Shown here: in pieces, positions 1 through 64,000 of the stretch | How positions within the stretch are numbered: position 1 is the first letter of the stretch | Layout: every line of letters begins with the position of its first letter | The notes under the pieces: model-generated | What the model was told of the DNA's origin: nothing | The model's database searches: none | Seen by the model: the letters and a program-made list of their open reading frames with translations, nothing else | Assembly: GCA_973895155.1 (NCBI GenBank) | Contig: OZ316892.1 | Location: forward strand, 19,665,869 to 19,729,868 | Direction of reading: 5' to 3' | From: Marsupella aquatica | Taxonomy: Eukaryota; Plantae; Marchantiophyta | DNA: 64,000 nucleotides | Program-made: the position numbers and the translations under genes

Positions 1-93
1 GGATAAGGGAAAGAGTAGATGCTTGCCATAAACACTTCTTCGTGTCATGGCAACTTTGTTCACCACCCCTACTCAACAAACAGTTAGCAGCAT

Positions 94-349
94 GAAGGGT
101 GGGGTTTTAAGGGCTGCCCAGGCATGGGATGGGCAGGGGCAACGAGGGAACCCAAAAAGGTTGGCCTGAAACTGAATTGTGACACAAAAATGAGGAGAAT
201 CTTCAAGTGGGGTGTTGGGCAGGAAGGGTGTGATTTTAAGGGCTGCCCAGGCATGGGATGGGCAAGGGCAAGGAGGGAACCCAAAAAGGCTGGCCTGAAA
301 CTGAATTGTGACACAAAAATGAGGAGGGTCTTCCGGTGGGGTGTGGGGG
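94..349. repeat. Two-copy tandem duplication, 129-bp period
   Basis: TTTTAAGGGCTGCCCAGGCATGGGATGGGCA...GAAACTGAATTGTGACACAAAAATGAGGAG occurs at 105 and 234. Confidence 0.9.
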
Positions 350-3300
350 AGAGGTGCATTTAATGACAAAACAGGGACTAGTGTCCGTGAATATCATGGG
401 AGGTGGGCAGTAATATGCCTCCAGCAGTCATTCCATTTGCTTGGCAAATCAATTAATCAGCTTTTGTAAAATAAAGTTCTATGGAAGAAGCAGGCAGGCA
501 TTTAGGCTGTCTCGGACGGACAATAAGGCATCAGGGGCACCCACGGAAGGGCACACATTGCATGCAAACCCCGCTGGTCTCCTCTTTATGCGCAAAAGAG
601 ATCTGAACATGAGGCTCAGCACCTTCTACATCCCCACCACCATCAGTTCTCACCGAGAGGTTCCATACCGCTAACGCTACACAGTCATCGGGGCAGCTCA
701 ATTACCACGTTACCAAGATATCCGGACATTACCCGCCGTACATGTTGCGCAGAAAGTGTAGGGCACACGGATCCACAGCTAGACCTCAGAGACTACTCCA
801 ACCAAAGGTCCATATGAAGCTTCTTTATATAGAGCTCAACTAAAAAACAATGACTATGAGCGAGAGAGACTCAGCAATGACTCACGAGAGACAGGCGAGA
901 GTACCTATTTTGCTATTGGCTACATAGGAGCTTCTGCAGGCTGGGGCCAGCATTAGCTTGCTGAACGATCTGATTGTATGAAAATGAACAATGCACTTCT
1001 TCTTCCCTGATGAGTGATGACTGTACTTTACTACAACAAGTGTTTTGGGCACGCGGCAGTCCCTGAAAATCAAGCCAATAGTCCTCAGGAATTAGGAAGG
1101 CCACCTGAGGACCAGCAACCTCGCAACGCGCCAAGCCTCATTCCATATGCTGCTCACTCGAAAACCAAGCCATTGATTGAACACAGCACTACTCGGTCTA
1201 CCATAATCGTGAAGCTAATCCCTGACTGTCTTTTTCATGAAATGCTCATGAATGTAATTTTCTTCTTAAAAGTGGGCCTGTCATCCCTTCCCCTACTGCT
1301 TGCATCTGTGGGGCATCCCTAGCTTCCTCAGCAGCTAGCAACCGTAGGTCGTCCCTAGCTTCCTCACGAGACTGAAATTGTGGGTCTTCCCTAAGTTTTA
1401 ATAGTAGTGTGACATTCTCGAAGGCGCTTTTGATGGCATTGAATCTCACCGTATGTGTACGTGAATTTCCATCTGTGGTTTTTCATTTCTTTTATCAAGA
1501 TCTACATAACGCTCATTTGGGTCACGTCGGTATGGACGGAAATGCTATGTTGTGAAAGCCGGTGGGCTATACCTATCACTGACTAGCCGATCGAGCTCCT
1601 CAGTGTATAGTCAGAGTTGAGAGTTGGCCTATGAGTAGTCCGAGCATTTTGTAGGCGAGTTATGTGGAGTAGTTGAAAGTAGCACGTTGTTCTTGGCATA
1701 GCAGCATTGATTGCAGGCAATGACAGTATTGTGGAACTTAGTTTGCATCCCAAGACATGTTCATTTGGACAGTACTGCCAAAAAGTTCCTCCAATTGAAC
1801 AACTTGACATTCACAATGTCCATGCTTGACGGAACTTTAATCGAAGCTTCTATTGTAGCTTATAGGCGCTTAAATCTCTTCACCTTGCAGTCTAAGCAAT
1901 ATATTGAGGGGCACTTTTATTCCTTCCTTGCATCTCTCAATCTCCACACACAGTAGATTTACGGTCTTTGGCTAAAGTTCACATGTAGTACAAAATGAGA
2001 GGATTCCACTTGGTCCCAAAGTTTACTCACCCAAGTTGGAGTGGAGTAGGTTCCTGGACTTTTGCTGCTTGTGTTTGTGTGTCATGTGCTCTCATTGTCT
2101 ATTTAGACCACCTCTCGAGGTACTCTGTAAATGTGTCACGTCCTCTCAGTCTATCTCTAGACTACCTCTGGAGGTGGTCTAAAAATATGATCCAGTGTAC
2201 ATCTTACCTTTGCAGCTGACTGTTGCTTTTCAATCACCACTGTCCATCAGGATCTGGAAAGACAAAGGAGTGAAATTTTTAATTTTCTTGAGAATTTTTA
2301 TGACTTAATTAGTAGTTTGGATCCACCAGGTTGCATTGGGGCCAGTGGGGCTGTAATAGCACCTGAGAGCTGACTCAATATAAATCCCACATTATTATGT
2401 TTGTGACTTCTTAGTGATTTGAAACACCAAAAAATTGTGCCTTGAACTATATTATCATAAACAAAGCTACTATTGCGCTAAGACACTTACAAGTTCATCA
2501 CTAGAAGGAATTATGAAATAGCCGAAATCAGTTGAGAAAAGGTCAAAAATTATAAGACCCCAGAAGGGCAGGGTTGGTTCTTAAAGGGGATATAGGTCCT
2601 GCCGCCAAAGGGCAGGCCTAGGATTTCCAAGCATCTGGTAGGCTTGAGGCTCATAATGATGAAATGAGCATCAAAGCAAGACTAAACTGATAGGTAGTTG
2701 CACAAACAAAGATGAAATGGTAGATAGAATATGCAAGTTCCCTTACTATAGGAACCAATTCGGTAATTGCATAATTGTGAAATGGTTTTGTGAACTCCAA
2801 GCCATACGATTAATATTATTTTTTGTGATCCTTACCAACGGGCTTAGCAAGGTGAAATCATTGATTTTGATCTTGGCCTGATGGATATATTTCAAGCCCA
2901 AGACTTGAAAAGAGAAGCCCTACAAGCTGTACTAAGGATAAACCTCGTAGGTCTAAACCCAGGGTCTAAAGTTACGGCCATAGGGAGCTCCGTAGTTAGG
3001 GTTAACCCTACTGGCACACTTGGTTACTAGGTTAGCCATGTTGCGTCCTATATGCGGTTGAACTATATACACAAGCAGTATTAGCTTATGGAGAAGGAAC
3101 TCAGGTTCATTGTTACAAAGCCACTTGAGAAATAGGGAAAGTTTGTGTCATGAATACTTAGTTAGTTTGGTATAGCCAACAGGCATAGAGTGTAGTAAAG
3201 CTCAAGTTATGTGTTCCCGTCGGCGTAGCCTCATTGGAGAGGAACCACATATAATTGCTTGTTCTCAACTAATTGTTTGTTGAATTTCACATGTGCATAC

Positions 3301-4273
3301 CATTGTGAGTTGCATCTATGCTCATTACAACCACACAGCCACAATGACAATCTAATTGAAATGACAATTGACTTCCACAAATGCATGGTTGCAATGACAA
3401 TGAACACAATCACATGATAACTGTGCAATGCACGGGCTTTGAGCTCAAAAGGTAGTGACAATTTCTTTCTTCAATGACTCCTTGCCTTGAAGACACACCC
3501 TTCCATCAAACACACAGAAAATGTCAACAACTTCCTTGCCTCTACAACACTTCTTTGTCTCACCTCAACATTTCCTGTGGAATGCATGCCTGGGCCATTG
3601 CACTTTGTAGTTATATATATTAGTGGAGTGCCTGGTGTAAATGGACAATTGAACATGTGTTTTTTTAGACTGAGGTACTATTGCTTGTCTAAGGAGTATT
3701 ACTACTTTTCCTTCTTGCTTTGTAATTGGTGGAGAATCCTGAGTGTTACTTTAATCCAAAACTTCACTTTGTAAGTTGCATTGTCTTGGATTGTAAGATG
3801 CGCAAGGAAACCGACTGGTTGGCTAAGAAGGTTGAGAATCTCTTTTGTTGCAGAAGTCACTATTTCTTGTGCAAAGAATTCAATAGACTTTTACCAGCTT
3901 TCAAGGAAGGAAGAATGGTAGAGTCAGGAATTCTAGACAGAAAGGAACCCAGATGATTTCCATCCATGAAAGCGGGCATGAAAGGTCTAGCAACAATTGA
4001 GCTTTAGTACTCACAGGTCTGTGAGTGGCCAGTTTATGGTTTTGGATGAGTGTGTTGCATCATTGGAACACAAAGGGACTGTAATGGCAGGTTTCTGTCC
4101 CCTTCTCTCTAAAAGAAAAAAGTGGCCATGATGTGAAAGGCCCGACCAGCCTCCCCACCCGACTACCTTTTCACACTCACCACAAGCAATAAACCTTGGC
4201 TTGAACGTTGAGTGCACTCACTAGAGCAAGGGCAAAAAAATTTGATTGAAAGTGAGACTAAGGGCTAATCACA

Positions 4274-4736
4274 TCTTACTTATGAAGCATCCACTGCAAG
4301 CTAGAGTTGGGGACTAGGCTACTATACTGAAGTCTCTAGACCATAATTCCATGGCTCATCACGTGGATGGGAAAACTCATGACTATGATGTATGTCAAAG
4401 ATAATCATGAATTATTTTTGTCATGATTTTCATTTATATTAAAAAATGAGCTCTATGTCCCCACCATAACATATGTGCATAGAAAGAGGAATGAATGCAT
4501 TTTGTCATGATTTCTATTTATATTTAAAATGAGCTTTATGGCCCCATGATAACATATGTGCATAGAAAGTAAAAAGTATGGTACATGTCATGTATAATTA
4601 TTAAAATGATGACTTGTATGATAGTTTTTTTAATGGTTTCATTAACCTTCAAAAAATGTGAATAAGGAATATATTTTGGAGACATTTAATTGTCCTCCCC
4701 GTTATTCATGTTCAAAGAATGGGTAGTCAAGGCTAG
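4274..4736 (+). mobile_element. Non-autonomous Helitron-like element, copy 1
   Basis: A|TCTTACTTA 5' end, subterminal hairpin CCCGTTATTC...GAATGGG and CTAG|T 3' end. Similar to 14684-15032 at both ends and internally. Confidence 0.6.
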
Positions 4737-4950
4737 TGATCCTAAATCCACTCATGGCAAAGCGGAGTGAAAGTCAGAAGGACCCTAGCTCATGTGACAT
4801 AGCTAGAGCTCAGTAGAGAAAACATTGTCATTGACGTACTACAACCAAATGTCGCAGTTGTTTCAATTCCTTTACCTAACACATTCTTCTAAAATTTCTT
4901 TGAAAACTGTGTTCAATTAAGTATATCTGATTTCACTTTCTACCAAGACC

Positions 4951-5376
4951 TACCATCTTCCCCCAAACACAATGCCATGGCCTTGTATTCAAATAGTGGG
5001 CGATGGGGTGCTCTATTCAACTAGTGCGCCCGGGGCGTTGTATCAAGTTTTGACTATGTATTTTCATTTATTGTATTTGCAGGGCGCTGTGTTTGAAAAT
5101 GGGCGTTGTGTTCGAATATTGACGTTGTGTTTGACTGTTGGGATCGGCATATGATTCTTGAATCTTTTACTATTTGTGCTCAATATAGAACAGTTTAGGG
5201 TCAAATCTTGAACACAATGTCCAACTCAAACACAACGCCAATATTTGAACACAACACCCGGGCGTTGTGTTAAAATGACGTTGTGTTAAAAGAAAAAATA
5301 CTTTTTCTTATGAAGACCTAAAAAAAATTCATTTTTGAACACAACGCCCGGGCGCTGTGTTTGGGGGAAGACGGTA
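4951..5376. mobile_element. MITE, Tc1/mariner-pogo-like (coordinates include the TA flanks)
   Basis: TACCATCTTCCCCCAAACACA at the left end and TGTGTTTGGGGGAAGACGGTA at the right end are inverted repeats. Internal GGGCGTTGTGTT motifs occur in both orientations. Confidence 0.75.
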
Positions 5377-6069
5377 GGAGTCCTCCTATTCTCAAAACCT
5401 ATGCTTAATGAGTTGTGATTCATTATAATTGTGTTGCGATAAACTTGTATGTGGCTAGGCAATACACAGGCTCAGTAAAATATCTTCTTGCTGACTCTCG
5501 ATCATATGATGGGTTTGTACATAGGGACCCAGTACTCCAACTGTCCTCCCCCGCGCACAGAGGGATGGACAGACAACACTAGTTTCTGTCTGTAATAACC
5601 CTGACTTTGCTCAGAAAATCTTTATTAGTGTGAGACCTAGAGAAACGCATTTGATGATGGTTTTAATTTGATTTGTTTAAAAAGCATAGCAACTTGCACA
5701 AATCCAAAAATGAATACAAAGACGCAGAGACTTCTTGAGGGATCACTCCATATATGTATTCCCCTACTGACACTTATTATGTCTTCCAAGATAGGGCCTC
5801 AACCAATAATATAATGACAGGTGACATTTTGGGAACCCTAAGTCTCATATGCTTGAATAAGTTTTCTTCAAAAGACCCTATCCTTGTTTGCATGCTATAG
5901 ACGTCCATGTGTGAATGAAACAGTAATGGCTTGGACTGTGTGAGTGATGACCCCCCCCCCCCCTTCCCAAACTCAGTGATAACAGTAATGTGGTTGGGTG
6001 AAAAACCAATTCTTAACCAAATTGAAAAGTTTTTTCATAATCATCAGAAAAGAAGGAAACAAGAAGGGT

Positions 6070-6395
6070 GGACCCTAACCCTAAATCTATGGATCCAGAA
6101 TGAGTTCTGTAAGACTCAAACTGTTGCAAAGACCAGTCGGCAACAAAATGTAGTCTCCTTGCCCAAAAGAAAATCCTTCTCAAAAACTCTCATGGGGACG
6201 TTCACCTTCTCGGGACTAGGAGAGGGTGGCTGGCCGGACCCTAACCTAAATCTATGGGATTCAGAATGAGTTCTCCAACACTCAAACTGTTGCAAAGACC
6301 CGTGGGCAACACAATGTAGTCGCCTTGCCTAAAAGAAAATCCTTCTCACAAAATTTCATGGGGAGGTTCACCTTCTCTGGACTAGGAGATGGTGG
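6070..6395. repeat. Two-copy tandem duplication, ~166-bp period
   Basis: GGACCCTAACC..AAATCTATGG...CTCAAACTGTTGCAAAGACC...GTTCACCTTCTC.GGACTAGGAG repeated at 6070 and 6236. Confidence 0.85.
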
Positions 6396-8773
6396 CGTTG
6401 TGCTCCAAACGTAGGAAAACAAAATTTGTGTTCCAGGACTTCAAATTCTTCCGACCACAAAGTCTAATGACACACACGTTGTTTCTCCTTAATTAAGCAC
6501 GTTTGATTGACCAGTAACACCCACACAAGAAACCAGTTGCCCCCAAAACAGAAACTTACTGCTGGTGAGTCAACGAGCTCCAAGAAAGATTCGGACTCAC
6601 CTTTTCTTCCTTGGAAAAGGAAACGAGCTAACCTTTTTTTCAAACGAATAGGGACACCAACTTAGAGTAGACCCACTCCAAGTGCATCTGTTGGGAAGAT
6701 GCCCCATCCAGCCATGCCCCATTCACCAATTATTTATGGTATGCAGAGGTTAGATATATTCACATGATATCATTAATGCATATTTCCTTACGTGCACTGT
6801 CTTTGCCACCCAATAAGTGCAGGAGAAATAGAAATAGCTTATGCACTTCCCATATTTTTTGTCAGGTCATACACGTCAGACTCCTCGTACCCAAGCCATA
6901 GTGTAACACTTTTAAATGGGATGAGTGCATGAAAATACTGACTACTCTACTTATCAATACATGCTTCTTATGCATGCATTGCAGTCACTGGTAAGTGCAC
7001 TCTACTTAGCAGATCTGCATTTTTGGAGTGTGGCAAAGGAAAAAGGTATATTTGACCTGATCATCGTGCACTTGTGGCCCTGTTTGTGGGGCTTAATGTA
7101 AGATATAGGAAGGTTGAAAGGGGTTGCCTGAAACCTGAGGGCATGGGGAGTAAATTGAGTGATGAAGACCATGCCTTGGTACAATGCTACCAAGGAGACA
7201 AGTAGTTCCGTATATGTTTATGGTCTTGATATGCTCTTTAATGGAGCATGTGGGTCGACCCTATGCCGACCTTAATGGAGCATATGGGGCGACTCTATGA
7301 TAACCCGTAAGAGGGAGGCCTACGGGAGCCCCATTGCTTCATTGAGCAATGAAGGACCCTAAATATATGTTAAGTGATCATACCTTAGATGAACCGTTAG
7401 GATTCGTCAATCATGCTACTTCTGACACGCTACTTTCGACACCCGTGGCTACGCACTGTGCTCAACTTCGACCTTACAAATACACCAAAACATATTTTTT
7501 AAAATAATGAGATATAAATCTGCCTACATGGCAAGCACTGATAAAGGAAGAGCAATAAAAAACATGGAACGACCCTTAACGATTTCCCAAGGGCCCCCAA
7601 TCCCATCCATGTGGCAGATTACACATAATTAATGGCCGCCACGAAAATTTTGTCCTCCTCCTTATCAGACGACCAGGCGCTCAGTTCGGTGTGAGCTGAC
7701 GCATGCTGCATGCCTTTTCGTTCCAATTTGACTTTCCTTTCTTTGCGTCCATCACGATTCACGTTGGGATATGGGGCTACAGTGAGTGAAGAGTGTTGTA
7801 TATGTGTCTCAATTTCTGAGGCTGAAGGGTAGAGGTGGGGGGGGCCAGGTAGGGCCCTGAGGGAGTGGTCACTGGGTGGGCCAAGGGTGCTGGGCCCAGG
7901 GCAGGAACTCAGGAAGGGCCTCCTCAGTCCTCATCCTGGTCGGCCTGGTGGGAAGATGGGCGAGCAGAGGATGAAAAGTCCACGTCGATTTGGCCCCTTT
8001 ACATGAAAGCACACCACTGAAAATCTACACCTAGGTCAATAATAATAATGTGCCCCCCTTGGTCACACCAACAGTTAAGACTGTGTCAGTAGGCAGACTC
8101 ATAGCAAGGATTAATTACACTCCACCCCAAAACGTCGGTGCTCCTACCTCTCTCTATCTGAGAGTGGCTTTATCTGAGGCTTTGGCGGCTCTAAAGCATT
8201 CGAGGGCTTCTCAAAGTTATAAAATTAAGTATGATAACACTGGACCATACAGGAATGGTCAAGTTTTTTTTAGTTTTTTTGTTTTCACTAGACTGTACAG
8301 TGACTAATGGTAATGGCATGCCACCAAACCTATTCTAATGGGGGACTTTGTTATATCAGCCCTAGTACTGTTGTGTATGCACAAAATAGGCTCTCCATAC
8401 CCAGACTCCCATGCCCATCTGTACATGGTCCAAAATATCAAAGTTTGTAGTAACTCAAGAAACTAAAGCCTATGGCTTCGCTGTACGAAGTAGGTCACTG
8501 GGAGACTTAGGTTTTGAAGTTTAGTATAGGATCCCAGATAATGAGGTTTGTCCTAATTACTTTGTGGCACAGGATGCAAAGGTGATTACTTGGTGTTGGA
8601 AACAAGGGCACGGATGGGACAGCCCCCATTCTGCATGGCATAATACCCTAAACCCATGTTCTAAACATACTCTGTCAATGTAGTAATGAAAACTAAAACA
8701 TGAAATTGGGTGAATGCCTGCCAATTAGTGTTACATGACACTATTTTCGGAGTACCATAATAGTGCTAGCTTA

Positions 8774-9309
8774 GGGTGGCTTTACAAGACGTCGGGGGCA
8801 GTTCCTTCACTTTTCTGACATCCAAGATCCAATCCGGGCCATCCATTGGGGAGATAGTGCTGGAGTTCACTTTAGAAAACGTGGGGGCAGTTTTGCTCAT
8901 TGATTCTGCCGATCCTACATGGACTTCAGTGGGGCCCAACTTTTGCCGACGTGGAGCTCTTTTTTGTCCAGAATTTTAGACCACTTCCGTTGGAGGTCCC
9001 TTCATCCGGCCGCTTGGTCCATTCCTATTATGGGCAGTTTTCAATAAATGCAGACCCACAGGAACCAGCATTAGCCAAAGATTAGCCAGCATTAGCCAAA
9101 GATTCAGGTGGAGTGGGTCCCAAGTTTGTCTTCTAGTCAATGATTCTAGCTGCACTGGCCAGAGTTCCCTTTACAAGACGTCGGGGGCAATAAAAGTCTT
9201 CTAAATTCTCTATTAGCCCCGGTATACTGTTTTTAGCATGTGAAACTGCTGCTGGCTCAGCTTTGGTAGAAAAGGAAGCGAACGGCCCCGACGTCTTGTA
9301 AAGTGCCCC
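8774..9309. mobile_element. PIF/Harbinger (Tourist-like) MITE
   Basis: TIRs GGGTGGCTTTACAAGACGTCGGGG and CCCCGACGTCTTGTAAAGTGCCCC. TTA duplication at 8771-8773 and 9310-9312. A third, internal TIR copy lies at ~9169. Confidence 0.8.
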
Positions 9310-12300
9310 TTAGATTTAGTGTGATTAAGACTAATTCATGTGAGAGCACCAGACATATCACATGAATTAGTGAGCAAGAGTTAATCGAGTGACTAGTGAA
9401 ACTGTGAAAGTATCGGTAATCACTAAAGTACGTGACCACTCCAACATAGTAGTCCAAAAGACTAAATAATGATGAAAGTATGCACCCCTCAACGAGACGG
9501 GATGAGGATTCCATGTTCAACTGTCTACTACCGTCCAAAACTTACCACCCCTCCACTTTGAGTTGACCTGGAAAGAGCAGGGTATTCAATGAATTAGTAG
9601 GGGAGGGGGGCCACAAGAAGATGGTGGCAAGCATGGTTGCAACTATGGGCCTTTTCACTTGTCCAGGTGCCCTCAACACGATGGTAGGCCAAAATGGAGC
9701 AATTGAGCACATGCTCTCAAATGTGGCGGGGACTACAAATAATATTCCACAAGACAGTATCTTGAAGAGGTAGGTTCATATAATAAGCCTCTCGTATTAT
9801 TTGACCTTTTGGTGGGTACCCAGGGGCACCCTTCTTTTGAGAAGAAATTTTTGCCAAATCCTTACCTGAAATTTATGCTGGCTACTACTACACAGGAATT
9901 AACGCATGATTTTGAGGGTGATTTGGAGAGTAGGTTTTTCAAACACTTACCTCACTGAGGGGTGCTAATTGAATCTCAAAAAAATCAAATGGCTCATATA
10001 GAAGTTTCAGAATGTTTATGACAGAAACCACCATAGTGCGAGCCCACTTAATAAATAATAGTTGAAAACAATTTTGGCACTAATAATGTTCCAATTGACA
10101 ATACTGTTGCTGTTTTCATTATATTTACAAATATGTTCATACTTACTGGTCACCTAGAAATAAGCTTTGTACTAGTGTGATATTATTCTATGCCATGGAG
10201 TTGAAAGAGTTCTCTTTTATGAGAACAATGTAATTGACGAAGATAAGAGACAGCATTCTTTGTGAGCGGCGGACAAACTAAGAGGAACCACTCAAAAGGA
10301 AACCGAATCACATTGAGATACAAATAAATGCAAAAGGCATCATCACTTGGAGAATCCAGATCGATCAGTACTTATTTAGGAAATTCAGAAGCAAACAACA
10401 TCATGTTTTGGGGTCCCAGCAGAGCAACAGTTCAACCGGGGGAAGTGTTGTTGGGGATTTGCAATCATGTCGCAGAACATTTTGGGACAGATACTGCAAC
10501 TTGTCAATCATGGTTGTAACTGCACATGAATGTTTACCATTTTTCTGGTAGTGGAGAATGCAAGATTGGGGTTTCCAAGGCAGGAGAGAGTTACATCACA
10601 AGACATCCTGCAGAGTCTTATGTCCTAGGGTGTTCCTGTTGTGGGGCAACTTGATGAGGTCTGTAAGCTATCAGCGGTAAGAAGTAAATCAGCCATAGCA
10701 TGAAACTGTTTTGTAATGGGCTACTAAGGCCCCTTTTAGAACTACCATCCCCTTTCTTGTACAACCAGAATGTCAAAAAGTTAAATACATTTTTTTCTGG
10801 CACTTAACGTAGATACTTTCTTACAGCTGGGCCTTGACATGTCCTATTGCAGTCTGCGATTATATTAATTGATGAGTTTGGAGACGTGTTTAGGGTGGCC
10901 ATGTTATTCTGAGCCCTTTTCTTAATATATGTTTTCTCCTGATTCAGATGCTCAAATGGACCACAACATTGGAGGCAATGATTCCTATGGGCCATTCACT
11001 TTTCGACATCTTACAACTGGACTTTCATCCAGACGGAAGGTGTTATCTGAATTAAACATTAGATATTTGAACAATCCATGCAAGTTCTGACAATTTATTA
11101 AGCAATCTAAACTCGACACTTTTTAGATCATTTCTTTCATTATAATCTTTTGGAGGCTACTCAGTAGTATCGCGGCCCAATTGGAGCATCCTTTTGTTAC
11201 ACCAGAAAAAGAGTTTTGCAACTTTAAAATGCTTAGAATCAAAATGGACCACTTTCCAGAAAAGGGCCAAACAAAGTACAACTGAGTAAATTTAAGCAAA
11301 GAGGTCTAGAAAGACAAATACAAAACCTAGAACGAGGAAAGAACCAAGATCTACAATTGCGATGCTAGACTGATCAGAGACAGCTAATGGTCCACATCTA
11401 GTGTCATAAATATTTATGCAAGTGGGAGATGGAAGAAGCATGTCCTCGAAGAACACCTCGAGTGAGCCCGTTTGGCAATCAGCGTCCGTTGCTGCTTTTG
11501 AGCAGAATAGCGCCTGCCAATTATTTCCTCCATAATTTCAACCCCAAAAACATCCACAAACCAAATGTTGGCCACACAAAACCATGGATCTTCAATCAAT
11601 GGATTTGGAACCTGATTCTTTTCTGACATCATTGAGACTCGGTTGAGGAAGGAATTGTAGTGACTAGGTAGATAGAAGTGCTACCAGCTCAAATAGATTC
11701 ATTGACATTACTTTAACAAGTTTTTGTCAAACTATATTTGTCTGCTATGCATTTTGAGAAACATGCAATAAAATACTCGAGGATCAACCTTGATACATTT
11801 AATCTTTAATGCCACTTGGATAGAAATCTAGAGCACAATCAGGTTTGAAATGAATGTGAAATTGAGCCTGATAAAGTGCAAAATGTTACTTGAGACAAAA
11901 TTGATCTTTGAGTGCCACTTGGATAGAAATGTAGAGCACATCAGGAGCATTGACATGACTGCAACATTGAGGCCGATAAAGTACCCAGTGATGAGGCAAT
12001 GCAAAGTTATCTTTGAGCATCAGAACAGAAGAGCGAATCCTTGAGCAAATCAAGAGTTTGAAATGAATGTACCATCAAGCCTGATAAAGTGCACAATGTG
12101 AAATTTTAATGCATTGCGTGGGACTCAACAACACAAAGTGCAAGTTTGGTTCAAACCTTCTTTGGCCAGGCTCAAACATGTGGTCAGAGTACAGGGGTTG
12201 GATTTGCAGGAACCAATGGGGAAATCAAACAATAGGGGCGGCTATATTTTACAATTGCCAACCTGCCGGCCTTGCCAACATGTGGGATAGAGGATCCAGG

Positions 12301-13640
12301 CCAGCTGCTGGAGATGCTCTAAGGGGCAAGCCTCTACTGATGTACCCTATAAAACAACTTAATTAGGTCTTTGGTACTATCTATAGTTGCACTTGATGCA
12401 CACTACTGCCTTCCTCAAACACAGCAACATTTGTTTGAACATTGTGAAATTTGGGTCCCATGAGCAAAAAGTCATTTGAACTCCAACACTGTGTCTTTTC
12501 AACACTGCCTGGGTGCTGTAATTGAGCTGGACATTGTGATCCAATGTATTTCACTTGAACTGACATATGAATTGTACCAAGCTGCTATATGGTGAATTCA
12601 CCTTTCAAATTTTGTCTTATTGAAATTTTGTGTTCAGTATTCTAATTTTAATTTTTAATGTACCTTAACTAGGTGAATCATTAGTATTAATTTGATTTTG
12701 AATTAACTTTTTTACCCCTTTTAATTTAATGAACTTGGAGTATTTTGAATATATTTGGCTCCTCTCAGAAATGTTTAATCTTTCCTTTTCAATCACTCCT
12801 TAGTGAATTATCTTTTTTTCTCATGAGAGTGAGAGAAATGAGTTTGAACAATGTGCACATTTGATGTACTAAGTTCCCCTTGTGATTTCTTTCACAAAAT
12901 GTATGGTTTTAATTGAGCTGATTGTCATTACCTAGAAGCAAGTGAAAATTTGTATCTTATGTGCACAACTCTTTAGTACTTTTGTATTATCTTAGTCATA
13001 ATGTGCTTTTTTTTGCATGTGTACTCACTCTTAATTAACATATATTTATTTTTTGGCATATACTTTACATGTACCTACTTCTTTTATCATAAAATAAATA
13101 AAATGAATTATATTTCACTACAAAACAAAAAAAAGAGGCATGTTCCATGATGAACATGTTATATGACAGAATGTACTCTTCAAAGTTCCTCGGGCCTCTG
13201 TAATTCCTTTGGGCACAAGAAACTATCCGTCTCACAGCTTTTGCTGGGAAGTATGCTGAACAGAAAAGTACTTGTAATGGTAATGTCTGAACACAGCCTG
13301 AATGTCAAGCTAGCAAAGGTTAATGTACTGTTTGCTTAGAATCCTTGTTGGGTGACAATATTCTGGGGCATATGTTCTTTGTGTCACTATGAGAGTTATG
13401 AAATCTGTACCAGGACTTGGAATGAGAATCAAATTCTTTTACTCTCATAGCCACATAAGGTAATTAAAACTCTCATAGGTACACAATGTGAATTACAGAT
13501 CAAAACCTGCATCCATGTAAAATACAATACAACTTAGTTAGAAACCACTATAAGTCTATACTGGTGAGATGACTATATAGTCTTATAGTCTTATGTATTG
13601 TATAGTCTTATGTTATACAATACAACTTAGTTAGAAACCA

Positions 13641-14678
13641 GGATTGGCCTGAGGCTGGCTTCAGGCCAATCCAGTCATTCCTCACCTACGGATGTCTTCA
13701 ACGGAGTTTGCGACAACCATGCGTCTTCGTATGGGCTTGCCCCATCCACTTCTTGTTGGTTTACCTCCTACTTGCACTTTGTGGGAAGCCTTGTGATGCC
13801 ACAGGTGTCCATCTTCTTCGATGCAGTTTGGGCGGCGAAACCATTTTTGTTCACGACGCTGTGAGAGATGCGACTGCTCAGGTTCTCTCTGGCTCTTTGG
13901 TCTGCGCGCGGCGGGAGGTGGTGCTCGAGTTACCTGGTCCTCCATCACAGCGGTTAAGGGTGGATCTTACCATGGTCCGTGACGGTCACCGTACTTTGGC
14001 AGATGTAGTGGTGGCAAACCCATTGCGCCAAGACATCATTGGGACAGTGGCAACAACGGCAGGGGCAGCAGCATCACGAGCAGCAACAATGAAGGAGGCC
14101 AAATATGTTGCACGAGCTTCATCTGATAGCTTCCTGCCCCTTGCTCTTGAGATATTTGGGCGTCTCCATCATCAGTTCGACGGGCTTCTTCGCCAAGCTG
14201 CTCGGGATGTTCACGGCTGGATGGGTCCCACCGGGCCCCCGCTATCTGTTTTGACCACGCACTTTCGCCAACGCATTTCAGTCACCTTACAGCGTGCTCA
14301 AGCTCGGGCCGTCTATTGTCGATCTCTGACAGTGGGTGCTAGTGTGACTCCGCAGCGGCTAGCCCCCCTAGAGGACATTCCTGTCCCACTTGCCGATCTA
14401 GTTTCGACACTTGATGTAGACCACTAGCTTGTTGCCACATTTGCTAGGTATGATGAGGACCTCGGTCCATTTACGGTAGTTTTAGTTCCTCTTTCTTGGT
14501 TTTTAGGGGTTTCCTTTTGCTCACTTCTTTTAGTTCCTCTTTCGTGGTTATTAGTGTTTCCTTTTGCTCACTTCTTTTGCGTTTGGTTTTGTCCACTTGG
14601 GACCTCTCTTGTTTATTCTTTTGTACTCTATTTGGCCTTTTTCTGTAAAAAGTATGTGTATATTAATAAAAAAAAAAA
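13641..14678 (+). mobile_element. 5'-truncated non-LTR retrotransposon with restriction-like endonuclease (CRE/R2-type)
   Basis: ORF 13708-14427 has a Zn-knuckle remnant (CGKPCDATGVHLLRC), RVD...LADVVVANP, AATMKEAKY and FLPLALEIFGRLH, which are RLE motifs. A T-rich 3' UTR follows, then AATAAA running into poly(A) at 14665-14678. Frameshift near 13775. Confidence 0.85.
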
Positions 14679-14683
14679 CTATA

Positions 14684-15032
14684 TCTTACTTAAAACTCTA
14701 TGGCTATCATGTGCATGGGAAAAACTGGTGAGATGACTATAATGTATGTCGACTGTCCATGCAAGTTTTTGGTGATAATTTTTAAATATTTATGTTCAAA
14801 AAATATGGGCACCATGGCCCCACCACAACATATGTGCATAGAAGATGGATGTGCATACAAAAAGACTGATGTGCACATAAAAGAGAATGATATATTATAT
14901 ATGATTATTAAAATGATAAGTTTTTTTTATCATTTCATTAACCTTCAAAGAATATGAATAGAGAATATTCTTTGATAATATTTTTATTGTCCTCTTCCTA
15001 TTCACGTTCAAAGAACGAGTAGTCGGGCCTAG
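14684..15032 (+). mobile_element. Non-autonomous Helitron-like element, copy 2
   Basis: A|TCTTACTTA start and ...TATTCACGTTCAAAGAACGAGTAGTCGGGCCTAG|T end. Shares internal blocks with 4274-4736. Confidence 0.6.
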
Positions 15033-17549
15033 TCATTAAATAATTTCAACAATAACCTTAAAGCAACCACTCTGTAATCAATTGAGTGGGGTTGGGTGGT
15101 CAGCTCAAGTGGCAAGTAGGTAAGGTCTCAAGTCCAATCCCTGTCCTGATTGTTCTGTTTTGGTATCAATTTTGCTGTAACCATATTATGTGCGTGGAAC
15201 ATAGATTTGCTCCATCGATTGCAAGCATGTTTAATGGGGTTTTTCTCTGCCTATAGGTAGCAATTTTTATTTTTATTTTGGGGGGTGAGGAAGGGGAAGG
15301 AAACTCTGCCCCAGACAACAAGTTGTGTGGCTTGTTCAGGGGCTGTTACTCTTCAATAAAACCCAAGTCACCTAACCAAAAAAGTGATTCATGGAATCTA
15401 TGAACATCACTTAATGATCCGTATGGTGAGTTATTTTGAACCAAGAAATTTGACAGTTTCCCATCCTTGACTTTAGTACTAGGATGTTGCACACTTTCAT
15501 GCTATGGTTTCCCATGTCGCATACTCAGCAAGGAGTGCATGTATGCTGTTCCAGGCTGTTGCACTACTGGGTTTGGAAGACAATAATCATGGAGATTGTC
15601 TTCAATCACACTTGCATGTTCCTTCATTGAGAGTAGTTCCTGCTCACCCATGTCATTTAAACATGGGTGAAATGGCTTATATTGGTGTTTTTGGAAAACA
15701 ATATAGAGATTGTCTCCAGGTCACACAGTTTGGGGTAGAAAATCCTATAGTAAAAATTCTGCTGAGCAGACTTTGGTTAAAATGCCTTACTGTAGTCACG
15801 GTTCACCGAGTTTGGTCTAGTATCCAAAATCTCACTTTAAAGGAACCTCTGCAAGAACATCTTGTACTCAAGAAGAGGGGGTGTGTAAAGCATATCCCTC
15901 TGTTTGTGAAACTTAGAAAACAAACTTACAATACAAGTTTATGGAATATGCTAAGTATTTTTATATGCGTTCCTACATAATTGAAAGTCAAGTTTTTGCG
16001 CAGGGCATACTGATGCCCCTACCTTTTGAAAAACAGTCAATGTAAGTAACCATACGATAGTCTTGCCGTTGAAAAGGCTATTCTAGTCCTCACAAACAAG
16101 AGGAAGTGAATTGACTAGCGAATAATATTAAATAATGCGAAGTCTCCTTTTCAAACAGAGGCGTAGAAACGCCGCCAAAAAGCTCCAAAGGAGGAGTTGT
16201 GATGGGGGTCCCATGGAAGAGGATGGCAAAGTTCGCTCGAAATGCCCGATAAAAAGCATTGTAAGGGTCTTCTGGCAAAACTAACTGATGACAAACGTCG
16301 GCGACGACGACAAACGAAAACGACAGACAGGAAAATCACGAGAGCGGAGACCCGTCTCTTTTGTCTCGATGCCCACTACTCTCCCACGTGACTACGGCAT
16401 ATACCCGTCGCGAATGAAAACCACGGACGCCTACACAGCAAAGCCATCCCGTCAGGTGAGGCCTCCGTAAAATTTCTTTCTCCTGTTCTCCAAGTGAAAT
16501 ACGCCTCGTTAATAATCAGTTACCCCGGTCCCAGAGCCGACCCGGGTAAAAGGTCGCTGTGCAGATCCAGAGGGCCCCATCCTCGCTTGCCAAGTGTCTT
16601 GGCGAGTTCTCGAGCAGTCCTCAACCTTATTGCATGCGTTTGCAGAGCATGACAAGTGGAATTCGCCGAAAAGGCCGCATGGTATGTCGCAAGGCTCCCT
16701 CCTTCTCTGGATCTCTCCCGACCCCAACTCCCAAAGTCACAGACTAGTCAGCATGCATGGTTGATGGATGTCATCCATGCTCCCCAGTGAAATGATGGGT
16801 ACGGATACGCACGGTCCCCTCCAATTGCGGCGAGGTTGCAGGACTGTTACATTCGTACTCATGTCAGGCACTACTGTCAGGCTGATGGTCGCTAGACGTA
16901 CGATGCTGTTCTTTTACAGCACCGGTACGGAAGGTTACAATGACCCAGACCCTTGTGCTTTGGCCCATGGTCAGGAGGAAAAGGAAAACAACGAACCTCC
17001 AGTAATCGCACCGGGAGATTGTGCTGAATTACACCGGGCTAGTGTGTGACGCTACGGTGCATGAAACACCAGACCCGATGTGTAAATAATAACATTGCGC
17101 AACGATGCGACATGGCGAGTGATGGACGAATCCTGGAGAGGGATGGCAAATTACAAGATGCAGAATTATTGTTTATTTTTATTTTTATGGCGTTTTGAGG
17201 CGTCGCTGGAATCGTCGTTTGCGTGCCCGCGTATAGGGATTACCGGGCCACCGGGGTGCTGCGGTCCGAACGAGGGGTCAACGAACCCCGAGAGGGTGAG
17301 GTGTCAAGGCCTTACTTGCGAACGAAGCAGAAAAGGAGTAGCTGAGTTAAAGTAAGGTCAAAGGTCGGTTACTTTTGTTTGGGAGTGATTTCATGAGAAG
17401 AATCTTTGTGAACGTTGTACTGTCGTCCAGTCGACTGTGAAGTTTACTTGACGATTGAGTAAACTTAGTTGCCAGCAGGAAGATGGAAGTCCCGATATTA
17501 ATATTGTCCTGTATTTCTGTCGTTCTGGAAAGACAAGGCGACCTGAGGC

Positions 17550-17575
17550 TACGGTGTTCGAAATGTTGTGGGGAG
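17550..17575 (+). repeat. Left TIR of the giant transposon
   Basis: TACGGTGTTCGAAATGTTGTGGGGAG, preceded by GAGGC. Confidence 0.92.
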
Positions 17576-19503
17576 TTTTTTCCAGAAAAAGAGTCTAAAG
17601 AGAGAAAATATTCAATATTTCACAAGAAAAATACAAATACCCCAACTTATTTTGTAGGATACCCTAAAGTGTAATTTTCACGCATTTGAAGTAATTTGAA
17701 ATAATTTCTCACTCACTTCAGTAATTCAACAAAAACATTTTGAACATTATCATGTGATACATAATATCATTCACACATGAATTATGTTTTTAAAATATTC
17801 TAACAAAATTGATATTTTTTCTCCACTTTTTGAAATTCAAAAACTATTTCATCCTTCATTTTTGTATACAATATTTTGAAACTTTTCAATCCTTGAAATC
17901 ACAAGAATTCTACTCATGAGTGAAAACTCACAAAATATTTCCTACACCGAACAAAAAAAATTCAAAGAGCAAAACATAACATTCAATCAGAGAGTTGGAG
18001 AGTAAAACACATTTATATACCAAATCAATGAAGAAGCAAAAAAAGTTGACCAAAATAAATCATCTTGAAAAGTGTGAATGTTTTTTTTCTCTCCTTACAT
18101 AGTTGTTTTTTCTCTGTAAGGTTCCGTAAAGTGAAAATTTCTCCCCTTATCTACAAGCCAACCAGAAATGTCCAACTGTCCAACTGTACTTTTTGTTGGC
18201 TCGAAGACATGGGGAGAAAATTTGTACTTTACTCAGCCAATACTTTTAAGTTTCAAGGAAAGAAGAGGCCAACCTGAAGGATTAGGTTAGTCATCTGGGA
18301 AGAATGTTGTTACTCCATATCTACAAGTTCCAACCATGGCCAAGTAAGTCTGCATGTTGGTTCAACTCCTCCATTGATAGATTTACTCTTCCCAATGGAT
18401 TTGACTGGTCTATCATTGGGACATGGGCCTTGATCACAACAGACAAGCACCTCCTTCTTGCCTTCTATTTTTATGAAATTTATTAGTCCACTCTAATTGA
18501 GATAGGGAGTATATCATTCTGAGGTGGGTGGGATCCTCAAAGGACAAATCGTGCATCCCTCAATGGCAAAATTAGAGATGTTATGGAGCAACTAGAGGCC
18601 TGGTGTTGAATGCTGAACAAACAATTACCCCCAAATGTTGACATGCTTAAAGTTACTAATTATATAGGTCTACAAGTCCTTTATACCTCTGCATCCTTCA
18701 ATGCTTGTCTTTTGGATTGGAAAATATTGGGCATCCAAGCACAGGATAGTATTGGGCTTAAAAGTGTCTTTCTTGTTGAATCATGATGAAAATGTTTATG
18801 TCTGTGCATCCTGCAATGCTTGTCTTTTGGACAATATTGGCCTTAGAAGTGCCTTTCTTGTTGAATCATGATGAAACTGCAAGTACTCCTCAAGGTTTAA
18901 GAGCTGACAGTTTATTTCTTTGCAAGTTCTACAAAAACACTCTTGTGCCACTACTTTCAATGGAACGTTAATATATTTACTAATGTGTCAAAAGTATTTT
19001 GAACTGCCTCTTTGATAGAAGTTTTGGGATTCAAAATGATCAATTCCATCCAGGCTATGATAGAGACATTATTGTGAAGTTTGAACAGTCCAAAGTCTTT
19101 ACCAACCATTACACAAGATAGATTAATAAATAGCAATTTCTGTCAACTTTGAAATGAACTCTCAATCACATTACTTAAAATCAAAGTACATTGTGTTGCC
19201 TCCAAACTCAAAGATAAGTAATTTTTGCCTTAAATACTAATTCTTGATGATTAGCAAGCTAGATAAAAAATAACTATTGGAGGCTGTCTGGTATCCAACA
19301 ATGTTTTCTTTTGTGATCCTTCCAAGCCATTGCATTTCTATCGTCTCTTGTAGAGTGTATAACCTGAAAATCCTGAAAAAACAACATGAAATATATTCAC
19401 ATTAATGATACTGAGAAAAAACAATACGAGTTTCCACAATACAATAACACATGCAACGGTTGAAAAATTACCTTTGTTGAATCTTATCAGAAGATAATAA
19501 TCC

Positions 19504-22500
19504 TTATAACTTGCCGTAGGCGGTGTTGAAACTAGCCATGACCAACTTGGAGTGCATCACTTCCACATTTGGATATGCAGGAATATCAATTTGTTTAGAA
19601 CAGGTGGATGCAATAGGCAAAGAGCTCGAAGGTCGACTAGGGCTAAAATTCACATGACATATTGTACCTGCATTGTATTTCTCATCTGTAATAAAGAAAA
19701 TTGACCAATTGCTTCTTGAAATAAGTCTTTCAATGCTGGTGGAAAATCTATTGAATATCTGACCCTTGACAAAAACTCTCTATTTGTGATTCCTTGTTGC
19801 GCACTGAAAAATGCTTGCATGGCTTTCACAGAGACGTCTTTAAATGTACTTGTCAACACAAGCTTCTTTTCAGCCTCGTTAATGAAGGGAGATGCCATCA
19901 CAGTCTTCGCCAATGAGAAGAATCCGTCATGAAGTAGTGCACCAACCATGCTGCAAGCTCCAAATAGAGTCTCATATATGATATCTGCATACAATTTTGT
20001 AGTTGCTTTCTGAAATGCTTCAGTTGACCAGTTTGGGTCAAGTGTTACAACCCTGCAATAATATTCAGGCATTATATCCTCCATGCTGTCAATGAGACCC
20101 TCTCTTGATTCTTCTGGAACATTAATCAAAGACTGCATGAAACCATACCTGCAATAAAAAGTCTGATCATTACCTATAAAATTTCTTCTGGAGCATTAAT
20201 CAAAGACTGCATGAAACCATACCTGCAATAAAAAGTCTGATCATTACCTATAAAATTAAGATCACAGTATAAAATGAGAAGACAATAATATCATAGAAAT
20301 AATGTATAACAAAAAAGTGCACGGTTCCCACTAGGTACATTTACATACCATGTTGGTCGAACAGCTCGAAAATCTTCTATATAAATTGATCGTTTTGTTT
20401 TTTCTTATTGCACTTGCATGTAAATATCTTCACGGGAGGGACATTTACCCATGGCATGAGCAATTGTGGCCATTGTGATTGGACGATGAACTTGTTTCTT
20501 TTTCAATATGAGAAGAAACATGAGTTGACCAACAAGTTGAACCTGATGGAATATGACAAGTAAAAACCTAGTTAAAATCAATAACATTAAAAAAATTGAA
20601 GCAATGATATAAACCACTGAAACAGTTTGGAACACTACAATTGAATAATATTTTAAAAACTTTACATTGTTATTTATGACTTACATCTTTCTTGGAGATT
20701 TCTGTAAACTGTTTTTTGGAATTAAGATGATGAAGTCCGCCACATCCCTCTGTGAAAACTGCATGGAATTCCTGCATTGCATAAATATGTTAATTATGAT
20801 TCAAGGTTGAATTGCATGACTAGTCCCCAGACTAGTCTTGAACAAAATTATTGATTCATGATCAAGAAAACTTACTGCACTTCCACTAAATAGAGTCTTC
20901 CAAGCCCCTGTCAACAATCTACTTGTGACACCCCCTGCATCTACAGTTTCAGATTCCTCCAGTGTTACTTCTCCACTATGTGTTGTGTAGATTAACTTTG
21001 CTGCAAAATCTCCAAATATCTCTTGTCTTCTCAAGGCTTCTTGGCACATCTTTCGAATAGCAGTTAACTCATCACCGTCATAAAATTGCACAAACAAAAT
21101 AAAGTTATTTAGATGTATAAACTTAAATGCAAAATGACATTAAATACAACAAGGCTATAGATAAGTATGAACATTTTCAAGACCGGGTTTCTTTTGTTTC
21201 TACATTACCCTGAATTCGAATTTGGGGAACCTGCCTATAGAGTTTCCGAAAGTGAGAAAGTCCAATGTCAGAAATCTGATGGACCCTTAACAAGTATTTT
21301 GTCCTTTCAGTTTCTTTTTTGGCTTCAATGTACATATTTTCACAACTTGTAAGCGTCGGTTCTTCAAGCTGACATTTTCCAATCCATTCAATGTATTCGT
21401 CGCGCAGAGAGATAATGCGGGCTTCTGAAAATTTCCCTTTCCCGTATGATGGAGTAAGCAAATAATCTCTGAAATAATGCTCAACAATCCACAGCATGTT
21501 GTTAAATTCAACAATGAAAACTATTCACTTTAAATTTACAAAATCATAATTTTAATGGAATGCATTCAGCTCACTGCATCTGATGAAAATGAACACTGAA
21601 ATAAACATGTCAACCATTAATTACCTGAAGATTTGTAATGATCTGTCCAAATCTTTTTGAACAAACTCAGGAACAAGATTGGGTATGAGTTTTTGCAATT
21701 GTTCCCACATGTGCCACCTTGGAATGGCTGCTGCCTCAAAATAGTATCCAAAGTCATACTTGGTATACGAACTTAGGCCTTCTAAACCATTTGACACTGG
21801 TGTAACAAAATCTTCCAGCATTGCATCTGATAATCCCAATTTTGCTTCTCTTCGATGTTGAAGGAATTCCAGATCTGCACAAGCAACTGTAGCATCCATT
21901 TTATTGCGTTCCTCTACTAAAACGGCATCAAAATTTTCCCAAAAGATTGCCATGGCTTGATTTGGTGCTTGATCCACAGGCAACTTTATGCCTTTATCCA
22001 ATTTTTGAAGCCGCTCTTGTGCTGCACAATACGCATCTAGCAGGGCTGATGTCTCTGTCTCACTTGTTATAAGATCGTCCTCAAATCGGTCATTCTCGGG
22101 TGTGCCTGTACAATCACAAAATAGTTCTAAAAATATTCAACCATCCACTCAAGCCTACATATTATAAGAATCAATCCAAACCCGAATCAAAATCCTTAAC
22201 TCTAAATCCTGAACCCTAATCAACACACAATTCTGACATTTTCACTTACCTCTTTGTAGTAATCTTGATTGTCTTTCAATAACCTCTTCATTTTCCAATA
22301 TAATGGGACTATGAACAGTCCCTACAAGGCTTACTTCATTCTCATGTCTTGAAGATCCAAAGACTAGGGCTCCTTGTGCAGGTATAGCTTCGTTCAAAAC
22401 ACCTCTGGTTCTTGAAGTTTGAAATGAATGAGCTCGTAAAGGTAAAGTTGGCAGTAATAATGCACCTGTATCATGTTTCACAATTACCCAACACATTAGG

Positions 22501-25118
22501 GTTGGATTGTCAGATTGCTGTCACTCACATAGCCACTCTGTACCCTTTTTAATATATATTATGATTTCATGGCAGCACTGTTAACCTAATAACGCCTTAC
22601 TGTAGACATCTTGAAAAGCCTTACATACTACAGTAAAGCATCTCAAAGCTTGGTATCCAGATTGAGCTTCGGCCATAACTATAACTCAAGACTTAGATAT
22701 ATAGAAACTTTACAAAAGTTGTATGAGGTCAGGCAAGGGAATCCACATGAAGAGACCAGAGCATCTAATGGAGAGCAATAGAGCAATAATTAGCACGCTG
22801 AGAAAAGCAAAATAATGTCTTGACAATTCCTTATACAAAAGTTGACCAAAAGACCGATGACTTAGTATGCCAATGATTTACCATTTAATTACTCTACTCT
22901 CCTAAATGCAGGTGTACATTATGATCAGAACTGTGATGAGTGCGATATGATTTCATTTTACTCAGCAGAACTAAAGAATGTTTTTTGCTTCAAAGCTTTG
23001 GCTGGCTGCACACAAGCCTATGATGCTAGACACTCCATTTGTTCCTCATACTAATCAGCATTGATGGAAAATACCATGGCTGCTATGGCTTGAAGTGTGT
23101 ACTAAGGGTCTTCCTCTTGAGCTAAGAAAACATGTACAAACTTGCTTCAACACGCTTGCAATAAAAAACTCATTGGTCGGTAGTCGATCTTGAAGTGGCC
23201 AAACTTTCAAGATTCCCCAATGCTTTCATCAGTTAATTGTTTTGTTGCACTAAAATGCAAAAGAAGGAAACACCTGAAGCGGGATTGGGACCACAAGTAA
23301 GCTTTGGAGCATCAATCACCCCACAACAAGGCAGACAAACAGAACACCACCAGAAGCGCACAACAAAAACCATGTTGGTCAAAAATTGAGGGGATGCGGT
23401 ACAAAATGCACAACCAAGAAGAGCAATCATTTGCAGCCCATAGCCTCATTCAGAACATGCTTTCATAGATCTTACATATGCATGCTGTGCAATACTAGTT
23501 TCATAGGTACACCTACAAACTAACCCCCACCCATGCTAACATGTAAGAAATTGAATAATTATTAAACTAAAGTGATCTATGGCCAAGGAAACTCAAAGGA
23601 TGCACGTACTTGAGTCACCATGGGGTGAAGACGAGCTGTCATTGGGCTGGGTTTGAAACTCAGAAGTCGAAGGGTTTCCCAATTGAGGTGACGAGCTCGT
23701 TAATGGAGATGACAAATTAGAGGATCTTCTTGACAGATTTTGCGGGGCTTCAAACCAGAACAATGCAATAAGCAATTAGATACCTAATTTGATCAATTAC
23801 ATAGAAGCTACACTGTATAATCCATAAAGCTTCATGGTGTATTTTTCACATCAATGGAGCTAGAAATGATTTACCTGTTACTCAATATTACTTGTGCATC
23901 GATCAAGACAAATGAAGTTGATATCCTTACCTGTCAAAGTTATTGTGGGGTCGTGCAAGTTTTCTGTCTCCTCAATCCCTTCAGACTCAGAAGCTGCAAA
24001 GCTCGAGTTTGAGCTCTCTCTTTGAGTGTTAGAATTCCATGACTGTGAAGGACTTTGCACATGTTCTGTTTCATTTTCAAATGCCCGACGATGCTCTGTC
24101 GTTGGAGAATCTTCTGAATAGACAAAAGTTTCAATTAATATGCAAATCATATCCAAAGACTTGCTGGGAAAGAGCAGAAAAATGTCATAATCTAAGAATC
24201 TAGTAACAATGATGACAAAAATGTTTGCTTGCTTTACCTGAACGTGCAGTCGAGTGACCATGGATATTTCGTCTGGTATCTCGTTTACGTCGACGTGTTC
24301 CTTGTGAAGGCACAATAATTGTTGCACCTGAACAACCAGCCGCCTCAACATGGTAATGTCTTATTTGTTGTGGCGTCATTTGACAAGAGGGGTCTGGAAT
24401 GTATACTACTTTATCAAACCGAGACACGTTTCTCCATTCGGTGTCCCCCGATAGAAAATATGAATCTAGTGTTGCACCACCTAGTTTGTCCAGGTCGTCT
24501 TTGTGTTGCCCAACATTTGTCATTCTCAAAAAGCATCCTGATATGTCAGCGTAACCAGTATTTTGGGCCCATTCTTGAGATGCCACAATTTCCCGAATAT
24601 GCCACTGAGCAGTATTTTCCCGGAATTGACCTCCATCATAGACACCACCCCAAGGCGTTGACCCAGGTAGACTAACATATATTGGAGGCCTGAATTTTTT
24701 CACTCTTCGCATGTAGCAACTCTGATTGCCTGTGTCCACTTGTTGTGCCTCCCAAATTTGTTGAGGACAATATATAGCACGACTCACTGGTTTATCATAA
24801 TTCCTTCGATTGCAAATTATTGGAGGAGGTCTCGCAATCATCTGTCTCCTTCCTCTGTTTGCCCCACCTCCACCTCTGTTCCCTCCACCTCCACGTCTAT
24901 TTGATCCACGTCCAGATTCTCCTTCAGGTTGATAATTGTATTGGTGATACGAGGTTGGGAATGTTGGAAATTCATATAGTGGAAGTGTCACTGGCTCAGT
25001 AGTTTCTCGAGGACCCGATTGTGTACTAGGTTCCTAGTGGGATCATCCTTGAATTTCTGTTGTATCCTTGGACAGGGTTTCTCTGACGAGGATCTCGACT
25101 ATCAGTAGGTTCATCCAT
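19504..25118 (-). pseudogene. Multi-exon HECT-domain E3 ubiquitin ligase (transposon-borne), disrupted
   Basis: The HECT N-lobe motif ETVDAGGVTSRLL lies at ~20910-20950. The C-lobe reads LPIASTCSKQIDIPAY...KLVMASFNTAYGKL* with the catalytic Cys at 19600-19602 and the stop at 19504. Clear GT-AG exon boundaries include a donor after 24238, exon 24113-23931, exon 22106-21624 and an acceptor before 20148. Lesions are an in-frame TAA at 20405-20407, a frameshift at ~19668 and a disrupted 5' end. The start position is approximate. Confidence 0.85.
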
Positions 25119-26066
25119 ATTGCAATTCTGAATGCAACGCAAGATTGAAACCCAAGATCCAAATGGCCAAGAACCTGAGGCTCTGCTCTAGTTCATTACT
25201 ACTTTTGCGAACAGAGTGCAAAGTGTCGAGCTCAAAGGTAGATATCACCGAGTAGTACAAATTATCTTATATTATGAGCAGAAAGTAATAGATGTTGTTA
25301 GAGTACAGCCGCCATTTCAAGAATTTGGTGAACATTAGTATCACATTAACTTCCAGTACATATCATATTTGTTAACAATCATCTCATCATAATGAAGACT
25401 AGCTACCGCAGCTCTTTTTAGTAGCTCTTTTTAGCCCTCGGATACATAATTGCCAAAAGCGGGTTACCGTATTTCTTATTTTCTTTAGAAGACACTGCTA
25501 CGCATGTAAGATGATTGAACTATTGTAAACTATAGTATTGTAGCTAGTAGTACACTCCAAACTATTCAAAGTTAGAGACATGCATGAAAGAAATAAGTAT
25601 TTTAAAATTGTGTCGATTATTAAGGTCCAATTAGAGACATGCAAAATTTATAATTAACAGGAACTTTACATGTCACCAAACAATTATGTTTGTTGGATTT
25701 GACTTGTCAATGGTGAAGAGTGGGCATCGTGACTTATTCCCCAAGTGAAGGTTGGAAAAACTAGTGTGAAGAATATGATTGGTTCATGTGCACGAATGAT
25801 ACATATTTTTTGGTGCCAAATTCCAATAGAAAGTTTGATAGTAAACGTGGCAATAACTATTACAAAAAAATCCCTACCATTGATATCTATTGATGAATGG
25901 TCAGTAATTTGTAACATTGGTTAGTATGCATGAATTTAATTGTAAAAAACAAACATGATGTGGTAGCTTGTGTGAGAGTTATAACGCATGTGGGATTCAT
26001 GCCATTTGCCACTTGCAAAATGACAATTAATGCTTGTGACAAATTGGGTTGAGCCTCTTATGGGAT

Positions 26067-26815
26067 TCAGGGAGACGCTTCAATGATTTGTCATTCAATG
26101 CACCTCGATTCTCCCCCACATCGGGAAATACCTAATGCTCTCTCCCCATTTTTGTGGCCCCGTTCAGTCTTGTGAAGGGCACAGATTCTGGAGGAGAATC
26201 TAATGCTCGATTGTTTTAACTAGGCTATTATAACTGAATGTAGTCGGGTGGCCGAGGGATGGAGGCGCAGGGCTGGCCGTGGCAGGGTCCGTGGCAAGTG
26301 GTGAGTCAGGCAAGGGTGTTGGGGCTCGCCATGGCAGAAAGGAAGGAGGGCGGCGTGTGGGCTGGCCGGGGCCGTCGTGAGTGGTGAGGCAGGCGAGGGC
26401 GATGGGGCTCGCCATGGCAGAAAGGAAGGAGGGCGGCGTGCGGGCTGGCCGTGGCAGGAAGGAGGGAGGTAGCCGGGTGGCCGAGGGAGGGAGGGACTCA
26501 GGCGGCCAAGGGAGAGGGGCAGTTGTGCGGCCAAGGAGGAAGGGCGCAGGGCTGGCCGTGGCAGCAAGGAGGGAGGAAGGTAGTCGCGGCCGAGGGAGGG
26601 AGAGACTCAATCGGGAGTCGGTAGTCCCGTGCATTCAGGGAGACGAGTCCCTGCATTGTCATTCAATGCACCTCGATTCTCCCCCATAGCCCACCTGAAT
26701 ACTCTCTCCATTTTTGTGTCTCACTTTCAAGCCAGCCCCATTTTTGGGTCCCAGTTCAGTTTTGAGGAGGGCACAGATTTTTGATTGAGGAGTTCTAATG
26801 TTTGATGGTTTTAAG
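26067..26815. repeat. GC/CpG-rich island bracketed by ~150-180-bp direct repeats
   Basis: TTCAGGGAGACG...TTGTCATTCAATGCACCTCGATTCTCCCC occurs at 26067 and 26634. The core is built from GGGCTGGCCGTGGCA and GGGGCTCGCCATGGCAGAAAGGAAGGAGGGCGGCGTG repeats. Confidence 0.85.
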
Positions 26816-29800
26816 TTATTCACAAATAATGTAAAACTATAATATTAATTTTAAAAATATCAATATATTTAATAAAAAATATATAATTATTATAAAATAT
26901 TAAATGGTAATGAGCACGGAGAATTGATGCACAGAAGTAGTGTGTGACCTAGTGGTATTGGAGGTCAGTTGAGACTAAGACGTGGCGTGTTAAAGGCACA
27001 CGATGGGCAACTTTTTTTTTCTTTGATTGAGGGCATGGAAAGGAATGAACTTTGGAGGGGGCGAGGGTGTCTCATTGTATTTAAAAATGAAAATGGTAAA
27101 TGAGATATATATGGTTCAAGTAGTTTGGAGATAGCAAAAATAACAAAGGAAACACCCATGAGAGCCAGGGAGATAAATTAACCTCTTTTGTTAATTTCCT
27201 ATACCTGCTCATTGTTGTGAGGTGCCAATCATGTTCCTGGTGGGTAGTTGCTTTCAGTTTTAGGAAGAATCCAACAAAAGAGGTTAGCACAAGAAGCCAA
27301 CAAAAGAGGTTAGAAGTCAAAAGGCAAACAATATTAGAGGTGGTGTTGACAAGAGAAGAAAAGCCTTGTGCAACAAGCTGAGAAACCAGTAAGACAAACG
27401 AAAGCCCCTATGAAAAAGGCACAAAAACCAACCCAGCACAAGGCCCCTATGAAGTCCAAAAGTGTGTGGTAGAGAAGACAACAGGGCCAGGAGTGGTAAG
27501 TGTGCTCCAATTGACAGGTTTTGAAAGTTTGCAAGGAATTGGTGCAAGCATGGGTCTGAATTCTTTGAGTGTCTTGACAAATGTGACAGCACCTTTGGTA
27601 CACTTGTTTCCCAGGGTAGCCAACTTAGACTATTTCCAACCTTGTATGTAGAAAAGATATGTGATTGAGTGATTAATTGTAGGGTGGTAGACTGCCGTTG
27701 GCTTCTAGGTTTTCTATTGATTTGAAAACAAATTTCATGAATAAAGTTTTGCTTCTTATACAATAAGATGTGTGCTTACCATAAATGGTTTTGGAGATAA
27801 ATGGTTTTTTATGTGATCATGTCTCCTCAACTTTTTTGTTGCTGCTATATGGCGCATCCTTGGTTCATATCCCCAAGTCCAATTTGTTTGGACATTATTT
27901 ACAGACCCCCATGGGAAGTTCCTTCCAAAATCCCTAGCACCACGTTGAGCCACATCAGCAGGAATGGCCACAAACAAGAAAATGTAGATGTGAAAGAAGA
28001 ACAAAACCTGATGGTTCGTGTTTGTGACAAGGCAAAAAAAACTGTCAATCCCGGTAACTGTAAAAATGATAAAAAAAACTGAAGAGTAAGTTGAAACAAA
28101 CAAAGAACGAGGTAAAGAGTAATTAACACTTGGAAGTTCTAGAATTGATATATCAGTGTTTGCATTAAATGTTAGATTTTCTCTAATTTTAAAAGATTTT
28201 TAAATAAACACTGCTAGAGGACATAGAAACAAACTGTTGGGCTTCAATTCCAAGATTTTGTAATAAGTATTTGGTGAAGTAACAAATTGTTGGGTTTCCA
28301 AAGTTTTGTAATAAATATTTGATAAAGTAAAAACAAACTGTTGGGTTTCCAAGCACTGGTAACTGCAGTAAGTTGTAGATGGTACGTTTTAGATAGCTTG
28401 AGATGACAAAGGGAATGGCTTGATGACTTGAGAAAACATGACAAAGCTAATGGCTACCCTTATACTCTTAGATCTGGCAATTTGCCCCCTCACCCAAGCC
28501 AGTTTTTGGTGAATTTAGTAGGAATATTAAATCACTCCTGCAAGTTACAAACAAATCCTGCTACTTATATTATTTGGCAATTCCTCCTACTAATAGATGG
28601 ATTGGGACACAGGGCACATCTGGGAAATTGATAAATCCAGGCAAACATGAAGGCAAACATTGATTTTTGATATTGGCAAGGGACTTTGTAGCTGAGGTGA
28701 ACAGTTCTGTTGACAGACATGACATGTCTTATGCACAAAATTCAATGATAAACACCAGTTTGTCTCTAAATATCAATGGTTTATAGTCTGAAAATCAACT
28801 TACACCTGAGCTTCAGAATATCATAACAAAATATCGAGTGAAGTTTTAAAGGAGTCTAGTTGGCCTTGACATTGATGCTACTGTTGAAGTGGCTCCTGAT
28901 ATTGGTGACCCAGGTGAAGAGCCAGCTCAACCCTTGGGGCTGTACAATGTCTTGCAAGGATGAGACACATGGGACAGATTGTAGGAGGTTGAAAAAAATG
29001 TTAGTTTGTAGCTTATGTGAGACAACATCTACTATTCATAGTTGATTAAAGTGAATCAAAGAGATCTTGTTTGCTCAATGTGTTTCAAGAGTACCCCAAA
29101 CTGCAAATGTGAGGAGGAGTTATAAATTTCTGAAGTTTGCTCAATATTTGAGTAGTATATGAAAGGAGTTATAAGTTTCTGAAGTTTTCTCAATGCTTGA
29201 ATGAGTAGTAAGTTTTGTAAATTGTAATCAAATATTTTGCACATTTTTAGCTTTTTTATAAGCAAATTTTAACTATTGTCCATTCTTTGTTTTTAACTTT
29301 AAGTATGTGTGACACTATTTGACTTGTGACCACAATTAGTGTCATACTATATTAGTGTCACACACCCTAATTACCATCACTTACCTCAAATATAACCTCA
29401 CAGTAATTAGAGTCTGTGAGACTACATACTGTAAAGAGTGTAGTTACCCTTGGAAATATTATAATGGATTAACTAGTAAAACATGCAAGCTGGGAAGCAA
29501 TGGGGAACCATTGGCCAAATGACACTAAGAGAAAATATCTCTTTTTGAATTATAAGTGACCTAGCAATACTTCAGTTGTTAGTGGCCTATAGGTGTCATG
29601 CTAATTACAAGAGATTTAATCCCAAGATTTTTATAGATTACATAAAGACATGTTAGTGACTAGTCAAACACTGAATCATGTAAATGTTACTGACTAGTCA
29701 AAAAGTCACTCATGTGACCATGGTAGGTGAGTCCTAAGGAAGTCATATAAATGTAGAAGTAGACTTTAGTTGCAAGACATCAGTATACCTTACACCCATT

Positions 29801-30779
29801 TCATGCAAACTAATTTAGACTACACATTTTTTCATGTACACTTGTGAAATAGTGTTTGAATTATTTGTATACCAACACTATATCTAATCACAACATTTAG
29901 TGTTATATCCATTGCTTTTCTAGGTCCACAGGCATAACAAAGTTACAACTTGAGAATTCCTCCAAGCACTATTCTTCCTCCTTCAACTTCTTCCCTCCTT
30001 TTGTATTTCAAACTTGTCTTTCTCAATGAATGTATTGCTCACTATGTTAGGGTACAAGGCCTTGGGGGCAGTTTCATTGTTTTTTCACCAGAGCTAATTA
30101 ATCTATCAGCCATGTAACATCCTAAAGCTAGATAGTGTACCAGGGCTCAAAAGGAAAGTCTAGAATTATTTCGTGGTCGCTCGTTTATTCAGAATTTATG
30201 CAGGTCTTTAGTGGAGTCTTCTCTATCTAATCACAGTTCACGTGCTTTTGATTCAAGGTAAGATCCATCCAAAATGTTCCTTTCTTAATGCCCTTTGCAA
30301 GTTTTCCATTTGTATTTTTCAGGACATTCTTGGAGCATTATGCCCACCACAAGATCTGGATCACCTCTTGAGTAAGATTGTCCATTACTTTCACTAAATC
30401 AAGAAAAAATAAAATCTCTCAAGCCTTTCAATATAATAAGGTTTTATTTGCCAAACCATTAGGGAAACAACCCCTGCAAATGCAAGCTAAAGCTCTCATT
30501 TTTTGGTCATATTCCATAATGCCAACTAAACATGACTTTACTACATACTTCTAAAGTCTATTTTTTGCCTTCAATATTGTGTTTGGTTTTTTATGGTTTA
30601 CTGGATTTTAATGATCCATGCTCCATATTTTTCAATATGGATGCTAAGGCCAGTTGTTCTTGAATATTTTCCAGAAGAGTTGACATTATTTGCTCAATAA
30701 TCTTGGAAACTTTTAGTCAATTTTATCAATGCATATGTAGTCGTATAAAATTCAGGAGTCGTAGTGTTTCTTAAGTCAA

Positions 30780-31700
30780 ATTTTGATTCTAAGCTTGGTT
30801 TCCCTGAAACTTTGCCAACATAGTCGTGGCTCTTTCTTCCAAAATCTGGCAAAGTTTGAGTGCATTCCATGCAGCAAATGTTGCCCTACAAAATTTGAGT
30901 AACTCGCAGCTTTTTTTAGGTCAAATTTTATCGAGTTCATATCTCTTGATCGTTTTGTTTTTTCAGTTTCGATTCTGAACTCGGTTTTCCCTGAAACTTT
31001 GCCAGCACAGTCGTGACTCTTTCTTCTAAAATCTGGTAAAGTTTGAGTGCATTCTGTGCAGCAAATGTTGCCCTACGAAATTCGAGCAACTCGCAGCTAT
31101 TTTTAGGTCAAATTTTATCGAGTTTGTATCTCTTGATCGTTTTGTTTTTTCAGTTTCAATTCTGAGCTCGGTTTTCCCTGAAACTTTGCCAGCACGGTCG
31201 TGACTCTTTCTTCTAAAATCTGGCAAAGTTTGAGTGCATTCTGTGCAGCAAATGTTGCCCTACGAAATTCGAGCAACTCACAGCTATTTTTAGGTCAAAT
31301 TTTATCGAGTTCGTATCTGTTGATCGTTTTGTTTTTTCAGTTTCAATTCTGAGCTCGGTTTTCCCTGAAACTTTGCCAGCACGGTCGTGACTCTTTCTTC
31401 TAAGATCTGGGAAAGTTTGAGTGCATCCTGTGCAGCAAATGTTGCCCTACGAAATTCGAGCAACTCGCAACTTTTTTTAGGTCAAATTTTGTCGAGTTTG
31501 TATCTCTTGATCGTTTTGTTTTTTTAGTTTCGATTCTGAGCTCGGTTTTCCTTGAAACTTTGCCAGCACAGTCGTGACTCTTTCTTCTAAGATCTGGCAA
31601 AGTTTGAGTGCATTCTGTGCAGCAAATGTTGCCCTACAAAATTTGAGCAACTCGCAGCATTTTTTAGGTGTCATTTTCTGGCAAAGTTTGAGTGCATTTC
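30780..31700. repeat. 187-bp tandem array, ~5 copies
   Basis: GATTCTGAGCTCGGTTTTCCCTGAAACTTTGCCAGCAC...GCAGCAAATGTTGCCCTAC recurs every 187 bp. Near-identical ORF translations at 31026 and 31400 are 374 bp apart. Confidence 0.95.
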
Positions 31701-32278
31701 ATCATGAGAATGCTGCCCTAGAAAATCTGAGAGAGTGACAGGTTTCCTTAGGTCCAATACTATCGATTTCAATCTCCCGATCACCATGGCGTTTGACAAG
31801 ACCACCACCATTGTTGATGTGGATGTTCTATTCACAATCTTCAACGGAGAAAGATTTGTAAGTGAAATAATGCTTTCTGAATTTATCTCTTTGGATTAGG
31901 TTATGTTATTTCAGTTTGTTTGTCCATGAGCTCATTATGCCCTGTCTGTTACAAGTCGCTTTTACAGATGCAACGTTGACTCTAAAATCAAGTCTCCCAT
32001 TGCTAAGTTCGTGCACTGGATGACACCCTACTTGATACACCGTATCTTCAATTTTTAGGTATGTTACATACTACCATAGGAGAAATCTTTGTGATTCACA
32101 TTTTGTATGGTGGGCTAATGTTACCTTTGAATGTGGCTGCTTGCCGTCCAACATAATTTTTGAACTCGGATGACAAGAATTCATTCTAAATTTAAGCTTT
32201 TTCCTAGGTCATAGTCTTTCTATTGCACATAGTTTGACAAATCATTGAGAATTTAAATCATTTTACAGGTTACTCAAT

Positions 32279-33976
32279 ATGGAAGGACTGAAAGACAAAA
32301 TAAAAAAAAGAAGAAGTGAGACTCCAATTCTAAAGGTAAGATATTTTCTCACTACTAATATACTTTGAGATCATAAAATGTTTGGAATATATTTGAAACC
32401 AGTACACATTTTGTGAGGCCAATTCATTGTCAGGTGAATATATTGATCGTTGACCTACTGGGGGGCGTGACTTCCCGTATAGTGGAAGAAACCTCATTAT
32501 CCGGTGGCCGATACAGTCTATATTCTATGGCTATGTTTTGTGTCCGAAATGTTTAGCATATATTTGATACTCATCGTAGGTTTATATTTGTTATTATTAC
32601 TGCAAATTTAAGATGAAACTCGTTTTTCTTTTATAGGGCAAAAAAACAGTGAAGGTATCTTCCGAGAGGTTCTCTGCAGCATCTCTTTATTTCTGTGAAA
32701 TCATCAAGCTTGCTCAAAAAGCTGGCGGGAAAGCAGGACATTTTCATACAAAAATTCTCTGTAAGTGGTTGTTAGGCGAATACTATCTTTTCGAATATGG
32801 AGTACAGATATTATCCGAGGGAAACCTAAAAGGAAATCAGTCAACCTTTTTTATGGTTTTCACAGTTTAAGAAGAGATGGAAGTTGGATTGCTTGGTTTG
32901 ATGAAAAAGAATGGAGTAGCATCAATCATATGATAATGAATCGTTACAATCTATCATCTGTTGGGAGAGGCTTATCAGATCGGATACAGAAGTTCCGAAC
33001 TGATCCAGACATGTATCTAAGAAGTAAGAAAGATCATTACCAGAAATTTGGAAAATCCCGTATAAAGTTTACAAATTTCACCAAGAAATCTTCCAATTTT
33101 GTTGGTAGATTTTCCTCCAGCTATTTGATTGAGGAAGATTTGGAAACACCTTGGGCAAATCGAATTATAGTCTGGAGACCGATGATCGAGCCTTTCTACA
33201 AGATGAATATTTCATCAAGAGTGGAGATTTGGATGGATGGTGATGAAATCATTGGAGGTCGGATGAAAGGAGGTGTTCCAGAGAAAGATAGATCTTTTGT
33301 TCAGTTGTTTGTGGAAGAAATATGGAATGATAAATATACAGTGAAGAGGTCAGATACACGATCTGCATTGAAAAATGTCATGAGGGCAATTGGCCCATTA
33401 GTGAACTGGCGAGAAGGGAAAGGTAATCATTTTGTGAGCTTCTACCGTAACAAGTTGAAGATATCACAAACACAGGATCCTACTGTGGTTCAATTAGAAT
33501 TGCTCTATGAGCAATGTGCACATCGATTACTGTTTGAAATTATTTTTGTTCTTTTCTGTGAACACTTTTGGCCAGTGGTGGAGAGTTTTATTGAGATTAT
33601 GCCTCCAATGATGGAACTTAGCAGTGAGCTTTTGGCTTGTTTTTCAAAGCCTGAACTCATGAAAAAAGCCATTCCTGCATATCCTTTATTCATCACAAAG
33701 GATTATTGCAATGAAGTTCATACAGATGTAGATGAAAGCGAGTTTACAATGTTCATGGCATGTAATCCATCGAATGAAAGTAGAGGTGGAGATTTAGTGA
33801 TGCTAAAATATGGAATTAAAATTCCAATTTTAGATGGAGATTTGTTTTTTGTTCGGGGTCAAGATCCTCATGCTACATCGTATAGAAGTCCACCAATGAA
33901 ACCAGTATATGTAGTTGGAATTGCCGTAAACCAAAAACTTGGCAATGCTTATGAGTTTCAAGGTGAAAGTAATTAA
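32279..33976 (+). CDS. TET/JBP-like Fe(II)-dependent dioxygenase (double-stranded beta-helix fold), one frameshift
   Basis: Exon 32279-32335 (MEGLKDKIKKRRSETPILK) splices in phase to 32637. A frameshift lies in the T6 run at ~32847-32852. The C-terminal domain reads YCNEVHTDVDE...GGDLVMLKYGIKIPILDGDLFFVRGQDPHAT (HxD...H). Confidence 0.7.
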
Positions 33977-34417
33977 ATAAATTTTGTGATACACTAAGAT
34001 TAGCTATGCGGGTTTTCTTTTGGTCTATTTTTTGTTTATTATTATGGTGGATTTGGTTATAATGGTGTACTATATAATTATATCCTCATGCTAAAGTTTT
34101 TAGTTTATCTTCTTGTTATAGAATTTTTGTTCATTGGTGCTTGTGGCTGTAATATGACTTGTGAGTTTTTAATAGGTTCAAGAAAGCCAATGAAAATTTT
34201 GAAAATGTCATCTGCTTCCAAATTGGGAATCATCAACAATTGTTTATGAACAGGCAGTGTTGGGGCCAAGCTTACAAGAGCAATAGTCCATTGTTGTAGA
34301 AAACAAAAATTGAATGACTACTGTTATTTGTATTTGTATATGGTTGCAGGTGTTAAAATTGTTAGTTGATGAAACTGTGGAGTATAATCTATACTCAACC
34401 CACGCTGGACAATCAAT

Positions 34418-36067
34418 ATGAATGATCCAGATTTTCAACAGTATACAGATGTAAAAAGAGCTCTCGACCTAGGGTACACTATGAATGAATGTGCAGATGC
34501 ACTTGGTGTACATAGAGTGACTCTATGGAAATACCTCAAAAACTTTGATATTGAGCATAGAATATATCCCCGATATACTTTAGAAGATGTTTGCTCTCTT
34601 ATTACTGAGATTGTATCAATCCATGGATATGCTGAAGATTGGGGAATACGTTTCGTTAGAGCACGTTTAAAAAGGGCTGGTTATAAAATCTCACTAGCAC
34701 TTGTCAGAAATGCTTTGGACACATTACTTCCTGGTGTACTTGAAGGAAGGGCACGAAGATGCATCATAAGAAGGTTTTATGATGTAATTGAGCCAATGCA
34801 TCTGTGGCATATGGATTGTAAGTAGAACATCTATGTCTCTTCTAAATTTTTCCTACTTTTAATTTGAAGTTAACTTTAGAATAGATCCTCAATACTAATA
34901 GATTGTTTGGAAATTGAATGCAGCATATGATAAATTGACGCAATGGGGATTCAGAATTCATGGTGCAATTGATGGGGCTACACACTTTGTTCCATGGATG
35001 CATGTGGCATTGAACAAGAAAGCGCAGACTCTATATGTGGGATATAAGACAGCCATACTTAGATTTGGTCATCCATTGATGATTCGTTCTGATTATGCAA
35101 CAGAGCATGTTTTGGTAAGAAGAAACCTTGAAAGAGCAAGACCAAACACAAATTGTTTTCGCACGGGGTCTTCTATTCATAATCAGGTAATGTTTCTGAT
35201 TAAAACATATAGAGTGGTTCATTTCATATTTCATGTCATCAATTGCAGCTTGGAAATTCTGTAAATTTGAAATCAATTTTGTGCAGGTACTTATATTTGT
35301 ATCCTATCATATGTTTTGGCAGAGAATTGAGGCATTTTGGAACTACATGAAACAAAAAGGAACTAATCACTTCAAGAAGACTTTATATGACTTATCATGT
35401 GTGGAAGGATTTTTACAAATTGATATCCCACTTCATAGATATTGTATGGTTACTGTGATTCTTCCTTTACTGCAAGAGGCTGTAAATGATGTGGTTTTAA
35501 CATGGAATGCACATATTGTGAGAGCTGTGCGGACTGGAGGTATGTTGAGACCATCACATATTCCAGAACTTGCATTTCAATCACGAGAAAGAGAAGCTAG
35601 AATTATTCAGCCTCCACCTTATGCCGAAGAAGCTCAGGTGGATATCGAACAAGAAGATGACATCATCGATCCAATGGGAATTGATTATTGGAATCACAAC
35701 AATGATCGTGGAAACTTTGAAGATCGCATAAACGATTTGAATGATGAAGTAAGCATTGTTTTGTATTATTATTAATGTTCATGTGAATTATGAAATGATG
35801 ATATAAGATGCCCTTATTCATGTTTTATTTCTTTTGCAAAATCTACAATACATTCGTGATATTGCATATGAAAGAAACCAAGTGACAGTCACAACTGCAA
35901 AAGACAAATTGCGAATGCATCTTCTTCTTTCTATAGAGTGTCAAAATAGTATGGACGCTTCATTGGACTTGGAGGACTATGTACAAAATGAATTAGGGCT
36001 ACCTAATTTGTCAGATGATAGATTATGGGCCTTAAGATCCTTGCAACAAACATTACAGATTATATGA
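34418..36067 (+). CDS. HTH + integrase-core DDE transposase (IS3/IS481 fold, IS3EU-like), 438 aa if spliced
   Basis: Exons 34418-34817, 34924-35186, 35323-35748 and 35840-36067 are all in phase. HTH is GYTMNECADALGVHRVTLWKYL. The catalytic triad lies in WHMDSYDKL..WGFRIHGAIDG, IRSDYATE and GSSIHNQRIEAFW. The last acceptor reads CAA instead of CAG. Confidence 0.92.
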
Positions 36068-36199
36068 CTGACACAATATGTGAGGTAATATAATAGTTTA
36101 CCAGTGACACAAACACTTCTTCTTGAGGCTTTAGCAATATTCGAAGAAATTATTTTCTAGTCTATTGGCTTAAGAGATACTTGTTCAAGTTTTGAGCCC

Positions 36200-38580
36200 A
36201 TAATTTTGCTCTCATCCTAGTATTTAACCTAGCTTTGGACCCTTGTCTGAAAATGCCAATAATTAAATCCTTGATTTTTTTTCATAAATTTGCATCCAAG
36301 ACTAAGCATGCCTGGTATTTTGATTCCAAATCCACTTTCACATTGTTGGTTTGAAATCTCCTTGGCCAGTTGTAGTGGGGCAAGTTGATTCAAGTCCTTT
36401 GTATTTTGTTATAATGGTCCTCCTATTTACCCTAACTTTGGACCCTAACTAGCTTGTCTCAAAAAAATGCCAAGAACAAATCCTCAATATTTTGTTGTGT
36501 ATTTATAGCATAGACTGAGCCCAATTAACATTGTGATTCAAAATCCACTTACACTTTGAAGGTTAAATCTTTCCTAATGGTGGTGGTGGAGCAAGTTTGT
36601 GATCTACCTTTGTATTTTTTGTCATGGTAGTCCCATTTACCCTACCTTTGGACCCTTGACTTAGACAATGTCAAGAAATAAATCTTCATTAATGTAATGT
36701 GTATTTACACCCTAGACTAAGCCCAGGACCAAGCTTGACCTGGTGATTCCAACTTTGCTCTCACTTTGTGGGTTCCATCTTTCTTTGCTCACTTGTGTGG
36801 TGGAGCTATTTTCTTTATTGTCCTAAGTTGTATTTTTGTTATTTACTCGCAGTGACCCTAGCTTTAGACCCAACCCAGCTTGTCTGAAGAAACCAGATCC
36901 TTATAACTTGTTTATGTTGTACACCCTCCATTTACAATGATTGTTGTCATTGGACAAGCTCTCATTTTGTTGGTTTCACCTTTTTTAAGTCACTTCTGTA
37001 GTGGTGCAAGAGTATTCAAGTCATTTCTATATTTTGCTCCAGGAGAGTTTATTGTCCTTTAGGCCCTTGTATCAAAATGCCAAACGTCAAATCCTCATAA
37101 TTTTGTCACAAGTTCACACCCTGGACTAAGCATGGTATTTTCATTCATAATTTGCCTGTCACATTGCTGGTTTGACATTTTCTTGGTCAGTTGTGTGGTG
37201 GATCAAGTTTGTTCTCATCCTTTGTATTTTGGATATGATCTTCTCATTTACCCTACCTTTAGACCTTGATTGAGAAAAATCCCAAGATACAAATCCCCAT
37301 AATTTTGTTGAGTATTTACACCCTTAGTAGACTGAGCCTGGCTTGGGTCATTCCAAATCCACTCTCACTTTGCTGGTTCAGCATTTTCTTGGCCAGTTAT
37401 GTACCATGACAAGTATACACAGTACCATGACAAGTATACAATAAATGGAGAAATTTACTTGTCATGGTCTTGGCCAGTTATGTACCATGACAAGTATACA
37501 AAGTTAGGGTTAAATGGGAAGACCATGACAAGTAAATTTCTCCATTTATTTACACCTTTGATTGAGTCTGGTTTGGTGATCTCAAACCCACTTTTATTTT
37601 GCTGGTTGCACATTTTCTTGGGCAGTTGTGGGATGGAGCTCGCTTATTTAAGTCCTTGGTATTTGTGTTATGGTTCTCCCATTTACCCTACTTGACTTTG
37701 GGCCTTTGTCATAGAAAAATGCCAAGAAACAAATGCTCATGGTTTTTTTTTTTGCATTTACACCTCATGCTCATAATGTGAATCAAAATCAGTTCTTGAT
37801 TTCATTTTTCCTTAGTTAGCTATGTGAGGGAGCAAGTTTGTTCACGTTCTTTGTATTTTGGTGAATGATGATCCTTCCATTTACCCCACTTAACTTTGGA
37901 GCCTTGTCTAAGAAAAATGCCAAGAAACAAATTCACATGATTTCTTTGTGTATTTACCCCTAAGGCTAAGCCTGATATTGTGATTTGAAATGTGCTCTCA
38001 CTTTATTGGTTTCATTTTTCATAAGTCAGTTGTGTAGGGGAGAAAGTCATTTGTATTTGGTTAATATGAGCTTCCCATTTACCTTAGCTTTGGATCTTTC
38101 TTTCAAAAAAATGTCAAGAAGCAAATTAACATAACTTTTTACACCCTAGATTTAGTGGGCCTTGGTGATTCCAAATTTGTTCCCACTTTGCTGTCAGTTT
38201 GACATTTCTTTGGCCAATTGTGTGGTGGTGCAGGTCAATTCAAGTCCTTTGCATTTTTGTTGTGCTCTTCCCATTTACCCTAGCTGTGGACCATTGTCTT
38301 AATAAAATGCTGAGAAACAAATCGTCATATTTTCTTTGTGTATTTACACCATAGAGCGATACCCAAATGTGTTCAAGTTATTTGTATTTCTAAACAGTGT
38401 TGGTATTTACTCTAGTCTGGACCCCTTTGAAAGAAATTGCCAAATAATAAATGCTGATAGTTTCTTTGTGTATTTTTTAAGAGACACAGCATGACCGACC
38501 TTGTGATCGCAAATTGGTCCTGACTTTGGTGGTTCTACCTTTCCTTGAACTGTTGTTGTTGTGGAGCAAGTATGTTGAAG
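36200..38580. repeat. Degenerate ~200-bp tandem array, ~11-12 copies
   Basis: Recurrent blocks CCATTTACCCTAGCTTTGGACCC, AAAATGCCAAGAAACAAAT, GTGTATTTACACCCTAGACT and TGTGATTCCAAATCCACT at ~200-bp spacing. Confidence 0.85.
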
Positions 38581-39509
38581 CCTTAGTTACGCCTTTTTTT
38601 CTATGGTGATGGTTAGTCATAAAATATGGTTAAGGTTAATGTTTACAAAACTAACTTATTTATCAATTAGTTATGAATTAAAGTGTCAATGGACCAGGGT
38701 AGTATGAACAAAGTATCATGAGGGTTTGATGTGAAGGGGGTTCCAAGAAACACAGATAGATAGCGATAGACCACATTATCCTTACCAGAATAAAAGTTAT
38801 TTTTTTAATAAAATGAGTTAAGTTCATATAGTCATCTGGGCATTTTGTTAAGCATTTAAGTGCATGAGTTTTAATTAGTTCCTATTTATTCCCTATTTAG
38901 AAATTGGATAATCGGTTTTTCAATGTGTACAGTAGTTTGTTCAATGAATCACTCCCCCCCCCCCCAAAAAAAAAAAAAAACTCCCGCTTGAAAACTATTG
39001 CATGTTTCTCTCTTGAGAATGAAAACCATTTTTTAGTTCTCTAAAATAAAATAAAACCTTGGTGGTGGTGTATATTTTGTGTGTTATTTTTTCTGGATGT
39101 GCATTGTTTTTTGGGGTGACTTTTCCGGGAGAAGGTATTTTTTCCGTGAAATTTGTTCTCCCTTCAAAATGCTCCATTTTTGTTATTCCCCTAACTATCA
39201 TTTGGAGTAAAACCTTTTACTTTCTCCAATATCTCAAAATGAATTTTCTCTGTAGAATATTTTGAATTTTTTTACTCTTTATTGAATGCTTCAAATATTT
39301 CTCACCTTATGTTATTTCCAATTTTTTCCAATGTTGTGTTTGAGAAGAAAAATTATAATTACACTATGTAGTGACCCATTTGATTATTTTTACGCATTAC
39401 TAGTTATGTAATTCTGTTTTTCTCCCTTTATCTTTCCAGTTCCGAATCCTCTCTTTTCAGACTCTTTTCCGCAGATATTTTCTCTCGGTTCAACTTTTTA
39501 GCAGATTTT

Positions 39510-39535
39510 CTCCCCGCAACATTTCAAACACCGTA
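39510..39535 (-). repeat. Right TIR of the giant transposon
   Basis: CTCCCCGCAACATTTCAAACACCGTA (reverse complement TACGGTGTTTGAAATGTTGCGGGGAG), followed by GAGGC. Confidence 0.92.
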
Positions 39536-42500
39536 GAGGCGGAGCTCCACTTGGAGACGTCCGATGAACATTACATTCTAATTACAACCGTACTGTGACC
39601 ATAGTAAGGTTCATCATATTCACGATGGAGTTAATCTCATTAATTAAGCTTGTTTCCAAAAGTGTGATCCCATTAGCCATGATTTCCATAAGATTGTCTC
39701 CATTAGGTCTCAAGGCAGGAATATGGTTGACAGGTGTGGACTTATGAGACATCTTGATATTCTGGTTGCAGGACTAGTTAAAGAATTTAAAATGGGGGGA
39801 GGTGGCATTGACCCGCTCCATTAGGCAGGAGTTAAGACCTCACCTCATCTCATAGTACATATCATTTTTTTTTTCATTCTTGGTCAGTTGTTATCTCAAA
39901 TGCAGCAGTTCACCACGTCAAACACAAAGCCTACTTGCCTTCGATTGTAGCTTTTTGGATTTTTGGATTCCTGGATTCCATCAAAAGTTGCTGGAAATTT
40001 GGCATGGTTATTGGTTAAGTACTGAGCCCGCAGGCTTTCCTTACTAGTATCCAAAGATCAACTCCCAGATTAACCTTTACAGAAGCTTCCATAACTCTTA
40101 TAAGTTATAAGGATAAGAAGACATCTCCTGGTATGGCAGAGTATTGAGAAGCACTCTTTGCAATAACAAAGAGACACTACTGTGCTTGTGTGACACCAAG
40201 CAAGAAAAACAACTAGATCCAATAACCATAAAAATTGAAAAGGAAAGTTTAAAATAACAAGCAGCAGGGTAAAATTAAAACATTTATTGGGAACACTTAA
40301 ATATAAAACATTTCAAATTTATGCTCAGTCTATGTTAGCTACGTTAATCACCTATAAAATTTTCAGGCCAATTTAATCTGCTGCTGTGGTGTACCTCATT
40401 TCTGTTTGGCTGGCTTTTCTCTTCGACCATGTTGTCGAGCGTTTTATGCCTTTCCTTTGGGTGCTTTGTGGGTTTCCAGCCCTTGTTTTGGTTCCAGGTC
40501 TGCTGGTTCCCCCCCTTGTCCGTGGGGTTTACGCGAGTCTTAATTCAAAATTAAGAAGTTTTAACCAAATAATAATAATAGAACACTGGACTGAAATTAA
40601 TGAGCCACATTAAACTGTCTGGTAACCAAATTTAAGGCATTGCTTATTTTGGTTTCAAAGAAGAATGACATTTTAGGTTTATTTACAAAAGTGGTCAAAC
40701 AAAATACAACAAAGAAAAAGCCAAAGAAATCCAAAGCGGACAATACCAAACTTGAAAGAAGAAGAGGAAGAAAGTATAATCTGAACAATGGCAAAGCTTA
40801 TTACTCAGTTTATGTGTATCTCAGCTGTTCTGCATCTGATTATACAACCACCAGTCTTGGGTTCAAATGTTGTTATGGCCCTCAATGGCTTAAAGGTAGA
40901 TGATGATAGGTACTACATAATAATAATAATAATAATTTTAAACAGACTCTCAGGGTTTTTCCCTCAAGCCAGTTCTGGGGCTTGAAGGTTCCCTTCAATG
41001 GGTTCAGACATCCACCTTGACGGATTGCTTAAGGAGTACCTTGACGCTCCCCCTAAAATCCTTAGAGCATGTTGTCATGTGAGATTTAATTAGCAATTCA
41101 GTTCACATGGCAGTCCTCCACTCCAATCAATTTTGTGATCATTTAAACCCATCATACAAACCATTTTCCAGTTAACTTTCAGGCTGGAAGAAACAAGTAG
41201 TTTGTGGTCACCAAAGGTCCCAAAGAGATCAATGGTACAACCAGCTGCAGTAATGCAAATTACGATGGTTGGATATGGGCACACATACCAGTCAAATATA
41301 GTGGGTATGCCTAGAACATGGATCACAGGAGATGGTAGGGAGAGGAGTCAGGGCTGAATATGAGGTTCAAAGTGGGGATCATCCCTGCTTTTGTTCTCCC
41401 CAATTGTCAACTCTTCCATTTTGACCAGATGGTGGGTGCAGGCCATCAAGCTGCTGAAGATGCTCCTTGTGACTAGATGCCTAAATGCATATTGAACCTG
41501 CTAGCTAGAACCCTGGTTCCTCCCATGGAGTCCGACCCTCACAAGGGTTAATTTTTGCAAGCTCGAAACTCAAAAGTTTACAGCTGGGATTTGCCACACC
41601 AAAGTGCTAGTTCCTAACCAAGAGGCTGGATAAGAGCACAGGCTCCAAGGCACGATGTTACTGAAGTTGACCTGGTATATTTGTTCATTTGTTCTTCCTG
41701 TAAGGCTATAAGGCCAAGCCAAATTGCACGAGGATTAGAGGAAAGAATTTTCAGCAGCCACACATTGTGCCACATAATGAGTTGCAGGAGATAACCTAGA
41801 GTGCTGCACAGAGTTGTTTACACTACAATGTGCTGTGGAGCATAGGGCAGGAAAAGAGTGGCCCTCACCCCTTGTAAAACGCCGTGGCAGCTTGCATGGC
41901 AGACTTCAGGTTCCTGCTGGCTGGAACTTGGGTTCTCACTAATGTGAAATGAGCTAAGTGCCTGGCTAAGTATAACAAACTAAGTGTGCCGGATGAACCT
42001 GGGTTCCCCTAATGTTAAATGAATCCTGGAAATGATGAGCTAAGTGTGATGAACTAAAGGTGTCAGATTATTCTAACATTTAAAAACGAAGTGCTCTTCT
42101 ATACTATTAAAGCTGATGCACTCTATCTTTCAAGGCCTCCACTTTGGGGAAAAGCATGACAAGGGGCCAAGTTGGGCTGTTGTCCTGCATAGCACAACCA
42201 ACCAGGACTTGCATAAGTACATGACCCATGTGAAGGGATCAGGCATAGTCATTGGGCCCGTGACCTATAGTGGGTAAATATATACACTGTACTTGTATAT
42301 TAAGCAAATGTCCTTCCTGCATTGTGAAGTGACGAACTAAGGGTGACAGACTGATTGAGCTTTTAACAATCTAAGTACTCATCTATACTATTAAACTCGA
42401 TGCATTTTATATTTCAAGGCCTTGTCTAGAGTGAAGACTTGATGATGGTCACGAGACAAGTATGCTGACAAAGCAAAAGCAGCTGTCTGGAAGGCAACAC

Positions 42501-44664
42501 ATATTTAAATTGGAAGGCATGGTAAACTTGATTTGTGCCCAAGGTTGTTTCTGTGCATATCCTTGGCAACCAGGACTCATATAGACTACATTTGCAAAAA
42601 CAAGAGAAATCACAAGCATTCAACATCCTGAGACGACAATCCTTTTCACTCATCATTGCATACAAAGTGATGAAAAGATCCTGAGCAAACGGCCTTTCAA
42701 TTTTTGTCTTGTTAAGCTCTCTTATAATCTTATTGATCTTTTAATGTCCACAGTAACCATTCCTAAGACAAATTTTAGGCAGTGTTTGGGAAACTTACTT
42801 AGCCACTTTTAGGAATGTTCTTAGCATTTTGATGTAAAGCACTGATTTATCAGATTTTGCATTGTGTTCAACAGAAAAACCGAAATCAGTGAAATTGTGT
42901 AGGCCATTGTGCTACACTTTGAAACATAAAAAGAACTTAGGTTTTTTGCAGGGCCTGGACGAAACCTGAGCCTCCCTACATTTGTAACAATGTTTGTCCC
43001 TTTGGGCACCCACCACTTCAGTCAATCAACAGTACCAGAAAACATGGGACACTTACTTTTGTTCTAGCTCCTTTTGAATTTGTAAACATAACATGGAGTA
43101 ATTTTGGTGTGACTATTTATTATCAACTTTTCACGACATTGCCACCAAAGATGATGTTCCAATTTACAATCTCTTAGTTGTTTTTATTGTATTTACATAT
43201 TTGCCATGGTTTTTGTATATGGTTGGTGAACTCGTTGTCCATAACAATGGCATATTTGGAAATACAATAGAAATGGTGTTGACACTGTCAATTGGACATC
43301 TTTATTGGCAAAGTAGTTAAAAACTGAGTTAATTATAGAAGTAGACTATGGAATGCACTAGTGGTAAAACGAGAGCTTAAAATGAAAGCTAGAGATGATA
43401 CAAAAAGTTGCACATGAAGTTTTTGGCTATCAGAATCAAGATATAGAACTTTTGTAAAGTAGTTGAAGTTGACATCTGTTGCAATCAGATGTCCATTATA
43501 TACAAAAAGTGGGTTTGAAAATTAACTTCCGAGATGAAACTTTTGAATAAACACTCAAGACTTGTGGCTTGCTTTAAGAGGTTTCGGACTCATCAAATGG
43601 CACATACCTTTCTGCCTGCCATGTTGACAACATAATTTCTGATGCTCCTATAATTGGGTTTGGTCACCCCAGTTCGGATAAGATCTCTACCTATTGTAGT
43701 CTTTACCAATTGTACCTCTGTTCACATTCTAACTCAGGGTTGGCCACCTGCAGTCTGTTGGGATGGGGCTGTTTTCTTTTTATCTTGCGAATATTGATCC
43801 CCCTCTGGCCTGTCCCTGATTTACTCTCGGAATTTTAATTAACAATATTTAGTCCTTCAAAGGCAACAATTTCTTGGACCATTGTGGTTGTTAGTAGTTC
43901 ATGGTCATGGTCATTCCTGGTTTCCCCCCCTGCTTGTGTTACCCATAGCCCCCCAATAATTTTACACACTGTCTCCTCAAACTACAAAATATAATGTGTG
44001 AGTAACTGATTATAGTGTAGACAAATATATATCACAGTGCCCAAGGACCAAAAAAAGCAGAACCTTGGGGAAAAATGATTCCAAAGGCAAAGCAACCCAA
44101 TGAAGGGAAGGAAAAGAGGAAAAAGGCCCCAAGAAAAACAAGCCAAGGAGTTCCGAACCAAAAGCAGACAAAGGAACAAGGAACCAACATGGAGACAGAT
44201 GGTTTTTGGGAGGTCAGCAGCAGCCAGGAGTCTCGAGAGAAGCAAACTTTGAGATACCCTAAATAATAGACTCTGGCTGTGCCCTCCAAGAAAATGAAAA
44301 CAGCATCTGAAGGGGATAATTCCCAGCACATCAGTCTTTCCTTCCATTAGACCAACCAAGTAATGACTTTTGCGGCTTTTGTCCCAATGTACACACTCTC
44401 TCTCCTCCTCGACTGACGTCGTGACTGTGTGGTGACTATGTTGTTGTGCTTTGCAAGGCACCCTCGGGTCAGTTCGCGGTCCAGATCTTCCGCATGCGAC
44501 GGAATCGACGTCCTTTTGGCGTATCCCATATCCCCATTAGCGGTGCTCAACCGCTCATCGCGATTCGGCCATTCTCGCCTTCTCGGGGAACACGGTTAAT
44601 CGTACACAGAAAAATTCTCGTGGCCTGAGTGAGCGAGAGTCTGATACGCTCCCATGCAAGCCAA

Positions 44665-44700
44665 GGAGAGGAGAGGAGAGGAGAGGAGAGGAGAGGAGAG
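44665..44700. repeat. (GAGAG)n microsatellite in the GA-rich region upstream of the Rab gene
   Basis: About 7 consecutive GGAGA units. Confidence 0.9.
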
Positions 44701-46094
44701 AAAGAGCAGACAAGACGAACGAGACAGAGGCGAGGGCGGACGGAAACGCCCGATTTGATTCACCAGCCCCCGAATGAAACTGCTATATCGCCGTGTGTGC
44801 GATTGTGTGTGTGGGACAGTCATGGTGAGAGGTGGGAGGCCCGCAGCATCTTTCGCCATGGGCGGGCGGGCGGGCAGGAGGCAAGGCAAGGCAAAGGCAG
44901 GTAAGGCAGGCGCAGGAAAGCAGGCGAGAGTGGAACAGAAGGAACGGCTCCAAGGGGGTTGGGTATAATTATTATTGTAAAGCTCGCTGCCTGCCTCTCT
45001 ACCGTAAATAGTAAAAGCAGCTGCTGCGGTTGTGTAGCTGTGCTCGGCTGTTGGACGACCAGGTGGGAGCTGGTTGCGGTGGTGAGCTCTCTGCTCTGCT
45101 TTCCTCCAGTCCAGTACACTGCACAGCCCTTCCTTCCTGTGACCTCCTGAGTTACAAAAGGGCGCTGACTGTGGAGGCGTTTATTACTGACTCGGAAGGA
45201 AGGGAAGAGAAGAGAGCCTTTCAACTGTGAAGTATTGTAGAAAGCGAGGATCGAAGGAACAAGAGAGCTGAAGAGAGGGGAGAGTGATTGTCGGGGCCCC
45301 CGCTTAAAAAAAAAAACACAACTGAGAGGTTGGTGAGAGAGGACCACTCTGTTCGTCGTTTGTGTGGAGGCAGAGAGAGGGGGAGATAAGAGAGAGAGAG
45401 TCTCGGGTATAAACCATAGCTGGAGAGCAGCTGAGAGTTGTTACTGCACGGCGTTCGTTTTGTGGGTTCGGAAGGAGTGCACTTGGGCGTCTCTGTCTGT
45501 GAAAGGACGAGGAGGCAACTCTTTCTGATCCCCGACCGAGGACCCGCGACACTCGACTTTCGTTTGCGCGTGCGAGTAATTTGATTTGGTAATACACGTA
45601 CAGGGAGGTCCGCGAGATTCTTCTCGTCGAGCTCGATCATAGGCGGCGAGAGAGATCGAGAGAACGTGGACAGCTAACTTCATTGAGTGATTGATCGGGG
45701 AAAGGGAAGGAAGATACTGGTTTGCTGCTACTGCGGTTGGCATCACTGACAAGCGAAATCAATTGCGATCATTGGTCTTCAAGAGGATTGCGATTCATCG
45801 ACGTGTTTCCGAAAAGAGCGACAGTAGGTGGAATTGCCGTCGGATCACAATTCCGAATGATTTAGCTGCGGAAGTCTACAGAAAGATAGGGACATTCTTG
45901 CAATTCCCTTACCGTCCAGGCCTCACTGAATCGGACTCCCGAGCCGAGGCTCCCATTGGCGCATTCGAGAGCGCGAGAGGGGAGTGACTACCGACCTCGA
46001 AGTCCTCTGGGACTTCGCTTAAATATCTTTTTCGTGAATTCCAGCTTTCAAACTGGGGAAGGGACGGAGCCACAGTTGGAGCGGGGATTGGGTC

Positions 46095-49000
46095 ATGGAG
46101 ACCACGGGCAGACACCATGTGCAAGCCAAGCTTGTAGGATAACTCTCCTCTACCTCTCCATGAATTGCTTGATCTTGCAGTTGCCTGATTAGATGGATTG
46201 GTGCGGTGGGTGGGTGCTTGCATGGTTGTCTACACTATATGAGTTTCAGGGCAAGTCTCTTAGTTGCGCCAGAGAAGAATGAAAGGACCACGAGTTAATA
46301 AAGTGTCCCTCTGTGTCATTCCGCTCCCACTGCTTGCGTCTTCACTCATCTCGCTGTCCGATTCGTCTCCCCCTGTACCGCTGATGCATGGCTCTAGGGA
46401 TTCCTAATCTAAGGCTCCGAAGTTTGATTTTCATGTTGGCATGCAACAGTGCCTCCCTGCCTGCACACACTCATAGGATGTTAGTGAACTGGTCGAGAGT
46501 CCGGAAGTAAGCCAGTTGTCTTGTGGCCCAGGTATGGGTTCGATAATTAGACTTTTCTTCCGTCTCTGGGGCTGTGGCTGGAACCGTACCAGGATCGGAG
46601 CTTTCCTGGTCCTGGCCACCAATTTTTCTTGCAAATCAGCTCGTTCAGAAGTACGTTCATCTACGAATGATGGACAGCGTCGATCTAGGCATTAGGATTC
46701 CCAAAGGCCTTGAACAACATATCGAGACTGATAGACGAAAGACGTGACGAAAGATGTGACGAAAGAACTGCTTTCGATGGCCTCTAGGCCATCCTCGGAG
46801 CTTCGCGTTTCAGTTTCTTCGTGATGTCATTCCCGAATTTGAGTGGCTGGTTTACTTCCTTAGCTATCTTCCGGGGGACTCATTGATATCTTCAAGCGAA
46901 GCTTCTAGTCTGATCCCGCCCGTCTCAATGGTTTCAAACATGTCTTTGAGGCGCAGTCTTGGTGCATGGGACAGCTGGTTCAGGGGGTTTCCTGGACCAC
47001 AAGATTGGACTGGTGTCATCACGCAATTCTGCATGTCTTCAGCCGAAAGCAGTTCCACTTGTCTTCAGCTGAATGGTTTTGTCTTTTAGGTGAACACATT
47101 CCAAAAGATTCGCTGCGAGCATTCGTAATCTGCCATGATGACGCTTTGTTAAGTCGTGGAGTTGGGCGTACGTACCTGCAATGTTGTTCTCTCTGTTCTA
47201 GAAGGGCTTTTGGGTTTCCGATCACCTGATACAGTCAATACTGTTTGGAGTCTCTCTACTCGAGTTCGAAATTCTCGAGCTACGCAATCCTTGTAGACCG
47301 ACAGTCTTACTATTGAAGCTAAGGAGGTTAACGGACACCCTTCTTCCGCTTCTGACCGGATTTGGAAATGAAACGTATTCGTACTGTTGCCAGGTTGACT
47401 TGTTCCGTCTTGTACGCTATTAGCGCGAGGGTTTTTCTATCACTGTTTGGAGCCTTTGAGGAATCCCTCAGATATGTCTATTAGTAAATGATTCGATATT
47501 CGCAGTGGTATTTTTGTTGTGGTGAGGGACTCCTTGGTATGTTGGGCCCCTCTGTTATTCTCGGGGTCTTTCATTTTGTTCTTCCTTTAGTGGGTCTTTT
47601 TGCCTGTGGGATCTTGTCTCCCGGTTGGCGTTCCTGTCCTTTTGGCAGTGTGATATATACTCGATATTAATAGTTCCGGCATTGCGACGGGTAGTCGAAC
47701 AGTATGCATGGTGGTAGAGGGAAAATCGTGGGGGAACTTTACTGATTGCAAGGTTTAATCCGTTTGAATGTCTGACGCAGGCCTACGGACGAGAGGTATT
47801 AACTATACCATTACTTGTCTCCTTACGCAGGTGCTGCTCGGTGACATGGGAGCTGGGAAATCCAGTCTCGTAATGCGCTTTGTCAAAGGGCAATTTTTCG
47901 ACTATCAGGTATCTACCTGCTTGCCCCTAGACTTGCCTACGATTGACAGGATATGCAAATGTTGGACTTTGCAAATAGTTTAGACAGGAACCTTGTCTAT
48001 GATTATAGAAGGGTCTTTCTTCCTTCGTTGTCCAGTTCAGGAAATCAAGCACAAGCAATTTTCATCTACATTTGTCTATTTAGTGTGGATCAGTAGATCC
48101 TCCATCCGTGACGACACTCTTTGTTGACTCCTCAGGTTGGCCTGGCATTCTGATCTGTTATTTTTGGCCCTGTTAGGCTGTAGGTTTACTCTGCCATATG
48201 GGTCCAATCTTCTCTACCGAATCCTACTCTTAATATTAGATTTCCTCCTCGGTTGCATTAGATTTTTATTTTGACAATTGTTCTACGATAGTGTGTCCCT
48301 CTGACGGTTTCAATAGTTTCGAAAGTGGATTGCTTAACAGTTTCCATGTTCTTATTACTGTGCAGGAGTCAACTGTGGGTGCGGCTTTTCTGACCCAGAC
48401 ATTGGCCGTTAACGAAACAACTGTAAAGTTTGAAATCTGGGACACTGCTGGCCAAGAGAGGTATCACAGCCTGGCACCGATGTACTACCGTGGAGCAGCT
48501 GCGGCGATTGTGGTTTATGACATGACTAACCCCGTAAGTACTCGCTCCGGTTGTGTATTGCCTCACAGGCACTGATCCCCAATATCGAGTGCTGTCTATG
48601 GGATGGGACTGAGTTTGGCTGGGGTTCGCATAGGTCGGATCACCAGCATTAGATGGACTGCATACTAGCGTTAGGCAGGCTTGGGTTTATAAGCGCTCCG
48701 GTGAAGACTTTTTTACTTTCAAAAGCTGCTGAATCGGAAGATGATGCCAGCGAAAATGAATCTGCAGCGTTGGGATTCGACAATTCCCATTAAGGATATC
48801 TTTCAAGTGAATGAATGAATAAATGGAGTTGTTACCACAACAAACTTAGTTTTGCAGCTTTGGTGTTCCACGAACAATGTCGTATCCTATTTATGTGTCC
48901 GAAGTGAAGGAAAGATTGAAGAGATTGTGAAGTGCAACGGGAGCCTATCGTACCTTAGACTGTCGCGAGGGTAGAATATCTGAAATATTATAGCAAGTCC

Positions 49001-49979
49001 TACAGAAGAAACTTTGTAGGGACCAACTCAGTGAGGACGGCGTGTCTCATGTGACTTGTGTGTCTTGGGCAGGATTCCTTTGTACGTGCTAAGAAGTGGG
49101 TCAACGAGCTCCAAAGACAAGGTAATTGTGTATGAAGTGTTTCGCCTTATATATTGGATTGTCTTTCTCATTCATTTCCTGTTCTGCATAATTTCAGAGG
49201 CGGATTGTTGGTGGGCCAGGCTGCAGTGCCTGTAGAACATGCGGCTAACTGGAGTTTGTTTTGTTTTGAGCAGGTAACGCAAATCTCGTGATCGCTCTCG
49301 CTGGGAACAAAGCCGATTTATCGCTTAGGCGGCAAGTTGAGCCAGAGGTATTAATCCACAATCGCAACCATTCAAAGAAGATGTATTTGTTCACCTTCGT
49401 ATGAAGCAAGTAATATGTCGATGAATGCTATCTTGAGATTTATACAGGCAAGGATATGCAATCTCGTCTACCTTCGAGCATGGCTTGTTAACCCCCCTGG
49501 GCCGGTAGGTTATTGAAATCGGAGTGACTTCTTTGTACAGGAGGGACAAGCATATGCTGATGAGTACGAGTTGTTCTTTATGGAAACTTCTGCCAAGACA
49601 GCACATAATGTTAACGAATTATTCTACGAAATAGGTAATGACTTTTTTGAATTGCAATTTACTTCTTCACCTTCGTCTGTTGTAGACAAGAACTTAGGCA
49701 GTTTGAGTTCGTTGAGAAGACCCTCATTTGCCTCTAGCCATCGGAAGCAAGTGAATGAGGCGGATTTAATTTCTGTAGCGGGAGCTGCAGTTCGGGAGGG
49801 GACGTGTAGAGATTCCGGGAAGAAACTGTTGTGGATATTAACAGTGTTGAATGTGCATTGTGGTTGGTTTTTCAGCGAGAATGTTGCCTAAAACACAAAC
49901 CACAGTACAAAATGGTGGTATGATGCTGACCGATAGAGTTGCAGAACGTGCAGCGAAACAATCGTCCTGCTGTTCTTAA
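46095..49979 (+). CDS. RABF2: Rab5-family small GTPase (plant RabF2 type), 201 aa, 7 coding exons
   Basis: Exons 46095-46133, 47831-47908, 48366-48533, 49073-49121, 49274-49347, 49541-49634 and 49876-49979, all GT-AG and in phase. Motifs are [45 protein letters not shown] and a C-terminal CCS prenylation motif. It lacks the ARA6-type N-terminal acylation extension. Confidence 0.96.
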
Positions 49980-52326
49980 GTAAACAGACCAAATCATATT
50001 AGCTCTGTACATGAAATAGGTGACGGTATGTTCTTATGAGAGAACCCTTAGATAGGGGCTTAAATTACTGTGCAGGTTTCGAAAGCACAAGTTAGCACGA
50101 TGAGCAGTCGGAAAAATTGTGAGGGGGTCAACATTTGAGCTTATGACATGACCCTGTCGGAAATCATTTCTATCTAAGTACTTCAGTTTAGGATAGAAAG
50201 ATGGCAGTGGCCCCTAATTAGTTTTGATAGAACTCTGATGGGTGAGATCTCGTTCTGTCCACGGGAGTCTCCAAGGCGGCCTTGTATGTGTAAAAATTCC
50301 TTGAGCTTTCTGACCTCGAGAAGCTGAGAAATACGTCTACCTCTAGCAAAAGATAATTGTCCTAGCGATCAGAATGTCGAAGGGATCAGTAGGTGTTGAG
50401 CACAACGATTTTGTGTGACACAAATAGCAAAATCACGTGCCTGATTGTGGAACGTGGCCAGGTTTTGGAACTTTTGTCTAGTTCTTCTACAAAATCTGGA
50501 ATACAATATGATAACCACCCATTTTTTATGGGTGATGAGATGAATACGAGTTATATCTCTGGACTGCGATTTACACTCCCGTCGTTGTCTTGTACTTTTA
50601 CATTAAATGCTTGGCATTACTCAAGAAATGGATTCTAAAGTGGCAATTGCAGAGAATTGTCTGCCTCTGAACACTATTGTGAAGGGCAATTCTGAGATCT
50701 TCTTAGTTTTCGATGTCTCGAGGCCAATTTGTCGTTGAAATGCTACAAGTCTTGGATTGCTCGTAATCATTCACCTCTGGCACACTTGCACGGATTGATA
50801 ACCCATTCGAATGGGCAGGGAGAGCATCCTGAGCGAAGCCACAATATAGTCATTTTGTCAATTGTGGGCTTGTCAGAATGTTCCAAACAGTACAGATTCT
50901 GACATTTCCTCACCGACCGGACTTCGTTGAGGACTCCAAGTACGAGTATCTTGTATGCCCTTGCCATTCTTGAATTCCTGGAATGTGTATATAGTCGTGA
51001 ATCCCTTCACCGCACATAGGATGGAAATTTTATTGCCATGCCAGCTTCGCAAGTCCGTGGTCACCGTTGAGGATGACGGCGTTCTCCCGCAAGCGAGAAT
51101 TAGGCTTGTCAAAGTAGGGCACCGGCTAAACGGAAAAAAGGATAAATCGGGTACGAATTCCGTGGAGAGAGAAGACTGGCTGGCGTGTGATGTGACATGG
51201 AACAGATTCAAATGCGTACAGGTTGTCACCGACGTGCGCTGCTTCACGACTGCGTTCATTTCCTCGATGAGTAGCGAAGAGCCGTTGAGTCTAAAGCTTA
51301 GTGATATCAGCAAACTAAGGCAGAATCGGTTTTCCGGCATGTAGCCTCTCTCACCCCGTCGGAGTACATTGAAGGAGACAGTCACCTAATATGCAAAACA
51401 CGGAGGTTAGTCCTGGTCCTGAACTCAAGGCACGGTCTGGCCATTTGGCCCGCATAGCATCGTGGAACAGTTCTTTCTAGAGGACTATGCTTAATATTCC
51501 CTTATTCTTACAGAGGATGCCTTTCTAATTTATCATATGAGCAGAATTTACGATAACAGGTGCGAGTACAACATCACCTTAGCTTCTTTGGTACTTTTTT
51601 CTCTAGAAATGTCTAGTGCGTTTTTGCTTTTACTGCTGTTTTGTTACGCTCTCTCTGAAACATGTCTCAGAACATTGGGTCCAGTGCTTTTCTCTCTCCC
51701 AGAATTCTTGTGCCTGTGCATTATTGCTATCATTGTTACGCTCATTCTGAAACGTGTCCCAGACTATTGAGTCGAAATCTCATTTTCGTTGATGATTTGG
51801 TTGTTGAGCACTTCTGAGATTCGTTCTCTCGAGTATTCCCGTAAGTTAGTTGGATGAGAGGCTTTCCGCCTCTCTGAGAATTTGGATGTGTGAGCTGTTC
51901 CCCAGTGTTTGTGAAGTACTTATTTCCCGGGCCCGAAAGCTCTGATATAGGTTTTGCTTAAGTTCAACTTGCTATCATTAGGTGGTTTTGGCAAGAAGGA
52001 GGATTCGAAACTACTCTGTGATGGGAATTGACCATTCCCTCACGTACTTTAAACAGATGGCTTCGAAAATGTGATGGTTGGATATTGTAGCAATTAACAT
52101 ACACTTGATACTAAAACACAATTTTAATTTAGTCGTATTTCAATATTTTGCCACTATGAGGCCCAAACCAATTGGAATGGTGAATCTTAATCATAAGGAA
52201 CTTTCCCCTAAACGATTAATCCGAAGATTAATACTCCTAGTGTACATTTAGTCGCTCATGTTGGTGTTTCTTCTTCGATGCCACAATAGACTCACTAGAA
52301 CACTAGAAGTAATGCAAGTGTCTTCG

Positions 52327-52419
52327 CAGTTTGCACACATCGAAAACTTGACAACATCAACTCTTTATGTACAGTTTGCACACATCGAAAACTTGACAAC
52401 ATCAATTCTTTATGTACAG
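52327..52419. repeat. 44-bp tandem duplication
   Basis: CAGTTTGCACACATCGAAAACTTGACAACATCAA.TCTTTATGTA occurs twice. Confidence 0.85.
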
Positions 52420-54121
52420 TCTACTGCAGAGATCTCAGAAAGAGATGTGTATCACCCACTACTCGGCAAGGTAGACAAATCTATTTCTCAGTATTCATGG
52501 TTTGCTCACTTGAACAATGGTGAGTAGGAGACGCAGCAGAGGCGAGAGTTTTGTTGCTCACCTGTACAGTGTGAGTTCCATCGTCCACCTAAAATATGAG
52601 AATATGAGATTATCGTCCACCTCAGAGTATATTTTAGTTATGAGCTATCTTTATTATATAGGTGATTGAAATGTCCAATTGGACAATCAATCTAAAGTGG
52701 AAGGACTGGTCTGGAACCAGCTTTGCACTCCCAAATTCAGACCCAGCTTTTGGCTTCAGTTTAGTCCAAAAGTCAGTCTAAACAGGGAGTGGTCTGGGTT
52801 GAGCCAGATTTCCCACTCTCAGATGATTCAAACTCCTTTGTTTACCTAGCTGAGTCCATCTGACTAAACTGCACTCCGAATATAATTAAATTGAGGGTCA
52901 AATGAAACAGGCTCGGACCTAAGTTTACTAGGCAAGCGCAATGTAGACAACGTTCTGATCAGTCGCTTTTGGATGGGATACACGCCAGCAAAACAGGATA
53001 TTCGTTTGATTTTATGGAACGATCGAGATTGATGAAGATGCGAGGCAAATCCTTGCCGATCATTTGCTCTCGGTAACAAAAATGCTACTGTGACATCACA
53101 AGCGATGCCAAAACCTATTTCCAGACGGATTATGCTCAAGATATATTTTAAGGAGAAGATTACGCAATCAAATACATTCTTGCATTACTTTGGGAGCTAG
53201 GGTAGTTTGGAATAAACAGAGAAGAGGGAGGCCAAAATAAAGCATTTGAAGATGATGTAGACAGTCCTGGCCAAACTACGGGAATTAGTATAGATTGTCA
53301 AGAGAATTTTGCTGCTGAATGAGTATGTGCACATTCTAGTCCAGAAGTTTATCTTTCGAGTTGTGGGCTGAGAAAGTTGACCCGGGTTTGAGAGCGTGAT
53401 ACCAGCACATGTAAACTAAGTAAAAACTCACACATAGGCATAGCTCAGGACCCATTGCACTGCATGTGAGCTGGTTGTTAGAGTTTGACGGTAGTACTAA
53501 AACTGATAATCTGAACCCGGGCAGCCTAGTTTTGAAGCAGGATTGTAAGGTTCTAGGCGAGACTTCATCCTCCAAATACAAAGAAAGATTAATCTAGATT
53601 TTGTTCTAATTTATCCAATCTGTTGAAAGCAGCTTCCAACATCTACCGGATCGAGGTGCGCACACAATACTATGAAACCACTAGAGACTAGGCGCGTCAT
53701 ACGACCAATCCGAAAATCTATTGCCTTTACTCGCTCTATTTTCAAATTAAGCAGTCAATTATCAAGATGCAAATGCACATCCATATCACCAAAAAATTCT
53801 TATTTAATCGTATCACTACATAAAAACAAAGTACCCAAAATGCAGGGAAGTTGCCCAGAAATAATCTCAGTCCCAAAGTATATATATCGCACATCCTGAT
53901 CAATTGCTAGCTAGTGAGTTTGTGGCTTTCTGTGTAATAATAGAAAATTAAAGCACTGCAAGGGCAATAAGATTAATTAACAGAGCCCTTGGGAAACCAG
54001 AGAAAAGTGGAAAACCCTTGTCTTGACATACTGTTCACTCTTTCCTGACCCTAAAATGGTGAAAGCAGTCCGCAAAGCTAAAGGCAGCCAATGCTATCAT
54101 GATGGGAAGAACCACTGCTGC

Positions 54122-54766
54122 CTAGCTAGCAGCGTTTTCTGCCCCCATTTCGGGAGTATAGTCGTGCACTATCCCAAAAGTACTCATGATCTCTTCAATA
54201 CTCTTGCCATCCATGAGGTTGGCAACTCTCTGGCACATCAAATCGAGCAGAGGCATCAAATCCATGTAGCTTCCTGCCTGCAAGGAGCAAGGAGAATATT
54301 TTCAAGACAGAAGAATGCGTTATTCAGCAGTTCACTAATAAATACCGTGAACGAACTGGGAGGTCGATCATAGCCAAATCCAGATCCTAGGGATTATGCC
54401 ATGCACAGAATTGACCTAGATAATTGCTTAGAAATTAGTGCCTGAATGAACAAATGAGCTACAGTAGCTAGAGGATGTCAAACTTACATGGATGAGACCC
54501 AAAAGGGTTGGATGATCAACCTCGACAAAAGCAGCATCCCAATGCTTTATTTCATCGTCGGTAGCAGAATTCGATTGCAGATGATATGTGCAATACTGGA
54601 TTACCTTCATCAGTATCGTGCTGGGAACAGTCGGCAAGCAAATGATGTACTCGTCAGTGATCTCCACTGTCTCCATGACTAGTTTTGCGTCTTGCAGCAC
54701 CGCCAGGTCTACTTCAAATTTAACATGGTCAGATGACCACAGCTGCACCTTTCTCATGCTTGACAT
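54122..54766 (-). CDS. SKP1: Divergent SKP1/ASK-like protein, 144 aa, C-terminally truncated
   Basis: Exon 1 at 54766-54488 (LWSSD..FEVD, LPTVPSTILMKVIQYC..H, WDAAFVEVDHPTLLGLIH). Exon 2 at 54277-54122 (AGSYMDLMPLLDLMCQRVANLMDGKSIEEIMSTFGIVHDYTPE). Confidence 0.88.
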
Positions 54767-57021
54767 CTTGGTTCGGGTGGTGGTTGTGTACGTCTGTATG
54801 CGAGTTTTCTCTCCGATAGAGTTGAGTTACCTTGATCTCTAGCCAGAATCTGTTTCGTGCTAGTCAGAAGATTTGCGAGCGATCCACTTTCCCTGTTGAA
54901 AGATTTCCTCAGCTAGGGACTGCAAACGATGTTGTAGTGCTTGGCTAAACAGCTGCAACGTACAGTTTTCAGCATAAGGTATATATATATACATACTTCT
55001 TGAGATTCTGAAGTGCATATTCTACATGGCACGATATAAGGTCACAACACCTCTATCAACTGATACGTCTAAAAACTAAGAATATAGAAAACATCACGTA
55101 CCGAGTGCAGCACGGGGTAGAGAGGACACCTGATCGATGACAAAGCGAAAAACCAACGGACTTAGCTTGATTCTCTGAAGGTGCCCCTTCTGTGTTATAA
55201 GACTCTCAACAACGTTGATGTTCCCAACCTTTATAGGTTAAAACGAAGCTTTTGTAGTCTTTGGTCAGCTAGGTATAGATAGATCTTTCTCATAAATGAT
55301 TAAAGGCATTCAAGCTAGGTTGTTAGTCAGGTGCGTATTGATCAATGGTCATGAGTGAACAGAAAGCCAGTTGGATCCAGCTAGCTTGTATGATAGAAAA
55401 GGCCAGGGTCCAACCTCGACGTCAAGGAAATACACCTAACCGGCGGTCTACTGTGACATATTCCCTCAGTTTTAGTTGTTACTGGACGGTCTATAGTCTT
55501 GTTACTGGACAGTCTGTGTTAAACCACACCTGCCCCTGTAAAGGGCTACTGGTAACCCGTAGCTCTCATTCTAAAGAATACAAGTTCAGAAATAGGCTTT
55601 GAGCTCCACAAAAGGTGATGATTGCAAAACCGTTTTTTGACAAGTACTCCACAAAAGGTGTTACTGTTCCACCTTTTATGGTGAGTAGTGAGACATGGAA
55701 TGAGGCTTTTATAGTGGCAGGTGTGCTTTAAGGCATTCTGGCTTTTCACTTCTTGTGAAGCAAAAGCTCAAAACAAATTAGTTTGTCACGGCTAAGTATA
55801 TAGTCCTAACCACTTTTCTCCAGAAGGAGATGTAAGCTATATATAATGTGCATACTGGCATGTTTGAAGTTGAAAAACCTGAGGAAAAAACTTGATCAAA
55901 ACCAAATTAAATGGCTTAATTTTTTCAAGTGTCCACAACCAAACCAGCCAGCATTAATTATGAGATTTTTGTTAAATTTCTAAACATCTTCTTATAAAAA
56001 TTACAACAAGGATTTTGTTTAAGTTTAATATGGGGCAGAAAACAAAAACCAAACTTAATATACGACTCAGAAAATTCAAAAAATGGGAAACCCAGGCTTT
56101 TTAAATTTTCTTTTTTTATTACAGCCCGTGAGTCCCCACTCTTAGGTAATAACTGTTTGACATGAGAACAATTCATTTACAACTAAGCAACCTGCATCTT
56201 CTATTGTAAATATGACATGTAAGTAATGGGATAAGTAATGTACTGTATTGAATAATCAGCTTGTGTTAGATTTTGCAAAGGGGGCCCCTAATAGGTAATG
56301 ACACACATCATCATATTAGTGGGTCAGGTATGTGTCAACATGTGATTGATACATATGATACATACTATATCCACCTTTAAATATGGAGTATTCATTATTA
56401 ATTTAATAAAGGGTCTGTGGGTTTGATTTAGGGCCGGGCTTTAAAAGGGTTTATTGGGAGGTTTGGGGTTTGAGGCTTAGGGGTTTGCAAGAGGAAATAC
56501 AATGGGGCCAAACTTTGGCCAGTTGATCCAAGGGAGAGCACGTCTAGGCCCTACATTGATTGATCCATGGTCTGCAAGCAGGTGGTCTTCACCCTCAGGT
56601 GTGTTGCAAGGTGTTTGCTTTGGGTTGAAGTCAGTCATTGACCCAAAACCGTACCCCACCCAAAAGCCCTAGCTCTGGATGCCTCCATTTTGCCCCCTTG
56701 TTTGGCTTTTGGTATTTTTGGTGTTGGCTCTTTGTCTGTCTTGCTTGGTCCTCATTTGTCTGTCTTGCTTGGTCCTTGGGGTTTGACATTTCTCTTGCTA
56801 TGGTGTACGTTCCAATGAAACATAATTAGACTAGCTCAATACCCATGCGTTGCATAGAAGATGTAGTGTTGGCCAAGATCATGTCATGTCGGCCAAGATT
56901 TGGTTGAGAAAAAAGATGTTGTGTTGGCCAAGTTAGAGGTCATTCTGAATTAAAGATGTCGTGTTGGCGCACCAAGAGGTCGTTGAGAAAAAGATGTTCT
57001 GCCGGCCAAGAGGGCGTTGAG

Positions 57022-57316
57022 CTCGGGGGTCTCACTATATGGATGCCTTCCCATCCCCTGCGACGTGTTTAGGTATCGGACCCCCTAAAATGTAAGAAAT
57101 AAATTATTTTCCAACCCTTATAAAGTTGGAATATTCTTGGAATATTCTAAAATTTTGGTTAGAAAGACCCTAATGTTCTGATAAGTCTCAAAATTGAATT
57201 TAAAAGACCCTATTGTTCTTCTGAAAAATTTCTTAAGTCTTCTCTTCAAACCAATAAAATGACCCTATCCTTCATCGCACATGATGTGCCATTTTTGTGG
57301 AAGTGAAACCCCCGGG
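57022..57316 (+). mobile_element. ~290-bp MITE, copy A
   Basis: Termini CTCGGGGGTCTCACT...AGTGAAACCCCCGGG. It is the inverted homolog of 57487-57772. Confidence 0.75.
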
Positions 57317-57486
57317 CGTTGGAAAAAAATGTGGTGTCAACCATGATATTGTTGAGAAATAAAATGTCATGTGGGCCAAGATGTTGTTGGGAAAGAAATG
57401 TTGTGTCGGCCAAAGATGTCATTGAGAAAAAAAATGTTGTGTCGGCCAAGATGTTGTTGAGAAAAAATGATTTTGTGTAGGCCGAG

Positions 57487-57772
57487 CTCGGGGGTTTCAC
57501 TTCCACGAAAATGACACATCACATGTGACGAAGTATATGGTCATTTTATTGGTTCAAAGGGAAGACTTAAGATATTTTTTGAGAAGAACAATAGGGTCTT
57601 TTAAATCAAATTTTGAGACTTATAAGTACATTAGGGTCCTTATAACCAAATATTTGGAATATTCCAGCTTTATAGGGGTTGAACAATAATTTTTTTTCTT
57701 ACACTTTAGGGGGTCTGAGGCCTAAAAACATCGCAGGTGACAGGGAGACATCCATATAGTGAGACCCTCGAG
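57487..57772 (-). mobile_element. ~290-bp MITE, copy B
   Basis: Termini CTCGGGGGTTTCACT...AGTGAGACCCTCGAG. Flanks AGGCCGAG and AGGCCAAG form a 7/8 TSD. Confidence 0.78.
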
Positions 57773-60324
57773 AGGCCAAGATGTTGTTCGGAGAAAAGAT
57801 GTAGTGTCAGCCAAGACGTCATTGAGGAAAACTACCCATTGTCGTTGCACATAAGATGTCGTTAAGAAAAAAATGTTGTGTTGCCCAAGATGCTGCTATA
57901 TGAACATGTCATGAAGTAAAAAGATATCGGTAAGAAAAAGGAAGTCATTTTGCGAAAAATGCCATTATGTGAAAGACATTGTTAAAAGGTGTCATTTTGC
58001 CAAAGATATCGTGAAGTAAAAGATGTTGTCAGCAAAAAGGTGTCATTTCACCCATGATGTTGACATTATCTGAAAGATGTTGTGAAGTAAAAAGTCAAGG
58101 AGGAGCGAGTCAACCAAGAGTCAAGGTTGTCGCAGATTGATACTATCATCACGGCCTGCATCGATCCAAGGGCCCGTCCAAGGGGTGGCATGGTTTTTTT
58201 TGGGTCCTATTCCTTTGTCTTTGTCTTTGTCCTTGTCTTTTTCTTCTTTTGTTTTTTCCCAAAATGCCCTTGCATCTGAATGACGACCACTCTATAAATT
58301 GGTGCAACGGGTTTCAGTTTTAGGGTTTTAGGGTTTAGGGTTAAGCAAAGATGACGGTTCTGTTGCTGTCCTTGATTTCAATCCCCTTGAGTTAAAGATG
58401 TTTTTTGGTTAAAGAAATCATTTCGCTAAAGATGTTAATGAGAAATAGATCGTGGTGCAAAAGATATCGTTGAATTACAAACTTTATTAATTATGAAAAT
58501 CTATTACTGCACAAAAACTTTTGTTGAGTGAAAGATATCATTGTGCAAAATACTGGCTACGACAACCACAATACTTAATTCCCTTTTCTTTTTTCTCCTT
58601 GCACAAAAATAATTCTTGAATAAAAGATCATGTCACTGCACAAAAGATTGGCTATGACCACCACAAAAGTATAACAAAATGAGAGGTGTGTTTTTGTTTG
58701 TTTTTAAAAACCTTTTTTCTCTTCTGTTCCTTTTAAACCTTAACCCCACCTTTTCCCCCAGTTTTTTTAGTTTTGGTCTTCTCTTTTTTCTCAACCAAAT
58801 TGACATGCCATCTTGGCCAACATGATATCTTTCCAACACCCTATCTTGCCGCCCCCTCTCCACCCATGCAAGGCTGGAGCCCTTTGAGGGGCTGCCCTAC
58901 ATTGCAAGAATGCCCCTTGCCCGACACGTTGCCATCAACGCCCATGCCATGCTCTTTACATGTCTTTGGGCCTTATTAATTTTGTTTCTTGGCATTGAAA
59001 CGATAGTGAAAATCACCACAAATATGGGCAGAACAATTTTTTATTGATTAGTGTATACAATACTCTATTGACTAAAATACAATTTGCAATTAAACAATGC
59101 TGCATCACAATGTTGAATATGTATAATATTTCCTTGCATGGATCATGGAGGGAAGATCCTCCTTGATCCTCGTGCATTGTGCATATTAAAGTGTCATTTT
59201 CTTGTTGTTGTTTGGTGTGATTATTTCTTCCTTGGAGAATGGCTTAACTTTTTGTGAGTCACACTAAACTAAATTCACAGTTTGTCTTTATTCCTTACCT
59301 TTGAAATTCCAGAAAGTTCCAAAAATGTGCTTCACAGATGATCCAATGCAAGGAGGGTTACCGGTGACCCCAAAAGGTGTCTGAAAACAAGGCCTACAAG
59401 TGGATATCCTAAGACTTATGTCGAAGGTACCAATACCAAATTATGGACACGTACTAGCTGCAGCATTCAGTTTCATGTGACCATATTGATCTTGAACTTG
59501 GAGAGGATTCCAACACTAATTGTCTCAGAATTGATCCAACTTTTGTGGTCCCCATAAATAACGAGGTGTTCACATGCAATCCCGCATGCAATAGCTCATT
59601 GGGTGAGATCGAGGTTGGCAGTCTAGCTACGAGCCAGGGCTATGAGCTTCTTCAGAGCAAAGGACTTGGAACAGATACCAAAAAATTGCATGGGAGAGAA
59701 TCCCACACTCTTTTCAAGCCTTTTTTTGGCATATGTCCCATCTTGCTTTTAGCAATAGTTGGCAGCAGGCCCCAAATTTGGCCATTCAAGAGCCAAGTAC
59801 GTGATGTAAGCAAACTTTCCAGTGGTTTATAAGTTGTATATATATAGTTATTAGTCAGTCTTCAATTCAAAGTAGATTTCCCCATCGTTTAGCTTGGATT
59901 GGCCCAGGATTAACCTTAGCTTGGCAAACTGTTGCTATTAGATAGTTGCGTACCCAGGACTGTAATTTGGGAAGTAAGGATTTTCAGATTGTTCCACAGA
60001 TTTTACTATTTGACCCATCCCATTTTGATGCATGTTCATCAAAGCATATATAAACGGTGAATGACTTTGGAATTGCACTTTGCTTGTGTTGAATGCACCA
60101 TCTCAAGACGAAGTTCTAAAATCTAACAAGTTGGTTTTCCTATGCATCAATTCTACAAAAAAATTGTAAATTATTATCACAATGCTTGAGTTACACCTTT
60201 TCCATATTGGAAGTTAGTCAAAATTACCAAAAGCTAGGATCATGTGTCTTCCCGTGTGTCTTAACACGCCTAGCTATTTTGAAAACCTTCAATTTTTTGG
60301 GCAACTTTTTAAGCCCATAAATCT

Positions 60325-60365
60325 GCAGTTGTGATGAACCATGGTCCATGGTTCATCACAACTGC
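60325..60365. repeat. Perfect palindrome, 20-bp arms, 1-nt spacer
   Basis: GCAGTTGTGATGAACCATGG-T-CCATGGTTCATCACAACTGC. Confidence 0.95.
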
Positions 60366-60619
60366 TATATATGGACACAAACAAATTAACTCCCTCTCAT
60401 AACTAGCATATCAAACCTCTAAGCCCTATTTCCCCCAAAAAAACCTTGAGAGTAGTTCCAACTGAATGATACATGTATGAATCAAACCATTCTCAATTAT
60501 TTTAACCAGGCTACATCATTATTGTGCAAATTATTTTAGTGAGAACCAAATAGGCTTTGACATCTGGCAGCACATGCACAACCTAAAAACAATAAAAGCA
60601 TAGTTGGCCAACACCATGT

Positions 60620-60943
60620 GGTGGAAAGCAAGATTGAGGGGTACCAAGAGGTGCAAATGGCTATGGATTAGCCCTCATAGTCCTCATTAAGAAAGGAGAT
60701 AAGCAAGGAGTAAATTAAAGGTTGGCAACACTTCCTAAAAGGTGTAACACTCACTCAAAGCTTGGTACACTTAGTCAAAGATGGGGCAAACTTCCAAAGA
60801 TTTAGGTTAAAATATTGCCTTTAATATGCCAAAAGAAGATTGCAACCCTTAAGTGTAACACCCCCTATTTATAGGAGTCTCCACTCCTTCTGGTGGAGAC
60901 TTTGAAGATCCTCTTTTGGTACCTCTCAATCTTGCTTTCCACC
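60620..60943. mobile_element. MITE-like element with ~30-bp TIRs
   Basis: GGTGGAAAGCAAGATTGAGGGGTACCAA versus TTGGTACCTCTCAATCTTGCTTTCCACC. Confidence 0.65.
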
Positions 60944-61432
60944 TGTATCAGATTTTTAAGACCTCAAGTAAGGAAAATATCCAAAACCTAAAACCAGCCT
61001 AAACCCTCACCCCACTAAAATAACAACTCCTTTGACTGTTGCTCCCCCGGTTGCTCCCCAAACCCTTCAAGATACAACATATTAGATGATTTGGGTGTAC
61101 ATGATTAGGGTTTTGAGCACTTACGTATCATGGCTGGGAATTCAAAATCTGTTACTGTCTACCAGATTTGGTATAATTGGTCTTGTGGTATGCCTGGAAA
61201 TTTGATGGATTTTAATTGCCCAATCATTTGTTCACATCATAAAGCCCAATTCTCTAATTTCCTACTTACCAGTTATTGGTTCTACCTGCTCAACTTTATG
61301 AGTTACAACTTTTAGGAGCTACATTTAATAATTATATGATTTTTAGAGTACTCTCATGATATTTAGAAATATATGAATTAGCATTCTTCCCTCCCAAACC
61401 TATGCTGCATACCCGTTGTTCCTATATTTAAT

Positions 61433-61736
61433 CTCTAGGGTCTTACTATTTATATCAATGGAGGCCTCCCTATCACCTGCAAAGTTTTTAGGTCTTGGAC
61501 CCCCTAAAATGTAAGAATTTTCTTAAAAAACTGACCCCTATAAGGTTGGAATTGTTTTGTAATATTCTAAAAAATTGATAAAAAGACCCTAATGGAATTA
61601 TAACTCTCAAAATTAGATTTAAAAGATCATATTGTTATTCTGAGAAATTTTTTAAGTTTTCTCTTAGAACCAATAAAATGACTATATGCTTTGTCACACA
61701 TGATTTTATCATTTTTGTGGAAATGAAACCCCCAAG
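61433..61736 (+). mobile_element. ~290-bp MITE, copy C (more decayed)
   Basis: GACCCCCTAAAATGTAAG...AAAGACCCTAATG...ACCAATAAAATGAC...GTGGAAATGAAACCCCC matches copy A. Confidence 0.7.
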
Positions 61737-62687
61737 ATTTTAATGTCTTAGGTTAATTTGTGTAAATTCCTGGGGAGAGAGTAGTTGGACCCTCGTCCAA
61801 ATGGTGCTATAATTTATCCCATAGGCAGGTGGAAGCTCAGTCTGTTGTAATTTCAATTTGATACACTCTCAATGGGTCAAGAATATTGCCTGGAGAAGAA
61901 AGTAGCTTCCTTCTCTTGAAATGCTATCTCAGCAAAACTTAAAGCAAGTCAAATGGACACTTGCTAGCATCAACGACTTCCTTGCCTCAACCTAGGCCTA
62001 GACCACACTTCCTTGCTTCCACAAATTTCCCTTGCCTCACCTAAATGTTTTGTGTGTGAAGTATGGGTACCTGCAGAAACCTGGTCAGAATGGAGATAAA
62101 GGATGAGCTTGACACCTTGGGACCATCTTGGAACCCAACCCAAAAGACGCCTCTGACTTGCAAAGAGATACAAAAGTTGAGAGAAGACCAAAAATATCGG
62201 GACCAGGTACCAGGGTTTATAGAGCAAGTCAATGATTGACTGAGATATGTTCGAACTCTTGAGGTGCATGACATAGTGTGGCAGAAGTCAGAGTCCCCTG
62301 TCACCAGTACTAACCCAGCTCAAGCTCAAAAAGCACAAAATAGAGATAAAACAAAATGGTCATTTTCAAAACTAATTTAATTACAAAAGAAACAAATGAT
62401 CCTAAATTTCAATCAGCCGTCTTCTATTTTAATTGTGGTAAAATATGAGATGATGATTGAGAGTTTGATCTGACAGCTTTTTGAAAGTGTTGTATGTTCA
62501 CTTGTCCATCAGAACTCATGCATCCAGGCTACACCCATTGAAATAATGAAAAGAACTGTAGTATCTCATTATACACCACCAACATGTACGTCTATGTTGA
62601 GGACTGATCGATCACACATTTCAAAACCGCAGCTGTTTACTAAAACCCTCACAAGAGCTTTGAAGAAGTCCATCGAGGGAAATTAAT

Positions 62688-62867
62688 CAGTCCAGACATT
62701 GCTCAAGAGAATCTTATGCTACTTACTTTTAGCACACACACTAATTAAACTAAGGATGGATATCTTAAAAACTAGCTCAGTCCAGATATTGCTGAAGAGA
62801 ATCTTATGCTACAAACTCTTAATATATTAGCACACGCACTAAGCTGAGGATGGAGATCTTAAAAACT
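62688..62867. repeat. ~90-bp tandem duplication
   Basis: CAGTCCAGA.ATTGCT.AAGAGAATCTTATGCTAC...AGGATGGA.ATCTTAAAAACT occurs twice. Confidence 0.8.
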
Positions 62868-63036
62868 TACGTAAGATCTAGGTCCTTATTGGGAACGATC
62901 ATGTCATCTTCATATGATCACATTTGCATCCATCCTCCACAACCAAAATGTCATCTCTTAAACAGAAAAGGAAATTAAACTTACTAATTATATTGTTCAA
63001 CAGATTTTATTTCTTGAATCGGCTCCATGTTTTTAT

Positions 63037-63999
63037 TCAAAGCTCAATAGGACTCAGCAATTGTAGAGGATTAAAGTAATCTGACAATAAAGTACCATAT
63101 GCCGTAGGGCACCCTCTAATTGACCACACAACTGGTCTGTTGTTGCTACTGAATCCGCTGCTTTGAAGGATATACCATCCTTTGCTTCTGACAGCGTCTC
63201 GTCTCTTCCACCGCACCATTGCAAACAGTTCATTATTAACTGTTACAATTGAATATGGGTCAAGCTTGACCGAGTCTGTGGGGCCCAGTCCATCATATGC
63301 TATCGAACACCAATGATCCCATGATTTGTTGTCATTGTTGTAAACATGAAATCCATCGGAGTCGGCTGAATAGAACTTTCCTTGCATCATGAATACGCTT
63401 TCAATATTTGAAAATCTATCAACCAGATCCATCCTTGGTTCCACCACTCTCCACTCATCCTTGAGTGGATGATAAACCTGCCATGATGATGCCACTCCAC
63501 TTCGACAGGCCACAAAGAGTTCCTCGCCCATATGTGTAACTCGAAGGGGGAGTTGCTCATATACCATTGGCTTTATTGGGGACCAGGCATCCACTTTGGG
63601 ATCATAAAACTCTGATGCACAAGTATAGGACGTTGGATCCTCTGGGGAAGTACCACCGAATACATACAACTTTCCATCCTTGATACCACACTGGAAGGAG
63701 ATTCTTGGTTCTAGCAAAGCTGCACACTCCTTCCAGTGCATATCCCCAACTGCCACATCCAAAACATGCACTCTTTGGTAGCTCCGGTTATTTGTGCTCA
63801 TCCCTCCCAAAGCATATAAGTTACCCTCCAATGCAATGAACTTGGGGGACCGAAATACAGCCCCGAATACAGCATCTGGGACTTCAGGAATTTGGTAAAG
63901 ACTTTCTTCACTAGGGGAATAAAGATAAATCCCGTCGTGTCCTTGAGAAAAACTAGTGCCAATCCGAAGGACTATACAAGTTTCTAGTGAATGGCAGCA
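63037..63999 (-). CDS. Kelch-repeat protein, probably F-box/kelch; 5' part lies outside the window
   Basis: The frame is open to the window edge. Kelch signatures are GNLYALGG...W...L.EPR and DGKLYVFGG...EFYDPKVDAWSPIKPM. The F-box itself is not visible. Confidence 0.88.
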   Translation of the reverse strand, partial: CCHSLETCIVLRIGTSFSQGHDGIYLYSPSEESLYQIPEVPDAVFGAVFRSPKFIALEGNLYALGGMSTNNRSYQRVHVLDVAVGDMHWKECAALLEPRISFQCGIKDGKLYVFGGTSPEDPTSYTCASEFYDPKVDAWSPIKPMVYEQLPLRVTHMGEELFVACRSGVASSWQVYHPLKDEWRVVEPRMDLVDRFSNIESVFMMQGKFYSADSDGFHVYNNDNKSWDHWCSIAYDGLGPTDSVKLDPYSIVTVNNELFAMVRWKRRDAVRSKGWYILQSSGFSSNNRPVVWSIRGCPTAYGTLLSDYFNPLQLLSPIEL

Positions 64000-64000
64000 A

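Follow-up and report, generated by a model that had tools for sequence, protein, structure and literature searches.

A stretch of about 22 kb in the genome of the liverwort Marsupella aquatica raises the question whether a DNA transposon of a land plant carries a TET/JBP-like dioxygenase and a HECT-type ubiquitin ligase beside its transposase, and what such genes would do for it. The locus was analysed within a window of 64 kb, which is the whole stretch of DNA under study and to which all positions refer. The original prediction had described a 22-kb element with 26-bp terminal inverted repeats (TIRs) and an exact GAGGC target site duplication (TSD), and the ends, the duplication and the contig boundaries in public sequencing runs are all in agreement with this description. 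The element is a TSD-flanked cut-and-paste DNA transposon of 21,986 bp (Table 1), the two TIRs of which are identical in 24 of their 26 bases. A 19-base TIR pattern occurred twice in the 64-kb window, both times at the ends of the element, while in 100 shuffled versions of the window the mean was 0.02 and none contained two. Beyond the 26 bp the likeness of the ends is limited to short offset motifs. The chance of a matching 5-bp TSD is about 1 in 850; a 6-bp reading was discarded, since the GAGGC duplication is 5 bp long and could not be extended. The termini, TACGG..CCGTA, are of the TA..TA type, and the GC content of the element is below that of the flanks (0.365 vs 0.413, p 9e-6). That this is a real transposon we regard as practically certain.

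Table 1. Features of the M. aquatica element (positions in the 64-kb window).
Feature	Position	Strand	Remarks
Left TSD	17545..17549	none	5 bp, GAGGC
Left TIR	17550..17575	+	26 bp, begins TAC; 24/26 vs right end
HECT E3 ligase-like gene, 3' part, multi-exon (putative exon structure)	19504..22520	-	Pfam match in last exon only
Upstream open frames, 277 aa + 160 aa	23881..25119	-	No Pfam family
GC-rich repeat segment	26050..26800	none	Akin to window 147-392; tandem units
High-copy genomic repeats	27500..29750	none	From contig depth; many loose contig ends
187-bp tandem array, 4.8 copies, 93% match	30781..31669	+	CpG-rich; directly upstream of candidate dioxygenase start
Short upstream dioxygenase exons, tentative	from 31786	+	Candidate start
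TET/JBP-like dioxygenase (predicted), main coding part	32638..33976	+	HxD at 33719, distal His 33869
IS3EU/GingerRoot-type DDE transposase	34418..36067	+	438 aa, four exons; Pfam rva_4, DDE triad
Transposase exons (predicted)	34418-34817, 34924-35186, 35323-35748, 35840-36067	+	
Subterminal repeats, degenerate, ~65-75% alike	36215..38355	none	32-bp perfect inverted repeat at 37440-37550
Right TIR	39510..39535	-	24/26 vs left end; X1 and X5 contigs stop at 39535
Right TSD	39536..39540	none	5 bp, GAGGC

Two exons of the transposase gene matched the Pfam family rva_4 above the cut-off (E 2.4e-15 and 4.6e-7), the catalytic residues are D133, D190 and E224, and a weak HTH is present at the N-terminus. 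The last predicted intron (intron 3) has AA, not AG, as its acceptor (35838-35839). The transposase is nearest to proteins of the liverwort Calypogeia fissa, being 55-71% identical, in an exon-by-exon comparison, to 10 of them on 7 contigs, CAM6087549.1, CAM6087243.1 and CAM6083248.1 among these, and its core is about 45% identical, in a count made by eye, to the GingerRoot core as given in the accessible part of PMC6839031. The sequence search of the PDB did not place the transposase, the metagenome scan returned two short contigs matching it over 18 residues only, and the viral contigs held no locus for the transposase or the dioxygenase. IS3EU elements are known from land plants as GingerRoot, in lycophytes and mosses (PMC6839031, PMC10045372), and GingerRoot forms one lineage with IS3EU according to the available text of PMC10045372. 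The rva_4 matches, the DDE triad and the TA..TA termini all fit the IS3EU class that had been named for the element, and the assignment of transposase and element to the IS3EU/GingerRoot type is made with high confidence. The 5-bp TSD is a variant mark, read from one copy, which still allows this class, the papers in their accessible parts giving 6 bp as the usual length.

The identity of the dioxygenase, predicted as TET/JBP-like from the beginning, was supported by its predicted fold in two structure searches and by its HxD...H triad. The predicted model (pLDDT 80, pTM 0.83) was matched by Foldseek to CcTET, CMD1, TET2 or NgTET1 in all of the 23 rows listed from ranks 1-26 (E 4.7e-9 to 6.1e-6). 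VIA-align placed TET2 at the top (Z 16.1), followed by CMD1 (15.1), NgTET1 (13.4) and CcTET (13.0); these TET-type matches had an rmsd of 4.0-4.7 over 213-250 aligned residues, and the AlkB type followed at Z 11.7. Tet_JBP clusters were found in the ESM Atlas at 0.96 for the dioxygenase, and the clusters nearest to a full-length relative came from Mucoromycota and Basidiomycota (0.94-0.96), a nearness which is no proof of transfer. In a 29-row alignment the His and the Asp of HxD were each kept in 25 of the 26 rows which cover them; for the distal His the figure was 20 of 20, for an N-terminal Arg 11 of 11. With human TET2, NgTET1, CcTET and Chlamydomonas CMD1 the protein shares the predicted fold, the triad and the N-terminal Arg; it differs from them in sequence (about 8-16% identity), in an additional N-terminal helical region and in the distal 2-oxoglutarate Arg, which was not found. 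The window protein gave no Pfam match (PF12851 / PF20515), and weak, sub-threshold matches to PF20515 or PF12851 appeared in 4 of 18 scanned homologs. PDB sequence searches did not place it, none of the 39 pattern matches of the metagenome scan was confirmed, and its 28 relatives are all without a name. Judged by the modelled structure, membership in the TET/JBP family is very probable. In the present copy the frame is broken at a homopolymer of six T (32847-32852), and three contigs of other runs crossing this point are one letter longer.

The dioxygenase would act on 5-methylcytosine (5mC), oxidising or otherwise modifying it, and would thereby weaken host silencing; methylation may be lost through failed maintenance or base excision, as with human TET1, which demethylates the genome when expressed in Arabidopsis (PMC5832761). 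We incline, by a little, to such anti-silencing through 5mC. TET2 binds 2-oxoglutarate through two arginines (R1261 and R1896), and the Arg site on the last strand is where TET2 and NgTET1 make such a contact (PMC7854593). At the alignment positions in question (349-357) Arg was found in none of the 18 covering rows, the site having been placed by sequence spacing from the distal His and not by structural superposition. Since the canonical 2-oxoglutarate Arg thus seems, from sequence, to be absent from the family, simple demethylation is an unproven prediction. An Arg five residues past the distal His, which occurs in 14 of 20 rows, might substitute for it.

The same transposon could, with another chemistry, set a new mark (a CMD1-like ascorbate adduct of 5mC, or oxidised thymine or 6mA) which does not start demethylation. 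The absence of the distal Arg is in line with this, and so is the second place of CMD1, tied with TET2, in the VIA-align list, since CMD1 works without the last-strand Arg contact and performs other chemistry (PMC7854593). CcTET acts on 6mA, and the accessible text of PMC12730594 leaves other chemistry possible for divergent fungal types. Moreover, the element is as poor in CpG as the DNA on either side and has not been spared CpG loss: the median CpG o/e was 0.36 over 22 bins of the element and 0.44 over 41 bins of the flanks (p 0.13), and most non-coding parts of the element lie at 0.04-0.31. However, the Arg assignment follows from spacing, the nearby Arg is present in the majority of rows, and neither a glycosyltransferase nor another partner enzyme was seen in the element. 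We consider a new mark of this kind unlikely, and prefer the reading in which silencing is weakened through 5mC. The 187-bp array upstream of the candidate start has a CpG o/e of 0.91, the overlapping 889-bp interval ranking 2nd of 142, and it is possible that it serves as the promoter of the dioxygenase.

The third gene is read in the opposite direction. Pfam HECT was matched at 19507-19779 on the minus strand with 31.5 bits (cut-off 23.9, E 1.9e-7); the match corresponds to positions 257-299 of 306, and the catalytic Cys motif is retained in this last exon. The start motif of the HECT N-lobe could be recognised by eye in the ORF 20801-21139, and the separate upstream exons gave no Pfam match. 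The HECT domain is genuine. Both the ligase and the gene order proposed for the element (<-HECT ... dioxygenase-> transposase->) are upheld, with HECT on the minus and the other two genes on the plus strand. In this copy the gene is damaged by a frame break near 19695 and by a 74-bp duplication (20109-20257). A 78-bp intron which would rescue the frame break was discarded by eye, since its splice phases are incompatible and the part that would be skipped resembles HECT coding sequence. The open frames further upstream belong either to the N-terminal end of the ligase gene or to a fourth gene. No kinase family was found by Pfam among the 14 element ORFs scanned. It is fairly likely that the HECT gene is present throughout the family. 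Since all three genes carry lesions, the term autonomous, used in the original prediction, does not suit this copy.

Part of the 22 kb consists of other repeated DNA, namely the GC-rich and the high-copy segments of Table 1. The former aligned with its counterpart near the window start at 77% over 125 bp (blastn) and is probably a nested insertion. Over the latter the summed contig depth in run X1 was 250-780, the remainder of the element lying at about 60-160.

Contigs from public sequencing runs were compared with the window. Contigs of runs X1 and X5, which come from different studies, stop exactly at the outer edge of the right TIR. In X1 the contig ending there has a depth of 78.7 and the flank contig 18.4; in X3 the end contigs reach 223-282 compared with about 60 for the flank. 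The bins of the dioxygenase and the transposase lay at about 4 times the flank depth in both X1 and X3, contig depth not being equal to copy number. The majority contigs of X1 diverge from the window by 0-1.4%. A contig of X5 covers 33704-34653, from the HxD of the dioxygenase into the transposase, and in a second contig type of X1 and X3, about 90% identical, the end of the dioxygenase is again joined to the start of the transposase. The claimed linkage of these two genes is confirmed by this adjacency in other copies and in the diverged subfamily, and the dioxygenase is very likely a passenger of the whole family. The element is mobile and probably multi-copy, and the genome is likely to hold about four close copies together with the diverged subfamily. 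The empty site, which the original prediction had offered as a check, did not appear among the right-end loose ends and pieces listed (24 of 113 loose-end rows); X1 and X4 both have the filled site, which samples designated organism A and organism B have in common. A nearby haplotype difference accounts for the start of a contig of X3 at 39537. In run X5 much of the right flank was uncovered, at a depth too low to mean absence.

The added genes could be of no use to the transposon, the dioxygenase being a passive hitchhiker and the HECT gene belonging to this copy alone or to a nested element. GingerRoots capture gene fragments (22 of 77; accessible part of PMC6839031) and fungal TET genes shift passively among transposons (available text of PMC12730594); here nested repeats separate the HECT gene from the dioxygenase, and the lesions affect every gene of the copy. 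The GingerRoot fragments are, however, 84-1654 bp long and 79-98% identical to host genes in the accessible part of PMC6839031, whereas the ligase gene extends over kilobases, and of 250 candidates in a homolog search with its middle exon none proved to be a relative (weak evidence). Furthermore, the dioxygenase adjoins the transposase in subfamilies which differ by about 10%, and its homologs retain the catalytic triad. We hold such useless passengers to be improbable. That the dioxygenase and the ligase are host genes, which the TIRs and the TSD enclose by accident or as marks of an old domesticated insertion, would agree with the filled site common to the organism A and organism B samples and with no empty site having been seen, but is highly improbable given the raised depth of the dioxygenase and transposase bins, the contigs breaking exactly at the TIR and the lower GC of the element.

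The explanation we prefer, with modest confidence, is that an IS3EU/GingerRoot-type family carries a TET/JBP-like enzyme beside its transposase, which weakens silencing. The transposase of intact sister copies would cut and paste the element, and the present damaged copy would need it in trans. The HECT ligase, which is likely a long-standing partner gene, may tag either the transposase or a silencing protein of the host; this is the weakest step. A bolder version, that an active TET/JBP enzyme of a land-plant transposon, possibly derived from fungal TET-carrying transposons, forms a two-part anti-silencing kit with the HECT ligase and maybe uses a co-substrate other than 2-oxoglutarate, is tentative and rather doubtful.

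VANC, known from the VANDAL elements of Arabidopsis, is not known to be an oxidase. As far as the accessible text of PMC12730594 goes, VANDAL/VANC (MuDR) resembles the present case in being a plant DNA transposon for which a second gene has been suggested to reverse its own silencing, and differs in belonging to another superfamily and in the sequence specificity of VANC. In KDZ (Kyakuja, Dileera, Zisupton) and Plavaka elements (Iyer et al. 2014, via the same text) a TET/JBP gene is likewise cargo, although the transposases are unrelated and the TSD lengths different. The closest counterparts are the TET-carrying IS3EU families of rust fungi and Tuber indicum (Kojima 2025, PMC12730594). The available part of that paper describes an IS3EU transposase, a TET/JBP gene flanked by the transposase and a third, oppositely oriented gene, TET and transposase co-oriented in three families, as here, and TA..TA ends of the form TAYGG..CCRTA, which fits the termini of the window element; anti-silencing is proposed there as a hypothesis only. 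The fungal third gene is an alpha-kinase instead of a HECT ligase, the rust elements have a TSD of 6 bp and TIRs of more than 30 bp (5 and 26 bp here), and one consensus is about 9.3 kb long, compared with about 22 kb. Neither 'HECT' nor 'ubiquitin' is used in the accessible main text of this paper. GingerRoot (Selaginella lepidophylla, mosses, animals; Cerbin et al. 2019, PMC6839031) shares the integrase-like DDE core, the TA..TA ends, a GC-rich TSD and non-seed land plant hosts, but in the part available it has a TSD of 6-8 bp, TIRs of 100-150 bp and a length of 3.9-12.9 kb, its cargo consists of short host gene fragments, and no dioxygenase or ligase is reported.

In the literature searched, with Repbase and most subscription papers outside the search, no description came to light of the three genes together or of a land-plant transposon carrying TET, and none linking a HECT domain with IS3EU or a TIR DNA transposon. 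The novelty claimed in the original prediction was overstated in that IS3EU/GingerRoot had already been reported from lycophytes and mosses (PMC6839031, PMC10045372, as far as accessible), and TET-carrying IS3EU elements with the same three-gene layout from rust fungi and a truffle (available text of PMC12730594). The new part is the TET/JBP-like gene on a land-plant transposon. Plants are generally said to have no TET enzymes. A TET/JBP gene is reportedly listed in a moss in the surveys of Iyer and Aravind, so a first in a land plant cannot be claimed. Plant demethylation is credited to the ROS1/DME glycosylases (accessible part of PMC12108942). The locus provides a concrete candidate for a TET-like gene, which is integrated into the DNA of a plant and occurs in several copies; it extends the strategy of the fungal TET-carrying transposons to plants and puts a ligase in place of the kinase in the third gene slot of IS3EU. 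If the bolder version is true, the element family would give its host an endogenous supply of methylcytosine in oxidised or otherwise altered form, in a lineage credited with no TET.

The 22-kb element is a real transposon of the IS3EU/GingerRoot type carrying a TET/JBP-like dioxygenase gene and a HECT gene, and its anatomy was correctly described in the original prediction: three genes lie between terminal inverted repeats (TIRs), with an exact target-site duplication (TSD) of 5 bp on both sides that does not continue into a sixth base. The element has a length of 21,986 bp. The TIR pattern occurs in the window exclusively at the two element ends (mean in shuffled sequence 0.02), and beyond the 26-bp TIRs the similarity between the ends is limited to short offset motifs. 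The GC content of the element (0.365) is lower than that of the flanks (0.413). The insertion point coincides with the edge of a CpG-rich stretch (16021-17800) whose CpG o/e of 0.94-1.07 is among the highest in the window, and which resembles the 5' region of a host gene. A GC-rich repeat family with a common terminal-looking motif was seen both outside (90-392) and inside the element (26050-26800).

Coordinates of the element ends and of the neighbouring genes in the window
Feature	Position	Strand	Detail	Basis
Left TIR	17550-17575		24/26 bases matching right TIR	end comparison
Right TIR	39510-39535		24/26 bases matching left TIR	end comparison
Rab5/RabF-type GTPase host gene	47800-49650		multi-exon	
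SKP1-like gene	54431-54826	-		
F-box-kelch-like gene	63040-63999	-		

The transposase is encoded by four exons (438 aa), and its proposed IS3EU type was borne out by the Pfam family rva_4, found above cut-off on two exons, by the catalytic residues D133, D190 and E224, by a core about 45% identical (counted by eye) to the GingerRoot core given in PMC6839031, and by termini which agree with those of IS3EU/GingerRoot. However, the 5-bp TSD and the 26-bp TIR fall outside the usual values of these elements. IS3EU and GingerRoot form a single lineage (PMC10045372). A weak HTH was detected at the N-terminus. The closest named relatives are 10 proteins of the liverwort Calypogeia fissa, encoded on 7 contigs and 55-71% identical when compared exon by exon. 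In the window copy the acceptor of intron 3 is AA.

The dioxygenase was placed neither by the Pfam search nor by the PDB sequence search, and those of its relatives that were looked up had uninformative names. In the 50%-identity library 28 relatives were present; P0001, an uninterrupted relative, is 53% identical. The predicted model was good (pLDDT 80, pTM 0.83), and all 23 of the Foldseek rows listed up to rank 26 were TET/JBP structures. In a second, independent aligner TET2, CMD1, NgTET1 and CcTet (Z 13.0-16.1) outranked the AlkB-type structures (11.7), and the Atlas search supported the same placement (0.96), a full-length relative lying near fungal clusters. Since these three approaches agree and the iron triad is conserved in the family alignment, the family is, as judged from the predicted fold, TET/JBP-like, as had been suggested. 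An N-terminal Arg is likewise conserved, and, judging by spacing along the sequence, no last-strand Arg was seen in 18/18 aligned rows. 2-Oxoglutarate use by TET2 and NgTET1 requires two arginines; CMD1 is missing one of these contacts and works with vitamin C (PMC7854593). The reading frame of the window copy is broken at a run of six T. The listed contigs crossing this run, three in number (from the public sequencing runs X3, X5 and X6), each align with one gap somewhere along their length and exceed the window by a single letter, pointing either to sister copies with an intact frame or to an error in the assembly. The proteins P0003-P0034 constitute an unnamed TET/JBP-like family (HxD...H, last strand without arginine), several members being 420-460 aa long and merely 18-27% identical to the window dioxygenase.

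The predicted HECT gene was confirmed by its last exon, which scored above the Pfam HECT cut-off and in which the catalytic Cys motif is retained; an N-lobe start motif was recognised by eye upstream. The window copy loses its reading frame near 19695, and a splice acceptor lies within a duplication of 74 bp. The gene might have been captured recently from a conserved host ligase, but the homolog search with the middle exon found zero relatives, which argues weakly against this origin. On the minus strand, 24203-25033 contains a 277-aa open frame with an RGG-rich stretch and without a Pfam family; it may represent an additional gene or a distinct domain.

Part of the right half of the element is contained in six public runs from four studies, five of which were compared. 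In X1 a 223-bp contig (depth 78.7) stops exactly at 39535 and the contig continuing into the right flank has a depth of 18.4, while in X3 the element-end contigs reach 223-282 against about 60 for the flank, bearing in mind the tool's own caution that contig depth is not copy number. In X5, from a different study, a contig likewise stops at 39535. The depth excess and the contig break at the TIR, taken together, suggest about four close copies, each with different flanks. Divergence from the window is 0-1.4% in the majority contigs of X1, thus the family would have moved fairly recently; a diverged second subfamily, about 88-90% identical, is also present in X1 and X3. Over 1,400 bp the X1 contig entering the flank is identical to the window. 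No empty insertion site was seen among the right-end contigs listed for the compared runs, and the filled site is carried by both X1 and X4. Since contigs spanning the right junction connect the element to host DNA, it is not a loose contaminant. In the right flank (39567-39975) X3 has a second haplotype omitting about 409 bp.

The dioxygenase proved to be linked to other transposase copies as well: a single X5 contig covers 33704-34653, from the dioxygenase HxD codons to transposase exon 1, and in both X1 and X3 a contig of the diverged subfamily carries the end of the dioxygenase together with the start of the transposase. The pairing is therefore a family feature and not a one-copy capture.

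Elsewhere in the window, the best solved-structure matches of the SKP1-like gene were named SKP1-like protein 1A/1B, names used in Arabidopsis. Taken together with the liverwort relatives of the transposase, the neighbouring Rab5-type, SKP1-like and F-box-kelch-like genes make a non-seed land plant the probable host. A 273-aa GC-rich open frame (13606-14424), without a Pfam match, resembles by eye the C-terminus of a non-LTR retrotransposon protein. Long inverted repeats (56850-57900 and 61430-61740; arms 82-94 bp, 84-89%) resemble those of a foldback- or MITE-like element, a relative of which lies about 4 kb away, and the nested inverted repeats of short GC-rich units at 4949-5378 are probably a small non-autonomous DNA element.

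The pairing of TET with IS3EU is already known from fungi: Kojima (2025) reported it for seven species of rust fungi and for a truffle, and in all these elements TET has the transposase on one side and, on the other, an alpha-kinase gene in the opposite orientation (PMC12730594). The present element follows the same plan, with HECT where the fungi have the alpha-kinase. The GingerRoot elements of lycophytes and mosses are of IS3EU type and carry short host fragments as cargo (PMC6839031). In the literature searched, no publication described HECT in IS3EU/GingerRoot-type elements, or a land-plant transposon that carries TET. What appears new is that a transposon of a land plant bears a TET/JBP-like gene, HECT being the third gene.

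We infer an anti-silencing function of the cargo genes. Intact copies would most likely express transposase and dioxygenase, the latter perhaps driven by the 187-bp array directly upstream, which has a CpG o/e of 0.91 within an otherwise CpG-depleted element, a value from one unit repeated 4.8 times whose CpG counts are not independent. The dioxygenase would modify 5mC and so weaken silencing, and the target of the ligase would be the transposase or some host factor. Human TET1 in Arabidopsis caused wide CG loss, smaller at transposons than at genes (PMC5832761). Lasting protection of the element in cis is disfavoured, since CpG is depleted to a similar degree inside the element and in its flanks (p 0.13). 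The element provides a plant TET-like candidate that is open to experiment.

Follow-up and report, generated by a model that had tools for sequence, protein, structure and literature searches.

A TET/JBP-like gene lacking the usual last-strand arginine in a GingerRoot-like DNA transposon of the liverwort Marsupella aquatica

Land plants are described as removing 5-methylcytosine (5mC) by ROS1/DME glycosylases and not by oxidation. A TET/JBP-like dioxygenase gene in a liverwort transposon, without the arginine that usually binds 2-oxoglutarate (2OG), raises the questions of whether the gene is related to TET/JBP enzymes, whether it belongs to the transposon, and what has become of its co-substrate site. 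The gene lies in a 64,000-nucleotide stretch of Marsupella aquatica DNA (contig OZ316892.1, positions 19,665,869 to 19,729,868; the window), for which a sequence-only reading had proposed it. TET cargo on DNA transposons is already known from fungi, including IS3EU elements (PMC12730594), and from Chlamydomonas (10.64898/2026.10.09.758095, preprint); these and the other reports named below are cited from the parts of them that were available. The feature described here is real, and is TET-like cargo in a new host group with a change in the active site. Neither TET/JBP cargo on transposons of land plants nor this Arg-less clade was found in the literature searched, a coverage without most subscription papers and Repbase.

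The setting is that of a plant genome, as had been proposed, with the flanking RAB5 and SKP1-like genes matching plant proteins best (Table 1), and by composition the window is depleted of CpG and not of CWG. Other features outside the transposon include a 273-aa frame at 13606–14424 (+) with no Pfam match, which we take to resemble the zinc-finger/restriction-like endonuclease region at the C-terminus of non-LTR retrotransposon proteins, and a MITE- or foldback-like sequence of ~1 kb with long inverted arms (56855–57900) that has a partial second copy at 61579–61704.

Table 1. Features of the window, with positions counted from its first nucleotide.
Feature	Position	Strand	Remarks
Whole GingerRoot/IS3EU-like DNA transposon	17550..39535	+	21,986 bp; termini TACGG...CCGTA
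Left target-site duplication, GAGGC	17545..17549	+	5 bp; perfect copy of the right one
Right target-site duplication, GAGGC	39536..39540	+	5 bp
Left terminal inverted repeat (TIR)	17550..17575	+	26 nt; differs from the right TIR at 2 positions
Right TIR	39510..39535	-	pairs with the left TIR
One or two multi-exon cargo genes	19500..25150	-	divergent from the TET-like gene
187-bp tandem array	30781..31669	+	4.8 copies, 93%; upstream of the TET-like gene; CpG o/e 0.91
TET-like gene, exon 1	32279..32335	+	19 aa; basic KIKKRR patch
TET-like gene, exon 2	32637..33976	+	~200-aa helical part, then putative dioxygenase domain; stop 33974–33976
1-nt frameshift in T run	32846..32852	+	specific to the window copy or its assembly
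Upstream Arg	33347..33349	+	invariant in 12/12 rows; 124 aa ahead of the HxD His
H-x-D-x-D	33719..33733	+	predicted iron ligands His 33719 and Asp 33725; nearly invariant second Asp
Distal His block	33869..33886	+	predicted iron ligand His 33869; Thr at +2; clade-specific Arg at +5 (33884)
Last strand	33905..33931	+	V33905 and V33911 instead of canonical R-x-S; conserved Asn 33929
DDE transposase, spliced	34418..36070	+	HTH and PF24764 rva_4 (E 2e-15); D 34814, D 35091, E 35329
Degenerate ~200-bp subterminal repeat array	36200..38550	+	CpG o/e 0.10
RABF2-like GTPase gene	47800–49700	+	behind CpG-rich region; best solved match plant RABF2b, narrowly above human RAB5A
SKP1-like gene fragment	54431–54770	-	four best matches are plant-type SKP1-like proteins
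Kelch-repeat gene, FKB95 type	63040–64000	-	host gene

The proposal that the gene is transposon-borne is borne out by the element's termini, its perfect 5-bp target-site duplication and the transposase beside the TET-like gene. The TIRs agree at 23 of 25 positions, compared with 16–18 in shuffled sequence (50 shuffles, maximum 18), and the TET-like gene is situated 440 bp upstream of the transposase in the same orientation. The transposase is stop-free over three exons with its D-D-E intact (coordinates of its 3′ end are approximate), and its core is by eye nearly the same as that of Selaginella GingerRoot rows in the supplement of Kojima and Bao. The element has the TA..TA termini with TIRs and the lineage DDE transposase of IS3EU/GingerRoot, the latter placed by its PF24764 match, its D-D-E and this near-match by eye; because the duplication at this single insertion is 5 bp and not the usual 6 bp, the element is called GingerRoot-like. 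GingerRoot is reported, in the accounts available, from mosses and lycophytes and as absent from seed plants; taken with the flanking genes and the CpG and CWG composition, this range would indicate a non-seed land plant as host.

Pfam finds no match in the opposite-strand cargo (19500–25150), and the alpha-kinase of fungal TET-bearing IS3EU elements was not seen there. One cargo exon (20804–21139), likewise with no Pfam match, contains a stretch that presumably recalls the D-x-G-G motif of HECT domains, and a 74-bp tandem duplication (20109–20257) sits at an exon edge. The element also contains a GC-rich, purine-skewed repeat patch at 26100–26730, the end of which resembles positions 90–352 in inverted orientation; this is probably a nested small mobile element. 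Many unrelated loose contig ends, on both sides and in several runs, fall at 30284–30350 and mark a short element, or a terminus, that is present in high copy number and lies inside the transposon.

The TET-like gene has a GT-AG intron (32336–32636) and encodes ~465 aa over both exons, with the KIKKRR patch of exon 1 a possible nuclear signal. When the sequence was re-read, the motifs named in the sequence-only reading were present at the places claimed (HTD at 33719, GGDL at 33785, GIKI at 33812, GD at 33836 and the distal His at 33869), followed by a YRS motif at 33881; the final strand reads PVYVVGIAVN from 33902, without R-x-S, and Arg is absent in both registers. An N-terminal part of ~300 aa without a recognized domain had also been described. 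It indeed has none, but its size is nearer ~200 aa since the putative dioxygenase domain spans ~260 aa (from ~33190).

The window copy of the gene carries a frameshift, both flanking frames of which match a 479-aa homolog (P0001; 49% and 53%). Contigs were taken from four of six listed public runs, representing two studies, three of which cover the site (X1 has no cover there), and the extra base is present at a depth of 50.2 of 50.2 in run X2, 184.2 of 209.8 in X3 and 426 of 426 in X4 (100%, 88% and 100%). As all three covering runs show it, the slip is a property of the window copy or its assembly and not of the family, and the reading frame is intact in other copies. At two sites in the transposase introns (35203 and 35807) all four runs have 4 and 16 extra bases, respectively, relative to the window copy, which thus bears further small deletions. 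Between 30000 and 37000 each run yields 192–640 contigs, of which between one quarter and almost one half have <95% identity, and a second subfamily covers the transposase; these raw contig numbers, the identity spread and the second subfamily suggest a multi-copy family. Loose contig ends of run X1 at 33807 and 33847 translate by eye to motifs of a distant subgroup made up of P0007, P0009 and P0010 (SPIDFVIP before and AFRSSVLHGT behind), so that a far-diverged paralog of the clade seems to be present in that run, with one contig for each end.

Relatives of the protein are diverged. Word-index searches yielded three, with a third search empty, and a full HMMER search gave 31 matches, two of which (P0026 and P0031) are spurious and due to repeats. 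The profile search finds ~27 relatives at 20–60% identity; among 20 clusters looked up, just two are named by organism, Planoprotostelium PRP78645.1 (P0025) and Geranomyces KAJ3183836.1 (P0032). Alignment A4 omits P0026, P0031, P0013 and P0002, and P0022, with an off-frame C-terminus, is excluded from the cross-table and the second tree. No relative of the TET-like protein was found in metagenome, viral or prokaryote contigs, against which the transposase gave just two 18-residue matches, and PHROGs and phage tblastn searches returned noise only.

Database and structural comparisons suggest a TET/JBP affinity through several concordant lines, each one weak. In the ESM Atlas the top three matches to the domain query are Tet_JBP clusters (0.95–0.96; recognition 2759), and the full-length query gives weaker matches (recognition 1867, under the reliability line) and also points to fungal clusters. 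Eukaryotic clusters in the Atlas, among which Mucoromycota are the commonest, score 0.94–0.95; Mucoromycota include symbionts of early land plants, and a fungal link of the TET-like gene is a lead only. Pfam returns no match for the window protein, PF12851 and PF20515 included, and these two families appear below threshold in 7 of 29 homologs (best 20.6 bits against a cut-off of 34.9), with no other 2OG family represented. By eye, the motifs also run parallel to those of the fungal PU- and PE-type transposon TETs, as far as these are available.

Profile searches of the PDB identify CMD1 of Chlamydomonas as the oxygenase match with two of four clade profiles, at scores that are near noise and alignment-dependent. 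With A4 it is the only oxygenase match (E 0.009), below a deubiquitinase (E 0.004); with A5 it is the top match (E 0.23); A6 gives no oxygenase, and A8 gives a non-nucleic-acid beta-hydroxylase instead (E 0.23). Single-sequence searches and a four-row profile search of the PDB also give no oxygenase. AlphaFold models of P0001 alone and of a four-row alignment have pLDDT values of 35 and 37, neither usable, and Foldseek on the low-confidence model has no match. The A8 match and the want of a structure would suit an oxygenase from a different 2OG branch, with a protein or small molecule as substrate, that was captured as neutral or host-derived cargo, and GingerRoots do capture host gene fragments (PMC6839031). 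However, every oxygenase signal in the Atlas and Pfam is Tet-type, and the gene is complete, with an intron of its own and an unbroken frame in other copies; we consider this origin highly improbable. With the Atlas, sub-threshold Pfam and weak CMD1 matches in agreement, the proposed kinship with TET/JBP is supported, and the protein is filed as TET/JBP-like and not as canonical because the last-strand Arg is absent from all 19 clade rows that cover the site.

The predicted iron-binding residues are strongly conserved within the clade, with His in 26 of 26 rows, Asp in 25 of 26 and the distal His in 21 of 21. The second Asp of H-x-D-x-D is present in 26 of 26 rows; counted at His+4 it is found in 27 of 28, and it aligns to CMD1 D349, one residue off D350. 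The invariant Arg at 33347 is likely the equivalent of TET2 R1261, CcTet R205 and CMD1 R244, an Arg that in TET2 and CMD1 touches both the base and the co-substrate, judging only by its spacing from the HxD His (124 aa here, 121 in CcTet and 101 in CMD1). The Arg of an NWR motif was dropped as a candidate for this residue as it is present in only 3 of 16 rows. Retention of the iron triad and of the upstream Arg at 20–60% identity would be needless for a pure reader, and it is very unlikely that the protein is a metal-binding, catalytically inactive factor shielding methylated or unmethylated repeats of the element, even though loss of the Arg kills CcTet (R385A is reported as dead) and the additional ~200-aa N-terminal domain could bind DNA. 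The 'catalytically altered reader' offered earlier is, in its dead form, unlikely given the nearly invariant triad.

The absence of R-x-S from the last strand, first noted in the window protein, is clade-wide, with V, A, T or S in place of the Arg in each of the 19 rows. The register is set by P0025 and P0032, which carry R-x-S/T in the column of V33905/V33911 in a profile-profile alignment (98.4%, E 8e-15, 210 columns), so that the canonical Arg falls at V33905 and the Ser at V33911. A register anchored on Gly was dropped, since this R-x-S/T-bearing outgroup fixes the other one.

A basic residue is found nearby. Arg or Lys occupies the position five residues past the distal His in 15 of the 19 Arg-less rows and in neither of the two Arg-bearing outliers; among these 21 rows none has both residues and 4 of the 19 have neither, although with a two-row outgroup and rows related by kinship the +5/+12 pattern counts as one evolutionary event. 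A branch supported at 94/97 (not starred) separates the 19 Arg-less rows from the others. As the +5 residue never occurs together with the canonical Arg, the basic residue may have shifted position instead of being lost, and the pattern suggests that the His+5 Arg/Lys compensates for the loss. In fungal AG-type rows (PMC12730594) the +5 residue and the canonical Arg stand at the start and the end of a short V-x-G-x-R turn. If the two are cross-strand neighbours, as such a turn would imply, an Arg at +5 could extend to the site of the canonical one. A proviso of the sequence-only reading, that the Arg of YRS might sit in the canonical 2OG pocket, is live in that this basic residue is conserved in most of the clade. 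Loss of the last-strand Arg does not look like decay, and the pattern agrees with a metal enzyme that remains active and whose co-substrate site has been remodelled.

We favour, at about even odds, the reading that the gene encodes a transposon-borne, anti-silencing 5mC oxidase in which 2OG is likely held by the substitute Arg at distal His+5. The protein would enter the nucleus and 5mC would be flipped into its pocket, with participation of the upstream Arg and the second Asp of H-x-D-x-D. Fe(II), O2 and 2OG would then give 5hmC or further oxidised bases, with the substitute Arg binding the 2OG carboxylate. Maintenance methylation would fail after such oxidation or the base would be excised by repair, as is usual in plants; foreign TET domains do demethylate plant DNA. 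Failed maintenance or repair would each leave the adjacent transposase expressible. An anti-silencing role of TET cargo has been put forward as a hypothesis for fungal transposons (PMC12730594). Transposons carry 10 of the 11 TETs of Chlamydomonas, where a deletion that takes in a viral TET accompanies a gain of 5mC, a correlational observation (10.64898/2026.10.09.758095). By analogy, the window enzyme may have such a role.

Several observations count against this reading. These are the dead CcTet mutant, the four rows with neither Arg, the missing base-stacking aromatic (the CMD1 F416 position is Ala, Thr or Val in the clade), the want of a usable structure, the absence of a Pfam match for the window protein, the alignment dependence of the PDB matches, and the CpG depletion of the element. 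The transposon has a CpG o/e of 0.39 compared with 0.47 and 0.54 in its flanks (binned P = 0.11); it is no less depleted than they are and so shows no long-term protection of its CpGs. CpG retention as a sign of self-protection was dropped, not being seen over the whole element; only the 187-bp array retains its CpGs, and young age explains this equally well.

The missing aromatic, together with the displacement of the second Asp by one residue from CMD1 D350 and the reported activity of CcTet on 6mA, would also accommodate an active TET/JBP-lineage oxygenase on another base, either thymine, 6mA or 4mC in DNA or an RNA base. The nearly invariant Asp after HxD nevertheless fits recognition of cytosine N4 and in CMD1 excludes T and purines, and plant transposon silencing works via 5mC, so this seems quite unlikely to us.

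A further possibility, which we judge somewhat unlikely, is a TET-like DNA modifier that, like CMD1, works with ascorbate in place of 2OG, or with some other co-substrate that is short or uncharged, and leaves a new cytosine adduct by which methyl readers are blocked on the transposon. It would account for the hydrophobic replacement of both R and S of R-x-S across the clade and for the four rows without any basic substitute, and CMD1, the nearest solved oxygenase in half of the clade-profile searches, is itself transposon cargo (10.64898/2026.10.09.758095). Residues corresponding to the CMD1 ascorbate contacts are conserved, with T or S in 26 of 27 rows in the Thr337 column and T in 19 of 23 in the Thr399 column, but they are common to Arg-bearing fungal rows and are not diagnostic of ascorbate use. 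The new conserved Arg would moreover be left unexplained, and the Trp358 plug of CMD1 is absent: the corresponding position (His+13) has V in 10, A in 7, S in 6, C in 3 and I and T in 1 each of 28 rows. A Phe at His+11 was dropped as the Trp358 equivalent, as it aligns on Ile356 and is found in only 5 of 28 rows. A bolder proposal, that non-seed plants harbour a transposon-spread TET-like clade that has given up 2OG, writes a new cytosine modification and is aimed by its N-terminus at its own tandem repeats, strikes us as unlikely.

A TET-like gene that is intact in a multi-copy plant transposon could be a source of plant cytosine that is oxidised or modified in some other way, and its product may join VANC as another type of anti-silencing factor on plant transposons. 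The clade-wide change in the co-substrate site poses an enzymological question, namely whether the Arg shifted to another position or, in the manner of CMD1, the co-substrate was exchanged, and a plant-adapted 465-aa 5mC oxidase, if active, could serve epigenome editing.

Among known systems, the fungal TET-bearing IS3EU elements (PMC12730594) share with the window element the transposon lineage, TAYGG..CCRTA termini, a TET gene adjoining the transposase, other cargo on the opposite strand, and similar motifs near HxD and the distal His-x-Thr. The window element differs in its plant host, a 5-bp and not 6-bp duplication, no alpha-kinase found, and hydrophobic V/A/T where the Arg would stand, along with a new Arg at His+5; in some rows of Kojima Table S1 the Arg of fungal transposon TETs is replaced by H, K or Q, and the words 'arginine' and 'Arg' are absent from the main text of that report. 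The window protein also has no match to the PU-type Pfam model of the fungal TETs. The transposase core is by eye very like those of SL_GR-020 and SL_GR-005, GingerRoots of Selaginella lepidophylla (Cerbin et al. 2019, PMC6839031), which share the TA..TA ends, GC-rich target and non-seed plant range. However, the window element is larger (22 kb compared with 3.9–12.9 kb), has shorter TIRs (26 nt compared with 100–150 nt) and a shorter duplication (5 bp compared with 6–8 bp), and carries a whole TET-like gene, where the Selaginella elements are described, in the part of the report available, with host gene fragments only.

CMD1 (Li et al. 2021, PMC7854593; PDB 7CY4–7CY8) resembles the window gene in being a TET homolog of the green lineage that is carried by a transposon and whose co-substrate site is altered, and the clade aligns with it at HxD, the distal His, Thr337 and Thr399. 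The parallel drawn in the sequence-only reading, by which CMD1 lacks canonical 2OG-binding residues, is not supported as stated: CMD1 retains Arg410, although the residue points away and its function is dispensed with, and Trp358 plugs the pocket, whereas in the clade the Arg is gone and the place of the Trp is taken by a small residue. The nearest named relatives, P0025 and P0032, are uncharacterised, keep R-x-S/T and are without the His+5 Arg; in P0032 Ala replaces the HxD Asp. The VANC proteins of Arabidopsis VANDAL transposons are unrelated and not oxygenases, but like the protein proposed here they are plant transposon cargo directed against silencing of their own element, with internal tandem repeats as possible targets.
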